64,000 nucleotides of DNA from Alphaproteobacteria bacterium (GTDB taxonomy: Bacteria > Pseudomonadota > Alphaproteobacteria > CALKHQ01): assembly GCA_965227515.1 (NCBI GenBank), contig CBDDFZ010000002.1, positions 1,344,001 to 1,408,000 of the forward strand, written 5' to 3'. The notes under the pieces were generated by a model. It ran no database searches. It had not been told where the DNA came from and saw nothing but the letters and a program-made list of their open reading frames with translations. Positions 1 to 64,000 of this stretch are shown here, one piece after another. Positions within the stretch are counted from its first letter, which is position 1, and every line of letters begins with the position of its first letter. A program made the position numbers and the translations under genes.

Positions 1-2
1 CC

Positions 3-626
3 GTCATCCTGAACAACACCCGGGCGGAAAAGTACCTGGTCACCATCTTCCTGATGCCGATGATGATGGCGCCGGTGATCGCCGGCACGGTCTGGTACTA
101 CCTCTTCAATGGCACCTTCGGCTGGTACCACTGGCTGTTCGAGAGCCTGGGCATCCTGGACGGGACGTCGATCCTGGGCAGCGCCGACACCGCGATGTTC
201 GGCATCGTCATTGTCGACGTGTGGCAGTGGACGCCGCTGATCACGCTGATCGTGCTGGCGGGCATGAAGCGGGTGCCGCAGGACCAGTCGGAGGCCAACA
301 TGGTCGACGGCGCGGGTCCGCTGCGCAACTTCTTCTCGATCACGCTGCCCAACCTCTACCCGTTCCTGCTGATCGCGATCCTGCTCCGGTTCATGGACAA
401 CTTCCGGTTCATCGACGCGATCATCGTGATGACCGGGCCGGGGCCGGCCGACAGCACCAAGATTCTGCCGATCTATCTGTTCGAGCAGTCCTTCATATCG
501 TTCAAGTTGGGGCGCGGCGCCGCGATCGCCTTCACGCTTCTACTCGTCACCATCATTCTGGGGCTGATCCTGGTGAAGGTGTTCGAGGATCCGAAGCAGA
601 AGTCCGAACGCGAGAGCGGGGCGTAG
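3..626 (+). CDS. Carbohydrate ABC transporter permease (5' truncated by window edge)
   Basis: Frame open from base 3; hydrophobic helices, DVWQWTPL and EAA-like loop (SEANMVDGAG); followed by a second permease and an ATPase. Confidence 0.9.
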   Translation, partial: VILNNTRAEKYLVTIFLMPMMMAPVIAGTVWYYLFNGTFGWYHWLFESLGILDGTSILGSADTAMFGIVIVDVWQWTPLITLIVLAGMKRVPQDQSEANMVDGAGPLRNFFSITLPNLYPFLLIAILLRFMDNFRFIDAIIVMTGPGPADSTKILPIYLFEQSFISFKLGRGAAIAFTLLLVTIILGLILVKVFEDPKQKSERESGA

Positions 627-632
627 ACGGCC

Positions 633-1514
633 ATGGCATCGCGCGACATCGTTCAATACCGCTCGCCGGGACGCACGGCGTTCAAGGTGTTCACCGTCAT
701 CTTCCTCACCGCCTTCGTGGTGTGGTCGCTGCTGCCCCTGTTCATCATGTTCGTGTCCTCGATCAAGGACCTGCTGGAGGCATTCCAGTTGCCGCGCGTC
801 GGCGACTGGGGCGACGCGCTGCCGACGTTCTTCAACTTCACGCCGACATTCGCGCACTACGAGAACCTGTTCGTCGACCAGGACTTCGGCGTCTACCTTG
901 TTAATTCGCTGGTGGCGGCGCTGGGCTCCGCGGCGATCTCGGTCACCCTCGGCGCGATGGCGGCTTACGCGCTCAGCCGGTGGGACTTCCGCGGCAAGAA
1001 GGACCTGTCGTTCTGGATCATCTCCACCCGCATGGCGCCAGTGGTGGCCGTGCTGGTGCCGCTGTTCTCCATCTTCCGCAGCCTGGACCTTGTCGGCACG
1101 CTGCCGGGTCTGATCCTGGCCTACACCACGTTCAACCTGCCGTTCGCGATCTGGATCCTGAAGGGGTTCTTCGACAACGTGCCCTACGCGGTGGAGGAGG
1201 CGGCGATGTGCGACGGGTGCAGCCGGCTGCGCGCCTTCGTCGCCATCCTGCCGCTGGCGGCACCTGGCATCGGCGCGTTCCTGGTGCTGTGCGTGCTGTT
1301 CGCCTGGAACGACTTCCTGTTCGCCTCGATCATCGGGTCGGGCAACGCCAAGACGCTGCCGGTCGCAACGCGCGGCCTGGTGCAACCGCAGAACATCCAA
1401 TGGGGCTCGATCATGGCGGCCGGCGTGGTGACAACGCTGCCCATGCTGCTGCTGGGCCTTCTGATCCGCCGCTATCTGGTGGCCGGACTGACCATGGGCG
1501 CGGTCCGTGAGTAG
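633..1514 (+). CDS. Carbohydrate ABC transporter permease (MalG-like)
   Basis: EEAAMCDGCS EAA motif, FAWNDFLFA, TM helices. Confidence 0.92.
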   Translation: MASRDIVQYRSPGRTAFKVFTVIFLTAFVVWSLLPLFIMFVSSIKDLLEAFQLPRVGDWGDALPTFFNFTPTFAHYENLFVDQDFGVYLVNSLVAALGSAAISVTLGAMAAYALSRWDFRGKKDLSFWIISTRMAPVVAVLVPLFSIFRSLDLVGTLPGLILAYTTFNLPFAIWILKGFFDNVPYAVEEAAMCDGCSRLRAFVAILPLAAPGIGAFLVLCVLFAWNDFLFASIIGSGNAKTLPVATRGLVQPQNIQWGSIMAAGVVTTLPMLLLGLLIRRYLVAGLTMGAVRE

Positions 1515-1549
1515 CCGGACAACGCGCACAGGCACGAGAGCGATACGCA

Positions 1550-2647
1550 ATGGCTGAAATCAGGATCGAAAACGTCTGGAAGCTGTACGGCAAGACCGAG
1601 GCGGTGAAGGACCTCAACCTCGTTTGCGCCGATGGCGAGTTCCTGTCGGTCCTGGGGCCGTCCGGCTGCGGCAAGTCGTCGACGCTGCGCATGCTGGCGG
1701 GCCTGGAGCACATCTCCGCCGGCGACGTCTATTTCGGCGACACGCGGGTCAACGACCTGCCGCCGAAGGACCGCGACATCGCGATGGTGTTCGAGAACTA
1801 CGCGCTCTATCCGCACAAGACGGTCTACAACAACATTGCCAACGCCCTGAAGCTGCGCAGGATGAGCCAGTCGGAGATCGACAGCCGCGTGCAGCAGGCC
1901 GCCAAGATGCTGGAGATCGGGCATCTGCTGAACCGGCGCCCGATGGAGCTGTCGGGCGGCCAGAAGCAGCGGGTGGCCATCGGCCGGGCGATCGTGCGCG
2001 AGCCGAAGCTGTTCCTGTTCGATGAGCCGATCGCCCACCTGGACGCCAAGCTGCGCGCACATATGCGCGGCGAACTGAAGTACATGCAGCGCCGCCTGGG
2101 TACGTCGATGGTCTATGTCACCCACGATCAGCTCGAGGCCTTGTCGATGGCCGACAAGATCGCGGTGATGCACGAGGGCGTGCTGCAGCAGTTCGGCACC
2201 CCGGACGAGATCTACAACCACCCGACCAATGAGTGGGTGGCCGGGTTCGTCGGCGAGCCGCCGATGAACTTCCTGGATTGCGGTCTGGAGCGTGTCGACG
2301 GCTGCCTGCACATGACCCATCCGTCGTTCAGGCTGCCGCTGACCGACGAGCAGGAAAAGACGATGGAAGGCGCCGGCGATATCTCGGCCGTGCGCATGGG
2401 CGTGCGCCCCGACGACGTTGCGATCGCCATGCAGCCGGAGGGCAACCGCAGCGCCCAGGCGTCGATCTTCGTGACCGAGCCGATCGGTGGCGACACCCTG
2501 GTCGATACTCAGTTCGGCGATGGCGCGCGCATGCTGGTCAAGACGCGCGCCGGTTTCGCCGGCGCGATCGGCGACCCGTGCCACCTGACCATCAACACCG
2601 CGCGCTGGCATGCTTTTTCCGCCACCAGCGGCGAGGCGTATTTTTGA
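1550..2647 (+). CDS. Sugar ABC transporter ATP-binding protein (MalK/UgpC-like)
   Basis: Walker A GPSGCGKS, signature LSGGQKQR, Walker B LFLFDEP, VTHDQ. Confidence 0.95.
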   Translation: MAEIRIENVWKLYGKTEAVKDLNLVCADGEFLSVLGPSGCGKSSTLRMLAGLEHISAGDVYFGDTRVNDLPPKDRDIAMVFENYALYPHKTVYNNIANALKLRRMSQSEIDSRVQQAAKMLEIGHLLNRRPMELSGGQKQRVAIGRAIVREPKLFLFDEPIAHLDAKLRAHMRGELKYMQRRLGTSMVYVTHDQLEALSMADKIAVMHEGVLQQFGTPDEIYNHPTNEWVAGFVGEPPMNFLDCGLERVDGCLHMTHPSFRLPLTDEQEKTMEGAGDISAVRMGVRPDDVAIAMQPEGNRSAQASIFVTEPIGGDTLVDTQFGDGARMLVKTRAGFAGAIGDPCHLTINTARWHAFSATSGEAYF

Positions 2648-2794
2648 TACCGGCTGCGAACCGAGCGCTCTTGCGGCGGCAAGGCGCTCGGATAGACTGA
2701 CGGAAACTGCCCGCGGCGGGCCCGCCCAGCCGCACCGAATACCGTTGCCCATTGGCAAATCGTTGCCCAAAGACACCGATAGGGGAGAGCGCCC

Positions 2795-3769
2795 ATGTTG
2801 CAATTGAACCGGGACGAGCTGATCCAGGCCTATACCCGAATGAAGACCATCCGCGACTTCGAGGAGCGGCTGCACGTCGAGTTCGGCAATGGCGAGATTC
2901 CGGGTTTCGTCCACCTCTATGCCGGCGAGGAAGCCAGCGGTGTCGGCATGTGCCAGCACCTGAAGGAAGAGATCGACTACATCGCCAGCACCCACCGCGG
3001 CCACGGCCACTGCATCGCCAAGGGCTGCGACGTGAATGGGATGATGCGCGAGATCTTCGGCAAGTCGGGCGGTCTTTGCAACGGCAAGGGCGGCTCCATG
3101 CACATCGCCGATCTTGAGAAGGGCATGATGGGTGCGAACGGCATCGTCGGTGGCGGCCCGCCGCTGATCTGCGGTGCGGCGCTGTCGGCCAAGACGCTCG
3201 GCACGGGCGGCGTTGCGGTGGCGTTCGTCGGCGATGGCGGCTCCAATCAGGGCACGACCTTTGAGGCGATGAACCTGGCGACGGTCTGGAAGCTGCCGGC
3301 GATCTTCGTGTTCGAGAACAACGGCTATGCCGAGGCGACGCCGTCCACATGGTCGGTCGGTTGCGGCGACATCGTCGAGCGGGCCAAGGGCTTCGGCATG
3401 CCGGGCGTGCAGGTCAATGGCTTCGACTTCTTCGAGGTGCACGAGGCAGCCGGCGAGGCGGTGGAGCGCGCGCGCAACGGCGAGGGTCCGACCCTGATGG
3501 AGGTCAAGCTGACCCGTTTCTTCGGCCACTTCGAAGGCGACGCGATGACCTATCGCGGCAAGGGCGAGGTCGAAAAGCTGCGCGCGGAGAAGGACTGCCT
3601 CCAGATCTTCCGCAAGCGGGTGACCGAAACCGGTCTGCTGGAGGCCAAGGTGATGGACGACATCGATGCCGAGGTCGCCAAGCTGATCGAGGATTCGGTG
3701 GTCGACGCCAAGTCGGCGCCGTATCCGGACGACGCGGAGCTGATGACCGACGTCTACATCTCCTATTAG
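2795..3769 (+). CDS. acoA: Acetoin dehydrogenase E1 alpha subunit (TPP-dependent)
   Basis: GFVHLYAGEEA, THRGHGH, GDGGSNQG...ENN TPP motif, GHFEGD; RBS GGGGAG. Confidence 0.88.
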   Translation: MLQLNRDELIQAYTRMKTIRDFEERLHVEFGNGEIPGFVHLYAGEEASGVGMCQHLKEEIDYIASTHRGHGHCIAKGCDVNGMMREIFGKSGGLCNGKGGSMHIADLEKGMMGANGIVGGGPPLICGAALSAKTLGTGGVAVAFVGDGGSNQGTTFEAMNLATVWKLPAIFVFENNGYAEATPSTWSVGCGDIVERAKGFGMPGVQVNGFDFFEVHEAAGEAVERARNGEGPTLMEVKLTRFFGHFEGDAMTYRGKGEVEKLRAEKDCLQIFRKRVTETGLLEAKVMDDIDAEVAKLIEDSVVDAKSAPYPDDAELMTDVYISY

Positions 3770-3874
3770 TCCCGGCCGCGCGGCGGGACGTGCCCGCCGC
3801 CAGCACCGGCCATCTTTCAACGGTCCCGCGAGACCGATGGCAGACATGCCAATTGCGAATTCAGGAGTACAGTC

Positions 3875-4891
3875 ATGGCAAGATCATTGTCGTTCCGTGG
3901 CGCGATCAACGAGGCGCTGGCCCAGGAGATGGAGCGCGACCAGCGCGTCATTCTGATGGGCGAGGACATTTCCGGCGGCACCGAAGCGCCGGGTGAGCAG
4001 GATGCCTGGGGCGGCCCGCTGGGTGTGACCAAGGGCCTGCATCCGAAGTTCGGCCCGACCCGCGTGCTCGACACGCCGATCAGTGAATCGGCATTCGTCG
4101 GTGCCGCGGTCGGAGCCGCCACCTCGGGCCTGCGCCCGGTCGCCGAGCTGATGTTCGTTGACTTCATGGGGGTCTGCTTCGACCAGATCTTCAACCAGGC
4201 CGCCAAGTTCCGGTATATGTTCGGCGGCAAGGCGACCACGCCGGTGGTCATCCGCTGCATGATCGGCGCCGGTTTCCGTGCCGCCGCCCAGCACTCGCAG
4301 TGCCTGTATCCGCTGTTCACCCACATTCCGGGCCTGAAGTGCATCGTGCCCTCGTCGCCGTACGAGGCGAAGGGCCTGCTGACCGCCGCGATCCGCGACG
4401 ACGACCCGGTGATGTTCTTCGAGCACAAGCTGCTCTACGACGTTGAGGAGGACGTGCCGGAGGACCCCTACACGATCCCGCTCGGCGAGGCGAACGTGGT
4501 GCGCGACGGCAGCGACGTGACCATCGTGACCCTCGGCCGCATGGTCGGCCTGGCGAAAGAGGCGGCGGACGCCTGCGCCAAGGACGGCATCGAGTGCGAG
4601 GTGATCGACCTGCGCACCACCTCGCCGCTGGACGAGGACACCATCCTGGAGAGCGTGGAGAACACGGGCCGCCTGGTGGTGGTGGACGAGGCGCACCCGC
4701 GCTGCAACATCGCGACCGACGTTTCCGCCCTGGTGGCGCAAGAGGCGTTCGACGCGCTGGAAGCGCCGATCAAGATGGTCTCGGCGCCGCACGTGCCGGT
4801 GCCGTTCTCGCCGGCGCTGGAGGATCTCTACATCCCCAGTTCCGACACCATCGCGAGCGCCGTGCGCTCGGTGGCCGGCAAGGGCAACTAG
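3875..4891 (+). CDS. acoB: Acetoin dehydrogenase E1 beta subunit
   Basis: DAWGGPLGVTKGL, DTPISE, AAAQHSQ, FFEHK; lies between acoA and acoC. Confidence 0.88.
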   Translation: MARSLSFRGAINEALAQEMERDQRVILMGEDISGGTEAPGEQDAWGGPLGVTKGLHPKFGPTRVLDTPISESAFVGAAVGAATSGLRPVAELMFVDFMGVCFDQIFNQAAKFRYMFGGKATTPVVIRCMIGAGFRAAAQHSQCLYPLFTHIPGLKCIVPSSPYEAKGLLTAAIRDDDPVMFFEHKLLYDVEEDVPEDPYTIPLGEANVVRDGSDVTIVTLGRMVGLAKEAADACAKDGIECEVIDLRTTSPLDEDTILESVENTGRLVVVDEAHPRCNIATDVSALVAQEAFDALEAPIKMVSAPHVPVPFSPALEDLYIPSSDTIASAVRSVAGKGN

Positions 4892-5005
4892 GCCAGCCTA
4901 GGTACACGCCGGAGGCGGGACTGGCCGCCTCCGGTCATGACTTGACAGCAGATTGACTGGCGGCCACGGGCCGCGAGCCGCTTTCGTGCGGCAAGGAGGG
5001 ACACG

Positions 5006-6121
5006 ATGAGCGACGCGATCCAAGCAGTGGTGATGCCGAAGTGGGGCCTGGCGATGCAGGAAGGCGTCCTGACCGAGTGGCATATCGCGGAAGGTGACAG
5101 CATCAGCCCGGGCCAGGAAATCTGCGAGATCGAAACCAGCAAGATCGCCAACGCCATGGAGGCGACGATCAAGGGCACCGTGCAGCGGCTGGTGGCCGAG
5201 CCCGGCAAAACCCTGCCGGTCGGCGCGCTGCTGGCTGTGGTGGTCGACGGGTCCGCCGATGACGGCGATATCGACGCCTTCGTCGCCAAGTTCGAGGAAG
5301 AGTTCGCCGAGATGATGGCGGCGGCCGAGGCCGCGGCGCCGAAGGCGGCCAGCGTGGAGATCGACGGCCGCAAGATCAACTATCTGCAGATGGGCCAGGA
5401 AGGTGTGCCGGTGGTGTTCATCCACGGCTATGGCGGCGACCTGAACAACTGGATGTTCAACCAGCCCGAGCTGGTGGAGAAGGCGCAGACCTATGCGCTG
5501 GACCTGCCGGGCCACGGCGCGTCGTCGAAGGACGTCGGCGACGGCTCAATGGCGATGATGGTGGCGACGGTGAAGGGCTTCCTAGAAGCGCTCGACCTGA
5601 CCGGCGCGCATCTGGTCGGCCACTCCATGGGCGGAGCCGTGGCCATCGGCGTCGCGGCGGAGGCGGGCGACCGCGTGGCCTCGCTGACCCTGGTCAGCCC
5701 GGCCGGCCTCGGGTCCGACATCAACATGGACTACATCAACGGCTTCATCGGCGCCGCGCGCCGCAAGGACATGAAGCCGGTGCTGTCCATGCTGTTCGCC
5801 GACGCTGACCTGGTCAGCCGCGACATGGTCAACGAGGTGCTGAAGTTCAAGCGCCTGGACGGCGTGGAGGCGGCGCTGACCGCCATTCGCGACAGCATCT
5901 TCGCCGGCGGCGCCCAGGCCGACCAGGTGCGCGACAAGCTGGAGGGCCTGTCGATCCCGGTCACCATCATCTGGGGCGCGGAGGACAAGATCCTGCCGCC
6001 AAGCCACGCCGATGGCATCGGCGGCTCGGCGAAGGTCGACAAGAAGCCGAACGTCGGCCACATGGCGCACATGGAAGTCGCCTCCGACGTCACCAAGGCG
6101 ATCGAGGCGCAACTGGGGTAG
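5006..6121 (+). CDS. acoC: Acetoin dehydrogenase E2 (lipoyl domain fused to alpha/beta hydrolase)
   Basis: MPKWGL start, lipoyl-Lys ETSKI, IHGYGG, GHSMGG nucleophile elbow, GHMAH. Confidence 0.88.
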   Translation: MSDAIQAVVMPKWGLAMQEGVLTEWHIAEGDSISPGQEICEIETSKIANAMEATIKGTVQRLVAEPGKTLPVGALLAVVVDGSADDGDIDAFVAKFEEEFAEMMAAAEAAAPKAASVEIDGRKINYLQMGQEGVPVVFIHGYGGDLNNWMFNQPELVEKAQTYALDLPGHGASSKDVGDGSMAMMVATVKGFLEALDLTGAHLVGHSMGGAVAIGVAAEAGDRVASLTLVSPAGLGSDINMDYINGFIGAARRKDMKPVLSMLFADADLVSRDMVNEVLKFKRLDGVEAALTAIRDSIFAGGAQADQVRDKLEGLSIPVTIIWGAEDKILPPSHADGIGGSAKVDKKPNVGHMAHMEVASDVTKAIEAQLG

Positions 6122-6153
6122 GGCGGCGGGCGCAGGTAGCCCGCAGTTGGTAG

Positions 6154-6921
6154 CTAAGCCTCGGGGGGCTGGCCGCGCAACGACGGCAGCCCCACGCCGG
6201 TGCTCTCGAACCCGCCGTCGGCGGCGATGACTTGGCCGGTGATGTAGCTCGCCTTCTCTGAGCACAAGAAGGCGATCAGGCCGGCGATCTCCTCCTCGCT
6301 GCCATAGCGGTTCAGCGGGATCGCGTCGTGGTAGGCGGCCACGATGTCGGGGGTGTGGACCGCCATGGCGAGCTTGGTGCGCACCGGTCCCGGCGCCACG
6401 CAATTGGCGCGGATGCCATACTCGCCCAGCTCCGCCGCCTGCTGCCGGGTGAGTTGCATCACGGCGGCCTTGGACGTGCCGTAGGCAGTGCGCAGGGTCG
6501 AGGCACGCAGGCCGGAAATGCTGGCGATGTTGACGATACAGCCGCGCGACGCCTTCAGCGCCGGCAGGGCCGCCTGCGCGCACAGGAACACACCGTCCAG
6601 ATTGGTCGCCATCACCGTGCGCCAGCGCTGGAAATCGGTCTCCTCGATCGGCCCGAAGTCGGCGACGCCGGCATTGTTCACCAGATGGTCGATGCGCCCA
6701 AACGCAGCCTCGGTCGCGCGCACGATCTCATCGACCTGATCGGGGATCGAAACGTCGAGCGGCAGCGGGAGGACATTCGCCAGGCCCGCTGAGGCCTCGT
6801 CCAATGCCGGCTTGTCGCGGTCCACCATCGCGACGGCCACGCCCTCGGCCAGCAGCAGCTTGGTGGTAGCAAGCCCGATGCCGCGCGCGGCCCCGGTGAC
6901 GATGGCGACCCGTTCCGGCAT
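6154..6921 (-). CDS. Short-chain dehydrogenase/reductase (SDR)
   Basis: TGAARGIG, NNAG, YGTSK (YxxxK), DGG near C-terminus. Confidence 0.93.
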   Translation of the reverse strand: MPERVAIVTGAARGIGLATTKLLLAEGVAVAMVDRDKPALDEASAGLANVLPLPLDVSIPDQVDEIVRATEAAFGRIDHLVNNAGVADFGPIEETDFQRWRTVMATNLDGVFLCAQAALPALKASRGCIVNIASISGLRASTLRTAYGTSKAAVMQLTRQQAAELGEYGIRANCVAPGPVRTKLAMAVHTPDIVAAYHDAIPLNRYGSEEEIAGLIAFLCSEKASYITGQVIAADGGFESTGVGLPSLRGQPPEA

Positions 6922-7055
6922 ATGATGGGTTCCCTGAGAGTCCTTGGTTATGCGATGCCCATACTAGCCGTTACCGTTTCCAACGTCGTGCTGAGCAAGA
7001 TTGAAGTGGAAAACGTGGAGATTTCCTCCTATTTGGAGGAAAGGAGGAATTTTTG

Positions 7056-7319
7056 ATGCCGCTCAACATCAAGGACGAAGCTGTCACGGAGCAGGCACGG
7101 CGCCTTGCCAAGCTGACTGGCCAGTCCATTACCGCGGCAGTCCGCGAAGCCGTGGCCAATCGATTGCGGGAGATCGAGCGTGCCAGTGCACAGGTCGCGC
7201 CACCACGCACGCCTGAACGCCTGCTGGCAATGGCGCGAGAGATCGCCGCGCAAATGCCAAGCGATGCGCATTCCGCCGATCACGCCGATCTGTATGGCGA
7301 GGACGGGCTTCCGGAATGA
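7056..7319 (+). CDS. vapB: VapB-family antitoxin
   Basis: MPLNIKD...ARRLAKLTGQSITAAV...LYGEDGLP pattern; strong RBS AGGAGG; ATGA overlap with the toxin gene. Confidence 0.85.
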   Translation: MPLNIKDEAVTEQARRLAKLTGQSITAAVREAVANRLREIERASAQVAPPRTPERLLAMAREIAAQMPSDAHSADHADLYGEDGLPE

Positions 7320-7711
7320 TCGTCGATGCGTCGGCGCTGCTTGCGGTGCTGTTGGACGAGCCTGAGGCCCCCGCATTCGCGGCGGCGATCTGCGATGCCG
7401 ATCCGGCAGCGATTTCGGTGGTGAACTACCTCGAGGTCGCGATCCGGATCGACCGACAGGATAGCGTGACGCTGACGCAGAAATTCGACCGGTTCATCGA
7501 GTTCAGCGGCATCGGGTTGCGCCCGGTCTCGGTGTCGCAGACCCGCATCGCGCGCCAAGCCTATGCCGAATTCGGCAAGGGCCGGCATCGTGCGGGGCTG
7601 AATTTCGGTGATTGTTTCGCCTATGCGTTGGCGAAAGAAGCCGGCGATACGCTGCTGTTCAAGGGCGCGGACTTCATCCACACAGACCTTCGACCCGCAA
7701 TTCAGGTCTGA
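7316..7711 (+). CDS. vapC: VapC PIN-domain toxin
   Basis: MIVDASA, E in NYLE, GLNFGDCFAYALA, LLFKGADF. Confidence 0.92.
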   Translation: MIVDASALLAVLLDEPEAPAFAAAICDADPAAISVVNYLEVAIRIDRQDSVTLTQKFDRFIEFSGIGLRPVSVSQTRIARQAYAEFGKGRHRAGLNFGDCFAYALAKEAGDTLLFKGADFIHTDLRPAIQV

Positions 7712-7720
7712 GGCCTGGGA

Positions 7721-8188
7721 CTACTCCGCCGCGGCGCGGTCGGGCTCGGTGAGGAGGTCGAAGATCATCGAGGCGCTGCCGGCGGCGCGTATCTTCGAGC
7801 AGAGTTCGGCATTGCGCATGGATCGGGCGACCCGGGCCAGCGCCTTCAGGTGGTCGGCACCTTCGCCGGCGGGCGCCAGCATCAGGAAGATCAGGTCGAC
7901 CGGCTGGTCGTCCGGCGCGTCGAACGGAATCGGGTCGGCCAGTTGCGCGAACACCGCATAGATGCGGTCGATACCCTCGGGCCGCGCATGCGGGATCGCC
8001 ACGCCGTGGCCCACCGCCGTCGAGCCCAAACGCTCCCGCTCGGTCAGCATGTCGAACACCATCCGGTCGGTGGCGCCGCTCTGGCGCGCCGCAACTTTCG
8101 ACAGGTGCTGAAAAGCCTGTTTCTTGCTGGAAACATCCAGCCCGACCACCACGGCCTGCGGGCTCGTCAGCAAATCACGCATTTCCAT
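7721..8188 (-). CDS. ptsN: PTS IIA-like nitrogen regulatory protein
   Basis: RERLGSTAVGHGVAIPHAR, DAPDDQPVDL; downstream of rpoN-hpf. Confidence 0.93.
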   Translation of the reverse strand: MEMRDLLTSPQAVVVGLDVSSKKQAFQHLSKVAARQSGATDRMVFDMLTERERLGSTAVGHGVAIPHARPEGIDRIYAVFAQLADPIPFDAPDDQPVDLIFLMLAPAGEGADHLKALARVARSMRNAELCSKIRAAGSASMIFDLLTEPDRAAAE

Positions 8189-8241
8189 AGATCCCAACCT
8201 TGCTTCGTCTTGAACGGACGGTCACGCGGCGTTCGAGCGCC

Positions 8242-8829
8242 TTATTGCGTGTCCCCGCCCGGATCGATCCATCCGATGTTGCCGTCGTCGCGGCGATACA
8301 CGACGTTGAGACCGCCGTGCTTGGCGTTGAGGAAGACCAGCGCCGGCTGGTCGGCGAGGTCCAGGCGCATCACCGCGGCCATCGGGCTCAGTGTCGCCAG
8401 TTCCGCGGGCTGTTCCGCGATCACCGCTGGGGCGTCGCCCTGCGGTGCCATGTCGTCTTCGTCGTCGTCGTCTTGGGGCGACGCCACGACGTAGTGCTGG
8501 CCGCTGCGCCGCACATCGGCCCCGTCGTTCGACTTGTGATGGTCTTTCAGGCGCCGCTTGTGGCGGCGCAGGCGCTTGGCCAGCCGCTCGATCGCCTGGT
8601 CCGCGGCGGCATAGGCATCTGGCGCCTCGGCATGGCTGCGCATCAGAATGCCACGCGCGGCGTGAACGGAGATGTCGGCGGTAAACGCGCCACCCTGGCG
8701 CCCCATCACCACGTTCGCTTCCAGGGCACGGTCGAAGTACTTGGTAACGCCGGCCTCCACATGCTCGGTGATGTGCGCGCGCAAGGCATCGCCGATATCG
8801 ATGTGCTGTCCGGATACGTCAATCCGCAT
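8242..8829 (-). CDS. hpf: Ribosome hibernation promoting factor, long form
   Basis: MRIDVSGQHIDIGDALR, C-terminal LNVVYRRDDGNIGWIDP. Confidence 0.93.
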   Translation of the reverse strand: MRIDVSGQHIDIGDALRAHITEHVEAGVTKYFDRALEANVVMGRQGGAFTADISVHAARGILMRSHAEAPDAYAAADQAIERLAKRLRRHKRRLKDHHKSNDGADVRRSGQHYVVASPQDDDDEDDMAPQGDAPAVIAEQPAELATLSPMAAVMRLDLADQPALVFLNAKHGGLNVVYRRDDGNIGWIDPGGDTQ

Positions 8830-9030
8830 GGGTGCACGGGCTCTTGTGGTCAGGTCGTCGGGCGTGTGGCATCAGGGTTCCGATCGCATTGCCTCAGACA
8901 TCTGCACCGAACCTCAGCGTACGCGCAGTTGCCGCCTTGGGCTAGATCAACGTCGGCTTGCGCTGATTCCGCGCCCGCCGTTCCCCCTTTCGGTTCCGGC
9001 ACCTTGTGTGCGGTGCCGCGAAGGGGGCGG

Positions 9031-9059
9031 AACTTATGCTTGTGACGGTTCGATGTCAA
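9031..9059 (-). promoter_or_regulatory. Putative sigma70 promoter for hpf-ptsN
   Basis: Minus strand TTGACA-N17-TAAGTT. Confidence 0.6.
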
Positions 9060-9122
9060 ACCCCTGGACGTGCACAAATCGCGCCAGAGAACGGGGCTTG
9101 AGCATGATCATTTCAGTCGGCA

Positions 9123-9192
9123 CCAGCCCTCTCCCCCACCCGGCCACCCAGCAGGATACTCTCGTGGGTGGCCGGGTGGGGGAGAGGGCTGG
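9123..9192. repeat. 28-bp perfect inverted repeat (CCCTCTCCC-type palindromic element), possible rpoN terminator or mRNA stabiliser
   Basis: ccagccctctcccccacccggccaccca (9123-9150) and its exact reverse complement (9165-9192), 14-nt loop. Confidence 0.85.
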
Positions 9193-9226
9193 CGCAGACT
9201 TCAGCGTAAGCTGATCCCAATATAGC

Positions 9227-10750
9227 CTACAGCGCTGCGGCCAATTGGCGCCGGCGCTGAACGGACGAGGGAATCCGCATGGCTTCCCGGTATTTGGCGA
9301 CAGTGCGCCGCGCAATCACGACTCCGGCACCGCGCAGCGCATCGACGATCTGGTCGTCGGACAGCACGGTCGACTGGGTCTCGGCGCCGATCAGGTCGCG
9401 GATACGATGCCGCACCGCCTCGGCCGACAGCATGTCGCCGCTGCTGCCCTGGATGGCGGCGGTGAAGAAGTACTTGAGTTCGAAGATGCCGCGCGGCGTG
9501 GCGATGAACTTGTTGGTGGTCACGCGGCTGACCGTGCTCTCGTGCATCTCGATGGCATCGGCAATGTCGCGCAGGATCAGCGGCCGCAGATGGGTCACGC
9601 CATAGGCGAAGAACTGGTCCTGCTGAGCCACGATCTCGGTCGCGACCTTCAGGATGGTGGTGGCGCGCTGGTGCAGCGACTTCACCAACCAGTTGGCGGC
9701 GTTCAGGCTCTCGACCAGGTACTCGCGCTCGCCCGACGAGCGCGCGTTGGGTTTCAGCTTGGCGTAGTAGGCGGAGTTCACCAGCACCCGGGGCAGAGCA
9801 TCGGTGTTCAACTCGACGTTCCAGCCGCCCTCCAGGTTCGGGCGCATCAGCACATCGGGCACCACCGGCTGCAGCGGGGCCGCATCGAACATGAAGGCCG
9901 GCTTCGGGTTCAGGCGGCGAATCTCGGCCGCCATGTCCGCCAGATCCTCCTCGTCCACCCCGCAGATGCGCTTCAGCGCGGCCACATCGCGCGCGGCCAG
10001 CAGATCGAGGTTGTCCAGCATCGCCGCCATCGCCGGGTCCAGGCGGTCCTTTTCGCGCAACTGCAGCGCCAGGCACTCGCCCAGCGAGCGGGCGAACACA
10101 CCCACCGGCTCAAGCGTCTGCAGGGTAGCCAGCACGGCCTCGATCTCGGCCACGTCACAGCCCAGATTCTCCGCGATCTGCTCCAGCGGCACCGTCAGCC
10201 ACCCGGAGTCCTCCAGGCAGTCGATCATGTAGGTGCCGATCAGGCGGGTACGGGCATCGGGCGCGGTGACGCCGAACTGCTCCACCAGGTGCTCGCGCAG
10301 CGTGATGTCGTTGGAGAGTGACTGCTCGGGCCCGTATTCGCTGTCGTCGAACCGACCGCCCTGGCCGCCGAAGCCCCACTGGGCATAGCTGCCGCCGTCG
10401 TCGCCGGCGCGGTCGGAGCCGATATCGTCCCCCCAGACCGAGTTCAGGTCGGTGTCGAGCGGGGTCTCGTCACGGGCCGCGATGCTGCTGTCCGGGCCGG
10501 CCGCGTCATGGCCGTTGACCGCGCCCTCGGCCGGTTCCGGCGGGCCGGCGGCGACAATGTCGTCCCCGAAGCCGTCGCCACCGGGCACGTCGTCCGGCCG
10601 ATCCAGCATCGGGTTGCGCTCGATTTCCGCCTCGACATAGGCCGATAGCTCCAGATTGGAGAGCTGCAGCAGCTTGATGGCCTGCTGCAGCTGCGGCGTC
10701 ATGACCAGACCCTGGGTCTGGCGCAGATCCAATCTTTGGGAGATGGCCAT
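9227..10750 (-). CDS. rpoN: RNA polymerase sigma-54 factor
   Basis: TPQLQQAIKLLQLS, HESTVSR, RpoN box ARRTVAKYRE. Confidence 0.98.
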   Translation of the reverse strand: MAISQRLDLRQTQGLVMTPQLQQAIKLLQLSNLELSAYVEAEIERNPMLDRPDDVPGGDGFGDDIVAAGPPEPAEGAVNGHDAAGPDSSIAARDETPLDTDLNSVWGDDIGSDRAGDDGGSYAQWGFGGQGGRFDDSEYGPEQSLSNDITLREHLVEQFGVTAPDARTRLIGTYMIDCLEDSGWLTVPLEQIAENLGCDVAEIEAVLATLQTLEPVGVFARSLGECLALQLREKDRLDPAMAAMLDNLDLLAARDVAALKRICGVDEEDLADMAAEIRRLNPKPAFMFDAAPLQPVVPDVLMRPNLEGGWNVELNTDALPRVLVNSAYYAKLKPNARSSGEREYLVESLNAANWLVKSLHQRATTILKVATEIVAQQDQFFAYGVTHLRPLILRDIADAIEMHESTVSRVTTNKFIATPRGIFELKYFFTAAIQGSSGDMLSAEAVRHRIRDLIGAETQSTVLSDDQIVDALRGAGVVIARRTVAKYREAMRIPSSVQRRRQLAAAL

Positions 10751-10761
10751 CCGGCGGCGCC

Positions 10762-11583
10762 CTACAGACTGAAGCGCTCGCCCAGATAGACGCGCCGGAC
10801 GTCTTCATGCGCGACGATTTCGTTCGGCTTGCCTTCCATCAGCACGGCGCCGTCATGGATGATGTAGGCGCGATCCACCGTGCCCAGGGTCTCGCGCACA
10901 TTGTGGTCGGTGATCAGCACGCCGATGCCACGGTCGGTCAGGTGCAGGACCAGTTCGCGAATGTCGTTGACCGCGATGGGGTCGATGCCGGCCAGCGGCT
11001 CGTCGAACAGGATGAAGCTGGGTTGCGAGGCCAGAGCGCGCGCAATCTCCACCCGGCGCCGCTCGCCGCCCGACAGGGTCACCGCCGGCGTCCGCCTGAG
11101 GTGGGAGATCGAGAACTCGCCCAGAAGGTCGTCGAGCATGGCTTCGCGGCGGTCGCGATTGGAATCGACCGATTCCAGCACGGCGCGAATGTTCTGCTCC
11201 ACCGACAATCCGCGGAAAATCGAAGGTTCCTGCGGCAGGTAGCCGATGCCCATGCGCGCGCGGCGGTACATCGGCAGCTCGGTGATGTTGGTGCCGTCCA
11301 GGCTGATCTCGCCGTAGTCGGCCGAAAGCAGCCCCATGATGATGTAGAAGAACGTCGTCTTGCCGGCGCCGTTGGGGCCGAGCAGGGCCACCGCCTCGCC
11401 GCGCTGCACGCTGACACCGACGTCGCGCAGCACCGGGCGGCGCCGGAAGCGCTTTCCGACATTGCGCGCGATCAGGCCGGGGTTGTCGGTGACGAGCCTT
11501 GGGGTCTGGTGCGCGTGCTCGTCGCCTGCGGCGGTGTCGCCGTGCTTCGTGCCGGCGTCACGCACTGGCCCGCCTTTCGTCAT
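10762..11583 (-). CDS. lptB: LPS export ABC transporter ATP-binding protein
   Basis: GPNGAGKT, YLPQEPSIF, LSGGERRR, TDHNVRETL; ATGA overlap with lptA. Confidence 0.96.
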   Translation of the reverse strand: MTKGGPVRDAGTKHGDTAAGDEHAHQTPRLVTDNPGLIARNVGKRFRRRPVLRDVGVSVQRGEAVALLGPNGAGKTTFFYIIMGLLSADYGEISLDGTNITELPMYRRARMGIGYLPQEPSIFRGLSVEQNIRAVLESVDSNRDRREAMLDDLLGEFSISHLRRTPAVTLSGGERRRVEIARALASQPSFILFDEPLAGIDPIAVNDIRELVLHLTDRGIGVLITDHNVRETLGTVDRAYIIHDGAVLMEGKPNEIVAHEDVRRVYLGERFSL

Positions 11584-12437
11584 TGTGGTGGCTCGACTAC
11601 GCAAGGGACCTCGCCATCAGTGGCTTCTTCCTCGTTCACAAAACGCCCGACCGCCGCCGTCATCTGGAAGATGCCGGTATTCAGATCGTACCGCGCAGAT
11701 CCCCCGACCATCTGGTTGTTGCCCTGGGAAATCCTAACATTTCCCGAAAGCTCGGCGATGCCGGTCCGCGCGTAATAGATACCCTGATCGCCGAGCAGGC
11801 GCTCGGTCGGGGTAATGATGTCCACGCCGCCGAACGCCTCGACCCGGTCCAGGTTCTGCGCGCGTTCGTCGCCTTCGCCCGGTGCGGCTTCCTCGTCGGC
11901 AAAATACGCGGTCAGAATGTCGGCGGCCAAGCGTTCGGTGCCGGTACAGGCCACCGCGTCGCCGCGGGCCACCGCCATCTGTTCCTGTTCCCAGTATTCC
12001 AGGCTATCGCGGGCGGTCAACCACTCCGTCGGTGTCGACAGACGCAAATTGTCGCCGGTCAGGACCGCGACGCCGTTGACGACGTCGTAAACGCCGTTCT
12101 GGCCGGTGACCTGCTCGTTGGCGGTGGTGATGACGACATTGCCCACCGCATCGATGCGGTAGATGTCGATATCCTCGGCCTCCGGGTCATAGAACGCGCT
12201 CAACGTGTCGGCGCGGATCGACACGTCGCCGCGGGTGGCCGTGGCATTGCCGCGGGCGATGTAGGCGCCGCGGTCGCGCTGCCATTCAATGCCGTTGATC
12301 GCCTCGATCTGCACCGGCTCGCCGTCGCCGCCCAGGTCGAGGCCCTGGGATACCGCAGCGCCCATGGAGCCGACCCAAACCGCGGAGGCGGCCAGCACCG
12401 TGCACGCCAACCCGAGCGCGTCGCGCCAGACCGTCAC
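11580..12437 (-). CDS. lptA: LptA/OstA-family LPS transport protein (two OstA-like repeats)
   Basis: Signal peptide, repeated A.GNV beta-jellyroll motifs, position between lptC and lptB. Confidence 0.85.
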   Translation of the reverse strand: MTVWRDALGLACTVLAASAVWVGSMGAAVSQGLDLGGDGEPVQIEAINGIEWQRDRGAYIARGNATATRGDVSIRADTLSAFYDPEAEDIDIYRIDAVGNVVITTANEQVTGQNGVYDVVNGVAVLTGDNLRLSTPTEWLTARDSLEYWEQEQMAVARGDAVACTGTERLAADILTAYFADEEAAPGEGDERAQNLDRVEAFGGVDIITPTERLLGDQGIYYARTGIAELSGNVRISQGNNQMVGGSARYDLNTGIFQMTAAVGRFVNEEEATDGEVPCVVEPPQ

Positions 12438-13180
12438 AGCGGGTTGTCCTCGCTGTTGACGCGAAGGGTCACCATCGCCCGCCCGGTGAATTCGATGGTC
12501 ATGCCATCGTCCTTGATGACGAAGCCGTCGGCATCCACGTCCCCGAACGGTCCGTTGCCGACAACGCCCTGGTCGCCGCTTGCGATGCCGTCGGCAAGAT
12601 CGATCACCGCGACCGGGGTGTGAAACTCGTAGCCGCCGTCATGGAACAACTGGACGTCGCCATCCAGGTTCAAGACCTCGCTGGTTTGATTGTAGACCCC
12701 GTTCTCGGCCCGCAACAGCACCCATGCCCCATCGGACAGGGTGACGTCGGCCACCGGGTTTTCCAGCAGGACCAGGTCCTTGTCGGTTTCGTCCCGCTGC
12801 GCCCCGTCGGCAGTCACCTGGAACGGCTGCCCGTCCTGGTCGACGCCGCTGTAGCGCGGCTGGGTCATCCGCAGCCGCTCCGCATCCTCGATCGACAGCA
12901 CGCCGCCGGTGTCCTCGAATTGCTCCTCGATGGCCACGAACTCGGACCACAGGGCGACTACCAGCACCAGCGCCACCGTCACCACCGGCAGCACCAGGCG
13001 CATCGTCTGCACGAAAACGGTGTAGCCGATGCCCGGCGGACGGCGCCGACGCCCGCCGTCCGAGCCCTCGTAGCCCGGCAATCCGCGGCCCATGCCACCG
13101 CGCGCGGGCTCCGCTCTCGCGCTCCGGTCCTGGAGGCCGGCGTCCGACGCGTGGTCAGGAGTGTCAACGCTGCTTGTCAT
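12434..13180 (-). CDS. lptC: LPS export protein LptC (start uncertain)
   Basis: Single TM helix, then PRYSGVDQDGQPF...GPFG..ADGF; synteny with kdsD and lptA. Confidence 0.85.
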   Translation of the reverse strand: MTSSVDTPDHASDAGLQDRSARAEPARGGMGRGLPGYEGSDGGRRRRPPGIGYTVFVQTMRLVLPVVTVALVLVVALWSEFVAIEEQFEDTGGVLSIEDAERLRMTQPRYSGVDQDGQPFQVTADGAQRDETDKDLVLLENPVADVTLSDGAWVLLRAENGVYNQTSEVLNLDGDVQLFHDGGYEFHTPVAVIDLADGIASGDQGVVGNGPFGDVDADGFVIKDDGMTIEFTGRAMVTLRVNSEDNPL

Positions 13181-13232
13181 GCCGTTGGATATATGGTGCC
13201 GAGGGCCGTCATTTTCCGCCCCGGCGGGCGTA

Positions 13233-14240
13233 TTACGCGACGCCGGCGTGCAGAATGTCGTGTACGTGGACAATCCCTACAGGACGTTCACCGTCCAGGG
13301 CAAACATGGCGATAACGCGGCGGGCGTTGAGTTGCGCCAGCACCTCCGCCGCCAGCGCCTGGGGCGTGGTGGTCAACGGTGTGCGCGTCATCACCTGGGA
13401 GGCACGCAGCGACAGCAGGTCCTGGCCCGCATGCCTGCGCAGATCGCCGTCGGTGATCATGCCGACAAGCTTGCCGGCGCCATCCACCACGCCGATGCAG
13501 CCGAACCGCTTCGACGCCATGGCCACCAGGGCCTCGCCCATGGGCGGGTCGAGTTCGATCAGCGGCATGTCGTCGCCGCTGTGCATGACGTCGGCCACCC
13601 GCAGCAACATGCGGCCCAGCTGACCGCCGGGGTGCAACTGGCCGAACCGCTCCGCCGTCAGCCCGTGGCGCTCCAGCAGCGCGACCGCCAGCGCATCGCC
13701 CAACGCCATCATCATCGTGGTCGAGGTGGTCGGCGCGAGGCGCAGTTGGCCGGCCTCGTCGGCCTTCGGCAGTTCCAGGATCAGGTCGGCCGCCCGGGCC
13801 AGCGTGCTGTCCGGCGCGGATGTCATCGCCACCAGCGGGATCGAGAACCGCTTGGCGTGCATAATGATGTCGCTGAGTTCGCTGGTCTCGCCGGAATTGG
13901 AGAGCGCCAGGATGCAGTCGCCATCGACCACCATGCCCAGGTCGCCGTGGCTGGCCTCGGCCGGGTGCACGAACAGCGCCGGCGTGTCGGTGGAGGCCAG
14001 GGTCGCCGCGATCTTGCGGGCGATATGGCCGGACTTGCCCATGCCGACCACCACGACACGGCCGCGCATGCCGCCGATCAGGCTCACAGCGTCGGCGAAG
14101 CTCTGCCCTAGATTGTCCGCGACCTCGCCCAGGGCCGCCGCGGCGGTGTGCAGCACCTGACGCCCGGTGGCGACAGCCTCGCCAGGGTCGCCTTCCGGGC
14201 GCACACCTTGCTTGGAACCGCCGGTGACCGCCTGGGTCAT
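13233..14240 (-). CDS. kdsD: Arabinose-5-phosphate isomerase, KpsF/GutQ family
   Basis: GMGKSGHI, HPAEASHGDLG, APTTST, HPGGQLG, CBS pair. Confidence 0.95.
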   Translation of the reverse strand: MTQAVTGGSKQGVRPEGDPGEAVATGRQVLHTAAAALGEVADNLGQSFADAVSLIGGMRGRVVVVGMGKSGHIARKIAATLASTDTPALFVHPAEASHGDLGMVVDGDCILALSNSGETSELSDIIMHAKRFSIPLVAMTSAPDSTLARAADLILELPKADEAGQLRLAPTTSTTMMMALGDALAVALLERHGLTAERFGQLHPGGQLGRMLLRVADVMHSGDDMPLIELDPPMGEALVAMASKRFGCIGVVDGAGKLVGMITDGDLRRHAGQDLLSLRASQVMTRTPLTTTPQALAAEVLAQLNARRVIAMFALDGERPVGIVHVHDILHAGVA

Positions 14241-14866
14241 GAGTGGGCGAAGATATCCTGGTCCGGCCAGCCGGCCAGATCGAGCGCGGCCCGCGTCGGC
14301 AGGAACGCGAAGCAGGATTGTGCGAAAACGGTGCGGCCCTCGCGCGCGAGCATCTCGTCCAGGGCGGCGCGCAGGCGATGCAGGTACAAGACGTCGCCGG
14401 CGGCGTAGGCCATCTGCTCCTTGGTCAGGGTCTCAGCACCCCAGTCCGAGCTTTGCTGCTGCTTGGAGATGTCCACGCCCAACAGGTCGCGGACCAGATC
14501 GCGCAGGCCGTGCTTGTCGGTGAAAGTGCGCACCAGCCGCGAGGCGATCTTGGTGCAATAGACCGGGCTTGCCATCACGCCCAGATAGCGCTGCATCACC
14601 GCCAGGTCGAAGCGGGCGAAGTGGAACAGCTTGGTGACGGCGGGGTCGGCCAGCAGCGCGCGCAGGCGTGGCGCGGCATAGGCATCGGCGTGCTCGGCCG
14701 GATTGCGGAACTGCACCAGATGGCAGGTGCCGTCGCCAGCCGAAAGCTGCACCAAGCACAGGCGGTCGCGGTCGGGCAGCAGGCCCATGGTTTCGGTATC
14801 GATCGCGACGCAATCGCCGAACTCGACGTCGGCGGGCAGGTCGCCGACGTGCAGCGTTGTGGTCAT
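14237..14866 (-). CDS. rnd: Ribonuclease D-family 3'-5' exonuclease
   Basis: IDTETMGL, RDRLCLVQL, FHFARFD, SDWG, YAAGDV. Confidence 0.9.
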   Translation of the reverse strand: MTTTLHVGDLPADVEFGDCVAIDTETMGLLPDRDRLCLVQLSAGDGTCHLVQFRNPAEHADAYAAPRLRALLADPAVTKLFHFARFDLAVMQRYLGVMASPVYCTKIASRLVRTFTDKHGLRDLVRDLLGVDISKQQQSSDWGAETLTKEQMAYAAGDVLYLHRLRAALDEMLAREGRTVFAQSCFAFLPTRAALDLAGWPDQDIFAHS

Positions 14867-14969
14867 GTATCAGCCTGGGTCATTACAGGACGGGGCGGTG
14901 CCGGGCGCCCGAAGAGGGACGCGTCGGTCGCCGTTGCGCCCGCTGGCGCGCACCTTTGCGCCAGGGCGC

Positions 14970-15056
14970 TGGTGCCCAGGAGAAGACTCGAACTTCCACG
15001 GCCTTGCGGCCACAGGTACCTGAAACCTGCGCGTCTACCAATTCCGCCACCTGGGC
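14970..15056 (-). tRNA. tRNA-Leu (anticodon CAG)
   Basis: GCCCAGGTGGCGGAATTGGTAGACGC...CAGGT-TTCAGGT-ACCTG, long variable arm, GTTCGAGTC, ends ACCA. Confidence 0.97.
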
Positions 15057-15308
15057 ACATCCGGGGGGCAAGTTCGGGGTGACGTAATGGGCGCGGGGGC
15101 TCTTGTCAACTCGCCTGCACTTGTCTTTGCGGTCTGGTGCGCGCAATTGTATCGGCGTGCGACGTTGTGTAGGACTTGCCGCAGTACGCGTTGGCGGCGG
15201 ACTGCGCTATTGTGCCGCCGGCGATTTTGGGGGTTGGCGATTCTGGGGATTTGGCGTGTGTTTGGCAGGCACCGGCCGGGCCTGAGACGACGGTTGAGGT
15301 GAAACGGC

Positions 15309-16301
15309 ATGGCTAATCGTTTGGTGACCGTATTCGGCGGTTCGGGGTTTGTCGGGCGCCACACGGTGCGGCTGTTCGCGGCCGACGGCGACCTTGTGCG
15401 TGTTGCGGTGCGGTCCCCGGACGACGCGCTGTTCCTGAAGCCGATGGGCGATGTGGGCCAGGTGACGCCGGTGGCGGCCTCGATCCAGAACGAGCGCACG
15501 GTTGCGGCGGCGTGCGAGGGCGCGGACGCGGTGATCAATCTGGTCGGCATCCTGAACGAACGCGGCAGCCGCTCGTTCCAGGCCATTCACGTCGATGGCG
15601 CGCGCATGGTCGCCGAGGCGGCGCGCAAGGCCGGGGCGACCAAGTTCGTCCACCTGTCGGCGTTGGGCGCCGGCCTGACCGCGCCGTCGCGCTACCTGCA
15701 GTCGAAGGCGCTGGGCGAACAGGCGGTGCGCGAGGCGTTTCCCGACGCGGTGATCATTCGCCCATCCATCGTCTTCGGGCCCGAGGACGAGTTCTTCAAC
15801 CGCTTCGCCAGCCTGTCACGGCTGATGCCGGCGCTGCCGGTGCTGGGCGTGGAATACTCGCGCGACGACCTGATGAACGGGCGTTATTGCGGCAACGAGG
15901 GCACCAAGTTCCAGCCGGTCTATGTCGGCGACCTGGCCGCCGCGATCCACCAGACCGCCGCCACCACCGCCTATGCCGGCGAGACATTCGAGGCGGTCGG
16001 CCCGAACGTCTACACCTTCAAGGCGCTGATGGAGATGGTCATGCAGGCGACCCGGCGCCGGCGCCTGCTGGCACCGGTGCCGCTGTGGGCCGCCAATATC
16101 ATGGCAACGTTCGCCGGTTTGCTGCCGAACCCGCCGATCACCCGCGATCAGGTCCGCTCGCTGTCGGTCGACAACGTCGCCACCGGCGAATGCAAGAGCC
16201 TGGCCGACCTGGGCATCGTGCCGTCGGGCCCTGGTGCGCTGGTCGAGACCTACCTGGACACCTACCGCGTCGGCGGCCGGTTCGACAGCCTGCGCACCTA
16301 G
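15309..16301 (+). CDS. Complex I NDUFA9-family NAD-dependent epimerase/dehydratase
   Basis: VTVFGGSGFVG, LKPMGDVGQ, VINLVGIL, RPSIVFGPED, FQPVYVGD. Confidence 0.92.
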   Translation: MANRLVTVFGGSGFVGRHTVRLFAADGDLVRVAVRSPDDALFLKPMGDVGQVTPVAASIQNERTVAAACEGADAVINLVGILNERGSRSFQAIHVDGARMVAEAARKAGATKFVHLSALGAGLTAPSRYLQSKALGEQAVREAFPDAVIIRPSIVFGPEDEFFNRFASLSRLMPALPVLGVEYSRDDLMNGRYCGNEGTKFQPVYVGDLAAAIHQTAATTAYAGETFEAVGPNVYTFKALMEMVMQATRRRRLLAPVPLWAANIMATFAGLLPNPPITRDQVRSLSVDNVATGECKSLADLGIVPSGPGALVETYLDTYRVGGRFDSLRT

Positions 16302-16308
16302 CTACGCC

Positions 16309-17493
16309 TTACACCCACATCGAGATGTCGTTTCCGTCGACCTCGAACTTGATCGGACCGCCGTAGACATTCTCCAGCCGCGCGACGTGACTATAGCCAT
16401 CGTCGTTGTGAACATAGATGTCGGTCCAGATGCTTCCGGTGGTCCAGTACTTGTACGCGCTGATCGCATCCGCGTAGCTGGCGACATCCGACATATCGAG
16501 CCGCTCTGACAGGTCGATGGTGTCGGCGCCGCCGTAGTAGTCCAGGATGCGGTCGCCGAAATCGTCGTTGCCGGCGACACGGAAGATATCGTTGCCGGAC
16601 CCGCCGATCAGGTAGTCGAAGCCGCGCCCGCCGACGATCAGGTCGTCGCCCTCCTCGCCGTAGATGAAGTCGTGGCCATCGTCGCCATAGAGCCGGTCGC
16701 CATCGCGACCGCCGTTGATGTAGTCGCTGCCGTCGCCGCCGCGGATGTAGTCGTGGTCGTAGAAGCCGAATAGCTGGTCGTTGCCATCCTCGCCGTAGAT
16801 GCGGTCATCGCCGTCGTAGCCCCGGATGATGTCGTCGCCATCGCCGCCATACAGGTAGTCGCGGCTGTCGAAAGCGCCCGCGTTGGGATTGCTGCTGTGG
16901 GTGCCGGCACCCGATATGACGTCGTTGCCGGCACCGCCATGCACGACGTCGCGCCCAAGCCCGCCGGCAAGCATGTCGTTGCCGTCCTCGCCATAGACGT
17001 GATCGTTGCCGCTGCCGGCCCACACGATGTCGTTGCCTGCGCCGCCGAGGACGATGTCGTTGCCCTCGTCGCCATTGGCATAGTCGTTGCCGTTGCCCAG
17101 CTCGATGTAGTCATTGCCTTCGCCGGCATAGGCGACGTCGTTGCCGTCACGGCCATAGACACGGTCGTTGCCGATGCCGCCCCACATGGCATCGTTGCCG
17201 GTGCCGCCGTCCAGGAAGTCGTCGCCGGCGCCGCCGATCAGGTAGTCGTGGCCGGCGCCGCCGAACAGGCTGTCCGGCCCACCGACATGGGGCAGGCCGG
17301 TTTCGTCGGGATATTCGTCGGCGTCGTATTCGATGCCGTCGCCCCAGATGACGTCGTTGCCGCCTAGGCCCTCGATGGTGTCTCCGGCGGTCGATCCCTC
17401 GATGGTCTCGCCTGCTGCGGTGCCGACGATGTGACGCCCAATCGGCACCGGTATCGGGTTGATCGTGGGCGGAAGAATGAATTTGTCGAACAT
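16309..17493 (-). CDS. RTX (hemolysin-type) calcium-binding repeat protein 1
   Basis: Many GGxGxDxLx nonapeptides; ATG at 17493 preceded by AGGGG; no N-terminal signal peptide. Confidence 0.88.
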   Translation of the reverse strand: MFDKFILPPTINPIPVPIGRHIVGTAAGETIEGSTAGDTIEGLGGNDVIWGDGIEYDADEYPDETGLPHVGGPDSLFGGAGHDYLIGGAGDDFLDGGTGNDAMWGGIGNDRVYGRDGNDVAYAGEGNDYIELGNGNDYANGDEGNDIVLGGAGNDIVWAGSGNDHVYGEDGNDMLAGGLGRDVVHGGAGNDVISGAGTHSSNPNAGAFDSRDYLYGGDGDDIIRGYDGDDRIYGEDGNDQLFGFYDHDYIRGGDGSDYINGGRDGDRLYGDDGHDFIYGEEGDDLIVGGRGFDYLIGGSGNDIFRVAGNDDFGDRILDYYGGADTIDLSERLDMSDVASYADAISAYKYWTTGSIWTDIYVHNDDGYSHVARLENVYGGPIKFEVDGNDISMWV

Positions 17494-17691
17494 GATTTCA
17501 GAACCCCTGGTCGCTGTTGTTTCAACGTATCCAGTGGAGTGGTCGTGGCCGGCCGCTTGTGGGTTCAATACCAGGGCGCCGACGTGAGCATCGGGGGCGA
17601 AACGATCACGCGCGCGTCAGGAAAGAGGTGGTCCTGAAACGCGTACAGCGCCGCCCGAGGGCGACGCCGCGCGCGATCCGCAGTGCTATGG

Positions 17692-18732
17692 TCAGGCAAT
17701 CAGGTAGGCCTCGGTGGTGTCCGTCACGACCATGATCTGATCGACATAGCCACTGAAATGGGCGGCGTGGCGCAGGCCGTCCGCAGTGACGATGAACAGG
17801 TCGGAATGGGCCGCCTCTCCGGGGCCGCCCTGGTCCGCGACGAAGAACCAGTGGTTTTCGACCGTGCCCAGCTCCCAAAGCTCGAATTCTTCCTCGTCGG
17901 TGTAGAACTCGCCGATATCGACGATGTCGCCTTCTTCGAAATCGTAGTCCAGGACGGTGTCCGCTTTGATGTCCAGGCGTGACATGGTGAAAATGTCCGC
18001 GCCCGCGCCGCCGACCATCAGGTCCTTGCCGGCGTAGCCATGAAGCTGGTCGTCGCCGTCGTCGCCGAGCAGGTAGTCGTCGCCGTCGCCGCCGAACAGG
18101 TCGTCATTGCCGGCGCCGCCCAGCAGGACGTCGTGGCCGTCGCCGCCGTCCATGCGGTCGTTGCCGGCCTTGCCTTCCAGCCAGTCATTGCCGTCCTCGC
18201 CGAACATGCCGTCGTTGTTGGACGAGCCGAATATGCGGTCGTCGCCGTCGCCACCATACATGCGGTCATAGCTGCCGTCGCCGTCGTCGCCCGGGTCCTG
18301 GCCGTAGATCTCGTCGTTACCGGCGCCGCCGCGCAGAAGGTCCTGGCCCTCTCCGCCGATGATGGTGTCGTCGCCCGCGCCACCGTCGACGACGTCGTCT
18401 CCGGCCCCGGCGAAGACGATGTCATTACCGTTGCCGCCGAGGATATCGTCGTCGCCATTGCCGCCGTCGATTTCGTCGTTGCCGTTGCCGCCAAAGAGCG
18501 CGTCGTTGCCGTCACGGCCGTGGATCCGGTCGTTGCCGTCGTCGCCGAAGATCCAGTCGTCGCCATCAATGCCGCGCAGGTCGTCGTCTCCGGCGGTGCC
18601 GCGCAGCGACAGGCCAAGCGGGTAGGGATCCTTGATCGGGTCGATAAAGATGTCCCTGGGATCGCCGTCCTTGACCGGATCGCTGGCCAGGGACTGGGAT
18701 TGCAGGTCGGCGGTGAATTGATCCTTGAACAT
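17692..18732 (-). CDS. RTX (hemolysin-type) calcium-binding repeat protein 2
   Basis: Many GGxGxDxLx nonapeptides; ATG at 18732 preceded by AGGAG. Confidence 0.88.
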   Translation of the reverse strand: MFKDQFTADLQSQSLASDPVKDGDPRDIFIDPIKDPYPLGLSLRGTAGDDDLRGIDGDDWIFGDDGNDRIHGRDGNDALFGGNGNDEIDGGNGDDDILGGNGNDIVFAGAGDDVVDGGAGDDTIIGGEGQDLLRGGAGNDEIYGQDPGDDGDGSYDRMYGGDGDDRIFGSSNNDGMFGEDGNDWLEGKAGNDRMDGGDGHDVLLGGAGNDDLFGGDGDDYLLGDDGDDQLHGYAGKDLMVGGAGADIFTMSRLDIKADTVLDYDFEEGDIVDIGEFYTDEEEFELWELGTVENHWFFVADQGGPGEAAHSDLFIVTADGLRHAAHFSGYVDQIMVVTDTTEAYLIA

Positions 18733-18895
18733 GGGTGTTGCTCCTGTCGCATGTTTCGTTCGCACCGACAGGGCCGTCGCGGCGGGGGCTGCGCGCGTTC
18801 AGCGTCTCGCGACAGTGTTATGTGGACGCACGAATGGCTCGCGCGCCCGTGAGCGGAAGCGGCGGAAAGATAACGCGGCCGTTATCGGGACGGGG

Positions 18896-19735
18896 TCAGG
18901 CGGTGCCCCAGAACCACCAGATCAGGAAGGCGCCGAATGCAATGCGGTAGAGCACGAACGGCCAGTAGCCGGCCTTGCGCAGCCACGCCATCATCGCCCA
19001 GATCGCGACCAGCGCCGCCACGAACGACAATGCCAGTCCCAGCAGGGCATCGGTGGTGACGGCCCAGTCGCCGGCGTCGACCAGTTCCTTGCCGATCAGA
19101 AGACCGGCGCCGGCAATGGCCGGGATCGACAGCAGCAGCGAGAAGCGTGCGGCCTCGTCGCGCTCATAGCCCAGGAAGCGCGCCGCGGTCATGGTGACGC
19201 CGGCGCGGCTGGTGCCCGGGACCAGCGCCAGAACTTGGGCGAGCCCGATGATGAACGCATCGACCAGGCGCAGATGGCCCAGGCGCTTGATGGTCATGGT
19301 CATGGCATCGGCGATGAACAACAGGATGCCGAAGCCGATGGACGTGACCCCGATCACCACCGGGTCGCGCAGGCTCATCATGAGCTCGCCGTTCATGAAG
19401 CCGCCGTCGGCATCGTCGCCGGTCGTGGAGATCAGGTAGCCCGCCGCGACGATGGGCAGCGTGCCGACGATGACGCCCCAGGTTAGCCGGCTGTTGGCAT
19501 CGAAGCGCCCCCACAGCGGGCTGACCAGGCCGACGATCATGCGCAGCAGGTCGCGCCAGAAATAGATCATCACGGCGAGCAAGGTGCCGACATGGACGGC
19601 GACATCGAAGCTGAGACCCTGGTCCGGCCAGCCGAAGATCTGCGACGTGACCACCAGGTGCCCGGACGAACTGATCGGCAGGAACTCGGTGATGCCCTGC
19701 ACCAGTGCCAGGACAGCGGTTTGCAGCAGGTCCAA
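18896..19735 (-). CDS. uppP: Undecaprenyl-diphosphate phosphatase (BacA)
   Basis: QGITEFLPISSSGH, PGTSRAG; probable TTG start after GAGGGG. Confidence 0.95.
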   Translation of the reverse strand: MDLLQTAVLALVQGITEFLPISSSGHLVVTSQIFGWPDQGLSFDVAVHVGTLLAVMIYFWRDLLRMIVGLVSPLWGRFDANSRLTWGVIVGTLPIVAAGYLISTTGDDADGGFMNGELMMSLRDPVVIGVTSIGFGILLFIADAMTMTIKRLGHLRLVDAFIIGLAQVLALVPGTSRAGVTMTAARFLGYERDEAARFSLLLSIPAIAGAGLLIGKELVDAGDWAVTTDALLGLALSFVAALVAIWAMMAWLRKAGYWPFVLYRIAFGAFLIWWFWGTA

Positions 19736-20215
19736 TGACGCCCCCTCGATACGTGGCCGCAGGCCCCCAGCACGCGGCATGGTTCGTGCGGCGGCCCGGC
19801 CCGACGCTGATATCCGACAAGGGCGAGTCGGCGCTATGGTTTCGCGATCGCATCCATGTCCGGCAATTCGCAGCGACTCGCTATTATTCCGTTCGGGGAC
19901 TAAGTTGTGGTTTGGGGCTGGCTATCGCACAGGCCCATGCGCAACGTTGGTGTATTACCGTTCGGAAAGGTCAATACTAGATAACCAATTTCCAGTTTGC
20001 GGTTGTCGACGCAGGGATTTCCGGCTAGACTTCACCTTCATCCAGGTAGGCGTTTGCCGGGACGTCATGTCCAACGCGCGAGCGCCGCAAGGATGGCCAG
20101 GCAACGCATCGCCGCCGTGGACGAGACAGGTGAGGTCTTGTCGAGTGGCGTTGCCGTGGGCCCGGCAGGGAAAGTTCCCGCCATGTTTGGGGTAGACTAG
20201 GGAGCGCTATCGGCA

Positions 20216-21676
20216 ATGCCCGGTCGCATGCTGCAATTCGTCAATGTCGGCCAGCGCATGCCAGACAAGCGCGCTGCCGAGGAGCGTCGCGAGGACTTCC
20301 GCGAGATCTATGCGGAGTACGCGCGCGAGCGCGCCCAGCAGCAGTCGTCGCGCTGTTCCCAGTGCGGCGTGCCGTATTGCCAGGTGCATTGCCCGCTCAG
20401 CAACAACATCCCCGACTGGCTGATGCTCACCGCCAACGGGCGGCTGGAAGAGGCGTACGAGGTCTCGTCGGCGACCAACACGTTCCCGGAAATCTGCGGC
20501 CGCATCTGCCCGCAGGACCGGCTGTGCGAGGGCAATTGCGTCATCGAGCAGTCGACCCACGGCACCGTCACCATCGGCGCGGTCGAGAAGTACATCACCG
20601 AGACCGCGTTCGAGAGCGGATGGGTGCGGCCGATCAAGCCGCGCGAGGAACTGGCGCAGTCGGTCGGCATCATCGGCGCCGGTCCCGGCGGGCTGGCGGC
20701 TGCGGCGCGGCTGCGCGCGATGGGCTATCAGGCCACGGTGTACGACCGCTATGACCGGGCCGGCGGCCTGCTGATCTACGGCATTCCGAACTTCAAGCTG
20801 GAAAAGCAGGTGGTCACGCGCCGCCGCGACTGGCTGGCGGAGAGCGGCGTCGCCTTCGAGCTGGATTGCGACGTCGGCAACGATATCTCGTTCGAGGAGC
20901 TGCGCGCGCGGCACGACGCGGTGCTGATCGCGACCGGCGTCTACAAGGCACGCGCCATCCAGGTGCCGGGCGTCGGCCTGCCCAACGTCGTCGATGCGCT
21001 GGACTTCCTGGTCTCGTCCAACCGCAAGGGCCTGGGCGACAAGGTGCCGGAGTTCGACAGCGGAGCGCTGAACGCCGAGGACAAACAGGTGGTTGTCATC
21101 GGCGGTGGCGACACCGCCATGGACTGCGTGCGTACCGCCGTGCGCCAGGGGGCAACGTCGGTGACCTGCCTCTACCGCCGCGACCGCGCCAACATGCCGG
21201 GCTCGCAGCGCGAAGTGGCCAACGCCGAGGAAGAGGGCGTGGTGTTCGAGTGGCTGGCCGCGCCGGACGCCTTCGTCGGCGATGTCGACGGCGGGGTCGA
21301 AGGCGTGCGCGCCCATCGCATGCGGTTGGGCCCGTCGGACGCCACCGGGCGCCAGGCGCCCGAGCCGCTGCCCGACAGCCAGTTCACCGTGCCGGCCGAC
21401 CTCGTCATCAAGGCGCTGGGTTTCGACCCGGAGGACCTGCCGCACGCATTCGGCATGCCGGAGCTGCCGGTCACCCGCTGGGGCACGTTGAAGGTCGACT
21501 GGTCGACCCTGATGACCGAGATGGACGGGGTGTTTGCCGCTGGCGACATCATCCGCGGCGCGTCCCTGGTGGTCTGGGCGGTGCGCGACGGCCATGACGC
21601 GGCGGCCGCGATCGACGTGTACCTGCAGGCCAAGGCGGCCGGAGTCGAGACCGCGGCGACGATCGCCGCCGAATAG
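20216..21676 (+). CDS. gltD: Glutamate synthase small (beta) subunit
   Basis: RCSQCGVPYC..HCP, CGRICPQDRLCEGNC, GAGPGG, GGGDTAMDC. Confidence 0.97.
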   Translation: MPGRMLQFVNVGQRMPDKRAAEERREDFREIYAEYARERAQQQSSRCSQCGVPYCQVHCPLSNNIPDWLMLTANGRLEEAYEVSSATNTFPEICGRICPQDRLCEGNCVIEQSTHGTVTIGAVEKYITETAFESGWVRPIKPREELAQSVGIIGAGPGGLAAAARLRAMGYQATVYDRYDRAGGLLIYGIPNFKLEKQVVTRRRDWLAESGVAFELDCDVGNDISFEELRARHDAVLIATGVYKARAIQVPGVGLPNVVDALDFLVSSNRKGLGDKVPEFDSGALNAEDKQVVVIGGGDTAMDCVRTAVRQGATSVTCLYRRDRANMPGSQREVANAEEEGVVFEWLAAPDAFVGDVDGGVEGVRAHRMRLGPSDATGRQAPEPLPDSQFTVPADLVIKALGFDPEDLPHAFGMPELPVTRWGTLKVDWSTLMTEMDGVFAAGDIIRGASLVVWAVRDGHDAAAAIDVYLQAKAAGVETAATIAAE

Positions 21677-21749
21677 TCCGGCTGCTGCCGGTTTCGAGCA
21701 ATACTGCCGTGGCCGCCGGCCGCGCGCGATCAGGGGTTGAGGGTGTGCC

Positions 21750-26309
<4,560 letters not shown>

Positions 26310-26326
26310 ACGCACACGCTGATACG

Positions 26327-26932
26327 ATGCTATTGGACGCTTCCGGGCCGCTCGTGGTCCTGGACCTGGAATTCACTGCCTGGCGCGGCTCGCGCGAGCG
26401 CAACTGGTCGCGCCGCGGCGAGCACCGCGAGATCATCCACATCGGCGCCGTGCGCCTGGGCCCCGGGCCGGCGTTCGAGGAAACCGACATCCTGGACATC
26501 CTGGTCCGCCCGGCGCGCAACCCGAACCTGTCGGACTACATCGTCGACCTGACCGGCATCACCCAGGAGGAACTGGACGAGGACGGCATGCCCTACGCCG
26601 AGGCGCAGGAGATGCTGGACGAGTTCGTCACCGAGGATGTCGCCATGGTGCTGGCCAATGGCGACGACCGCGATGTGCTGCGGGAGAATGCGGACCTGAA
26701 CCAGGTGAAATGGTTCAGCCGCGACGACAGTATGACGAATATTCGCGACTGGCTGGCCAACGGCCTGGAGCGCGAGCCGGGCTCGTTCGAGAGCGCGGAA
26801 CTGCCGGCCCTGCTGGGGGCGGAGTCGCCCGGTCCGGCGCACGACGCACTGGCGGACGCGCGGGCGATTGCGCTCGCCATGCGGCTGTTGTACCCACGTG
26901 GGTTTTCGCGCGCCGGCGAAGAGGCCGACTGA
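26327..26932 (+). CDS. DEDDh 3'-5' exonuclease (ERI-1/KapD-like)
   Basis: DLEFT, REIIHIGAV, LTGITQEE, HDALADA. Confidence 0.85.
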   Translation: MLLDASGPLVVLDLEFTAWRGSRERNWSRRGEHREIIHIGAVRLGPGPAFEETDILDILVRPARNPNLSDYIVDLTGITQEELDEDGMPYAEAQEMLDEFVTEDVAMVLANGDDRDVLRENADLNQVKWFSRDDSMTNIRDWLANGLEREPGSFESAELPALLGAESPGPAHDALADARAIALAMRLLYPRGFSRAGEEAD

Positions 26933-26996
26933 CGCGCGTGGCGATGGCCGGGCTGCCGGCCGCGATCCCAATTTTACAAGCGGGCACGGTGACAGC

Positions 26997-27671
26997 TTGG
27001 GCTCCGATCGGACATTGATTCACATGTGGCTGTCGCCGGCCTGCCGGGCGGTGCGCATTCTGCTGGCCGAGAAGGACCTGCCGTTCGAGCTGAAGTTCGA
27101 GAACGTGCTCGACCGGCGCGAGCCGTTCCTGCGCCTCAACCCGGCGGGCGAGGTGCCGACCCTGGTGGAGAACGAGCGCGTCATCGGCGGCGCCCACGCC
27201 ATTCTGGAATACCTCGATGAGGTCCATCCGGAGCCGGCGATGCTGTGGGGCGACCCGGTCCAGCGGGCGGAGATCAGGCGCCTGGTCGACTGGTTCGCCG
27301 GCAAGTTCGAGCGCGAGGTGACCGAGAATCTGGTCGGCGAGAAGATCTTCAAGCGCTTCTACGGCCAGGGGCACCCGGACTCGACGGCGGTACGCGCCGG
27401 CCACATGAACGTGCTCTACCACCTGCAATATGTCAGCTACCTGGCCGACCGCAGGCGGTGGCTGGCCGGCGATTCAATGTCGCTGGCCGATATTTGGGCC
27501 GCCGCTCAGCTGAGCTGCATCGACTATCTGGGCGACATCCGCTGGGACGACCATCCCGTGGCGCGGGACTGGTATGCCCGCATGAAGTCGCGCCCCAGCT
27601 TCCGCCCGCTGCTGGCCGACCACCTGCCCGGCGCCAAACCGCCGAAGCACTACGCCGATCTGGATTTCTAG
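26997..27671 (+). CDS. fzlA: Glutathione S-transferase family protein, FzlA-like (start uncertain)
   Basis: LNPAGEVP, ILEYLDE, WYARMKSRPSFRPLL and C-terminal HYADLDF typical of alphaproteobacterial FzlA. Confidence 0.7.
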   Translation: MGSDRTLIHMWLSPACRAVRILLAEKDLPFELKFENVLDRREPFLRLNPAGEVPTLVENERVIGGAHAILEYLDEVHPEPAMLWGDPVQRAEIRRLVDWFAGKFEREVTENLVGEKIFKRFYGQGHPDSTAVRAGHMNVLYHLQYVSYLADRRRWLAGDSMSLADIWAAAQLSCIDYLGDIRWDDHPVARDWYARMKSRPSFRPLLADHLPGAKPPKHYADLDF

Positions 27672-27805
27672 CTCGCCACTGTTGCGACAGGCGTCGGCAC
27701 CGCGTGCCGGCACCGCTGCCCATGACCGCACTACAGCCTTCGGAACACTTCGCGCCGCATCGTGTTGTCCCTGCCAGAGACCACGCCAACGGTGGGAGAT
27801 GTGTT

Positions 27806-28561
27806 GTGCTTTATGCCCTGAAGGACCTGCAACACTATGCCCTGCAGGCAACCGACGACACGTTGGGCACGGTCAAGGACATCTACTTTGACGATAGCGA
27901 CTGGTCGGTGCGCTATCTGGTCGCCAACAGCGGCGGATGGCTGTTCGGCCGGGAGGTGCTGCTGAGCGTTTCGGCGCTTGGCGAGTCGGACCCGGAGGAG
28001 AACAACATCGCCGTGGCGCTGACCAAGCAGGAGATCAAGAACGCGCCCTCGCCGGCGACGCACCTGCCGGTTTCTGAGCGGGGCCGGGATGCCAAGTTGC
28101 CCCTGTATATCAGCAGCGAGGCGCACACCCCGTTCCCGACCTACATGCCCATGTTCGGCATGGCGTTGCAGGGCCGGCCTTACGACGGGTCGAGCCACGA
28201 GGCCGACCTGGCGGTGCGCGAAGCCGCCGACCCGCACCTGCGCAGCGCCGATGACCTCTGTGGCTATGCAATCCACGCGAAGGACGGAAATGTCGGCTCG
28301 GTCGCCGATGTGATCGTTGACCAGAACCCCTGGCGGCTCCGCTACATGGTCGTCGACACCGCCGGCTGGTTCAGCGAGCGGCTGGTCGTGCTGGGCGTCG
28401 ACTGGATCACGTCGATGGACTGGCACGAACGCGAGATTGTCGTGCCGGTGACCAAGCAGAGGGTCGAGGACAGCCCGCCGCTGAAGAGCCTGCGCGACCT
28501 GGACCGGCCGTTCGAGCAGCGGCTGCACGAGGCGTTCGGGTTCCCGCTCTACTGGCGGTGA
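27806..28561 (+). CDS. Tandem PRC-barrel domain protein
   Basis: Two GxVxD..D...WxxRYxV...GGW repeats, DPHLRS, ends in YW; GTG start after GGGAG. Confidence 0.85.
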   Translation: MLYALKDLQHYALQATDDTLGTVKDIYFDDSDWSVRYLVANSGGWLFGREVLLSVSALGESDPEENNIAVALTKQEIKNAPSPATHLPVSERGRDAKLPLYISSEAHTPFPTYMPMFGMALQGRPYDGSSHEADLAVREAADPHLRSADDLCGYAIHAKDGNVGSVADVIVDQNPWRLRYMVVDTAGWFSERLVVLGVDWITSMDWHEREIVVPVTKQRVEDSPPLKSLRDLDRPFEQRLHEAFGFPLYWR

Positions 28562-28641
28562 TCCTGCGCCACCAAGGCATATCTGGGCAATACGCCTGGT
28601 CCTGCGTTACCATGCCCCGTGTCATGGACTTGGGGCTCGCC

Positions 28642-29058
28642 ATGGAGCAAATCTCTGCCGAAGACTTTCATGCTGTCGTGGCCGACCGGCCCCGGGTAGC
28701 GGCGGTGCTGCATGCCGGCCCGCTGGCCGATCACGAGGATGTCGCGCGCCTGGTCGAGGAGGTCGAACCGGGCGCGGGCGACTGGGCCTGGCTCGGCGTC
28801 GACACGGACGATGCATCCGACCTCGCCGCCATGTTCGGTGTCGAGGCCGCCGACCCCAACCTGCTTGTGATGCGCGACCGGGTGGTGCTGTACTGCGCCC
28901 CGGTGGTGGCGCGTTCGGCGCCGGAAACGCTGGAGTTGCTGCAGCGCGCGGGCACGCTGGACATGCAGCGGGTCCAGGGTGAAATCCAGGCCAAACGCGA
29001 CAACGAGCAGGCGCTGGCCGGCCGGCGTGTGTGTCCAATGGCGTGGCGGTCGCGCTGA
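28642..29058 (+). CDS. Thioredoxin-like protein lacking the CxxC motif
   Basis: VDTD..SDLAAMFGV...P.LLVMRDRVVLY...LDMQRV resembles the C-terminal half of a thioredoxin; TGATG overlap with next gene. Confidence 0.6.
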   Translation: MEQISAEDFHAVVADRPRVAAVLHAGPLADHEDVARLVEEVEPGAGDWAWLGVDTDDASDLAAMFGVEAADPNLLVMRDRVVLYCAPVVARSAPETLELLQRAGTLDMQRVQGEIQAKRDNEQALAGRRVCPMAWRSR

Positions 29059-30062
29059 TGGCGGCGCCCAAGATCCTGATCAATATCGCCCAGCTCCATG
29101 GCCGGCCGGCACCGTTCCTGCAAAGGCTGCAGGACGCAGGCTTCGACCTGGTTCTGAACGAGACCGGCGCACTGCTGCCGGAGGACGAGTTGATCCGACG
29201 CCTGCCGGGCGTCTACGCCACCATGGCCGGTGGCGAGTTCTACAACGAGCGGGTGTTCGCGGCGGCGCCGGACCTGCGCGTGGTCGCGCGCTATGGCGTG
29301 GGTTACGACAGGGTCGATGTGGACGCAGCCAGCCGGCACAACGTCGCCGTCGCGATGGGCTTCGGCTCCAACCACGAGACGGTCGCTGACTTCGCCTTCG
29401 GCATGGTGCTCACCCTCGGGCAGAACCTGTTAGCGTATCATGCGAAGGTGGCGTCGGGCGGCTGGGGGTCCACCGTTCGCCCCGGCGTTTGGGGCCGCAC
29501 ATTGGGCTTGGTTGGGCTTGGGCGCATCGGCAGGGCGACCGCGCGCCGGGCTGCCGGCTTCAAGATGCGGGTGATCGGATATGACGCGGACCCCGCCACC
29601 GCCGATGCGGCGCGCGCCGACGGCGTGGAGCCGGTGTCGCTGGAAACCGTGCTGGCCGAGGCCGATTTCGTCTCGCTGCATGCGCCGAACCTGCCCACCA
29701 CCCGCAACATGATGAGCACCGCGCAGTTTGCGGCGATGAAGCCGACCGCGTTCCTGATCAACACCGCGCGCGGCGAACTGATCGACGAGACCGCCCTCCA
29801 CCACGCGCTAACCACCGGCGTTATCGCCGGTGCCGGCCTCGACGTCTTTGCCGTCGAGCCGCCGGTCGGCTCGCCGCTGCTGGCATTGCCGAACGTGGTG
29901 CTGGCGCCGCATGCCGCCGGATTGGACCAGGCGTCCGAGCGGATGATGGCTGAGGCCTGCGTCGACAACATTCTGACATTGCGCGACGGCGGCATCCCGA
30001 TAGAGAATCGCCTGCTCAATCCGCAAGTCATGGACGCTTGGCGCGCAGCCGGCGAAATCTGA
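29058..30062 (+). CDS. D-isomer-specific 2-hydroxyacid (phosphoglycerate dehydrogenase-like) dehydrogenase
   Basis: RYGVGYD, GLGRIG, INTARG, LDVFAVEP, APHAAG. Confidence 0.92.
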   Translation: MAAPKILINIAQLHGRPAPFLQRLQDAGFDLVLNETGALLPEDELIRRLPGVYATMAGGEFYNERVFAAAPDLRVVARYGVGYDRVDVDAASRHNVAVAMGFGSNHETVADFAFGMVLTLGQNLLAYHAKVASGGWGSTVRPGVWGRTLGLVGLGRIGRATARRAAGFKMRVIGYDADPATADAARADGVEPVSLETVLAEADFVSLHAPNLPTTRNMMSTAQFAAMKPTAFLINTARGELIDETALHHALTTGVIAGAGLDVFAVEPPVGSPLLALPNVVLAPHAAGLDQASERMMAEACVDNILTLRDGGIPIENRLLNPQVMDAWRAAGEI

Positions 30063-30074
30063 GGAGACGCGAAT

Positions 30075-30851
30075 ATGCTTGAACGTGCGGGCGCGCTGAA
30101 GGCGCGCGCGAAGGCTGGTGACGTGCTGATGGGGTCGTGGGTGGCCGTTCCAAGCCCGATGGTCGCCGAGATCGTGGCCGACACGGGCTTCGACTATGTG
30201 GTCATCGACACCGAGCATGGGCCGACCGGCTATGAGACGTTGGCCAATATGTTGATGGCGTTCCGCGGCGTCGAGACCGTACCGCTGGTGCGCGTGCAGT
30301 CGAACGATCCGGTGCCGATCAAGCGCACGCTGGACGCCGGTGCCGAGGGCATCATGGTGCCCAACGTCCGCTCGGTGGAGGAGGCGAAGGCCGCCGTTGC
30401 CGCATGCCGTTATCCGCCGGACGGCGAACGCGGCTTCGGGCCGTTGCGCGCGTCGGGCTACTACGCCCACGCCGACGCCTATGTGCCGGCGGCCAACGCA
30501 AACGTCATTGTCGCGATCCAGATCGAGGACAAGCGCGCGGTCGAGGACATCGACAACATCCTCGACGTGCCTGGTATCGACATCGTGGTGGTCGGCCCCA
30601 ACGATATGTCCGGCACCTACGGCCTGTTCCGCCAGCACGACCACCCGACGATGGTGGAGGCGCGCAAGACGGTGATCGCGGCGGCGCGGCAGCGCGGCCT
30701 GCCAGTGTGTCCCGGCATTCCGGTCAGCCCGGACGTGCTGAAGGCGCAGGTTGCGGAGGGCTACACGGTGCTGTTCGCGGCGGCTGATGCCGGCGCGCTG
30801 GTCGAGGGGCTTGCGGTGGCGCTCGCCAATGGCCGGGCGGCAACGTCGTAA
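30075..30851 (+). CDS. HpcH/HpaI aldolase family protein
   Basis: IDTEHG, LDAGAEGIMVP, YPPDGERG, QIED, VGPNDM. Confidence 0.92.
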   Translation: MLERAGALKARAKAGDVLMGSWVAVPSPMVAEIVADTGFDYVVIDTEHGPTGYETLANMLMAFRGVETVPLVRVQSNDPVPIKRTLDAGAEGIMVPNVRSVEEAKAAVAACRYPPDGERGFGPLRASGYYAHADAYVPAANANVIVAIQIEDKRAVEDIDNILDVPGIDIVVVGPNDMSGTYGLFRQHDHPTMVEARKTVIAAARQRGLPVCPGIPVSPDVLKAQVAEGYTVLFAAADAGALVEGLAVALANGRAATS

Positions 30852-30859
30852 CCCACTCT

Positions 30860-30945
30860 AATTCGGTGACAGTTTACTAAATGCGCCGCCCCATCTTTGG
30901 GAAGAACGTGGCGCGTAGCGGTATTTAGTAAACTGTCACCGAATT
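30860..30945. repeat. AT-rich 23-bp perfect inverted repeat with 40-bp spacer (MITE/REP-like)
   Basis: aattcggtgacagtttactaaat (30860-30882) and atttagtaaactgtcaccgaatt (30923-30945). Confidence 0.85.
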
Positions 30946-30949
30946 CAAT

Positions 30950-31036
30950 CGTCATGGTCGGGCTTGTCCCGACCATCCACGACTTTCGTCAGCCGTTGCT
31001 AAGACGTGGATGCCCGCAACAAGTGCGGGCATGACG
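30950..31036. repeat. CGTC-tagged REP doublet, copy 1
   Basis: cgtcATGGTCGGG-CTTGT-CCCGACCATccacg ... cgtggATGCCCGCA-ACAAG-TGCGGGCATgacg. Confidence 0.9.
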
Positions 31037-31092
31037 ACAGTGGTTGGATGCAACCAACGGTGTTGATGAGGAATGGAAAGGTCGACTGCATA

Positions 31093-31851
31093 TCAGGCAG
31101 GCCGACGCGGGATCACCCAGTTCTGCCGCTCCTTGCGCGCGATGAAGTCGACCAGGTAGTCGACCAGCACCTGCTTCATGCGCTGGCCCTTCTCGCGGGT
31201 GGCCTTGCTGCCGTCGCCGGTGGCGCCCAGGTCGGTCAGTTCCTGGTAGTTCCAGAACTCCTGGATCTGGTCGTCCTTCTCGTCGACCATGCCGCGTGCC
31301 CGGTCCGGGTGGGTGAGGGCGGGGATCAACTCCATCGCCAGCGAGGTTTCCGCCTCTCCGCCATGGCCATAGCCCTCGTAGGCGTCCCACATCTCCTTGG
31401 GCAGGATCGACAGCGCGGTCGTCCACCAGCGTTCCATCACCGCGATGGCGACGTCCGGGTGCCGGAGCTTGATATCCTGGGCGGCGACACCGATGCACGG
31501 CACGTTGCCGTCGTGGCCGTTGATGACGACGATCTTCTTGAAGCCCCAGTCGATGACCGAGTTCAGCACGTCGCGGTAGACCGCGATGTTGGTGTCGTGG
31601 CTGACCGAGATCGACATCGGCTGGTGGCGGTAGTGCAGGCTCATGCCGAACCAGAGCGGCGGCAGCACCAGGGTGCGCGGCACCTTCTCCGCCACGGCCA
31701 GCGCCAGGTGGTGGGCGATGAACGCATCGGTGCCGAAGGGAAGGTGGTCGCCATGCCCCTCGCACGAGCCGATCGGCATCAACACCTTGTCGAAATCGCC
31801 GGCCGCGAGATCGGCGGTGTTCAGTTCCTCGTAGCGGAAGGTCTGGGCCAT
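31093..31851 (-). CDS. Creatininase-family amidohydrolase
   Basis: PIGSCEGHGDHLPFGTD, INGHDGN, HGGEAETS. Confidence 0.9.
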   Translation of the reverse strand: MAQTFRYEELNTADLAAGDFDKVLMPIGSCEGHGDHLPFGTDAFIAHHLALAVAEKVPRTLVLPPLWFGMSLHYRHQPMSISVSHDTNIAVYRDVLNSVIDWGFKKIVVINGHDGNVPCIGVAAQDIKLRHPDVAIAVMERWWTTALSILPKEMWDAYEGYGHGGEAETSLAMELIPALTHPDRARGMVDEKDDQIQEFWNYQELTDLGATGDGSKATREKGQRMKQVLVDYLVDFIARKERQNWVIPRRPA

Positions 31852-31872
31852 GGTGCCCTCTCTCTGCGGCCT

Positions 31873-32751
31873 CTACTTGCGGCGGGGCCTTGGTGGGGCG
31901 CCGAACAGAACCTCGCGCACGGCCGACCAGCCGGCCCGCCACGCGGCTTGCAGCGACACGCCGTCGACGGCGACGAAGCGCAGCGACAGGCCACAGCCGC
32001 CGGGCAACGGCGACACGCCGGCGTAGACATCGGGCAGTGCGGCAATGGCGTCGTCGATTGCGCCTTGTAGCGCGGGCAAGTCGGCTGTGGGCGCCCACAG
32101 GAACACGGTGCCGCAGCTGGTGAACGCCGGGTCGCGGCCGATGGACATGGCCTGGAATGCGGTGCCCGACATCGCCTGGCGGTCGCGGGCGAGGAGGGCG
32201 CCGCCGTCGTCCTCCAGCAGCACATCGGTGGTGACCTGACGGAACGGCGCGGCACAGCCTTCGGGGCCGCCGTCGGGATCGTGGGCGATGAAGGATTCGC
32301 CAACCAGCACCACCGCATCGCGCGCCGCGCGGACCCGCGTGGTGCTGACCAGAGCGGCGCCGGGGAACAGGATCGTCGCTTCCGGCAGGTACTCCAGCAC
32401 CGCGCCGGGGCCGGCCTCCAGGGTGGTGGCGATACGCGCCTCGCCGCCGGTCATCGCGTGCACGATGGTCGAGGCCTGGCTGGTCAGGTGCACGGCGGCG
32501 CGCGCCTCGGCCGCGAAGTCCATGGTCAGCCGGTCGTGCTCGAACACCCCGCCGGAGACCGATTGCAGGTACATGGTCGCCATGCCCGCCGGGTCGCCTT
32601 CGTCGCGGTGCGGCCGGCAGATGTGGAACGGGTAGCCCGAGCGCTGGTGCGCGATGAAGGTGTGGCCGTCCGGCGCCCGCCGGAACGCGAGGTCGATGGC
32701 GCCGGTGCGGGCGGTGGCTGCGTCCGCCTGTTTGACGGAGACCACGGTCAT
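31873..32751 (-). CDS. ureD: Urease accessory protein UreD
   Basis: YPFHICRP, SGGVFEHD, TSQASTIVH, LEYLPEATILFPGA; position in the ure operon. Confidence 0.85.
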   Translation of the reverse strand: MTVVSVKQADAATARTGAIDLAFRRAPDGHTFIAHQRSGYPFHICRPHRDEGDPAGMATMYLQSVSGGVFEHDRLTMDFAAEARAAVHLTSQASTIVHAMTGGEARIATTLEAGPGAVLEYLPEATILFPGAALVSTTRVRAARDAVVLVGESFIAHDPDGGPEGCAAPFRQVTTDVLLEDDGGALLARDRQAMSGTAFQAMSIGRDPAFTSCGTVFLWAPTADLPALQGAIDDAIAALPDVYAGVSPLPGGCGLSLRFVAVDGVSLQAAWRAGWSAVREVLFGAPPRPRRK

Positions 32752-32783
32752 GGCGCGTGGTCTCCGACCACAGAACCCGCTCC

Positions 32784-32871
32784 GCCATGCCCGCACTTGC
32801 TGCGGGCATCCACGAAATGTCGGCGAAGCCGACAACAAGACGTGGATGCGCGGATCAAGTCCGCGCATGAC
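32784..32871. repeat. CGTC-tagged REP doublet, copy 2 (between ureG and ureD)
   Basis: gccATGCCCGCA-CTTGC-TGCGGGCATccacg ... cgtggATGCGCGGA-TCAAG-TCCGCGCATgac. Confidence 0.88.
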
Positions 32872-32899
32872 ATAGGAGTATGATGGGGCCCAACGAGAC

Positions 32900-33553
32900 T
32901 CACGCCGCCATGTCCTCCAGCAGCACGTCGCGGCGCAGCAGGTCGACGATCTGGTCGATGCCCTCGCCGGCGCGGCAGTTGGTCAGCGCCAGCGGCCGGC
33001 CCTCGCGCACCTCTCGCGCCTCCGCCACCATGCGGTCGAGGTCGACGCCGACATGGGGCGCCAGGTCGGTCTTGTTGATCACCAGCAGGTCGCAGAGCGT
33101 CGGCCCCGGCCCGCGCTTGCGCGGAATGTCGTCGCCGCCGGCCACGTCGATGACGAACAGCCAATAGTCGACCAGGTCGAGCGAGAAGGTGGAGGCGAGA
33201 TTGTCGCCGCCGCTCTCGATGATCACCAGGTCGAGCTTGGGCAGCGCATGCTCCAGGAAATCCGCCGCCTCGATGTTCATCGACGGGTCCTCGCGGATGA
33301 CCGTGTGCGGGCAGGCACCCGATTCGACCGCCAGCACCCGCGACGGGTCGATCAGCCCGCTGTTCTTCAGCCGCTCGGCATCCTCCTTGGTCACCAGGTC
33401 GTTGGTCACCACCGCGACCTCGATCCCGCGCGCCGCAAGCGCCGGCACCAACCGCTCGATCAGCGCGGTCTTGCCGGAGCCGACCGGCCCGCCGATGCCG
33501 ACCCGCGCCGCTCCGGCCGCCTTGGTGGCGGCGTTGTTGCTGGTGGGGCTCAT
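32900..33553 (-). CDS. ureG: Urease accessory GTPase UreG
   Basis: [24 protein letters not shown]; ATGA overlap with the ureC stop. Confidence 0.95.
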
Positions 33554-35262
33554 CGCAGCATGTAGCGCTGGGTGAGGGGCAATTCCTTCGCCGGGTCGCA
33601 CATCGCCACCTCGCCGTCGACGATGACGTCGAAGGTCTGGGGATTGACCTCGATCTTCGGCAGCGCGTCGTTGTGCAGCATGTGGGTCTTGTTGAGCTTG
33701 CGCACCTTGGACGCGGGCAACGTCATCTTGGTCAGGCCCAACGAGCCATGGATGTCGGCATCCATCGCCGCCTGGTTGACGAAGCAGGCGCTGAGCGCCT
33801 TCTTCGCCTCGCCGAACGCGCCCCATTGCGGGCGCATCAGCAAGGGCTCGCAGGTCATCAGCGACGCCGCGCTGTCGCCCATGGCGCCCCACGCGATGAA
33901 ACCGCCCTTCACCACCAGCTCCGGCTTGATGCCGAAGAAGCCCGGCCGCCACAGCACCACGTCGGCGAGCTTGCCGCTCTCCAGCGAGCCGACATGGGCG
34001 TCGATGCCGAAGGTGCGCGCGGCGTTGATGGTGTACTTGGCGATGTAGCGCTTGATGCGCTCGTTATCGCCCATGCTTGTCGCCTCGCTGTCCAGCCGGC
34101 CGCGCTGCTTCTTCATCTTGTCGGCGAGTTGCCAGGTCCGGCAGATCACCTCGTTGATGCGGCCCATGCCCTGGCTGTCCGACCCGAGCATGGCGATCGC
34201 CCCCAGGTCGTGCAGAATGTCCTCAGCCGCCATCGACTGCGGGCGGATGCGGCTTTCGGCGAACGCCACGTCCTCCGGCACCGCCGGGTTCAGGTGATGG
34301 CACACCATGGTCATGTCCAGGTGCTCGTCGAACGTGTTCACGGTGTAGGGGTTGGTCGGGTTGGTCGACGATGGCAGGCAATTGGCCTCGCCGGCGACCC
34401 GGATGATATCCGGCGCGTGGCCGCCGCCGGCACCTTCCGTGTGATACATGTGGATGGTGCGGCCGTTGATGGCGGCCAGCGTGTCCTCCAGATACCCGCT
34501 CTCGTTCAGGGTGTCGGTGTGGAGCTGGACCTGGAAGTCCAGCTCGTCGGCGACCGACAGGCAGGTGTCGATCACCGCCGGCATCGCGCCCCAGTCCTCG
34601 TGGATCTTCAGGCCCAGGCAGCCGCCGGCCATCTGGTCGTAGAGCGAGCGCGGCTTCGACGTGTTGCCCCGTCCCAGGAAGCCGAAGTTGATCGGCCACT
34701 GTTCGGCGGCCTGTAGCATCTTGCCGACGTTCCAGGCGCCGCCACAGTCGATGCCGACCGTGATCGGCCCCAGCGAGCCGCCGATCATGGTGGTGATGCC
34801 GGACGAGATCGCGTGCTCGCACAACTGCGCGCTGTCGAAGTGCACGTGGACGTCGATGCCGCCGGGGGTCGCGATCAGCCCCTCGGCATCGCGCACCGTG
34901 GTGGCGGCGCCGACGATCAGGTCGCTGTCGACATTGTCCATGGTGGCGGGGTTGCCGGCCTTGCCGATGCGCACGATCCGCCCGTCCTTGATGCCGATAT
35001 CGCCTTTCACGATGCCAAGCACCGGGTCGATGACCACGGCGTTGCAGATCAGCATGTCGAGCGCGCCGGCCGCGCTGTCATAGCCGGCGGTCAGACCCAG
35101 CCCGTCGCGCAGCGTCTTGCCGCCGCCGTGCAGGCTCTCGTCACCCAGGAAGTTGTAGTCGTGCTCGACCTCGGCCAGCAGGTCGGTGTCGGCCAGCCGC
35201 ACCGCGTCCCCGGTGGTCGGCCCGTACATCGCGGCATAGTCCGCGCGGCTCATCTTCGCCAT
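33550..35262 (-). CDS. ureC: Urease alpha subunit homologue (divergent active-site pocket)
   Basis: [52 protein letters not shown]. Confidence 0.93.
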
Positions 35263-35265
35263 GGC

Positions 35266-35964
35266 TCAGGCCCCCTTGAAGCCGCGGGCGCGGGCACGCG
35301 CCAGTGCAGCCTCTTTCTGCAGCTCCGATTTCGTCGAGCCCTCGGTCAACCGGTTCAGGCCGGACATCTCGCCCGTGCCGCCGAAGCCGCACAGATTGAC
35401 CTCGCGCGCCTCGCCCGGCTCGAAGCGCACGGCGGTGCCGGCCGGAATATCCAGGTGCATGCCGAAGGCGGCGGCACGGTCGAAGTCGAGCGCGCGGTTG
35501 GCCTCGAAGAAGTGATAGTGGCTGCCGACCTGGATCGGCCGGTCGCCGGTGTTGGTGACCTTGACCTTTGCGGTCGGCCGGCCGGCGTTGAGCTGATGAT
35601 TGCCCTTGCCGGCGATGATCTCGCCCGGTGTCACCGCACCCTTCGGCGCCTTCTTCTTGCCGGGGCGGATCGGGTCGTGGACCGTGACCAGCTTGGTGCC
35701 GTCCGGGAAGGTCGCCTCGACCTGCAGCATCGGCATCAGGTCGGCGACGCCCGGCATCACGTCATCGCTGGTCAGGATGGTGGACCCGTAGCTGATCAGG
35801 TCGGCCACGCTGCGGCCCTCCCGCGCGCCCTCCAGAATCTCGTCGGAGATGTAGGCAATCGCCTCGGGGTGGTTCAGCTTCAGGCCCTTGTCGCGGCGGC
35901 GCCGGGCCATTTCGGCGGCGGTGAAGATGGTCAGCCGCTCCATCTCGGTCGGCGTCAGTAGCAT
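35266..35964 (-). CDS. ureAB: Fused urease gamma/beta subunit
   Basis: [11 protein letters not shown]...LNHPEA...[17 protein letters not shown], then PGEI...[19 protein letters not shown]...[11 protein letters not shown] in one frame. Confidence 0.95.
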
Positions 35965-36010
35965 TGCAGTTGTCTCCCCCGTCGTCGTGTCAGGCTGAGT
36001 TGGCGTGCGC

Positions 36011-36691
36011 TCATGTCGCGAACAGGCGCACGGTCTGGTTCGGGTGGCGCATGGCGGCGATCTCCGCCAGCGGCGTGAAGCTGCTGATATCGGCGGGTGC
36101 CGGCGGTGCCGTGTCGACCATGGTTGCCAGGTCGTGGTGCAGGTCGCCGCGCAGGCGCTGGGCGGCGGCGTGACCGATGATGTTGAGCCGCACCGCCGCG
36201 CTGAGGATGCCGGCGACCAGGCCATGGGCCGCCATCGCCGCGGCAGTTCGCGCGCCCAGCCCGGTGCCGTGCCAGACGACGCCTTGCACCACCGGAAGAT
36301 GTCCGCGCAGGCCCCCGTCGCGCACGGCATTTTGAAAGGCCTGCGCGCCCGGTGTCTGCAGGCGCGCATGGATCGACAACAGGGCGGCCCCGGCCCGGCG
36401 CGAGCCCTCGCGCAGTTCCGCCGGCATGGTCATCCGCTCGACGAGATCGTCCAGTTCGGCCAGCTTGGCCTCATCCCCTGCGGCGGCGTGGGCCGCGGCC
36501 ATGACAGGGCGGTCGAACGATTGCCAGCGGCCATGCAGTTGGCTGGACAGGAAGGCCCGCACGTCTTCCTCCGACGACAGCAGTCCGTCGCGGTGCAGCG
36601 GCTCCAGGCCCCACGAGAATGAGCCCGCCCCGCTGGGAAACAGGCTGTCGCCGTGTTGCAGGGCGACCAGCAGTTCGGCATCAAGGCTCAT
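36011..36691 (-). CDS. ureF: Urease accessory protein UreF
   Basis: [27 protein letters not shown]-terminal H...RLFAT. Confidence 0.88.
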
Positions 36692-37133
36692 CTTGCACAA
36701 TCTCTATGCGGCCACTGCCCAATAGAGGGGCAAGTCTGGCCAGGTAGGCGTCGGCGTCGCCATCCTGCGCCACGTTCAGCACATCGCCGTCGAATGTGAC
36801 GCGCCAATGCATGTTTCCCGCCAGGTAGCCGAGTTCCAAGGCCGCCGATGCCACGGTCGCACGCACCCGGATGACCGGCTGCGCGGTCATGCGCACGACA
36901 ATCGCCTGCTCATTCGTTAGGCGCAGGATGGCGCCATTGCACAATTTTTCATCACGAGGCAGGGCAATGGCGCACGCGGTGCCCTTGTCGGTGGTCGCCC
37001 GCAATCGGTGACGGCTGAGATCGGCTGGCGCCAAGGCGATGTATTCGACCGCATCGGCATGGCCAAGCTTGTGTAGCGCGTCGGCCATGTCGTCGTCGGT
37101 GGCCCGGCCCAGAACCTCGGTCAACAGCAGCAT
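36681..37133 (-). CDS. ureE: Urease accessory protein UreE (no His-rich tail)
   Basis: RHRLRATTDKG...LPR, LGYLAGNMHW; stop overlaps the ureF start. Confidence 0.8.
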   Translation of the reverse strand: MLLLTEVLGRATDDDMADALHKLGHADAVEYIALAPADLSRHRLRATTDKGTACAIALPRDEKLCNGAILRLTNEQAIVVRMTAQPVIRVRATVASAALELGYLAGNMHWRVTFDGDVLNVAQDGDADAYLARLAPLLGSGRIEIVQDEP

Positions 37134-37315
37134 GTCGCGCGCGCAATCGTGGTGGGATCGACGTTGCCAGCCGGGTGTCTCAGGATCGCCCTCCCCTTGA
37201 AGCGGGCCGTTCGGCCGACAATTGTTGAAACCGAGTGGCACCTAATCTGACCGGCAGTGAAACCGGCTGGCCGGTGCGGGGTCAATGCCGAAGTCGCCGC
37301 CGCGACCCGACCCCG

Positions 37316-37330
37316 TGGCACATTTCTTGA
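37316..37330 (+). promoter_or_regulatory. Candidate sigma54 (-24/-12) promoter for the transporter-amidase arm
   Basis: TGGCAC-ATTTC-TTGA matches TGGCAC-N5-TTGC except at the last base. Confidence 0.4.
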
Positions 37331-37503
37331 TGGTCATGGTCGCGACCGTTCGTCCGCAGTCGGATGATTGCGCCTTCGACATCTTGATGCTAGAGAAAAG
37401 ATGTTAACCGGCAGGGAAATCTCGCGGGTGCACAACACTTTGGCGCCCGACACAATGGCGAGGTCTGCGGGCGAGCAATGAGCGACCTGATCTGGAGGGG
37501 AAC

Positions 37504-38775
37504 ATGACCAAGTTGCACACGAATATCGGCCGCCGGAAGCTGCTGAAGGGCTCGGCGCTGGCCGGTGCCGCAGCCGCTTTTCCGACGCCTTACTTCTTCA
37601 CCCGTTCGGCGGCTGCGCAGGATGCCATTGAGCTTGGCGTGCTGTTCTCCCTGACCGGCGGTCTGTCGATCATCGAGAAGTCGCTGGCCGATGCCACCTT
37701 GATGGCGATCGACGAGGTGAATGCCGAGGGGGGCATCAACGGCGTCATGATCAATCCGATCGTCGAGGACGGCGCTTCGGATCCGCAGACGTACAACGAG
37801 AAGGCCAGCAAGCTGGTCCTTCAGGACCGCGTGCCGACCGTGTTCGGCTCCTACACCTCTGCCAGCCGCAAGGCCGTGCTGCCGGTGTTCGAGCGCCGCA
37901 ACAGCATGTACTTCTATCCGACGTTCTATGAGGGTTTCGAATGCTCCAAGAACGTGGTCTACACCGGCGCGGTGCCGAACCAGCAGCTTTCCAACTACAT
38001 CCCATGGATCATCAACGAACTCGGCAAGACCAAGTTCTTCATCGTCGGGTCGAACTACATCTACCCGCGCGAGATGGCCAAGGTCTGCAAGATCCTGATC
38101 GAGGAGAACGGCGCCGAGTGGATCGCCGACGAGTATCTGGAACTCGGCCACTCCGAATGGGGTGCCATGGTCTCCAAGATCAAGGACTCCGGCTGCGACG
38201 TGGTGCTGTCCAATGTCGTCGGCGACTCGATCGTGGCATTCTACCGTGAGTACAAGAACCAGGGCCTGACCCAAGAAGCGTTGCCGATCTGCGCCACCGT
38301 GACCTCGGAGATCGAGATCGCCGCTATGGGCCCCGAGTTTGCGGCCGGCAGTTTCTCCTCGTTCCCGTACTTCCAGGCCATCGACACGGACATCAACCAA
38401 ACGTTTGTCGAGAACTATCGTGCGTATGTGAACGATCCGGCTGCGGTGACCCACGCCGCGCTCGAGTCGTCCCATTTCGAGGTGCACCTGTGGGCGCAGG
38501 CGGCGCGGACTTTGAACGGCGACATCACACCGGACAACATCCGCGAGGCGATCAAGGGCCAGGAAATGGACGCAGCGAATGGCCATGTCCGCATCGCGCC
38601 GGAGAACCTGCATACGTATATGACCCCGCGTATCTCGCAGTGGAACGCCGAGGGCCAGGGCGTGATCGTGGACGAGTATCCTGAGCCCATCATGCCGCTT
38701 CCCTATTCGGCCTATGGCGAGGCAGAGGACAATCTTTTCTGCCTCGAGAGCGGGCTGGATACGTCCAAGCTCTAG
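37504..38775 (+). CDS. Amide/urea ABC transporter substrate-binding protein (AmiC/UrtA/FmdD family), Tat-exported
   Basis: GRRKLLK twin-arginine signal, TSASRKAVLPVFE, YEGFECS, GSNYIYPR. Confidence 0.9.
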   Translation: MTKLHTNIGRRKLLKGSALAGAAAAFPTPYFFTRSAAAQDAIELGVLFSLTGGLSIIEKSLADATLMAIDEVNAEGGINGVMINPIVEDGASDPQTYNEKASKLVLQDRVPTVFGSYTSASRKAVLPVFERRNSMYFYPTFYEGFECSKNVVYTGAVPNQQLSNYIPWIINELGKTKFFIVGSNYIYPREMAKVCKILIEENGAEWIADEYLELGHSEWGAMVSKIKDSGCDVVLSNVVGDSIVAFYREYKNQGLTQEALPICATVTSEIEIAAMGPEFAAGSFSSFPYFQAIDTDINQTFVENYRAYVNDPAAVTHAALESSHFEVHLWAQAARTLNGDITPDNIREAIKGQEMDAANGHVRIAPENLHTYMTPRISQWNAEGQGVIVDEYPEPIMPLPYSAYGEAEDNLFCLESGLDTSKL

Positions 38776-38789
38776 TAGGGGCTAACGAC

Positions 38790-38819
38790 ACCGGGCCGGT
38801 TCTGACAGACCGGCCCGGT
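38790..38819 (+). other. Intercistronic stem-loop after the substrate-binding protein gene (mRNA stabiliser or attenuator)
   Basis: accgggccggt-N8-accggcccggt, 11-bp perfect stem. Confidence 0.6.
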
Positions 38820-38836
38820 CTTCGTCGGGACCACGC

Positions 38837-39772
38837 ATGGAAGTCTTCTTCATTGGATTGAGCCTCGGCTCGATCCTGCTGCTCATCGCGCTTGGCCTGT
38901 CCATCACCTATGGCGCCATGGGGGTCATCAATATGGCCCATGGCGAGATGGTGATGATCGGCGCCTACTCCACCGTGATGGTGCAGATGTACCTTGGCCT
39001 CAACATGATCTACGCCATCCCGGTGGCGTTCCTGGTTGCCGCCCTGCTCGGGCTGCTGATCGAGCGGGTCGTCGTACGCCGGCTTTATGGCCGTCTGCTC
39101 GACACGTTGCTGGCCACGTGGGGCATCGGCATCCTGATCCAACAGGCGGTACGACTGGAGTTCGGCCTCGCGCTGTTCGACATCCGCATGACATTTCTCG
39201 GCCGCGAGATTTACAGTCTGACTGACGCGCACATTCCCGGGCTCGGCACGGGACTGCAGAATGTCGATGTGCCGTCGGTGTTGAGCGACCCGATCCCGAT
39301 CGGCGACTTCGAACTGCAGCCGTACCGCAGCTTCATTATCCTGGTGACCATCGCGCTGTTGGTGCTGACATGGTGGATCATGTACCGCACCTCCATGGGC
39401 CAGCAGGTCCGCGCCATCATGCGCAATCCGAGCATGGCGGCGAGCTGCGGCATCAACGTTAAGCGCGTCAACGCTCTCACCTTTGCCTATGGCTCCGGGT
39501 TGGCCGGCGTGGCGGGCGTGATGATGTCCGGCTTCAAGACCGTTTCGCCCGACATGGGGACGTCGATGGTGGTCGACGGATTTCTCGTTGTCGTGGTCGG
39601 CGGCGTTGGCAGCCTGCTCGGCAGTCTGGTTGCGTCCGTCGGTCTTGGGCAGGTCAATGGTATCTTCGCGTTCTTTACGAACGACATCCTGGCGCGCGCA
39701 CTGATCTTCGGACTGGTCATCATCATCATCATGATCCGGCCGAAGGGCCTGTTCTCGTTCAAGGGGCGCTAG
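38837..39772 (+). CDS. Amide/urea ABC transporter permease, UrtB-like
   Basis: GLSITYGAMGVINMAHGE, LDTLLATWG, IRPKGLF. Confidence 0.9.
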   Translation: MEVFFIGLSLGSILLLIALGLSITYGAMGVINMAHGEMVMIGAYSTVMVQMYLGLNMIYAIPVAFLVAALLGLLIERVVVRRLYGRLLDTLLATWGIGILIQQAVRLEFGLALFDIRMTFLGREIYSLTDAHIPGLGTGLQNVDVPSVLSDPIPIGDFELQPYRSFIILVTIALLVLTWWIMYRTSMGQQVRAIMRNPSMAASCGINVKRVNALTFAYGSGLAGVAGVMMSGFKTVSPDMGTSMVVDGFLVVVVGGVGSLLGSLVASVGLGQVNGIFAFFTNDILARALIFGLVIIIIMIRPKGLFSFKGR

Positions 39773-39773
39773 C

Positions 39774-41363
39774 GTGCCAGCGACCAAGGTCCGTCTAGAT
39801 TATGCGGCGTACGCGATCGTCATCGTGGCCATGCTGCTGTTGCCGTCGTTCATGGACGACGTCTTCTGGCTGAACCGCATCTCCAAGTATCTCGTCTACG
39901 GCATGCTGGGCGTGGCGATTGCCATGGCCTGGGGCTATGCCGGCGTGCTGAACCTGGGCCAGGGCCTGTTCTTCGGGCTCGGCGCCTACATGCTGGCGAT
40001 GTCGCTGAAGCTGGCCAGTCCGACCAGCCTAGCCCAAGGCTCCGACCAGCCGATCCCCGATTTCATGATGTGGACTTCGGAGCCCGGGGCGGAGCTTGAC
40101 CTGTGCTGCATCACCGGCGGTTCGTTCCTGTGGATCCCGTTCGAGAATCAGTGGTTCGGCGTGTTCATGGGTATCGTGCTGCCGGTGCTGGTGGCGACCC
40201 TGGTCGGCTATGTGCTGTTCCGGCTGCGCATCTCCGGCGTGTTCATCGCAATCATCACCCTGGCGCTGGTGCTGCTGGTCCGGCTGATCGTCATCGACGC
40301 CCAGCCGGTCACCAACGGCTTCAACGGCCTGACCGACCTTGGCTGGTTCACGGTCAACGATTTCGAGCTCGACCCCTATTTCGTCGAGACCTACTACGTC
40401 ATCGCCGTCGTGACGGCGCTGGTGCTGATCTTTGCGCGATGGCTGGTCAGCACGCGCGCGGGCCTGATCCTGCAGTCGATCCGCGACGACGCCAACCGCG
40501 CTCGCTTCCTGGGCTTCAACGTCGCCCACTACCAGACCTTTTTCTTCGCGGTCTCGGCCGGCATCGCGGGGCTGGCCGGCATGCTGTTCGTGATGGCATC
40601 CGAGTTCGCGTCGCCCACGTTCATGGACCTGGCCTTCTCCATCACCATGGTGGTTTGGGCCGCGGTCGGCGGGCGCCATTCGCTGCTGGGCGCGTGCATC
40701 GGCGCCTTCCTGGTCAACTTCATCGAGGACACGGTCAGCGAGACCGACGCGCTGGTGGAGGCGTGGAAAGCGATCATCGGCTTGCTGTTCGTGCTGGTGG
40801 TGCTGTTCCTGCCGCGCGGGCTGGCCGGCTTCGCCAACGATGTGGTCGACCGGTACTTGCGGTTCGTACGCACGCCTCATGCGGCGCGGCGCCTGCCCTA
40901 TCCGCGCGTGGCCGCGCTCATCTGCATGGCCTTCGTGGTGACCATGCTGCTGCCGTGGATGTCATTGAACGAGGAGGCGAACTCGATGTTCGATGCCGCG
41001 TTCCTCGGCTTCCCCGGAGGCGGATGGTTCGGCCTGGCGATGCAGATCGCGATCATCCTGGCCATCCTGATCGGCATCTTCGGCGCCATCATCATGGCGT
41101 CGGAAAAGACCCTGCGCAGGGCGGCCGCCATAGCACCGGGCGTGTACATGCTGGCCGTGGTGCTGGTGTTCGCCATCGTTCTGTTTGCTGCCGTGCTGGC
41201 CGTTGAAGGCATGCAAGCGGAGTACGGTTTCTTCCTCGGTGCGGCAGTGGCCATAGGGCTGATCGCTTACGGATTGCTGGCACCCGCCCAGCCGCATGCA
41301 GTCACCGAAACGCAGCAAGACGCCGGCCCGGCAATCTCTGACGAGAGCAAGGCTGATGCGTGA
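39774..41363 (+). CDS. Amide/urea ABC transporter permease, UrtC-like, with extra C-terminal membrane domain
   Basis: WGYAGVLNLGQGLFFGLG, IPDFM, TNGFNGLTD, WAAVGGR, LPRGLAG; about 170 additional residues, largely hydrophobic. Confidence 0.88.
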   Translation: MPATKVRLDYAAYAIVIVAMLLLPSFMDDVFWLNRISKYLVYGMLGVAIAMAWGYAGVLNLGQGLFFGLGAYMLAMSLKLASPTSLAQGSDQPIPDFMMWTSEPGAELDLCCITGGSFLWIPFENQWFGVFMGIVLPVLVATLVGYVLFRLRISGVFIAIITLALVLLVRLIVIDAQPVTNGFNGLTDLGWFTVNDFELDPYFVETYYVIAVVTALVLIFARWLVSTRAGLILQSIRDDANRARFLGFNVAHYQTFFFAVSAGIAGLAGMLFVMASEFASPTFMDLAFSITMVVWAAVGGRHSLLGACIGAFLVNFIEDTVSETDALVEAWKAIIGLLFVLVVLFLPRGLAGFANDVVDRYLRFVRTPHAARRLPYPRVAALICMAFVVTMLLPWMSLNEEANSMFDAAFLGFPGGGWFGLAMQIAIILAILIGIFGAIIMASEKTLRRAAAIAPGVYMLAVVLVFAIVLFAAVLAVEGMQAEYGFFLGAAVAIGLIAYGLLAPAQPHAVTETQQDAGPAISDESKADA

Positions 41364-41405
41364 TCCGGGAACATTTGCGCGGGCGATGAACCCGGGGGTG
41401 CGGTC

Positions 41406-42188
41406 ATGAGCGACACGTCCGGCATGACGGGCGGCACGACGGGCGGCACGGCGCTGAAGGTCGACCAGCTCGAACTCGACTACGGCGGGTTCAAGGCGGT
41501 CGACGGCTTCTCCATGGAGGTGGCCGAGGGCGAGCTTCGCGTCCTGATCGGCGCCAATGGTGCCGGCAAGACCACGCTGATGGACCTGATCAGCGGCAAG
41601 ACCAAGTCGACCGCCGGCAAGGTCTTTCTGCACGGCACCGACATCACCAACCGGCAGGAGCACCAGATTGCGCGCGCCGGTGTCGGCCGCAAGTTCCAGA
41701 TCCCGAGCGTGTTCCGCGACCTGTCTGTGCGCCAGAATTTGAGCGTCGCCGCGACCGAGAGCAAGAGCGTGCTCGGCAATATCGGCCTTGGCCTGCGCCG
41801 CGCGCGCCGCGACGAGGTCGACCGCATCCTGGGCCTGATCGAGCTGCGCGAAAAGGCCGACGATGCCGCCAGCACCCTGTCGCATGGCGAGACCCAGTGG
41901 CTGGAACTCGGCATGCTGATGATCCAGGACCCGAAGATCATCCTGCTCGACGAGCCGACCGCCGGCATGACCCATGCGGAGACCCTGAAGACGTCGCGCA
42001 TCGTCAACGCCATGAAGGGCGAGCACACCATCCTGGTCGTCGAGCACGACATGAGCTTCGTCAAGGAGATCGCCAACACCATCACCGTCATGCACCTGGG
42101 CAAGCGGCTGGCGGAAGGCACCGTCGACGAGATCGAGAACGATGCGGCCGTGAAGCAGGCCTATCTGGGCAGCGGGGGCATCCACTGA
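41406..42188 (+). CDS. ABC transporter ATP-binding protein, UrtD-like
   Basis: [32 protein letters not shown]. Confidence 0.9.
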
Positions 42189-42880
42189 TGCTGTCGCTGG
42201 ACCACGTCAACAGCTTCTACGGGCGCAGCCAGATCCTGCACGATCTGTCGCTGGAGGCGCGCGAGGGCGAGATCGTCGCCATTCTGGGCCGCAATGGCGT
42301 CGGCAAGACCACCTTGATGAAAACCATCATGGGGCTGACCGACCGCATCGAAGGCACGATCCGGCTGCAGGACGTCGACCTGAGCCGGCGGTCGACGTTC
42401 GACCGGGCCCGCGCCGGCATCGCCTATGTGCCCCAGGGGCGCGAGATCATTCCCGATTTCACGGTGCGCGAGAACATCCTGATGGGGTGCTTCGCCCGCC
42501 CCGGCGAGCCCCGGCGGGTGCCCGACCTGGCGATGGAGCTGTTCCCCTATCTGCGCGAGAACATGGGCAAGCCCGGCGGTCTGCTGTCGGGCGGCCAGCA
42601 GCAGCAACTGGCCATTGCGCGCGCGTTGGCGGCGAAGCCGACCGTGCTGTTGCTCGACGAGCCGACCGAGGGCATCCAGCCCAACATCGTCGAGCTGATC
42701 GAGGGCGCGATCCAGACACTGAACCAGACCCTGGGGCTCACGATCTTGTTGGTGGAGCAGAACGTTGCCTTTGCCCGGTCGGCGGCGCATCATTTCGCGA
42801 TGATGGTCAAGGGCAGCGTGGTGGCGGCGGGGTCCGTCGCGGAACTGACCGATGCAGTGGTCGCGGAGCACATGATCTAG
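42188..42880 (+). CDS. ABC transporter ATP-binding protein, UrtE-like
   Basis: TGATG overlap; [36 protein letters not shown]. Confidence 0.9.
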
Positions 42881-42975
42881 CCTGTCCCGGCAGGTGCGGC
42901 TGCGCGCTGCGAACAACAACGGCCCGCCGATGGCGCAAAACGGCGCGGGCCGATCATCTAGAGAGGAGAGGCGTC

Positions 42976-44016
42976 ATGTATCACGGTGACATTTCCAGCA
43001 GTAACGACACGGTCGGCGTGGCCGTCGTCAACTACAAGATGCCGCGCATGCACACCAAGGACGAGGTGCTGGCCAATGCGCGCAACATCGCCTCGATGAT
43101 GGAAGGCATGAAGATCGGCCTGCCCGGCATGGATCTGTGCATATTCCCGGAATATTCGACCCACGGCATCATGTACGACGAGAAGGAGATGTACGAGACC
43201 GCCTCGTCGGTGCCGGGCGAGGAGACCGAGATTTTCGCGGCCGCCTGCCGGAAGACCAAGTGCTGGGGCGTGTTCTCGCTGACAGGCGAGCGCCATGAGG
43301 AGCACCCGAACAAGGCGCCGTACAACACCCTGATCCTGATGAACGACCAGGGCGAGATCGTGCAGAAGTACCGCAAGATCATGCCGTGGGTGCCGATCGA
43401 GGGCTGGTATCCGGGCAACTGCACCTACGTGACCGAGGGTCCGAAGGGCATGAAGGTCAGCCTGATCATCTGCGATGACGGCAACTATCCGGAAATCTGG
43501 CGCGACTGCGCGATGAAGGGCGCCGAACTGATCGTGCGCTGCCAGGGCTACATGTACCCGGCGAAGGACCAGCAGGTGGTGATGGCCAAGGCGATGGCGT
43601 GGGCCAACAACACCTATGTGGCGGTCGCCAACGCGTCGGGCTTCGACGGCGTCTACTCGTACTTCGGCCACTCCGCCATCGTCGGCTTCGACGGCCGCAC
43701 GCTGGGCGAGTGCGCGGAGGAGGAGAACGGCATCCAGTACGCGCAGCTTTCCGTCAGCGCCATCCGTGACGCGCGGGCCAACATGCAGTCGCAGAACCAC
43801 CTGTTCAAGCTGCTGCACCGTGGCTACACCGGCATGATCAATTCCGGCGACGGCGACCGTGGCCTGGCCGAGTGCCCCTACGATTTCTACAAGAACTGGA
43901 TCACCGATCCGGAGGGCACCCGCGAGGCGGTCGAGGCAATCACCCGCAAGACCGTGGGCACCGAGGAATGCCCGATGGACGGCATTCCGAACCAGAAAAC
44001 GGCGACCCACCGCTAG
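42976..44016 (+). CDS. amiE: Aliphatic amidase (nitrilase superfamily)
   Basis: [24 protein letters not shown]; Glu-Lys-Cys triad FPEYS / YRKI / ICDD; RBS GAGGAG. Confidence 0.95.
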
Positions 44017-44087
44017 GGCGAGTTGGATCGCCGAAGGTCTTCGGCGGGTTGTTTCATCGACTCGCCGAAGTTTCTCTTCTAGCTCAA

Positions 44088-44196
44088 CGTCATGGCCGGG
44101 CTTGACCCGGCCATCCACGTAGATGCAGCGAGACGGTGGCCGCGCCGAAGTATGGCAACTGCCGCGTGGATGCGCGGATCAAGTCCGCGCATGACG
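44088..44196. repeat. CGTC-tagged REP doublet, copy 3 (between amiE and the cbbQ-like gene)
   Basis: cgtcATGGCCGGG-CTTGA-CCCGGCCATccacg ... right arm identical to that of copy 2. Confidence 0.9.
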
Positions 44197-44264
44197 AAGG
44201 AAATCGAAGGGCAAGGTAGCGTCGGCGTGTGCGGCTGACGCGCTATTCTGGCCACGGAAACTGT

Positions 44265-45062
44265 ATGTCGATCGAGCAATATCTGATCGCCGAGGAGCCC
44301 TACTACCGGCCCATCGGCAACGAAGTGGCGCTGTTCGAGGCCGCCTACAGGCAGCGCATGCCGATGATGCTGAAGGGCCCCACCGGCTGCGGCAAGACCC
44401 GGTTCATCGAGCACATGGCCTGGCGGCTGAAGAAGCCGCTGATCACCGTCTCCTGCCACGAGGACATGACGGCATCTGACCTGGTCGGCCGCTTTCTGCT
44501 GGAGGCCGACGGCACGGTGTGGCGCGACGGTCCGCTGACCACGGCGGTGCGCGAGGGCGCGATCTGCTATCTCGACGAGATCGTGGAGGCGCGGCAGGAC
44601 ACCACGGTGGTGATCCACTCGCTGACCGACGAGCGCCGCGTGCTGCCGCTGGAAAAGAAGAACGAGCTGGTGCGCGCGCACCCCGACTTCCAGCTCGTCA
44701 TCTCTTACAACCCCGGCTACCAGAGCGTGCTGAAGGACCTGAAGGAGTCGACCAAGCAGCGCTTCGGCGCCATCGAATTCGGCTATCCCGACGCCGCCAT
44801 CGAGGCCGAGATCGTCGCCCACGAGGCCGAGGTCGACAAGGACCTGTCGCAGCGCCTGATCACCATTGCCGAGCGGTCGCGCAACCTGAAGGGCCACGGC
44901 CTGGAAGAGGGGGCATCGACCCGCATGCTGGTCCACGCCGCGCAACTGACGGCGGAGGGCGTGCCCCTGGGCGAGGCCTGCCAGGTGGCCCTGGTGCTGC
45001 CGATCACCGACGACGAGGACATGCGCGACGCGTTGTCCTCCGCCATCTCGGCATGCACCTAA
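44265..45062 (+). CDS. CbbQ/NirQ/NorQ-family MoxR AAA+ ATPase
   Basis: [55 protein letters not shown]. Confidence 0.95.
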
Positions 45063-45088
45063 ACCGTCGCCCCAGCAGGTGCTGAACG

Positions 45089-47362
45089 ATGGCGGACGCG
45101 CACCCGGCATTCCTGCGCGTCGTGGGCGCTGAAGACGCCGCACCTACGCCGGACCCGCAGCTCGCGCAGGCTTTTCCCGGAGACGCCACCGCCCGTTGGT
45201 TGCGCGCGGTGCGCAAGCTCGACGGCGCCGGCTACGGCAAGGCGGTCGTCGCCGCCTATGAACGGCAATCGCCAAAGATCGCGCTCGTCATCGGGCCGGA
45301 TGGCGCCATCGAGCTGGCCGATACCGTGTCCGCGGTGGCGATCAAGGCAGGCGTCGCGGCGGCGGCGATGCTGCCCGCGGCCGCCCTGACCGTCGCCGAG
45401 CGGCTGGACGACCTCGCGCGCTACCGCTCCTGGCTCAGCCTGATGCAGCGTTTCACGGCGCTGGCGCCTGAGTCCGTCGGCGTGGTGCTGGAGCGGATGG
45501 ACCAGTTGATCCGCGCGCTCAACGTCTCTCGGCTGGAGGCGTGGCTGCTGGCCGGCATCCGCGCCGCCGGCAGCGACCGCCAGCGCCGACTAAGCTTCTT
45601 CTCCATGGAGGACCCGGAGGCCGAGCGCTGGTTGCAGCGCGAAACCGGCGACGTGCTGTTCAGCGACGTCGAGCGCCGGATGAAGGCGTTCCTGACCGCC
45701 ATGTGGCAGGTGCGGGTGCCGATCCGCGAGCCCAGCCTGAGCGCGCCGGCGCCGATGCGCCGCCGGCCCGGCTTCGGGCCTGGCATCATCCGCATGCCGG
45801 CGACGTTCCCGGGCTTCCGTGGCCGCAAGGCAGAGGACCTTTTCCGTGCCGCGCTGGCCCACATCGGCGCGCACTATCACTATTCGACCACCAAATTCCC
45901 CATCGGCCAGCTGAAGCCGATGCAGGTCGCCCTTGTCTCGCTGATCGAGGACGCGCGGGTCGAGCACCTGGCGATGCGCGCCTTTCCCGGCCTGAAGCGG
46001 CTGTGGTTCCCGTTCCACATCGCCCAGTCCAGCGGGTCGACCACGGCACCCAGCCTGATGGCGCGGCTGTCGCGCGCGCTGATCGACGCCGACTTCGAGG
46101 ACGTCGATGCCTGGGTCAACAAGGGCCGGCACATGTTCTACGCGGTCGAGGAGCATTGGCACGATCCGGCCATCAGCCGGCACATCGGCAACTTGCTCGG
46201 TAACGATTTGGGCCAGCTCCGCATCCAGTTCAACGCCAAGGTCTACGTGCCCGAGCCGCCCTACCGCGACGACAACATGGGGCTGTGGGATTTCGGCGAC
46301 GATGCCGCCCACATCGAGGAGACCGAGATCGTGCTCGACAGCGTCCGCCTGCTGGAGCAGGAGGAGGACGACCCCGACCCGCCCGACCGCGACCGGGACG
46401 AGGGGACCGAGGAAGAGACGCCCAATGTCGCCAACGTGTCGCCGGAGGACGCGGTAGAGGATGGCATCCCGGTCGCGCGCTATCCGGAGTACGACTACGC
46501 CACCGGGCGCGAGCGCGCCGAGTGGACCACACTGGTGGAATACCGTCCGACGCCGGGTCCGCTCGACAGGGCGCAGGAGATCCTGGACCGGCACCATGGC
46601 CTCGTCACCCGCATCTCCAACCTCATCCGGTCGGCCCGGGTCAGCCGGCCGATGCGCCTGAAGCGCCAGCCGGAGGGCGATCAGCTCGACATCGACGCCT
46701 GCATTGCCGCCGCGGTCAGTCGGCGCGCCGGCGACACGCCCGACCCGCGCGTCTATCAGACCACCGAGCGGCGCAATCGCGACCTCTCGGTGCTGCTGCT
46801 GCTCGATGTCTCCGAATCGACCCGCGACCGGCTGCGCGACGGCTTCGCCAGCGTGCTGCAGGTAGAGCGCGAGGCGACCCTGATGCTGGCCCACGCCATG
46901 GACGGTCTCGGCGATCCGTTCGCCATCGCTGCCTTCTCGTCGAACGGTCGCGAGGACGTGCGTTACCAGCGCATCAAGGATTTCGGCCAGCCCTACGACG
47001 CGATGGCGCAGCGCCATCTGTCGGGTTTGGAGAGCGGGCTGTCGACCCGGCTGGGGGCTGCCATGCGCCATGCCGGCGCCGACCTGGAGCGCCAGCTCAC
47101 CCATCGCCGCCTGCTGCTGGTGGTGACCGACGGCGAGCCGTCCGACATCGACGTCGACGACCGGCAGTATCTGGTGGAGGACGCGCGCCGCGCCGTCATC
47201 AACCTCGCCGACAAGGGCATCGACACCTTCTGCGTCGGGCTCGACAGCGGCGGCGACAGCTACCTCAGCCGCATCTTCGGCCGCCGCAACGCGATCCAGA
47301 TCGACCGGCTGGAACGGTTGCCGGAGAAACTGCCGATGCTCTACTTCCGCCTGACAGCCTGA
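45089..47362 (+). CDS. CbbO/NorD-family VWA-domain adaptor
   Basis: IEDARVE, PPYRDDN, acidic linker, YPEYDY, MIDAS DVSES, STRLGAAMRHA, TDGEPSDID. Confidence 0.9.
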   Translation: MADAHPAFLRVVGAEDAAPTPDPQLAQAFPGDATARWLRAVRKLDGAGYGKAVVAAYERQSPKIALVIGPDGAIELADTVSAVAIKAGVAAAAMLPAAALTVAERLDDLARYRSWLSLMQRFTALAPESVGVVLERMDQLIRALNVSRLEAWLLAGIRAAGSDRQRRLSFFSMEDPEAERWLQRETGDVLFSDVERRMKAFLTAMWQVRVPIREPSLSAPAPMRRRPGFGPGIIRMPATFPGFRGRKAEDLFRAALAHIGAHYHYSTTKFPIGQLKPMQVALVSLIEDARVEHLAMRAFPGLKRLWFPFHIAQSSGSTTAPSLMARLSRALIDADFEDVDAWVNKGRHMFYAVEEHWHDPAISRHIGNLLGNDLGQLRIQFNAKVYVPEPPYRDDNMGLWDFGDDAAHIEETEIVLDSVRLLEQEEDDPDPPDRDRDEGTEEETPNVANVSPEDAVEDGIPVARYPEYDYATGRERAEWTTLVEYRPTPGPLDRAQEILDRHHGLVTRISNLIRSARVSRPMRLKRQPEGDQLDIDACIAAAVSRRAGDTPDPRVYQTTERRNRDLSVLLLLDVSESTRDRLRDGFASVLQVEREATLMLAHAMDGLGDPFAIAAFSSNGREDVRYQRIKDFGQPYDAMAQRHLSGLESGLSTRLGAAMRHAGADLERQLTHRRLLLVVTDGEPSDIDVDDRQYLVEDARRAVINLADKGIDTFCVGLDSGGDSYLSRIFGRRNAIQIDRLERLPEKLPMLYFRLTA

Positions 47363-47407
47363 ACTGAGAACCAGCGCAAGACGCGCGCCAAAGAGGGGGA
47401 CCCCACG

Positions 47408-48931
47408 ATGACCTTGCGCCGCCCATCCATCGACGACCTGATCACCATCGGCGAACGCGCCCACATCAACCTCAACGACGACGAGTTGGAGGTGCTGCCC
47501 GCCATCGTCGACGCCGTGCTTGAGGGCTACGACGCGCTGGACCAGTACCCCGACCCGGTGCGCAAGGTGACGCCAGCGGTGCGCGTGCCCGGCCCCCGGC
47601 CAACGCCGGAGGAAGACCCGCTGAACGGCATCGTGCGGACCTGCAGCGTGCAGGCGGTGCCGGAGGTGAACAACGGCCCGCTGTCGGGCAAGTCCATCGG
47701 GGTCAAGGACACCATTGCCGTCGCCGGCATCCCGATGACCTGCGCGTCGCGGCTGCTCTACGACTACACGCCGGATATCGACGCCACCATCGTGGAGCGG
47801 ATGCTGAAGGCCGGTGCCCACATCACCGCCGTGCTGAACACCTGTGACTTCGCGTTCTCCGGCGGCGGCCACACCTCCACCTACGGGCCGGGGTGCAATC
47901 CGGCCGCGCCTGACCATGCCGCCGGCGGCTCGTCCTGCGGTTCGGCGATCGCGCCGGCGGAGGGCGTCGTCGATATCGCGCTCGGCGGCGACCAGGGCGG
48001 CTCGATCCGCATTCCGGCGTCGTGGTCAGGTGTTGTCGGCCACAAGCCGACCCATGGCCTGGTGCCCTATACCGGCATCGTCGGCTTCGACCAGACCATC
48101 GACCACATCGGCCCGATGGCGATGACGGTGGAGGACTGCGCCCTCTTGATGGGCGTGATCGCCGGCAAGGACGAGAGCGCCATCGACCCGCGCCAGCCCG
48201 ACACTATCGACGTGCCGGACTATGTCGGCGGGCTGACCGGCGACATAAGCGGCCTGAAGATCGCAGTGGTTCAGGAAGGCTTCGGCGGGCCGGAGGCGAT
48301 GGCCCAGGTCGACGAGGCGGTGCGCGCGGCAGCGTCTAAGCTCGGCGGGATGGGCGCCACCGTGGAAGAGGTCTCGGTGCCGCAGCACATGATGGGCGTG
48401 CCGTTGTGGAACTGCATCGCCATCGAGGGCGGGGTCGACAGCTTCTATCACGGCCACACCAACTACGGCACCAAGGGCTGGTACAACCCGCGCCTGATCT
48501 CGGCGATGTCGCGGGCGATCAAGACCAATGGCGGCGACTTCTCGCCCACGGCCAAGCTGGGCGTGCTGGTCTACCACTACATGAAGGACCAGTATCACGG
48601 CGTGTTCTACGGCCGGGCGCAGAACCTCGCCCGCCAGCTCACCAAGGCCTATGACGAAGTGTTCGCCGACTTCGACCTGGTGCTGATGCCGACAACGCCG
48701 CAGACGGCGCACAAGATGCCGGCGATGCCGGAGGAGGACCGCGCCGAGCATATCGGCCAGGCGCTCAACATGGTGCGCAACACCTGCGTGTTCGACATGA
48801 CCGGCCACCCGTCGATCTCGGTACCGGTGAAGGGCGCGGGCGACCTGCCGATCGGCCTGATGCTGACCGGCCGCCAGTTCGACGACGCGACCGTGCTGCG
48901 CGCCGCCCACGCCTACGAGCAGGGGGCTTAG
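47408..48931 (+). CDS. Amidase-signature family amidase
   Basis: VKD catalytic Lys, GGSSCGS, GGDQGGSIRIPA, GHKPTHGLVPY. Confidence 0.93.
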   Translation: MTLRRPSIDDLITIGERAHINLNDDELEVLPAIVDAVLEGYDALDQYPDPVRKVTPAVRVPGPRPTPEEDPLNGIVRTCSVQAVPEVNNGPLSGKSIGVKDTIAVAGIPMTCASRLLYDYTPDIDATIVERMLKAGAHITAVLNTCDFAFSGGGHTSTYGPGCNPAAPDHAAGGSSCGSAIAPAEGVVDIALGGDQGGSIRIPASWSGVVGHKPTHGLVPYTGIVGFDQTIDHIGPMAMTVEDCALLMGVIAGKDESAIDPRQPDTIDVPDYVGGLTGDISGLKIAVVQEGFGGPEAMAQVDEAVRAAASKLGGMGATVEEVSVPQHMMGVPLWNCIAIEGGVDSFYHGHTNYGTKGWYNPRLISAMSRAIKTNGGDFSPTAKLGVLVYHYMKDQYHGVFYGRAQNLARQLTKAYDEVFADFDLVLMPTTPQTAHKMPAMPEEDRAEHIGQALNMVRNTCVFDMTGHPSISVPVKGAGDLPIGLMLTGRQFDDATVLRAAHAYEQGA

Positions 48932-48945
48932 AGGCAGAGCCCAAC

Positions 48946-49151
48946 CCCTCACCCTCCCGCATACCTCCGGTTCGCGGGTCCCTCCCTCTCCCAGAGGGAG
49001 AGGGGTTAATGAGTAGCGCCGGCCACTACCCCTCTCCCTCTGGGAGAGGGGCCATTTCACCCTCTCCCTCAGGGAGAGGGAGGGACCCAAACCTGTCCTT
49101 GGGCCGGCCTTGAGCCGGTCCCGAGGGCCGGCAGGTTTGGGAGGGTGAGGG
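48946..49151. repeat. Composite CCCTCTCCC/GGGAGAGGG palindromic element between convergent genes
   Basis: Three CCCTCTCCC-N3-GGGAGAGGG hairpins enclosed by ccctcaccctccc ... gggagggtgaggg. Confidence 0.88.
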
Positions 49152-49160
49152 TGTACCGAG

Positions 49161-49967
49161 TCAGCCCACATTCGCTGCGGTGAGGTCGACCATGTTCGTG
49201 TTGCGGCCGGAGACGTCGCGGCCGTGGACCAGGAAGATCGGGCGCGCGCCGAAGTCGGGTGCCGAGGTACCCTTGGCGCCCTCCACCGTCGGCAGGTCGC
49301 GCTCGAACACCGACGTCGCCGGCATGTAGCGCAGCGCAACCCCGGCCCGCCTGCGGCCGGAGGTGTTCGGGTTCGACCCGTGGATCAGGTTGACGTCGTG
49401 CATCGACATCTGGCCCGGCGCCAGCACCACGTCGGCTGCCTCGCCGGGGTCGAACGTGCCCTCGTCCAGGGCCTGGTTGAGGGCGAGGCCCGCGTCGTCG
49501 TCGGGATGGTGCGCGCGTAGCCCGCCATGATGCGAGCCGGGGATGACGCGCATGCAGGCGTTGTCGGGCCCGCACTGGTCCAGCGCCACCCACACCGTGC
49601 ACGTGGCCAGCGGGCGGATCGGCCAGTAGCGGCCGTCCTGGTGCCAGGGCACTTCCAGCCCGGTGCCCGCCGGCTTGCAGAACAGCGCGCAGCCCCACAG
49701 AATCAGGTCGGAGCCGATCAGGTCGGCAACCCGCTCGACGATGTCGGCGTTGGTGGCGAGGTCGAGGAACGCCTGGTCGCCGCGCACGCCCTCCGGGCTG
49801 TCGGCCATGTGGACGTTCATCAGGTTCTCGGGCCGCTTGCCCGGATTGGCGGCCAGAACGCGCTCCAAGGCGTCGCGCAACCGCTCGACGGTCGCTGCCG
49901 GCAGCGTCAGGTCCGGCCGGATCCAGCCCGCCTGTTCGTATTCCGCGATTTCCTGTGTGCTCAGCAT
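49161..49967 (-). CDS. Phytanoyl-CoA dioxygenase (PhyH) family Fe(II)/2OG oxygenase
   Basis: FCKP, WHQD, WVALD, VIPGSH, IHGS.PN.S..RR. Confidence 0.9.
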   Translation of the reverse strand: MLSTQEIAEYEQAGWIRPDLTLPAATVERLRDALERVLAANPGKRPENLMNVHMADSPEGVRGDQAFLDLATNADIVERVADLIGSDLILWGCALFCKPAGTGLEVPWHQDGRYWPIRPLATCTVWVALDQCGPDNACMRVIPGSHHGGLRAHHPDDDAGLALNQALDEGTFDPGEAADVVLAPGQMSMHDVNLIHGSNPNTSGRRRAGVALRYMPATSVFERDLPTVEGAKGTSAPDFGARPIFLVHGRDVSGRNTNMVDLTAANVG

Positions 49968-49990
49968 TGCCCCGTCCGAAGCTGATCCCG

Positions 49991-52105
49991 CTATCCCGAC
50001 AACAGATACCGCACCGCGGCGTCGCGTTCGAACAGATAGAGCAGCACCCGCAGCGCCTGGCCGCGCGGGCCGGTCAGCTCCGGGTCGCGCTCCATCACCA
50101 GCCGTGAGTCGTCGTGTGCGACCGCCAGCAGGTCGCGGTGCTCGTCCAGGTCGGCGACGCGGAACTGCGGCAGGCCGCTCTGGCGGGTGCCCAGCACCTC
50201 GCCGCTGCCCCTGATCCTGAGGTCTTCCTCGGCGATGCGGAAACCGTCGTCGGTCTCGCGCAGGATGCGCAGCCGTGCGCGCGCCGACTCCCCGATGCCG
50301 GCCGAGTAGAGCAGCAGGCAGGTGCCGCCGGCGAGCCCGCGCCCGACCCGGCCGCGCAACTGGTGGAGCTGGGCAAGCCCGAAGCGCTCGGCCTGCTCCA
50401 CCACCATCACCGTCGCCTCGGGCACGTTGACCCCGACCTCGATCACCGTGGTCGCGACCAGCAGGTCGACCGGGGTGTCGGCGGCCGTCAGCAGGTCGTT
50501 GTCGCGGCCGGAAAACCGCGCCATCACCCGGTCCTTGTCCGGGCCGGCCATCCGCCCGTGCACCAGCGCCACCTTGTCGCCGAAGCGTTTCTTCAGGCTG
50601 TCGTAGCGGTCGGTGGCGGCGACCAGGTCGATCTCCTCGGACTCCTCGACCGCCGGGCAGACCCAATAGACCTTGGCGCCCTTGTCCATGGCGCGCGCGA
50701 CCCCGCCGATCACGTCCTCCAGCCGGTCGAGCGGCATAGCGCGGGTGTCGACCGGAATGCGCCCCGGCGGCTTCTCGTCCAGGATCGACTGGTCCAGGTC
50801 GCCATAGGCCGCCATCGCCAGGGTGCGCGGGATCGGGGTCGCGGTCATCACCAGCACGTCGGCGTGGCGCCCCTTCTGCGACAGCAGCATGCGCTGGTGG
50901 ACGCCGAAGCGGTGCTGCTCGTCCACCACCACCAGGCCCAGGTCGGCGAAGTCGACGCCCTCCTGGAACAGTGCGTGGGTGCCGATGGCGATGCCGATGC
51001 GCCCGGCGGCGAGGTCGGCCAGGGCGGCGTCGCGCGCCTTGCCCCGGTCGCGCCCGGTCAGCAGCAGCAGCGGCACCCCCAGCGCCTCCGCCCACGGCGT
51101 CAGCGTTTCCAGGTGCTGGCGGGCGAGCAGTTCGGTCGGCGCCATCAGGGCCGCCTGCGCGCCCGACTCAAGAGCGTTCAGCATCGCGCACATGGCGACC
51201 ACGGTCTTGCCGCTGCCGACATCGCCCTGCAGCAGCCGCAGCATGCGGCGCGGTGCGGCCATGTCGTTGTCGATCTCGCCGAGCACGCGGAGCTGGGCGC
51301 CGGTCAGCGGGAAGGGCAGGGCGCCGAGCAGTTTCTCGCGCATCGGCCCTCCCACCTTGTAGACGCGGCCGGCGCGGCTGCGCTCCCGCGCCCGGATGAT
51401 GGAGAGCGCGAGCTGGCTCGCCAGCAGCTCGTCATATGCCAGCCGGGTGCGCGCCGGGCCGGTGGGCGACAGGTCCTCGGTATCCTGGGGGCGGTGGACG
51501 GTGGCCAGCGCGTCGCGCCAACCCGGCCAGCCGCGCTGGCGCATCAGGCCGGTGTCGTTCCACTCCGGCAGTTCCGGCGCGCGGCGCACCGCCTCGCCGA
51601 CCGCCTTGGCCAAGGTCTTCGGCGACAGCCCCTCGGTCATCGGATAGACCGGCTCCAGCACCGCCAGCTCGTCCATCTCGTCGGGGCGGGCGATGAAGTC
51701 AGGGTGTGCCATCTGCAAGCGGTCGTTGAACGCCTCCACCTTGCCGGAGACGACACGCTGCTCGCCCACCGGCAGCACCCGCTCCAGATAGTCGCCACGG
51801 GCGCGGAAGAACACCAGGCTCAGGAAGCCGGTGTCGTCCTGGCCGACGACGACATAGGGGCGGCGCCGGTTCGGCGGCGGGCGGTGCTCCACCACCGTCA
51901 GTTCTATGGTGGCCACCGCGCCGATCACCGCATGGGCGATCTTCGGGCGCTTGCGCCGGTCGATGGCGCCGGTCGGCATGTGCCACAGCGCGTCGATCAC
52001 CCGTGTGATGCCCAGCTTTTCCAGCAGCTTGGCGACACGCGGGCCGACCCCCTCCACCCTTTCGATGGGGGCGAACAACGGTTGCAGGACATCGGGTCGC
52101 GTCAT
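49991..52105 (-). CDS. recG: ATP-dependent DNA helicase RecG
   Basis: QGDVGSGKT, DEQHRFG, TATPIPRT, QLHQLRGRVGRG, GTRQSG. Confidence 0.97.
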   Translation of the reverse strand: MTRPDVLQPLFAPIERVEGVGPRVAKLLEKLGITRVIDALWHMPTGAIDRRKRPKIAHAVIGAVATIELTVVEHRPPPNRRRPYVVVGQDDTGFLSLVFFRARGDYLERVLPVGEQRVVSGKVEAFNDRLQMAHPDFIARPDEMDELAVLEPVYPMTEGLSPKTLAKAVGEAVRRAPELPEWNDTGLMRQRGWPGWRDALATVHRPQDTEDLSPTGPARTRLAYDELLASQLALSIIRARERSRAGRVYKVGGPMREKLLGALPFPLTGAQLRVLGEIDNDMAAPRRMLRLLQGDVGSGKTVVAMCAMLNALESGAQAALMAPTELLARQHLETLTPWAEALGVPLLLLTGRDRGKARDAALADLAAGRIGIAIGTHALFQEGVDFADLGLVVVDEQHRFGVHQRMLLSQKGRHADVLVMTATPIPRTLAMAAYGDLDQSILDEKPPGRIPVDTRAMPLDRLEDVIGGVARAMDKGAKVYWVCPAVEESEEIDLVAATDRYDSLKKRFGDKVALVHGRMAGPDKDRVMARFSGRDNDLLTAADTPVDLLVATTVIEVGVNVPEATVMVVEQAERFGLAQLHQLRGRVGRGLAGGTCLLLYSAGIGESARARLRILRETDDGFRIAEEDLRIRGSGEVLGTRQSGLPQFRVADLDEHRDLLAVAHDDSRLVMERDPELTGPRGQALRVLLYLFERDAAVRYLLSG

Positions 52106-52228
52106 CGGCGGGCGGATTCGGTTGGACAGGCGGGCGGGCACGCGATATCGCATGCGCCCACGCACTTCCCATAACCAAATCCGAATGGCGCGGCAGGTCA
52201 ACGCCGCTTGCCGCAAGAGTCTTCGCCC

Positions 52229-52507
52229 ATGCCGGACCCGACCGACCTGGAATATCGGCGCAAGCGCCTGATCTACCGCAGCCACCACACTGGCACCCAC
52301 GAGACCGACCTGTTGCTGGGCCGGTTCGCCGATGCCCATGTGCCTGGCATGACCGCGCGCGACCTGGACGACTACGAGGCGCTGATCGACAACGCCGACC
52401 CGGACCTGTGGAACTGGATCAGCGGCCGGGTGGCGGTGCCGGCGGCCTACGACACCCCGGTGTTCCGCAGCCTGTGCGCCATGTCCTTCACGCCGAACGA
52501 CTATTGA
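52229..52507 (+). CDS. sdhE: Succinate dehydrogenase assembly factor 2
   Basis: RRKRLIYRS..TG..ETDLLLGRFA...DPDLWNWI; conserved recG-sdhE-mfd synteny. Confidence 0.85.
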   Translation: MPDPTDLEYRRKRLIYRSHHTGTHETDLLLGRFADAHVPGMTARDLDDYEALIDNADPDLWNWISGRVAVPAAYDTPVFRSLCAMSFTPNDY

Positions 52508-52517
52508 ACGACCTTCG

Positions 52518-55500
52518 ATGATCCAGCTCGAACACAGCCTGAAGGCGCCGGGGCGCATGCTGGTCGGCGGGGTGCCGGACGGTGCCGATGCCCTGCTGAT
52601 CGCACGCTACCTAGCCGGCGATGCCAGCCGCTCGCTGCTGCACGTCGCCCGGGACGATGCCCGGATGGCGCGGATGGCGGCGGTCGTGCGCTATCACGCG
52701 CCGGACGTGCGGGTGCTGGAGTTCCCGGCGTGGGACTGCCTGCCCTATGACCGGGTGGGGCCGAACGCACAGATCGTCGCCCGCCGGCTGGAGGGGCTGA
52801 CCGCCCTGGCCAATGGCTTTGTGGGCGGGCTGGTGGTGACCACGGTCAACGCGCTCGCCCAGCGGGTGCCGCCGCCGTCGGCGCTGGCCGACGCGAGCTT
52901 CACCGCCGAGGTCGGCGACACCCTGGACCGCGAGGCGCTGACCGCGTTCCTGGAGCGCAATGGCTACCACCACACCTCCACCGTGCGCGAGCCGGGCGAG
53001 TACGCGGTGCGCGGCGGCATCATCGACGTGTTCCCGACCGGCGCCGAGCGGCCCTGCCGCGTCGACCTGTTCGGCGACGATATCGAGACCATCCGCGCGT
53101 TCGATCCGGTTGACCAGCGCAGCACCGGCCAGGACGTGGCGCTGGTCATCAAGCCGGTCAGCGAGGTGGCGCTGTCGGAGGACAACATCCGCAGTTTCCG
53201 CAGCGGCTATCGCGCGCTGTTCGGCACCAATGTCAGCACCGATCCGCTGTACGAGGCGGTCAGCGCCGGCCGCCGCATCGCCGGCATGGAGCACTGGCTG
53301 CCGCTGTTCTACGAGCGGCTGGCCGCACTGCCGGACTATCTGCCCGGCACGCCGGTGACGCTAGACGCCCAGGCGGCGGAAGTGCGCGACGCGCGCCTGG
53401 AGACCATCGCCGACACCTACCAGACTCGCGCCACCGGCAGCGCGCTGGCGGAGGGGGCCACACCCTATCGCCCGCTGCCGCCAGAACGCCTCTACCTCGG
53501 CAGCGACGAGTGGGACGCGGCCCTGGCCGACCGGCCCGTCGTTCAGTTCTCGCCGTTCGATGCGCCGCCCGGCGACAAGCAGGGACGCTCCGCCGGGGTC
53601 GAAGGCCCGCTGTCGTTCGCGGAGGCGCGCGCCGACCGGCAGGCGGCTCTGTTCGACGCAGCGGTCGCGGCCATTGCCGCCGAGCAGGCTGCCGGCCGCC
53701 GGGCGGTGGTGACCGGCTTCACGACGGGCTCGCGCGACCGGCTGATGGCGTTGCTGGGCGAGCATGGCTTGGGCACCGCGCTGGCAGTGGAAAGCTGGGC
53801 CGAGGCGATGAAGGCGCCGAAGGGCGTCGTCGTGCTGCCCGTCCTGCCGCTGGAAACCGGCTACCGCACCCGCGACCTCGCGGTCATCACCGAGCAGGAC
53901 ATCCTGGGCGAGCGGATGGCGCGCGCGCCGCGCCGCCAGCGCAAGGCCGACAACATCATCGCCGAGGCGAACAGCCTGGCCGAAGGCGACCTGGTGGTGC
54001 ACCGCGAGCACGGCATCGGCCGCTATGACGGGCTGATCGCGATCGAGGTGGCCGGCGCGCCCCACGACTGCCTGCGCGTGCTCTACGCCGACGACGACAA
54101 GCTGTTCCTGCCGGTGGAGAACATCGAGGTGCTGTCGCGCTTCGGCCCCGGCACCGACGGCGTGGTGCTCGACCGGCTGGGCGGGGTCGCCTGGCAGGCG
54201 CGCAAGGCCAAGGTCAAGAAGCGCATCCGCGAAATCGCCGATCAGTTGATCCGCATCGCCGCCGAGCGGGTGGTGCGCACCGGCGAGACCGTGGAGGCGC
54301 CGGACGGCGTCTATGACGAGTTCGCCGCGCGCTTCCCGTATCCGGAGACCGACGACCAGCTCCGCGCCATCGAGCAGACCATTACCGATCTGGCGTCCGG
54401 CAAGCCGATGGACCGGCTGATCTGCGGCGACGTCGGCTTCGGCAAGACCGAGGTGGCCCTGCGCGCCGCGTTCATCGCCGCCATGTCGGGCGGGCAGGTG
54501 GCGGTGGTGGTGCCGACGACGCTGCTCTGCCGGCAGCACTTCGCCACCTTCAAGGAGCGGTTCCAGGGCCTGCCGGTTCGCATCGAGCAGCTCTCGCGCC
54601 TGGTGACGCAGAAAGACGCGACCGCCACCCGCAAGGCGCTGGCCGAGGGCCAGGTCGACATCGTCGTCGGCACCCACGCGCTCCTCTCCAAGTCGATCAA
54701 GTTCAAGCACCTGTCGCTGCTGATCGTCGACGAGGAGCAGCATTTCGGCGTCGCGCAGAAGGAGCGGCTGAAGCAGCTCAAGTCCAACGTCCACGTGCTG
54801 ACGCTAACCGCGACGCCGATCCCGCGCACCTTGCAACTGGCACTGTCGGGCGTGCGTGACATGAGCATGATCGCGACCCCGCCGGTCGACCGGCTGGCGG
54901 TGCGCACCTTCGTGCTGCCGTTCGACCCGGTGGTGATCCGCGAGGCGCTGCTGCGCGAGCACTATCGCGGCGGCCAGACCTTCTATGTCTGCCCGCGCGT
55001 CAGCGACCTGGCCCGCGTCGAGGAGCGGATCGCGGAACTGGTGCCCGAGGTGAAGATGCGGGTCGCCCACGGCCAGATGGCGCCGAGCGCGCTGGAAGAG
55101 GTGATGACCGCGTTCTACGACCGCCAGTTCGATGTGCTGCTGTCGACCCAGATCGTGGAGTCCGGGCTCGACCTGCCGGCGGCCAACACCATCATCATCC
55201 ACCGTGCCGATATGTTCGGGCTTGCCCAGCTCTATCAGCTGCGCGGGCGGGTCGGGCGCGGCAAGGTGCGCGCCTATGCCTATCTCACGGTGTCGCCGGG
55301 CAAGGTGCTGACCGGCGGCGCGCAGCAGCGCCTGCAGGTGATGCAGACGCTCGACACCCTGGGCGCCGGCTTCACGCTCGCCAGCCACGATCTGGACATT
55401 CGCGGTGCCGGCAATTTGCTGGGCGAGGAGCAGTCCGGCCAGATCAAGGAAGTGGGCGTCGAGCTTTACCAGCAGCTTCTGGAGGAGGCGGTCGCGGCGG

Positions 55501-55994
55501 CCCGCTCCGAGGGCGATCTGGACGAGGCGGAAACCGCATGGTCGCCGCAGATCACCATCGGCGTGCCGGTGCTGATCCCCGACGACTATGTCGCTGATCT
55601 CGGCCTCCGGCTATCGTTGTACCGGCGTGCCGCCGACCTGGATTCGGCCCAGGCGGTGGAGGGTTTCGCCGCCGAGCTGATCGACCGGTTCGGGCCGCTG
55701 CCCTCGGAAGTCGAGAACCTGCTGGAGATCGTGCAGATCAAGGCCCTGTGCCGTACGGTCGGGGTGGAGAAGCTGGACGCCGGGCCGAAGGGTGCGGTGC
55801 TGGCGTTCCACAACGACCAGTTCGCCAACCCCGCGGGCCTGGTCGAGTTCATCGCCACCCAGGTCGGCCGGGTGAAGCTCAGGCCCGACCACAGGCTGGT
55901 CTATCGCCGCGACTGGACCAAGGTGGCCGACCGGCTGCGCGGCGCGCGCGACATGCTGCGGCAGTTGGAGCGCGTGGTGGAAGAGAGCGCTTAG
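52518..55994 (+). CDS. mfd: Transcription-repair coupling factor
   Basis: AWDCLPYDR, VHREHGIG, CGDVGFGKT, DEEQHFG, HDLDIRGAGNLLG, LIDRFG. Confidence 0.98.
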   Translation: MIQLEHSLKAPGRMLVGGVPDGADALLIARYLAGDASRSLLHVARDDARMARMAAVVRYHAPDVRVLEFPAWDCLPYDRVGPNAQIVARRLEGLTALANGFVGGLVVTTVNALAQRVPPPSALADASFTAEVGDTLDREALTAFLERNGYHHTSTVREPGEYAVRGGIIDVFPTGAERPCRVDLFGDDIETIRAFDPVDQRSTGQDVALVIKPVSEVALSEDNIRSFRSGYRALFGTNVSTDPLYEAVSAGRRIAGMEHWLPLFYERLAALPDYLPGTPVTLDAQAAEVRDARLETIADTYQTRATGSALAEGATPYRPLPPERLYLGSDEWDAALADRPVVQFSPFDAPPGDKQGRSAGVEGPLSFAEARADRQAALFDAAVAAIAAEQAAGRRAVVTGFTTGSRDRLMALLGEHGLGTALAVESWAEAMKAPKGVVVLPVLPLETGYRTRDLAVITEQDILGERMARAPRRQRKADNIIAEANSLAEGDLVVHREHGIGRYDGLIAIEVAGAPHDCLRVLYADDDKLFLPVENIEVLSRFGPGTDGVVLDRLGGVAWQARKAKVKKRIREIADQLIRIAAERVVRTGETVEAPDGVYDEFAARFPYPETDDQLRAIEQTITDLASGKPMDRLICGDVGFGKTEVALRAAFIAAMSGGQVAVVVPTTLLCRQHFATFKERFQGLPVRIEQLSRLVTQKDATATRKALAEGQVDIVVGTHALLSKSIKFKHLSLLIVDEEQHFGVAQKERLKQLKSNVHVLTLTATPIPRTLQLALSGVRDMSMIATPPVDRLAVRTFVLPFDPVVIREALLREHYRGGQTFYVCPRVSDLARVEERIAELVPEVKMRVAHGQMAPSALEEVMTAFYDRQFDVLLSTQIVESGLDLPAANTIIIHRADMFGLAQLYQLRGRVGRGKVRAYAYLTVSPGKVLTGGAQQRLQVMQTLDTLGAGFTLASHDLDIRGAGNLLGEEQSGQIKEVGVELYQQLLEEAVAAARSEGDLDEAETAWSPQITIGVPVLIPDDYVADLGLRLSLYRRAADLDSAQAVEGFAAELIDRFGPLPSEVENLLEIVQIKALCRTVGVEKLDAGPKGAVLAFHNDQFANPAGLVEFIATQVGRVKLRPDHRLVYRRDWTKVADRLRGARDMLRQLERVVEESA

Positions 55995-56079
55995 GCAGGT
56001 CAACAGCCTTACGCTGCTCAGTCGACAGCTCGTGACTTCACGACGTCATCCACACAGTAGAACGGGGTCCAGCCTCCCG

Positions 56080-56166
56080 CGTCATGCCCGCACTTGTTGC
56101 GGGCATCCACGTCTTGGCATCGTTAGAAGAAAGTCGTGGATGGTCGGGACAAGCCCGACCATGACG
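56080..56166. repeat. CGTC-tagged REP doublet, copy 4 (near-identical reverse complement of copy 1)
   Basis: Both arms match the reverse complement of 30950-31036; differences are confined to the central spacer. Confidence 0.9.
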
Positions 56167-56276
56167 ATAGTGTATGACTTGAGCGCCGCTGGTATTAAGG
56201 TTTGGTTCGTCCAGCGCGGGCATAAAGACAGTCCGTTTGTCTTTTGCTGCCCCACCCCTGCCCGAGGACCCACGCC

Positions 56277-56936
56277 ATGCCGATGACCGCCTACAGTCAT
56301 GAATTTCCCGGTATCTATATCGATGCCGAGAACGCCGACGCGAACTTCTTCGGCAGGGTCAAGGCCTGCCTGAACATCCTGCGCTCGCGCGATGTCGGCA
56401 AGCGCCTGCTGGATGCGATCACCGGCGCGGTCGAGGTGCCGAACAAGGTGGTGGTGATCGAGGAGGCGCCGGGAGGCGCCAATGGCCTTGCGACCGCCGT
56501 GCCGACGCTCGACACCAGCGACGGGTTTCGCGCGCGGCTGCGCGCGCCGGGCGAGGGACGTCTGCTCGCCGCCCCGGCCTTCGATCGCATTGTGCGCGGC
56601 GGCGAAGGCGCCAGCGGCATTGTGCGCTGGAACCCGGCCAACGCGATCCCGTTCATCGGCACGCCGCGCCCGGCGTACCTCAGCCTTGGCCACGAGCTGA
56701 TCCACTGCCTGCACTACATCACCGCCGATTGCTATCGCAAGATCAACGACGTGGTGACGCTGGATGCCGGCGTCGACTCAGGCCTGGCCGAAGAGGAGGC
56801 CCGCACCGTGGGCCTGGGCCCCTATGCCGACGAGGCGATGTCGGAGAACGCGATCCGCGAGGCGTTCGAGCAGCCGAAGCGCACCGAATACAACAACGGC
56901 AACGACCTCAGCCACGTCAAGGCGACCCCGCACTGA
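56277..56936 (+). CDS. Zinc metallopeptidase, M91 (NleD/HopH1-like) family
   Basis: LGHELIHCLH (HExxH), EEEARTVGLG, ENAIR...KRTEY. Confidence 0.7.
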   Translation: MPMTAYSHEFPGIYIDAENADANFFGRVKACLNILRSRDVGKRLLDAITGAVEVPNKVVVIEEAPGGANGLATAVPTLDTSDGFRARLRAPGEGRLLAAPAFDRIVRGGEGASGIVRWNPANAIPFIGTPRPAYLSLGHELIHCLHYITADCYRKINDVVTLDAGVDSGLAEEEARTVGLGPYADEAMSENAIREAFEQPKRTEYNNGNDLSHVKATPH

Positions 56937-56958
56937 CGACGGGCCCGCTGCGTCGCCG

Positions 56959-57636
56959 TTACTCGGCGGCGGCGCGCTCCGCCACCGCGCGGTCCAGCAC
57001 TTCCAGCAGCACGGCGGCCGGCTGCGCGCCCGAGACGGCATAGCGCTGGTCGATGATGAAGCAGGGCACGCCCTGCACGCCGCTGGACCGCGCCACCCGA
57101 TCCTCGCCCAGCACTTCCTGGCGCTTGGCGTCGTCCTGCCACTGGGCGATGGCCTCGGCCGGCATGTTCGCCTCTTCGGCCACCGCCGCCAGCACCGTCG
57201 GGTCGCCGATGTTGCGGCCGTCCAGGAAATACGCCTTGAACAGCGCCTCCACCACGGCGTCCTGGCAGTCGTGCTCGCCGGCGATGGCGATCAGGCGGTG
57301 GGCGTTGACCGTGTTGGGCGTGTGCTGGATCGCCTCGAAATCGAAGCCGATGCCGGCGTTGGCGCCGGCCTGGCGCACCCGGTCGTACATCTGACCGCCG
57401 GCCGCGTCGCCGAACTTGGCGCGCATATACTCGTCGCGCGACATGCCTTCGGCCGGCATGTCGGGGTTGAGCTGGAACGTGCGCCAGTGGATGTCCAGGT
57501 TCAGGTCCGGGCGCTCGGCCGCCGCCTGCTCCAGATGCCGCTTGCCGATGAAGCACCATGGGCAAATGACGTCGGACACGATGTCCAGCCGCACAGGCGC
57601 GTCCGCTGCCGTGCGCTCTTGGGTGTCGTCCGCCAT
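56959..57636 (-). CDS. DsbA-family oxidoreductase (FrnE-like)
   Basis: SDVICPWCFIG, FQLNP, PNT..AHRL, GVQGVP, SGAQP. Confidence 0.92.
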   Translation of the reverse strand: MADDTQERTAADAPVRLDIVSDVICPWCFIGKRHLEQAAAERPDLNLDIHWRTFQLNPDMPAEGMSRDEYMRAKFGDAAGGQMYDRVRQAGANAGIGFDFEAIQHTPNTVNAHRLIAIAGEHDCQDAVVEALFKAYFLDGRNIGDPTVLAAVAEEANMPAEAIAQWQDDAKRQEVLGEDRVARSSGVQGVPCFIIDQRYAVSGAQPAAVLLEVLDRAVAERAAAE

Positions 57637-57835
57637 CGTTGCCTCCTTCGAATTGCCTCGCCTTGATGTGGCGCAGCGCGTCCGTCCGGTCAATCCACAC
57701 GATCTCACCGTTCCGGCATGGCCGGCTGATTGCAGCACCCACCGGCAACGCCTATAAGGGCGCCTGCAAAATGACGGGCGGCGGCAGACGGGCAAGCTCA
57801 TGCCGCATGCGCCTACACGGTGGGAGCGAGTGAAT

Positions 57836-59332
57836 ATGCGGGCGGTACAACACTACATCGGCGGCAAGCGGCACACGTCCGACAGCGGGCGTGTGGGCGA
57901 TGTGTTTAACCCGGCGACCGGTGAAGTGCAGGCCCAGGTGTCCATGGGCACGCCGGCCGATGTGGATGCCGCCGTTGCCTCGGCAATGGAGGCGTTTCCG
58001 GGCTGGGCGGCGACCCCGCCGCTGCGGCGCGCGCGGGTCATGTTCAAGTTCAAGGAACTGATCGAGGCCCACAGCGAGGAGATCGCCGCCTGCCTGACGT
58101 CGGAGCACGGCAAGGTGCTGTCCGACGCGCGCGGTGAGGTGACGCGCGGCCTGGAGGTGGTGGAGTTCGCCTGCGGCATTCCGCACCTGCTGAAGGGCGA
58201 GTTCTCCGAGAACGTGGGCACCAACGTCGATAGCTGGTCGACCCGCCAGCCGCTGGGCGTGGTTGCCGGCGTGACCCCATTCAACTTCCCGGCCATGGTG
58301 CCGATGTGGATGTTCCCGGTGGCGCTGGCCTGCGGCAACTGCTTCATCCTGAAGCCGTCGGAGCGCGATCCCTCCGCGTCGCTGCTGCTCGCCGACCTGC
58401 TGAAGGAGGCAGGCCTGCCGGACGGCGTGTTCAACGTGGTGCACGGCGACAAGGAAGTGGTGGACGCGATCCTGGTCCACCCGAACATCCAGGCGGTCAG
58501 CTTCGTCGGCTCGACCCCGATCGCGCAGTACATCTACCAGACCGGCACCGCCCACGGGAAACGGGTGCAGGCGCTGGGCGGGGCGAAGAACCACATGGTG
58601 GTGATGCCCGATGCCGACATGGAGCAGGCGACCGACGCGCTGATGGGCGCCGCCTATGGCGCGGCCGGCGAGCGCTGCATGGCAATCTCGGTCGCGGTCG
58701 CGGTGGGCGACAAGGTCGGCGACGACCTGATCGAGCGCCTGAAGCCGCGGGTGCAGACGCTCAAGGTCGGCGTCGGCACCGATTCGGAATCGGAGATGGG
58801 GCCGCTGGTCACCAAGCAGCACATGGACAAGGTGCGCGGCTACATCGACCTCGGTGTCGAGGAGGGCGCCGACCTGGTGGTCGACGGCCGCGACATCAGC
58901 CTGCAGGGCTATGAGAACGGGTTCTTCCTGGGCGGCTCGCTGTTCGACCGGGTCACAACCGACATGCGTATCTACAAGGAAGAGATCTTCGGGCCAGTGC
59001 TCTCGGTCGTGCGCGCCAACGACTATGCCGAGGCGGTCGACATGGTGAACAAGCACGAGTTCGGCAATGGCGCTGCCATCTTCACCCGCGACGGCGATGC
59101 CGCGCGCGAGTTCGCCTCGACCGCGCAGATCGGCATGATCGGCGTAAACGTGCCGATCCCGGTGCCGATGGCGTTCCACAGCTTTGGCGGCTGGAAGGCA
59201 TCGCTGTTCGGCGACCAGCACATGCACGGCCCGGAAGGGGTGCGCTTCTACACCAAGCTGAAGACCATCACGTCGCGCTGGCCGACCGGCCTGAAGGAAG
59301 GCGCGCAATTCGTGATGCCGACGATGAAGTGA
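57836..59332 (+). CDS. mmsA: CoA-acylating methylmalonate-semialdehyde dehydrogenase
   Basis: [37 protein letters not shown]. Confidence 0.95.
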
Positions 59333-60390
59333 TGCCGCGCCGCGCCGCACACGCACTTGCCGGCGCAGCCCTGCTGGGGCTGGCGTCGCTGCCGGCTACG
59401 GAGGTTCTGGCGCAGAGCCAGAACACGTTCGTATCAGGGGTGTGGAGCGGCCAGGCGTTCTTCTCGTCCGAGGACGCCACGTTCAGCCATTGCCTGATGG
59501 TCGCGGAATTCGACCGCGAGATCACGCTGATCTTCGCCCTCGACCGTTCCGGCGCGCTGTCGTTCGGCGTCAGGAACCCGCGCTGGGACCTGCCGGTGCA
59601 GTCCAGCCCCGACCTGACCATGACGCTGGATCATGGCTGGACCGGCACGCCGGCGATCGAAGCGCTGGAGCCCAATCTCATTCTGGGGCCGATCGGTTTG
59701 GCGGAGGACGTGCTGGCGCCGTTTGCCCGCGCATCGTTCGTGTCCATCGATGTCGGCGTACAGCGGTTCGACTTCGCGCTGATCGGCGCGGAGGCCGCGT
59801 TCCGGGCGCTGGCGGCGTGTGCCGACGAGGCTGGCGCGCCGGTGGCGGTGGCCGGCCAGCCGGTCTCCATCGACATTTCCGCCGCTGACAGCATTTCCGA
59901 GCAGGTCGACCTGGTCGCGGTCGATCCGAACATCCTGGCCACAACCATGGCGCAGAGCCTGCTGCAGTCTGCTGGCCTGGGCCACTTCGAGCTGATGCCG
60001 CGCGAGGGCAGCGACATCTTCCTGGCCAATGCGCGCGCCGTGTGGACCGATGGCGCCATCTACGGCGCCCTGTTCACGGTCGCCGAGCGCGCGCGCGGCG
60101 CCGATGCGGCCATTGCCGAGGTGATCGAGAGCATTTCCGCCGGCTGCCAGGGCGTGTTCGAGGAATACGACATCGAGCTTGCCGACCCGTTGCCCTTCGG
60201 CATGGCGCGGCGGGGCGCGCGTTGCCGCGAGGGCGACGTCATCATCGCCATGCGCGCGGTGGCCATCGTGCAGGCCAGCGGCACCATGGTGATCGTCCAT
60301 GCCGGTCTGCGCGAGGACCTGAGCGTGCTCGCCGACAGCGACGACCGGATCGCCGAGGCGCTGGCCGAAAACCTTGGCGGGCTGCGCTGA
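59332..60390 (+). CDS. Hypothetical exported protein
   Basis: Signal peptide ending VLA/QS, start overlaps the mmsA stop, fills the gap to nnr. Confidence 0.7.
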   Translation: MPRRAAHALAGAALLGLASLPATEVLAQSQNTFVSGVWSGQAFFSSEDATFSHCLMVAEFDREITLIFALDRSGALSFGVRNPRWDLPVQSSPDLTMTLDHGWTGTPAIEALEPNLILGPIGLAEDVLAPFARASFVSIDVGVQRFDFALIGAEAAFRALAACADEAGAPVAVAGQPVSIDISAADSISEQVDLVAVDPNILATTMAQSLLQSAGLGHFELMPREGSDIFLANARAVWTDGAIYGALFTVAERARGADAAIAEVIESISAGCQGVFEEYDIELADPLPFGMARRGARCREGDVIIAMRAVAIVQASGTMVIVHAGLREDLSVLADSDDRIAEALAENLGGLR

Positions 60391-60420
60391 CCCGCACCGC
60401 CGCACACGTGTGACGGACCG

Positions 60421-61944
60421 TTGATCGCAGATCTGAAAGATGCGCCTGAGTTGATCTCGGTCGCCGAGATGTACGCCGCCGACAAGGCAGCGATGGCGGC
60501 CGGCGTGCCCGGTGTCGACCTGATGGCGGCGGCCGGCCGCGCCGTCGCCGATGCAGTGAGCCTGGAGCGGGCGGGCGGAGGGGTCGTCGTGCTCTGCGGT
60601 CCCGGCAACAATGGCGGCGATGGGTTCGTCGCGGCGCGGGTGCTGGCGGGTCGCGGCTGGTCGGTGCGGGTGGCGTTGCTGGGCGACCGGGCGCGCCTGA
60701 AGGGCGATGCCGCCCACCATGCCGCTTTGTGGGACGGCCCCGTTGAGCCGCTGGCGCCCGGTGCGGTCGTTGGCGCGACGGTCGTCATCGATGCCGTGTT
60801 CGGCGCCGGCCTGACCCGCGACGTCGATGGCGTCGTCGCCGAGACGCTGGACGCCATTCCCGGCGATGCCTTTGTCGTCGCGGTCGACGTGCCGTCGGGC
60901 GTGTGCGGCGACACCGGCACGGTACGCGGCACCGCGCGCCGGGCTGACCGCACCGTCACCTTCTTCCGCGCCAAGCCGGGGCACTGGCTCTATCGGAGCC
61001 GGGGTCTGGTGGGTGCGCTGACGGTGGCGGACATCGGCATCCCGGAGGCGGTGCTGGGAGCCATCGCACCGCAATGCCTCTTGGCCGGCCCGCGCACCTT
61101 CGCGGATGACTGGCCGCACCCCTCGGCCACCGGCCACAAATACGACCGCGGCCATGTGCTGGCGATTGCCGGCCCCGAGATGAGCGGCGCTGCGCGGCTG
61201 GTCGCGCATGGGGCGCAGGCGACAGGGGCCGGGCTGGTGACGGTGGCGGCACCCCCGGCCGCCGTGCCGGTGATCCAGGCGGGTGCCGCCAGCCTGATCG
61301 TGCTGCCGCTCGGCATGGGCGGCGATATCGACGACGTGCTGGCCGATCCGCGCCGCAACGCCATCGTCATAGGGCCGGGCCTCGGCCAGTCGGCGGCCGC
61401 GGCCGACCGGGTGCTCGCCTGCCTGTCGACGGGGCGGACCGTGGTGGCCGACGCCGACGCGCTGTCGTGCTTCGCCGGCCGCGCCGCGGAATTCGCTGAG
61501 GCCGTCCAGGGGCCGTGCATCGTGACGCCCCACGACGGCGAGTTCGCGCGCCTGTTCCCAGATCTGGAAGGCAGCCGACTGGAGAAGGCAAGGGCGGCGG
61601 CACGCGCGTTGGGCGCGGTCGTTCTGTTGAAAGGGGCCGACACCGTGGTCGCCGATCCGGAGGGCCGCGCGGTGATCAATCGCGGCGCCCCACCCTGGCT
61701 CGCCACCGCCGGTGCGGGCGATGTGCTGGCCGGTACGGTGGCGGGGTTCGCCGCCCAGGGCATGCCCGCGTTCCGGGCCGCCGCGATGGCCGCCTGGGTG
61801 CATGGCCGCGCCGCCGCCGGACTGCCGCCAACCATGTCGGCGGACGACCTGGCCGGGGCCATCGGCCCGGTAGTGGCCGGGCGCGGCACGAACCCGCACC
61901 GAGGCTGTGCCGCATCCTTGACCCGGATACGGCAGTTCCTATAG
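60421..61944 (+). CDS. nnr: Bifunctional NAD(P)H-hydrate epimerase/dehydratase (YjeF/NnrE-NnrD)
   Basis: GPGNNGGDG, DVPSG, HKYDRG, GPGLG, TPHDGEF, LATAGAGDVL. Confidence 0.93.
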   Translation: MIADLKDAPELISVAEMYAADKAAMAAGVPGVDLMAAAGRAVADAVSLERAGGGVVVLCGPGNNGGDGFVAARVLAGRGWSVRVALLGDRARLKGDAAHHAALWDGPVEPLAPGAVVGATVVIDAVFGAGLTRDVDGVVAETLDAIPGDAFVVAVDVPSGVCGDTGTVRGTARRADRTVTFFRAKPGHWLYRSRGLVGALTVADIGIPEAVLGAIAPQCLLAGPRTFADDWPHPSATGHKYDRGHVLAIAGPEMSGAARLVAHGAQATGAGLVTVAAPPAAVPVIQAGAASLIVLPLGMGGDIDDVLADPRRNAIVIGPGLGQSAAAADRVLACLSTGRTVVADADALSCFAGRAAEFAEAVQGPCIVTPHDGEFARLFPDLEGSRLEKARAAARALGAVVLLKGADTVVADPEGRAVINRGAPPWLATAGAGDVLAGTVAGFAAQGMPAFRAAAMAAWVHGRAAAGLPPTMSADDLAGAIGPVVAGRGTNPHRGCAASLTRIRQFL

Positions 61945-62034
61945 ACATCCGGGCTTGTTGCATGAACGGCGATGGGCCGCGCCGCACTCTTGACCCGCAC
62001 ATTACGTTGACGATTTGGGTCGCGTCGATCGGAT

Positions 62035-62119
<85 letters not shown>

Positions 62120-62194
62120 CCGCCGTCAATATGCTGCCGTTTGCTCGCTGCTGGTTGCGCGCTGCCACCGGCCAGTGTTTGGAGAGAAGCCCGG

Positions 62195-63613
62195 ATGCAG
62201 GTTACCGAGACGCTCAACGAGGGGTTGAAGCGCGAGTTCAAGATCGTTCTCACCGCGGCCGAGGTCGGCGAGCGCATTGACGCGCGCCTGGACGAGATGG
62301 CCAAGACGTCCCACTTGCCCGGCTTTCGCAAGGGCAAGGCGCCGAAATCGCTGCTGAAGCGGCGGTTCGGCCAGGCGCTCTATGCGGAAGAGGTGCAGAA
62401 GGCCGTCGGCAGCAGCATCGACGAGACCATCTCCGATCGCGGCATCCGCCCGGCGACGCAGCCCAAGGTCGACGTGCAGTCGATCGAGCCGGACAAGGAC
62501 GTCGAGTTCACCGTGGCGCTGGAGCAGCTGCCTGAGATCGAAACAGGCGAGTTCGGTGACATCGAGCTGGAGCGGCTGACCGCGGAAGTGACCGACCAGG
62601 CCGTCTCCGACGCGCTGAAGAACATCGCCGACAACCAGAACCGGACCGAGACGGTGGAAGAGGCGCGCCCTGCGGCCACCGGCGACACGGTGGTGGTCGA
62701 CTATGTCGGCACCATCGACGGCACGCCCTTCGAGGGTGCGACGGCCGAAGGCGCCTTCATCGAGCTCGGCAACAATCAGTTGCTGCCCGAGTTCGACGAG
62801 AACCTGGCCGGCGTGAAGGTGGGCGAGGAAAAGACGTTCGACCTGAAGTTCCCGGACGATTACGGCAGCAAGGAGCTGGCCGGCGTCACCGCGCAGTTCA
62901 AGGTGAACGTGAAGGAGCTGCGCCAGAAGGTCGAGACCGCCATCGACGACGATTTCGCGAAGTCGCTGGGCGCGGAGAGCCTGGACGCGCTGACCAACAC
63001 GGTGCGCGACCAGATCGGCCAGGAATACCGCAAGATGGGGCGCGCCAAGGTGAAGCGCGACCTGCTTGACAAGCTGGCGGACCGCTACAATTTCCAGGTG
63101 CCGGAGAGCATGGTCGACCTTGAATTCGACCAGATCTGGCAACAAGTGGAGCATGCGCGCGAGCACGGCCACCCGGATGCCGAGGACGAGGGCAAGTCCG
63201 ACGATGAGCTGAAGGCCGAGTACCGCACGATCGCGGAGCGCCGGGTTCGGCTCGGCCTGTTGCTGTCGGAGGTCGGCCAGCAGAACAACATCGAGGTATC
63301 GCAGGAAGAGCTGACCCGCGCGCTGATCGACCTGGTGCGCCGCTACCCGGGCCAGGAGCAGGCCGTCTACGACCACTATCAGAAGAACCCGGAAGCCATG
63401 CAGTCTCTGCGCGGCCCGATCTTCGAGGACAAGGTGGTGGACTACGTGCTGGAACTGGCCAGCGTCAGCGAGCGCGAAGTCGACGTCGACGAGCTGGTCA
63501 AGGCCGCGTCGGGCAACGATGGGGACGGTGGCCACGATCATGACCACGACCATGATCATGACCATGACCATGACCACGATCATGGGGACGACGCCGAGAA
63601 GGGCGAGAAGTAG
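62195..63613 (+). CDS. tig: Trigger factor with His/Asp-repeat tail
   Basis: MQVTET, PGFRKGKAP ribosome-binding motif, FKBP domain, RRVRLGLLL. Confidence 0.97.
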   Translation: MQVTETLNEGLKREFKIVLTAAEVGERIDARLDEMAKTSHLPGFRKGKAPKSLLKRRFGQALYAEEVQKAVGSSIDETISDRGIRPATQPKVDVQSIEPDKDVEFTVALEQLPEIETGEFGDIELERLTAEVTDQAVSDALKNIADNQNRTETVEEARPAATGDTVVVDYVGTIDGTPFEGATAEGAFIELGNNQLLPEFDENLAGVKVGEEKTFDLKFPDDYGSKELAGVTAQFKVNVKELRQKVETAIDDDFAKSLGAESLDALTNTVRDQIGQEYRKMGRAKVKRDLLDKLADRYNFQVPESMVDLEFDQIWQQVEHAREHGHPDAEDEGKSDDELKAEYRTIAERRVRLGLLLSEVGQQNNIEVSQEELTRALIDLVRRYPGQEQAVYDHYQKNPEAMQSLRGPIFEDKVVDYVLELASVSEREVDVDELVKAASGNDGDGGHDHDHDHDHDHDHDHDHGDDAEKGEK

Positions 63614-63750
63614 GGGGGCGGCCGGCGGCAAGGACGTCTGACGGCGCGGCGTGCCCGGTGTGATGCCGGTGCCGCGGTCACAGGAGCCTGGAGCGATCCC
63701 AGAGCATTAAATCCAGCCGGTCGCGGACCGGCGGCAAGGAAGAGTCCGAC

Positions 63751-64000
63751 ATGCAGATGAACACCCTGGTTCCGATGGTGGTCGAACAGACCAGCCGTGG
63801 CGAGCGCGCCTTCGATATCTATTCGCGCCTGTTGAAGGAGCGCATCATTTTCATCACCGACGGCATCAACGACGCGGTGGCGAGCCTGGTGTGCGCGCAG
63901 TTGCTGTTCCTGGAGGCCGACAACCCCAGCAAGGACATCTCGCTCTACATCAACTCGCCGGGCGGCATCGTGACCTCGGGCCTGGCGATCTACGACACCA
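63751..64000 (+). CDS. clpP: ATP-dependent Clp protease proteolytic subunit (3' truncated)
   Basis: My translation: [34 protein letters not shown]...YINSPGG; follows tig. Confidence 0.95.

Follow-up and report, generated by a model that had tools for sequence, protein, structure and literature searches.

The window, by which we mean the whole stretch of 64,000 nucleotides that was analysed, carries a neighbourhood of genes for the scavenging of nitrogen from urea and short amides that is composed of known modules, and in which a CbbQ/CbbO pair (CbbQO) most likely, though far from certainly, remodels the aliphatic amidase AmiE. By analogy with the Rubisco activases we infer that the pair is an amidase activase. 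The novelty lies in this AAA+/VWA pair, in the amiE-linked clade to which its CbbO belongs and in a His-Arg tag at the C-terminus of AmiE; the enzymes of the locus are themselves ordinary. On the minus strand lie ureE-F-(AB)-C-G-D and a creatininase-family gene, and on the plus strand a five-gene ABC importer (urtABCDE-like), amiE, cbbQ, cbbO and the gene for an amidase-signature (AS) amidase; the two divergent arms share an intergenic control region of 370 bp (37134–37503) between ureE and the urtA-like gene. This gene placement, which a first-pass annotation had proposed for both arms together with the co-location of four C-N hydrolase folds, was confirmed with open reading frames, profile matches (for the folds Amidohydro_1/urease, Creatininase, CN_hydrolase and Amidase) and checked translations, several start codons being refined by eye from the onset of the NCBIfam/Pfam matches.

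The gene cbbQ (44265–45062, plus strand) encodes a MoxR-class AAA+ ATPase with AAA_5 and CbbQ_C domains and is the only CbbQ_C gene of the genome. Its product resembles the CbbQO Rubisco activase described for Acidithiobacillus ferrooxidans (Q1O1/Q2O2; Tsai et al., 2015, PMC4660213): it is 68–74% identical to Rubisco-linked CbbQ and nearer to solved Rubisco CbbQ structures (5c3c, 417 bits; 6l1q, 393 bits) than to NorQ (9qh4, 321 bits). The cbbO-like gene (45089–47362, plus strand) encodes an adaptor of 757 aa, similar in length to Rubisco CbbO, with a C-terminal VWA domain (residues 568–730) in which the MIDAS-position residues D573, S575, S577, T653 and D681 are invariant across 21 homologues. 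As in the Rubisco system, the pair adjoins the gene of a homo-oligomeric enzyme ending in His-Arg. Here, however, this enzyme is an amidase of the nitrilase superfamily, and RuBisCO_large has no match in the genome (99.67% complete). CbbO, moreover, differs from that of the Rubisco system in being 33–40% identical and in falling into a separate clade. In a tree of 74 rows (73 of the 80 surveyed loci plus the window, 7 frames shorter than 640 aa being omitted) the Rubisco-linked CbbO form a clade of 32 rows (support 100), and the window CbbO lies within another (support 99), in which 33 of the 37 rows are amiE-linked. CbbQ identity in most amiE-linked versus Rubisco-linked loci is 68–81% (lowest 43% in L024 and 52% in L023), that of CbbO in Rubisco-linked loci merely 33–40%, a contrast that would fit a shared tag pocket combined with a client-specific adaptor. 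The MoxR/VWA architecture is shared also with NorQ/NorD, reported to insert iron into NO reductase (PMC13036017), and among solved structures the CbbO-like protein has NorD as its sole relative. Public annotations of CbbO-like proteins as "NorD" are probably misleading; there are no nor genes among the annotated open reading frames of the window.

The amiE gene (42976–44016, plus strand) encodes a protein of 346 aa that ends in His-Arg. By every sequence comparison run AmiE looks like an ordinary short-chain aliphatic amidase (NF009802, 714 bits versus a cut-off of 427; 2plq, 659 bits over residues 1–341; catalytic motifs present by eye). For Rubiscos encoded with cbbQ/cbbO a common C-terminal HK/R motif has been described, in which the penultimate His is critical; removal of one or two C-terminal residues or addition of one Ala abolishes activation, and CbbO cannot do without its MIDAS residues (PMC4660213; PMC5437159). 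In the cbbQO loci of our survey RbcL ends in HR, HK, NR or NK. A C-terminal His-Arg is found in all 44 complete AmiE adjoining cbbQO and in 0 of 15 others, 5 of which lie beside a Clp-type AAA+ and 10 without an AAA+ neighbour. In the alignment of these 59 sequences only two columns, H345 and R346, have at least 90% in one set with at most 10% in the other, and His-Arg is fixed (44/44) whereas the residues preceding it vary widely. None of the remaining columns separates the two classes, so that an acidic MIDAS ligand specific to one class did not emerge. On an AmiE tree built free of the tail the cbbQO label must change at least 4 times, and well-supported branches force 2 of these changes; within a well-supported clade tail and neighbourhood switch together (L103 versus L102, L099 and L092). 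AmiE is alone among the 16 locus proteins in having an H[RK] end, which is present in 43 of the 6753 long frames of the genome. It should be noted that the link between tail and neighbour comes from related sequences, with only about four independent transitions seen.

A replication set of 80 amiE loci from metagenomes, in 79 of which the C-terminus is complete, mostly agrees with this link. A penultimate His is present in 68 of the 79 tails; cbbQ/cbbO is in view in 31 of these loci and a urease cluster in 24 (downstream of amiE, urease alone within the DNA in view), and the other 13 have less than 1.4 kb downstream; none of the 68 shows at least 3 kb downstream with neither cbbQO nor urease. 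Of the 11 other tails, 6 combine at least 3 kb downstream with the absence of both from view. Two loci are irregular: in L162 AmiE continues for 9 residues beyond HR and cbbQO nonetheless follows, and in L172 the tail is TNL and urease nonetheless follows.

The co-occurrence check that the first-pass annotation had proposed showed the same genes together in other genomes. The clustering thus exceeds chance, and the nitrogen-scavenging neighbourhood is coherent and recurrent. In a survey by CbbO alignment (80 loci, 10 kb fetched) amiE is present in 38 loci, 22 of which have a full urtA-E-like set, RbcL instead of amiE in 25, and neither in 17, mostly on short contigs. In most of the 38 loci amiE immediately precedes cbbQ-cbbO in the same orientation, but it is convergent in L040, L044, L055 and L081 and separated by urease genes in L037/L038. 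With the creatininase gene left aside, the whole arrangement of 15 genes is kept in synteny by 2 of 3 genomes of the same family, and the string importer-amiE-cbbQ-cbbO recurs across Proteobacteria, often with the same urease type and sometimes with an AS amidase.

This does not mean that AmiE generally requires the pair. Well-studied AmiE enzymes function when expressed without an AAA+/VWA partner, and cbbQO is not directly beside amiE in 17 of 23 sampled amiE loci (in L093 the pair belongs to the RbcL gene); it is therefore not generally essential for AmiE. In 5 of 16 examined loci without cbbQO, however, an AAA+ with AAA_2 and ClpB_D2-small domains is directly 3' of amiE, so that together with the cbbQO cases an AAA+ immediately follows amiE in 11 of the 23. 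AmiB of Pseudomonas aeruginosa is presumably also a Clp-type AAA+. In the amiEBCRS operon of this organism AmiB directly follows amiE (Wilson et al., 1995, cited in PMC12591593), and its role is given there as unknown, with that of a chaperone hypothesised (PMC12591593). The ATPase of our locus differs in being of the CbbQ type with a VWA partner. A search of the genome for AmiR_N gave no match, a possible further difference. Pseudomonas veronii Yu15 carries on a plasmid an ami operon in which amiE is accompanied by a CbbQ/NorQ-like AAA+ and a NorD-like gene; unlike our locus it is described with amiC/amiR and without urease and Urt-like importer (PMC13209695). The accessible text of that 2026 paper offers a one-sentence guess at amidase activation and no tag, phylogeny or mechanism, and the system, put forward as undescribed in the first-pass annotation, is thus only in part so.

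In the reading that we prefer, a Urt/Fmd-type ABC importer would take up urea and/or small amides, AmiE would split short aliphatic amides to the acid and ammonia, urea would be hydrolysed by the second urease, a two-subunit nickel enzyme served by a UreDEFG set of its own, and the AS amidase would probably broaden the substrate range. CbbQO would most likely bind AmiE via the C-terminal His-Arg tag and the MIDAS site of CbbO, as in the Rubisco system, and remodel it in an ATP-driven reaction, the most likely purpose being to reopen AmiE trapped in a dead-end state. A candidate for this state is AmiE with its catalytic cysteine carbamoylated by urea, which would enter by the same importer and be removed by the neighbouring urease. 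Inhibition of AmiE itself by urea belongs to the older literature, for which our literature search gave no source. Nitrilase-superfamily formamidases are reported to be inhibited by urea and thiourea, and a "cysteine carbamoyl-switch" is named in the title of a paper cited in the same source (PMC10781810). The proposal of a dedicated remodelling ATPase thus holds as far as the AAA+/VWA pair is dedicated to the neighbourhood; that AmiE is the client to which the evidence points had not been named. A terminator-like hairpin with a T-run (44039–44070, plus strand) just 3' of amiE is possibly a partial stop that holds cbbQO expression under the amiE level.

The pair could also serve the urease, or the urease and AmiE, for example in assembly or reactivation of the nickel site, a task in line with the insertion of metals by NorQ/NorD and other MoxR/VWA pairs. 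AmiE lacks a metal centre. That it needs no metal, while many MoxR/VWA pairs insert metals, counts against AmiE as the client. The minus-strand genes are ureE (36681–37133; NF009752, 166 bits versus 162), ureF (36011–36691; PF01730, 117 bits), ureAB for a fused gamma-beta subunit of 232 aa (35266–35964; Urease_gamma plus Urease_beta; NF009671, 355 bits versus 243), ureC for the catalytic subunit (33550–35262; TIGR01792, 824 bits versus 680), ureG (32900–33553; start refined; TIGR00101, 239 bits versus 204), whose ATG overlaps the ureC stop, and ureD (31873–32754; start refined to Met at residue 39 of the frame; PF01774, 104 bits), which is 55% identical in the same-family genomes G001 and G003. 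UreC aligns with 3la4 (679 bits) with the active-site motifs kept by eye, motifs that contain the ligands of nickel, the lysine that is carbamylated and the Cys-His of the flap. The urease, earlier called divergent, looks by these sequence comparisons like an ordinary nickel urease. It is a second copy with canonical nickel-site motifs, since the search for another canonical urease found a ureC (980 bits; protein identity to UreC of the locus 56%) on the other replicon. The combination of fused gamma-beta and large subunit is that of the two-subunit urease of Helicobacter, which occurs there with AmiE and AmiF; NF010592 and NF010591 were, however, matched below their cut-offs, UreC scores about equally against Helicobacter, plant and Klebsiella ureases (664–679 bits), and gene order and ABC importer presumably differ from the Helicobacter arrangement. 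In Helicobacter urease and AmiE are reported to serve jointly as ammonia sources (PMC10781810). As to the pair serving urease, the order is amiE-ureEF(AB)CGD-cbbQ-cbbO in L037 and L038, urease adjoins the pair also in L052 and L015, and a cluster of this urease type follows amiE in 28 of the 79 metagenome loci. However, a complete urease cluster is missing within the fetched 10 kb in 34 of the 38 amiE-cbbQO loci of the genome set, and in 28 metagenome loci cbbQO directly follows amiE with urease not in view. Moreover, the urease has a full UreDEFG set of its own, none of its subunits in the window ends in H[RK], and close homologues of the cluster occur without cbbQO in L109–L112. We therefore consider this client unlikely.

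The AS amidase (47408–48931, plus strand; NF005565, 590 bits versus 545; 3a1k, 405 bits) is conserved in G001 (83%) and in G003; it is often present as an accessory, which probably widens the range of amides. It has a claim to be the client of CbbQO itself, as have the importer and proteins from other parts of the genome; the His-Arg of AmiE would then be baggage of the lineage without a role in recognition. In L028 cbbQO adjoins an AS amidase with no amiE within 10 kb, in L029 the AS amidase lies between amiE and cbbQ, and the tail changes are few. But there is no H[KR] end on the AS amidases of the window, of its relatives, or of L028, L029 and L013; the constancy of His-Arg behind variable residues, the joint switch of tail and neighbourhood in L103 and the requirement for the same tag in experiments reported for Rubisco (PMC4660213) also argue for recognition, and we judge this explanation to have quite a small chance of being right.

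The first-pass annotation envisaged a stepwise pathway: after import, a substituted or cyclic urea or an acyl-amide would be opened by the creatininase-like enzyme and then lose its nitrogen to the urease-like enzyme, AmiE and the AS amidase, with help from the ATPase. This pathway found no support and is very improbable. Four C-N hydrolase folds do lie together, in L109 and L112 homologues of the AS amidase (39–43%) stand beside this type of urease, and the creatininase-family gene (31093–31851, minus strand; PF02633, 199 bits) follows ureD on its strand after 21 bp. The encoded metallo-amidohydrolase, however, reaches only 99 bits against the creatininase equivalog TIGR04448 (cut-off 235), its best solved relative being 3lub (80 bits). 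Its gene was found in 0 of 80 CbbO-anchored loci (where the fetched DNA often ends before reaching past ureD), 0 of 23 amiE-anchored genome loci and 0 of 80 metagenome loci, nor in the syntenic locus of G001 with about 7 kb past ureD in view; it is a local, strain-specific add-on and not a conserved member of the cluster. UreC exceeds the urease equivalog cut-off with all checked active-site motifs, AmiE is near the solved short-chain amidases, and the modules occur separately and in differing orders, which fits parallel rather than serial enzymes. The periplasmic binding protein (urtA-like, 37504–38775, plus strand; PF13433, 459 bits) is a UrtA paralogue below the TIGR03407 cut-off (375 versus 492.75 bits), which leaves room for a ligand other than plain urea; at another place C2 carries a UrtA-family match that does exceed the cut-off (581 bits). 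That the modules are independent operons merely side by side is highly improbable, since, although each exists alone elsewhere and a terminator-like hairpin and a repeat lie between amiE and cbbQ, contigs of alpha-, beta- and gammaproteobacteria show the same combination, with its genes in several different orders.

The remaining importer genes, all on the plus strand, are urtB-like (38837–39772; TIGR03409, 343 bits versus 250) and urtC-like (39774–41363; TIGR03408, 358 bits versus 296 over residues 28–352) for permeases and urtD-like (41406–42188; TIGR03411, 323 bits versus 304) and urtE-like (42185–42880; start refined; TIGR03410, 299 bits versus 286) for ATPases. The importer is Urt/Fmd-like, and its binding protein probably binds amides and/or urea. 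The fmd transporter of Methylophilus methylotrophus is reported to carry short amides and urea (Mills et al., 1998, via PMC10781810); the amidase of fmdCABDEF, compared by description, is of the FmdA type (PF03069), whereas the window has AmiE and no FmdA. The urtC-like permease carries at its C-terminus a hydrophobic extension of about 160 aa that is unique, with no homologue in loci L003–L113 or elsewhere in the genome; the G003 match ends at residue 372. The control region does not align with those of G001 and G003. It contains two TGGCAC-N5-YTGA words (37237–37252 and 37316–37331), which resemble the −24 element of sigma-54 promoters, the −12 GC being absent.

Repeats do flank the locus (31005–31041 and 48976–49088), as had been noted, but they do not mark the edges of an element. 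The second is a cluster of another palindromic repeat type 3' of the amidase gene (D16, I1 and I9). The first has copies within the locus at 32783–32877, a REP-like pair between ureG and ureD (D6 and I2), and at 44165–44201. The repeat-bearing stretches 31001–31069, 32782–32872 and 44084–44197 match other sites on both replicons, that at 32782–32872 with four matches on C1 at 86–90%, and the repeats are therefore of a generic dispersed intergenic type.

The noteworthy result of our analysis is that a CbbQO-type machine probably has a new client, the amidase AmiE. CbbQO is one of three classes of Rubisco activases; outside carbon fixation, its relatives mostly bear the annotation NorD/NorQ, and to our knowledge no client has been assigned to them. 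Three independent lines of evidence support a probable second client for the pair encoded at 44265-47362 of the forward strand: the gene neighbourhood, the phylogeny of CbbO, and the C-terminal His-Arg tag of AmiE (H345-R346).

All 44 complete AmiE proteins encoded next to cbbQO end in His-Arg (those of the window, of G001 and G003 from the same family, of 35 loci of the genome set and of 6 of the sampled genomes), and none of 15 other AmiE do. Of these 15, the five encoded beside a Clp-type AAA+ protein have a GKEK-x-A-like tail and four end in SNY, the rest being different. Left out of the count were L014 and L039, in which amiE is cut by the contig start, L024 with a broken frame, and L106 and L107. 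In the alignment of the 59 sequences, only in the last two columns does one residue occur in at least 90% of the cbbQO set and in no more than 10% of the other sequences; variation is free in the five to eight positions preceding the tail, and no class-specific acidic residue for the MIDAS site was found in this alignment. A tail-free tree (AmiE residues 1–330) mixes the classes: the cbbQO label needs at least four changes, two of which are forced by well-supported branches. For example, one clade with a support of 99 unites L103 (with cbbQO, ending in HR) with three loci without cbbQO, L102, L099, and L092, whose AmiE end in AAK, DPH, and DPR, respectively. Among the 16 proteins of the locus only AmiE has an H[RK] end, which is found in 43 of the 6753 long frames in the genome.

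The pattern of tail and neighbours is for the most part repeated in an independent set of 80 metagenome contigs, retrieved with a mixed AmiE alignment; the C-terminus of AmiE is complete in 79 of them. A penultimate His is present in 68 of the 79 (HR or HK, one HA); of these 68 loci, cbbQ or cbbO is in view in 31 and a urease cluster in 24, and in 13 the downstream DNA is too short. None of the 68 has at least 3 kb of downstream DNA and neither cbbQO nor urease genes, which is the situation in 6 of the 11 loci with other tails. Two loci are irregular: in L162 (564-1628) the frame runs nine residues past His-Arg, yet cbbQO follows, and in L172 (5001-6496) AmiE has a TNL tail and its end overlaps ureE.

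In the Rubisco system such a tail has been studied. Tsai et al. (2015, PMC4660213) describe a C-terminal HK/R motif common to the Rubisco large subunits encoded with cbbQ and cbbO and absent from other Rubiscos. Deletion of one or two residues or addition of one alanine at the tail abolished both activation and ATPase stimulation, the penultimate His was replaceable only in part, an 11-mer tail peptide stimulated the ATPase, and the MIDAS residues of CbbO were essential (PMC4660213). A 2017 review gives the same account of tag and MIDAS (PMC5437159). In the cbbQO loci of our own set, RbcL ends in HR, HK, NR, or NK. The VWA domain of the window's CbbO (757 aa) spans residues 568–730, and its residues D573, S575, S577, T653, and D681 are invariant in an alignment of 21 homologues; they match the positions mutated in CbbO2 of A. 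ferrooxidans (D573, S575, S577, T656, D684), as listed in that review (PMC5437159). Since the amidase beside CbbQO thus carries a Rubisco-type tag, and since the MIDAS residues are invariant in the 21 homologues, we infer that AmiE is the client of CbbQO and is recognized in the same way as Rubisco. On this view the motor and the tag pocket would be conserved, and CbbO would be the adaptor specific to the client. In an AlphaFold2 model of the AmiE monomer (mean pLDDT 71), residues 324–346 score below 50 and have no secondary structure, which is compatible with a free tail, although, as a monomer model of a hexameric protein, it is weak evidence.

CbbQO may rescue this client from inhibition; an alternative with the same client is that it would aid assembly of the AmiE oligomer. 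A complex prediction with CbbO residues 445–757 and AmiE, both as alignments, gave a score of 0.00 and is uninformative either way. The proposal of a rescue is modelled on the Rubisco activases, which free active sites blocked by dead-end ligands. Pseudomonas AmiE is inhibited by urea. On urea inhibition of AmiE itself our literature search found nothing, the statements found being on formamidases (PMC10781810). That review states that formamidases of the nitrilase superfamily are inhibited by urea and thiourea, and a title cited in it names a "cysteine carbamoyl-switch" in formamidase. An importer admitting both urea and amides would poison AmiE; the adjacent urease would remove the poison, and the activase would rescue AmiE already hit. 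This scheme would account for the recurrent joining of the four modules importer, AmiE, urease, and cbbQO and also for the second, unrelated AAA+ protein found after amiE in other bacteria. In its most general form, which we put forward tentatively and with rather low confidence, the AAA+ proteins encoded directly after amiE (CbbQ-CbbO here, Clp-type AmiB elsewhere) would be "amidase activases", functional analogues of Rubisco activases that recognize a C-terminal tail and free amidases of the nitrilase superfamily from dead-end states, covalent or tightly bound, e.g., S-carbamoyl-cysteine formed with urea, the urease being a second line of defence that removes the inhibitor.

The neighbourhood was analyzed from several sides. 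A scan of one genome per species with the alignment of 21 CbbO homologues yielded 80 loci, taken with flanks of up to 10 kb, which were sorted by tblastn with the window proteins and with RbcL taken from one of the loci: 38 contain amiE, 25 RbcL, and 17, mostly short contigs, neither. A full urtA-E-like set is present in 22 of the 38 amiE loci and a complete ureE-F-AB-C-G-D set in 4 (L015, L037, L038, L052), in three positions relative to amiE/cbbQO. Two of three genomes of the same family (G001 and G003) share the entire stretch running from ureD through the AS amidase gene in synteny, at 79–86% nucleotide identity; none of 22 sampled genomes from other families of the class showed collinearity. 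Across the phylum, amiE is above cut-off in 24 of 401 sampled genomes, the window's genome included. Of the 23 loci anchored on amiE, 20 have a full Urt-like importer alongside, 7 have cbbQ-cbbO (6 of them directly after amiE; the pair in L093 lies 5 kb from amiE and adjoins an RbcL gene), and 1 has urease genes (L092). Close homologues of the fused UreAB (67–71% identical over the full length) were found in 3 of 400 sampled genomes; these also carry amiE, but at a distance or on another contig, and next to the ureE-F-AB-C-G-D clusters lie Urt-like importer genes in two of the three and an AS amidase gene (42% identical) in one. A more distant cluster, L112, has the order urtABCDE-AS amidase-ureEF(AB)CGD. 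In metagenomes the string urtBCDE-amiE-ureE-F-AB-C-G-D is common, urease genes following amiE in 28 of the 79 contigs. Importer, AmiE, this type of urease, and cbbQO therefore form a recurrent neighbourhood; the AS amidase is an occasional member.

An AAA+ protein of another kind (319–356 aa, AAA_2 plus ClpB_D2-small), which we take to be of the AmiB type, is encoded directly after amiE in 5 of the 16 amiE loci without cbbQO (L089:10463-11506, L096:10508-11578, L098:8338-9390, L104:10448-11482, L105:10448-11407), and this may be a second, independent pairing of an amidase with an AAA+ protein. An FmdA-type formamidase is found by Pfam in 14 of these 16 loci.

Several loci contain further genes. 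An NCS1-family permease, with or without an alpha/beta hydrolase, is sometimes encoded between amiE and the urease genes in metagenome loci, and in Bradyrhizobium-type and soil metagenome loci it lies between amiE and cbbQ or ureE (L019:6520-8989, L120:3238-5693, L140:4852-6198, L123:1388-2737), followed in L019 and L120 by the alpha/beta hydrolase. In L028 (4984-12086), one of the 17 loci with neither amiE nor RbcL, NCS1 permease, alpha/beta hydrolase, AS amidase, cbbQ, and cbbO follow in a row; there is no amiE within 10 kb, and none of the three proteins encoded upstream of the pair ends in H[KR]. In some cbbQO-linked loci, e.g., L012 (5851-7740), amiE is preceded by genes for an AmiC-like binding protein and the regulator AmiR (ANTAR). 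AmiR_N had 0 matches in the window's genome, and the search controls likewise gave 0.

The enzymes of the locus are unremarkable within their families. UreC exceeds the cut-offs for urease (TIGR01792, 824 bits versus 680; NF009686, 872 bits versus 354) and aligns over its full length with the ureases of jack bean, Klebsiella, and Helicobacter. Its active-site motifs including MVCHHL align with those of the solved structure 3la4, the nickel-site and flap motifs being intact by eye; we take the aligned residues to be the nickel ligands, the carbamylated lysine, and the Cys-His of the flap. The fused gamma-beta UreAB (NF009671, 355 bits versus 243), UreG, and UreE are also above cut-off, and UreD and UreF are detected by Pfam. 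By sequence it is an ordinary nickel urease, of a type on which our literature search found nothing relevant. A second, canonical urease, for which a search had been recommended, is indeed present on the larger replicon C1 (ureC at G000:C1:2109412-2111109, G000 being the window's genome; 980 bits, 56% identical to the window's UreC), the window urease being an extra copy.

AmiE scores 714.5 bits with NF009802 (cut-off 427) and 659 bits over residues 1–341 with the solved aliphatic amidase 2plq, to which its motifs FPEYS, YRKI, PIEGW, and IICDDG, containing the catalytic Glu-Lys-Glu-Cys, are identical in the alignment. The AS amidase is above cut-off (NF005565, 590 bits versus 545), and its GVKDT, GGSS, and GGSIRIP align with the Ser-cisSer-Lys signature of 3a1k; 3a1k/3a1i, which we take to be a Rhodococcus amidase, is its best solved relative. 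Of the importer, UrtB, UrtC, UrtD, and UrtE are above their equivalog cut-offs and the binding protein is below (375 bits versus 492.75). Because a second urt-like cluster (G000:C2:1314208-1319796), some 25 kb ahead of the window, contains a UrtA-family match above cut-off (581 bits), the window importer is regarded as a paralogue, and it is probably of the amide/urea (Fmd-like) kind. Such a transporter is known from Methylophilus (PMC10781810); the likeness to the FmdDEF type is one of context only, 20 of the 23 sampled amiE loci having such a transporter alongside. The UrtC-like protein has a hydrophobic C-terminal extension of about 160 residues (40870-41363) with several membrane spans predicted by eye. 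A homologue of this extension was found neither in L003-L113 nor elsewhere in the genome, and the UrtC match of G003 ends at residue 372. In G001 (L083/L084; C2, about 219900–223200) the matches to urtA, urtB, and urtC are broken up into several frames, which points to frameshifts or assembly errors.

Second urease, importer, and AS amidase together are ordinary nitrogen scavenging. The first-pass annotation had read the locus as a stepwise pathway for a substituted or cyclic urea with a dedicated ATPase; what holds of this reading is that the genes are a genuine neighbourhood for scavenging and that the remodelling ATPase is dedicated to it, the proposed chemistry falling away in that there is no evidence for substituted or cyclic ureas. 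The creatininase-like gene, which had been assigned the ring-opening step, is incidental and no member of the neighbourhood. Its product belongs only to the broad family PF02633 (TIGR04448, 99 bits versus a cut-off of 235), and its best solved match is merely a "putative" creatininase. In G001 some 7 kb past ureD were covered without the gene being found (the contig of G003 stops 850 bp after ureD), and neither it nor a close AS amidase was found in any of the 23 amiE-anchored loci.

The phylogeny of the pair points in the same direction as the tag. CbbQ matches AAA_5 with 120 bits and CbbQ_C with 110 bits and is the only CbbQ_C protein encoded in the genome; its GPTGCGK and CYLDEIVEA align with the Walker motifs of 5c3c, and it scores 417 bits against 5c3c, 393 against 6l1q, and 321 against NorQ. 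It is 68–81% identical to most CbbQ of the loci, whether these are linked to amiE or to Rubisco (lowest values 43% and 52%). The identity of CbbO is 42–66% with that of most amiE loci, 36–39% with that of three betaproteobacterial amiE loci, and 33–40% with that of the Rubisco loci. In a CbbO tree of 74 rows (the window and 73 of the 80 loci, 7 frames below 640 residues being omitted), one clade of 32 rows with a support of 100 unites the Rubisco-linked proteins. The window's CbbO falls outside it, in a clade with a support of 99 in which 33 of the 37 rows are linked to amiE; between these two clades branch five betaproteobacterial loci, of which four are linked to amiE. An action on Rubisco is rejected, the neighbour being amiE, CbbO lying outside the Rubisco-linked clade, and RuBisCO_large having no match in the window's genome; neither a Rubisco nor a NorQ-type task explains the pair.

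A full-text search, which leaves most subscription journals outside its coverage, found no account of the tail tag, of the clade of CbbO, or of the link with urease. The one relevant paper found, of 2026, on a plasmid operon of P. veronii, reports amiE, amiC, amiR, a CbbQ/NorQ-like gene, and a NorD-like gene and speculates in one sentence on assembly or activation of the amidase (PMC13209695). A 2025 review still called the role of AmiB poorly described (PMC12591593). If AmiE is a client, the "metabolic enzyme repair by AAA+ activases" would extend to nitrogen metabolism, it can be seen how a repair machine changes its client, the highly conserved motor and the tag being kept and the adaptor diverging, and there would be a concrete hypothesis for AmiB of the classic Pseudomonas amidase operon. 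If the amidase-activase reading is also true, CbbQO-type enzyme repair is not peculiar to Rubisco, and the role of AmiB would be explained. It is predicted that such AmiE enzymes in heterologous use, as in amide bioconversion or in formamide- or acetamide-based selection, may depend on their partner genes in the presence of urea or similar inhibitors. The CbbQO-AmiE proposal is directly testable with published assays.

The window (GC about 66%) lies on C2, at 1.45 Mb the smaller of the two replicons of a 5.5-Mb genome. Genes were identified from an ORF listing with Pfam and NCBIfam scans, several starts being adjusted by eye, and the gene list given previously was confirmed in this way. The left arm, on the reverse strand, comprises ureE, ureF, the fused gamma-beta ureAB, ureC, ureG, and ureD, with the creatininase-family gene 21 bp beyond; the right arm, on the forward strand, comprises a five-gene LIV-type ABC importer, amiE, cbbQ, the gene of the VWA protein, and the AS amidase gene; 370 bp separate the two. 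Upstream lie gltB, an RNase T-like exonuclease, a 2-hydroxyacid dehydrogenase, and an HpcH aldolase, and downstream a PhyH dioxygenase, recG, and mfd. With core genes such as gltB (glutamate synthase large subunit, 21750-26309), recG (49991-52558), and mfd (52518-55994), the second replicon is chromid-like. REP-like palindromic repeats of one family occur at 31005-31041, 32783-32877, and 44165-44201, with matches of 81–100% elsewhere on both replicons, and those of a second family at 48976-49088. The repeats reported earlier are thus present, but they do not bound the locus, and borders of a mobile element are rejected since one repeat is also inside the locus, the repeat-bearing stretches match elsewhere, and core genes flank the locus; the repeats are REP-like elements scattered over the genome rather than island boundaries.

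The divergent intergenic region of the window could not be aligned with that of G001 or G003, and no conserved regulatory sites were found in it; a scan for sigma-70 promoters found nothing relevant. It contains two TGGCAC-N5-YTGA words (37237-37252 and 37316-37331) resembling what we take to be the -24 element of sigma-54 promoters; as they are without the -12 GC, a sigma-54 promoter is not claimed. The corresponding region of G001 has, by eye, one GGCAC-N6-TGCA word. Directly 3′ of the amiE stop and before cbbQ there is a terminator-like hairpin with a T-run (44039-44070), which would fit a high expression of the amidase and a low expression of the activase. A similar expression pattern has been described for the Pseudomonas amidase operon (PMC12591593).

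Follow-up and report, generated by a model that had tools for sequence, protein, structure and literature searches.

Variant UreC is a 570-residue paralogue of the urease alpha subunit encoded in the window (the whole 64,000-nucleotide stretch of alphaproteobacterial DNA that was analysed), and its subfamily, which is widespread and strongly conserved, is best explained as the hydrolase of a nitrogen-scavenging module of the amidase-operon type and not of the urea module made up of UrtA and urease. Its sequence is best accounted for by a functional nickel-dependent amidohydrolase of the urease type, of which it would form the catalytic subunit. The chances that this enzyme has been retuned for a small primary amide are, in our judgement, evenly balanced. 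The gene and the motifs of its translation are located as follows:

33550..35262, minus strand: ureC paralogue (variant urease alpha subunit), 570 amino acids, full catalytic set
34825..34848, minus strand: HVHFDSAQ, residues 139-146, Ni ligands His139 and His141 and then the clade-specific Asp143
34732..34782, minus strand: remodelled loop of 17 residues, residues 161-177, replacing GGGTGPxxGTxATTCTPGxW (the Ala167 loop)
34594-34611, minus strand: LKIHED
34510-34521, minus strand: HTDT
34432-34443, minus strand: HTEG
34294-34302, minus strand: CHH of the flap
34243-34254, minus strand: SRIR
34159..34179, minus strand: DSQGMGR, residues 362-368, Ni ligand Asp362 kept, Gly365 for Klebsiella Ala363

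Variant UreC scores 824.4 bits against TIGR01792, the NCBIfam urease-alpha equivalog with a cut-off of 680, and the canonical UreC copy of the same genome scores 980.5 bits. The residues of the di-nickel site (His139, His141, Lys219, His248, His274 and Asp362) are invariant in the alignment, Lys219 being the putative carbamylated lysine of the predicted nickel site. The substrate histidine and the aspartate of HEDWG, Gly277, the Cys-His-His of the flap and the flap arginine are likewise kept, with the conserved catalytic and flap residues found in 23 letters of the translation and in ESRIR. The nickel ligands, carbamylated lysine, flap CHH and SRIR that the first-pass annotation had described as intact could thus all be located in the translation. 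An AlphaFold (AF2) model of the protein has a pLDDT of 88.9, with about 73 in the block of the remodelled loop, and superimposes in Foldseek onto solved ureases with TM scores of 0.95-0.97 and an rmsd of 1.5-1.9 Å, values which speak to the fold only and not to pocket geometry.

The Ala167-type loop of variant UreC is hydrophobic and three residues shorter than its canonical counterpart, a deletion on which the HMMER alignment to jack bean urease and MAFFT agree, and the coordinates first assigned to the shortened loop (34732-34782) are exact. The residue that takes the place of Ala167 depends on the alignment (Gly170 in HMMER, Val169 in MAFFT), and in either alignment both Ala167 and the Thr-rich loop are absent. 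The two other substitutions claimed at the outset are also present: DSQGMGR stands for DSQAMGR at 34159-34179, of which the earlier 34168-34179 covers DSQG, and HVHFDSAQ stands for HIHxICPQ at 34825-34848, which lies outside the range of 34168-34782 under which it had been quoted. When 66 variant and 22 canonical UreC sequences are compared, the elements that recognise the NH2 of urea (the GTxATT loop and DSQAMGR) divide the two types completely, being missing from 66/66 variants and present in 22/22 canonical proteins. Residue 365 is Gly in 66/66 variant and Ala in 22/22 canonical sequences, and residue 143 is Asp in 66/66 variant and Ile in 20/22 canonical sequences. The separating positions make up five clusters and one isolated site (Ile to Arg124). 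They include the Ala167 loop (Thr to Leu164, a two-column deletion in that alignment, Ala to Val169, Thr to Gly170 and Thr to Ile171), the vicinity of HxH (Ile to Asp143, Gln to Leu147), the surroundings of the Ni ligand Asp362 (Ser to Gly360, Ala to Gly365) and the second-shell pairs, where Ile-Pro becomes Leu468-Met469 and Met-Phe becomes Gln479-Trp480. In the urease of S. pasteurii the NH2 of urea that is bound to Ni(2) and does not leave is held by the backbone carbonyls of Ala170 and Ala366, and His222, Gly280 and His323 serve the urea oxygen and the leaving nitrogen (PMC7433671). Compared with that enzyme, only the Ala170/Ala366 set is changed in variant UreC and the His222/Gly280/His323 set is kept. 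The same text agrees with the first-pass annotation, in which Ala167 and Ala363 line the urea pocket, since both correspond to the carbonyls by which the amino group on Ni(2) is held.

At the level of sequence these pocket changes are far beyond chance and not noise, because they are shared by all 70 related loci at about 65% identity or above and absent from all 52 canonical UreCs examined from bacteria and archaea, every one of which has the classical motifs. Among the nearest 120 database relatives DSQGMGR is found in 120/120 and the short loop in 119/120, and the genome loci separate into those of at least 64.9% identity (DSQGMGR in 70/70) and those of at most 60% (DSQAMGR in 10/10). Ordinary ammonia-oxidising archaea have UreCs with DSQAMGR, an HIH/HVH start of strand 1 and a long GGGTGPxxGTxA(T/V)T loop in 10/10 cases. 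Further canonical UreCs from alphaproteobacteria have DSQAMGR and HIH/HVH in 20/20 and the long loop in 19/20, the pattern having missed L131, and all the canonical sequences read, archaeal to plant, share an invariant Ala167 loop. General use of the variant by ammonia-oxidising archaea would have been proof of a urease, but this idea was rejected: the variant occurs in one MAG only (L069) and the sampled UreCs are otherwise canonical (10/10).

The first-pass annotation had called the gene a urease paralogue, and indeed a canonical UreC with 56% identity to the variant sits on another contig of the same genome. Identity to real ureases is 55-58%, and the phylogeny that had been proposed as a check places the variant in lineages that fall outside the well-supported canonical clade. 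Identity to relatives is 75-91% in the alpha-, beta- and gamma-proteobacteria and 65-70% in cyanobacteria and actinobacteria. Several methylotrophs are among the carriers (Methylorubrum, Methylobacterium, Methylophaga, Aminobacter and Chenggangzhangella). A genome may encode up to four UreC homologues with further loop variants. Sister paralogues with other loops adjoin creatinase-like and arginase-family genes, both of urea-producing families, and one related type of paralogue adjoins an N,N-dimethylformamidase-beta-like gene. A search of representatives at 50% identity merged the variant clade with canonical ureases and therefore could not define the clade. It also returned deeper urease-like lineages, all from uncultured sources, which have Gly at the Ala363 position and short loops. 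No paper on the variant UreC clade was found in literature searches.

The genes that surround ureC in the window are:

31093..31851, minus strand: creatininase-family gene at the operon end, Pfam Creatininase 199 bits
31873..32868, minus strand: ureD, Pfam UreD 103.8 bits, true start uncertain
32900..33553, minus strand: ureG, TIGR00101 241 bits
35266..35964, minus strand: fused ureAB (gamma-beta subunit), NF009671 354 bits, cut-off 243
36011..36700, minus strand: ureF, Pfam UreF 117 bits
36681..37133, minus strand: ureE, NF009752 165.8 bits, cut-off 162, open reading frame to 37241 with Met37 as the likely start
37504..38775, plus strand: UrtA-like substrate-binding protein, TIGR03407 375.2 bits, below the cut-off of 492.75
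38837-39772, 39774-41363, 41406-42188 and 42188-42880, plus strand: urtB-, urtC-, urtD- and urtE-like genes, Pfam BPD_transp_2 and ABC_tran
42976..44016, plus strand: amiE, aliphatic amidase, NF009802 694.9 bits, cut-off 427
44265-45062, plus strand: amiB-like AAA+ protein, after amiE
45089-47362, plus strand: VWA-domain protein, after the amiB-like gene
47408..48931, plus strand: amidase of the amidase-signature family, NF005565 589.7 bits, cut-off 545

All of the maturation genes (ureD, ureE, ureF and ureG) lie alongside variant ureC in the order ureE-F-AB-C-G-D, the start codon of ureG (33551-33553) overlaps the stop codon of ureC (33550-33552), and translational coupling within the operon structure is conserved among related loci. 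The amiB-like and VWA genes co-occur with amiE in 15/42 long variant loci, and the amidase-signature gene is found in 4/70 loci and is thus not conserved with the cluster. The creatininase-family gene was rejected as a clue to the pathway and dropped as a conserved part because it is absent downstream of ureD in a 93%-identical relative (G001) and has a match in 1/70 related loci (L046, 31% identical, about 3 kb beyond ureD).

The binding protein of the adjacent importer stays below the UrtA cut-off of TIGR03407, which the true UrtA encoded elsewhere in the genome passes with 581 bits. The urea-binding residues of UrtA are Trp120, Ser122, Tyr141, Gln144, Glu146, Tyr190, Asn246 and Ser274; in the P. 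marinus protein Trp120, Ser122, Gln144, Tyr190 and Asn246 are experimentally needed for urea binding, and Gln144 and Asn246 bind the nitrogen atoms of urea (PMC10392092). The window protein has Tyr, Ser, Tyr, Phe, Glu, Tyr, Val and Val at these eight sites, so that four of them are replaced (Trp120 by Tyr, Gln144 by Phe, Asn246 by Val and Ser274 by Val). Across the binding and sensor proteins of variant loci Trp120 is kept in 0/39, Gln144 in 1/39 and Asn246 in 0/39 (Val in 39/39). Beside canonical ureases the Trp, Gln, Asn and Ser are kept in 15/15 binding proteins, as they are in the genome's own true UrtA, and in the loci examined the variant urease never stands beside a urea-type UrtA. The Tyr...Val pocket is also that of the acetamide-binding AmiC, which the pockets of variant loci match at Tyr83, Ser85, Tyr104, Glu109 and Val, and it recurs in all eight binding and sensor proteins from four AmiE clusters whose fetched stretch contains no urease. 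In an FmdA-AmiE cluster (L116) the binding protein retains Trp120, with Phe replacing Gln144 and Val replacing Asn246. Seven binding proteins of variant loci score above the UrtA cut-off and yet have an amide-type pocket. The loss of side chains that serve one NH2 of urea would fit a ligand without that NH2, of the formamide or acetamide type, which suggests that the UrtA-like protein of the window has a predicted pocket of the amide type.

Amidase-operon genes are a recurrent feature of the variant loci. An amiE gene lies within 9 kb in 18/42 long variant loci as compared with 0/29 canonical loci, in 17 of those 18 on the same strand as the variant cluster, and in many variant loci, cyanobacterial ones among them, it is directly upstream of ureE. 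In the window membership of an amidase operon is seen in AmiE and AmiB, and neither the AmiC sensor nor AmiR (ANTAR) has a match within the 64 kb. In related loci AmiC-like and AmiR/ANTAR genes lie immediately upstream, and AmiR/ANTAR antiterminator genes are present in 20/70 variant loci. The Aminobacter locus reads amiC-amiR-binding protein-permeases-ureEF(AB)CGD-hupE; this run contains no further hydrolase gene, and a gene of the formamidase family is found at another place in the genome. In several loci the urease paralogue is the sole hydrolase present. The P. syringae genome has no AmiE above the cut-off and no FmdA.

The association with AmiE extends to whole genomes. Of 401 genomes sampled evenly across the class 15 have the variant, equal to about 15% of the UreC-bearing genomes (15/101), and AmiE is found in 11/15 of these versus 4/386 of the others. 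Canonical UreC is also kept in 9/15 of the carriers and the variant is the only UreC homologue in 6/15. In a second set of 36 genomes canonical UreC is kept in 27, and the nine without a UreC at 60% identity or below have either the variant alone (seven) or further paralogues only, at 62-65% (two). UrtA scores above its family cut-off in 0/11 variant-only genomes. The idea that the variant replaces the FmdA formamidase was rejected, since at least G300, G490, G340 and G294 encode full-length FmdA together with the variant; this does not support a simple replacement and leaves a positional analogy only. Genome G490 also has a Urt-like transporter-formamidase-AmiE arrangement, with a binding protein that again has Phe and Val for Gln144 and Asn246; the SIMBAL authors noted an arrangement of this kind in B. 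japonicum (PMC3098086).

Several known systems resemble the variant module in part. Like canonical UreC (Klebsiella aerogenes, Sporosarcina pasteurii and jack bean; EC 3.5.1.5) the variant has the Ni ligands, the flap, the fold and UreDEFG, and unlike it has a shorter and hydrophobic loop, Gly for Ala363, Asp after HxH, changed second-shell pairs, a fused gamma-beta subunit and the gene order ureE-F-AB-C-G-D. The amiEBCRS operon of P. aeruginosa shares amiE and an amiB-like gene with the window, and AmiC-like and AmiR/ANTAR genes with related loci. The variant module differs from it by the addition of a five-gene Urt-like importer, a full urease-type set and a VWA gene after amiB, and the window by its lack of AmiC and AmiR. 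The fmd system of Methylophilus is reportedly a cluster of a Urt-like transporter and a formamidase. FmdA-AmiE clusters, such as blr0968-0973 of B. japonicum, have a five-gene importer of the Urt type beside short-chain amidases, and the ligand of the B. japonicum importer is argued to be other than urea (PMC3098086); at the place of FmdA the variant loci have a nickel enzyme of the urease type. UreA2B2 of Helicobacter mustelae and ure2 of Brucella are likewise paralogous sets beside a primary urease. In contrast to the variant they are specialised by metal (iron in UreA2B2) or regulation and are described as acting on urea or as inactive, and H. mustelae UreB2 (3qga_C) is no closer a match to the query than ordinary ureases are.

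The gene context (amide-type binding proteins, AmiC/AmiR-type regulators and AmiE) points indirectly to a ligand other than urea. As the preferred substrate we propose a small primary amide that lacks the second NH2 of urea or has a non-polar group in its place, with formamide as the first candidate, then acetamide-like amides, and urea at most as a secondary substrate. Of the compounds other than urea that jack bean urease accepts, formamide is reportedly the best substrate. The first-pass annotation had envisaged a different or larger substrate, and the first part of this claim is favoured by the gene context. The second is not, since the loop gains bulk (Thr to Leu, Ala to Val and Thr to Ile) and the ligand would lack one NH2, which would imply a substrate of smaller or equal size. 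The binding mode that we infer starts from an enzyme matured by its own UreE, UreF, UreG and UreD and an amide imported by the adjacent Urt-like ABC system. The carbonyl oxygen of the amide would be held by Ni(1) and His221, the bridging hydroxide would attack and the amide nitrogen would depart as NH3 with the assistance of His322 of the flap. The hydrogen or alkyl group that stands in place of the Ni(2)-bound NH2 of urea would lie against Gly365 and the loop residues Leu164, Val169 and Ile171.

A credible alternative, to which we give a substantial but clearly lower likelihood, is that the variant is a genuine urease isozyme with urea as its physiological substrate, an old side lineage in which the Ala167 loop differs without a change of reaction. 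AmiE would then be co-expressed because a single importer of the Fmd type brings in both short-chain amides and urea, and the remodelled pocket might tune affinity or confer tolerance to amide or hydroxamate analogues. The TIGR01792 score (824 bits versus 680), the 56-58% identity to real ureases and the retention of every catalytic residue favour this explanation over an amidase, as do the 6/15 and 7/36 genomes in which the variant is the sole UreC homologue and which would have no urease at all if it acted on amides. The amiE of the same operon already handles C2-C4 amides, so that a urease is a more obvious complement to it than a second amidase, and it is not parsimonious to employ a costly nickel enzyme for a task of metal-free amidases. 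Also in favour of a urease are the sister paralogues beside creatinase-like and arginase-family genes, the seven to eight variant loci with a binding protein above or near the UrtA cut-off, and the deeper lineages with Gly and short loops, which suggest that this state may be ancestral. FmdDEF of M. methylotrophus, an importer of the same general type, reportedly carries urea as well as short-chain amides, so that the pocket of the binding protein may not exclude urea. The absence of AmiC and AmiR from the window and the coexistence of FmdA with the variant further weigh against an amide-directed enzyme. On the other hand, Trp120, Gln144 and Asn246 are missing even from the binding proteins with high scores, and the urea-binding residues are kept in 15/15 proteins beside canonical ureases versus 0/39 beside variants. 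A urease is also hard to reconcile with the invariance of the canonical loop, the canonical urease in 27/36 and 9/15 carriers, the lack of an above-cut-off UrtA in variant-only genomes and regulators of the amide-sensing AmiC/AmiR type.

It is unlikely that the variant hydrolyses a substituted urea or an analogue (N-methylurea, hydroxyurea, acylurea, biuret or guanidine) whose substituent is accommodated by the altered wall, as in the larger-substrate idea of the first-pass annotation. Room could come from the change of Ala to Gly365 and the shorter loop, the new Asp143 is a possible partner for a polar or cationic group, and both the several methylotrophic carriers and the N,N-dimethylformamidase-beta-like neighbour of one related paralogue type would fit, but the loop gains bulk through Leu, Val and Ile, the pockets of the partner proteins resemble that of acetamide-binding AmiC and no conserved neighbour makes or uses such compounds. 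Guanidine was rejected as a substrate given that no guanidine or other riboswitch is present in the window or in seven related loci, and the literature search gave no link between urease paralogues and guanidine. That the gene is a catalytically dead or decaying duplicate is very improbable: some second urease clusters are reported to be inactive, for example Brucella ure2, whereas the variant has an intact frame, all ligands, a full accessory set, an operon with conserved translational coupling and close relatives in all three proteobacterial classes as well as in cyanobacteria and actinobacteria.

Textbooks present urease as the model of a nickel enzyme with high substrate specificity, and in soils, oceans and guts ureC serves as a marker gene of urea use. 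We tentatively put forward, at slightly less than even confidence, that the clade is the first urease-family enzyme with a natural substrate other than urea, a nickel formamidase or short-chain amidase that is matured by its own UreDEFG, supplied by a Urt-like importer specific for amides and regulated by AmiC/AmiR. If this is true, part of the environmental 'urease' signal has been misread and there is a new nickel-dependent route for amide nitrogen in several percent of the sampled alphaproteobacteria as well as in beta- and gamma-proteobacteria, cyanobacteria and actinobacteria. The Ala167/Ala363 loop would be pinned down as the element of urea specificity, of use in enzyme engineering and inhibitor design, and the further loop variants would represent nickel amidohydrolases that have radiated on a small scale to different substrates, all of them now annotated as 'urease'. 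For the importers a sequence rule emerges in which Trp/Gln/Asn denotes urea and Tyr/aromatic/Val denotes amide, and current annotation thresholds miss the amide type, as the seven proteins above the UrtA cut-off illustrate. If the variant should prove to be a normal urease instead, the 'invariant' urea-binding loop would be shown to be dispensable.

The ureC paralogue of the window is part of a complete second urease gene set, which forms a leftward operon divergent from a plus-strand stretch carrying a Urt-like ABC importer and the aliphatic amidase gene amiE:

33550-35262, minus strand: ureC paralogue (urease alpha subunit), 570 codons
37133-36681, minus strand: ureE
36700-36011, minus strand: ureF
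35964-35266, minus strand: ureAB, a fused gamma-beta gene
33553-32900, minus strand: ureG, its start codon overlapping the ureC stop codon
32868-31873, minus strand: ureD
31851-31093, minus strand: creatininase-family gene, 21 bases downstream of ureD
37504-42880, plus strand: Urt-like ABC importer, five genes
42976-44016, plus strand: amiE, aliphatic amidase (695 bits against a cut-off of 427)
same divergent stretch as importer and amiE, plus strand: amiB-like AAA+ gene, VWA-domain gene and amidase-signature gene

The creatininase-family gene is missing in G001, a relative with 93% identity, and has one match only in 70 related loci, 31% identical and approximately 3 kb past ureD (locus L046). 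The UrtC-like permease (39774-41363, plus strand, 529 aa) carries a hydrophobic C-terminal extension of approximately 185 residues beyond its transporter domain, which spans residues 36-343 only. Between the divergent ureE and binding-protein genes, TGGCACATTTCTTG (37316-37329, plus strand) is a candidate sigma-54-type -24/-12 promoter-like element, found as a single pattern match, that would fit nitrogen-limitation control. Not conserved with the cluster are a glutamate synthase large subunit gene within 21750-26309 (plus strand) and, within 29031-30851 (plus strand) just past the creatininase-family gene, paired genes for a 2-hydroxyacid dehydrogenase and an HpcH-type aldolase. On another contig the same genome encodes an ordinary urease (order ureD-A-B-C ... 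E-F) with classical motifs, the UreC of which is 56% identical to the variant. A true UrtA is also encoded in the genome, approximately 59 kb from ureC (581 bits against a cut-off of 492.75).

The first-pass annotation had described a UreC with intact nickel ligands and a remodelled pocket, and every motif that it quoted is present at its place in the gene. The nickel ligands, the position of the carbamylated Lys, the His and Asp of HEDWG, HTEGAGGGH, SRIR and the CHH of the flap are unchanged. HMMER and MAFFT alignments agree that the canonical loop GGGTGPxxGTxATTCTPGxW is replaced by a 17-residue loop which is three residues shorter; DSQAMGR reads DSQGMGR and HIHxICPQ reads HVHFDSAQ. The claimed change of Ala167 (Klebsiella numbering) holds insofar as the Ala and its Thr-rich surroundings are lost in either alignment; the exact replacement is ambiguous, the counterpart being Gly170 by HMMER (against jack bean urease) and Val169 by MAFFT. 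Its profile score, ligands, flap and maturation genes place the protein in the urease alpha family, and the elements that recognise the urea amino group are the one defining urease feature that it lacks. For the S. pasteurii urease-urea complex, the review by Mazzei, Musiani and Ciurli describes a hydrogen bond from His222 to the urea oxygen; the backbone carbonyls of Ala170 and Ala366 hold the Ni(2)-bound nitrogen, and Gly280 and Ala366 hold the distal, leaving nitrogen, which the flap His323 serves (PMC7433671). Set against this description, everything serving the urea oxygen and the leaving nitrogen is retained in the variant, and both elements holding the second, non-leaving amino group are changed. 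Modelled with AlphaFold2 on an alignment of 44 sequences (pLDDT 88.9 and pTM 0.93 overall, with a lower pLDDT of approximately 73 in the rebuilt loop), the protein superposes on solved ureases with TM scores of 0.95-0.97, which bears out the fold part of the model comparison that had been suggested.

The altered pocket is a fixed character. Among the 120 nearest database relatives (84-91% identity) DSQGMGR is found in all 120 and the short loop in 119. Eighty genome loci were fetched using the UreC protein of the window; DSQGMGR occurs in 70 of 70 loci at 64.9% identity or above and the canonical motifs in 10 of 10 at 60% or below, with none of the 80 falling in between, and HVH(F/H)DS is present in all 66 variant sequences that cover the region. 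A comparison of 66 variant with 22 canonical sequences gives few fixed differences (variant/canonical): Arg124/Ile, an isolated position; Asp143/Ile and Leu147/Gln near HxH; Leu164/Thr, a deletion, Val169/Ala, Gly170/Thr and Ile171/Thr in the loop; and Gly360/Ser, Gly365/Ala, Leu468-Met469/Ile-Pro and Gln479-Trp480/Met-Phe elsewhere. One wall of the pocket was thus remade from polar to hydrophobic and thereafter kept fixed.

Carriers include alpha-, beta- and gammaproteobacteria (Bradyrhizobium, Rhodopseudomonas, Methylorubrum, Methylobacterium, Aminobacter, Pseudomonas syringae, Burkholderiales, Methylophaga), cyanobacteria, Solirubrobacterales/Thermoleophilia and one thaumarchaeal MAG. Twenty further alphaproteobacterial UreCs are all canonical, as are those of archaeal ammonia oxidisers (10 of 10). 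The sole archaeal carrier, a Thaumarchaeota MAG contig (L069) with a flap reading CHN rather than CHH, may owe its variant to horizontal transfer or be a product of misbinning, given that UreC is canonical in ten other genomes of the phylum. In an even sample of the class a UreC homologue is found in 101 of 401 genomes and the variant in 15. The proposed test of a separate clade is answered in part by a quick maximum-likelihood tree of 53 sequences: canonical ureases (SH-aLRT 98) and proteobacterial variants (96) form separate supported groups, and since the backbone among the variant lineages is unresolved a single variant clade cannot be claimed.

Further paralogue types with intact ligands occur at loci L083-L086 (genomes G059, G055, G054) and L087-L088 (G064, G074), in genomes with up to four UreC homologues each. 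Their loops differ (for example GGGMSHPFLVVDVGSP and GGTMGPLFAIDCGGPW), and their neighbours include a creatinase-like gene (L083), an arginase-family gene (L084) and an N,N-dimethylformamidase-beta-like gene (L087); from the sequences, the pocket loop seems to have radiated. Deep urease-like lineages (database proteins P0125-P0145, 39-52% identity), all from uncultured organisms, actinobacteria and others, and all annotated 'urease subunit alpha', keep the nickel ligands and mostly lack the flap Cys-His-His. Because they share Gly at the Ala363 position and short loops, the variant state may be ancestral and not a new adaptation.

Gene content and binding proteins provide a line of evidence that is independent of the enzyme. 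Of the variant loci, 42 extend 7 kb or more to either side; 18 of these contain amiE (78-88% identical to that of the window), which shares the strand of the ure genes in 17, while amiB and the VWA gene occur in 15 each. No amiE is found in any of 29 canonical loci. In alpha- and betaproteobacterial variant loci amiE often ends approximately 100 bases before ureE, and in two cyanobacteria it lies just upstream of the structural ure genes, with no ureE match found. In the 401-genome sample an AmiE match (E <=1e-100) accompanies 11 of 15 variant genomes versus 4 of 386 others, the 11 spanning seven families, although genomes that are related do not count as independent. An AmiR-type ANTAR antiterminator is encoded upstream in 20 of 70 variant loci. 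Aminobacter aminovorans has the order amiC-like, amiR, binding protein, permeases, ureE-F-AB-C-G-D, hupE, a run without any other hydrolase gene, and a formamidase-family gene elsewhere in its genome. The P. syringae pv. cilantro genome has neither an AmiE above the cut-off nor FmdA. Its locus (L037) contains two Rfam livK RNA motifs (1537-1620, minus strand; 2215-2298, plus strand) flanking the gap between the AmiC-like and binding-protein genes, and a match to the Helicobacter '5' ureB sRNA' model antisense within ureC (9151-9449, minus strand; 45.9 bits against a gathering threshold of 40).

According to the crystallographic and mutational study of Prochlorococcus UrtA, Gln144 and Asn246 hydrogen-bond the urea nitrogens and Trp120 positions Asn246; mutations at Ser122, Gln144, Tyr190 and Asn246 abolish or much weaken binding, W120A abolishes it, and the contact residues are reported to be strictly conserved among UrtA homologues (PMC10392092). 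These residues were mapped through PDB alignments onto every Urt-like protein in the loci. All 15 binding proteins beside canonical ureases, and the genome's own distant UrtA, read Trp-Ser-Tyr-Gln-Glu-Tyr-(Phe/Tyr)-Asn-Ser. The variant loci yield 39 binding or sensor proteins (30 taken as transporter-linked, nine shorter and AmiC-like); Trp120 is replaced by Tyr, Met or Phe in every one, Asn246 is Val in all 39, and Gln144 gives way to Tyr, Phe, Leu or Trp in 38. The binding protein of the window (Tyr, Ser, Tyr, Phe, Glu, Tyr, Tyr, Val, Val) fails the UrtA score and the contact residues alike. Seven others (L017, L020, L022, L030, L031, L037, L053) score 506-554 bits, above the NCBIfam UrtA cut-off, and lack Trp120, Gln144 and Asn246, so the curated threshold fails to separate urea-type from amide-type pockets. 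In P. aeruginosa AmiC, which binds acetamide, the equivalent positions hold Tyr83, Ser85, Tyr104, Pro107, Glu109 and Val. Four AmiE clusters whose fetched stretch includes no urease gene served as a control: all eight of their binding or sensor proteins have a Tyr...Leu...Val pocket. In the binding protein of a formamidase-AmiE cluster, Phe and Val stand in for Gln144 and Asn246. Of 11 genomes with the variant as their sole UreC homologue, none has a UrtA above the family cut-off. Enzyme and importer have thus each lost the groups recognising one urea amino group, with hydrophobic residues instead.

It is proposed, with about even confidence, that the cluster encodes a urease-type nickel amidohydrolase preferring a small primary amide, with formamide as the first candidate followed by acetamide-like amides. 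Apart from urea, formamide is the substrate that jack bean urease handles best, the main limit being a very high Km, and in Helicobacter AmiE is paired with a dedicated formamidase. The amide would be imported by the adjacent amide-type ABC system and hydrolysed by the urease-type enzyme working beside AmiE in a nitrogen-scavenging island. Its oxygen would sit on Ni(1) and His221 and its hydrogen or alkyl group against the rebuilt loop; the bridging hydroxide would attack, and the flap His322 would aid departure of ammonia. Genome G490 has a Urt-like importer, formamidase and AmiE together, the same arrangement as in B. japonicum, for which the SIMBAL authors, in the part of their paper on this system, argued that the ligand is an amide and not urea (PMC3098086). 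In the variant loci the place of the formamidase in such clusters is taken by urease-type genes. The module of the window thus resembles the P. aeruginosa amidase operon and Fmd/AmiE clusters, but has a nickel urease-type enzyme built in.

Several points count against an amide substrate and lend the competing explanations their weight. The main rival, a plain urease acting on urea, is less probable but substantial: the protein scores above the NCBI urease equivalog threshold, and 6 of the 15 sampled carriers have no other UreC homologue (among 36 carriers reached through loci the variant stands alone in seven, with only further paralogues at 62-65% besides in two). AmiE is complemented more obviously by a urease than by a second amidase, full-length FmdA accompanies the variant in at least four genomes, and neither AmiC nor AmiR has a match within the 64-kb window. 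The Methylophilus Fmd importer reportedly transports urea besides amides. Sister paralogues with other loops adjoin urea-making creatinase-like and arginase-family genes, and the possibly ancestral state of the short loop and Gly also weighs against a new adaptation. Against urea stand the amino-group contacts missing from enzyme and binding protein alike. A substituted urea is improbable as the substrate. A dead duplicate, very improbable, would have to be reconciled with an intact reading frame, all nickel ligands and a full accessory set.

No paper was found on this clade or on a urease paralogue with another substrate; a cyanobacterial genomics review, in its main text, only remarks that duplicated ure genes deserve study and lists duplications in its supplements (PMC6737895). 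The finding, comparative in nature, could overturn the assumption that every ureC is a urease.
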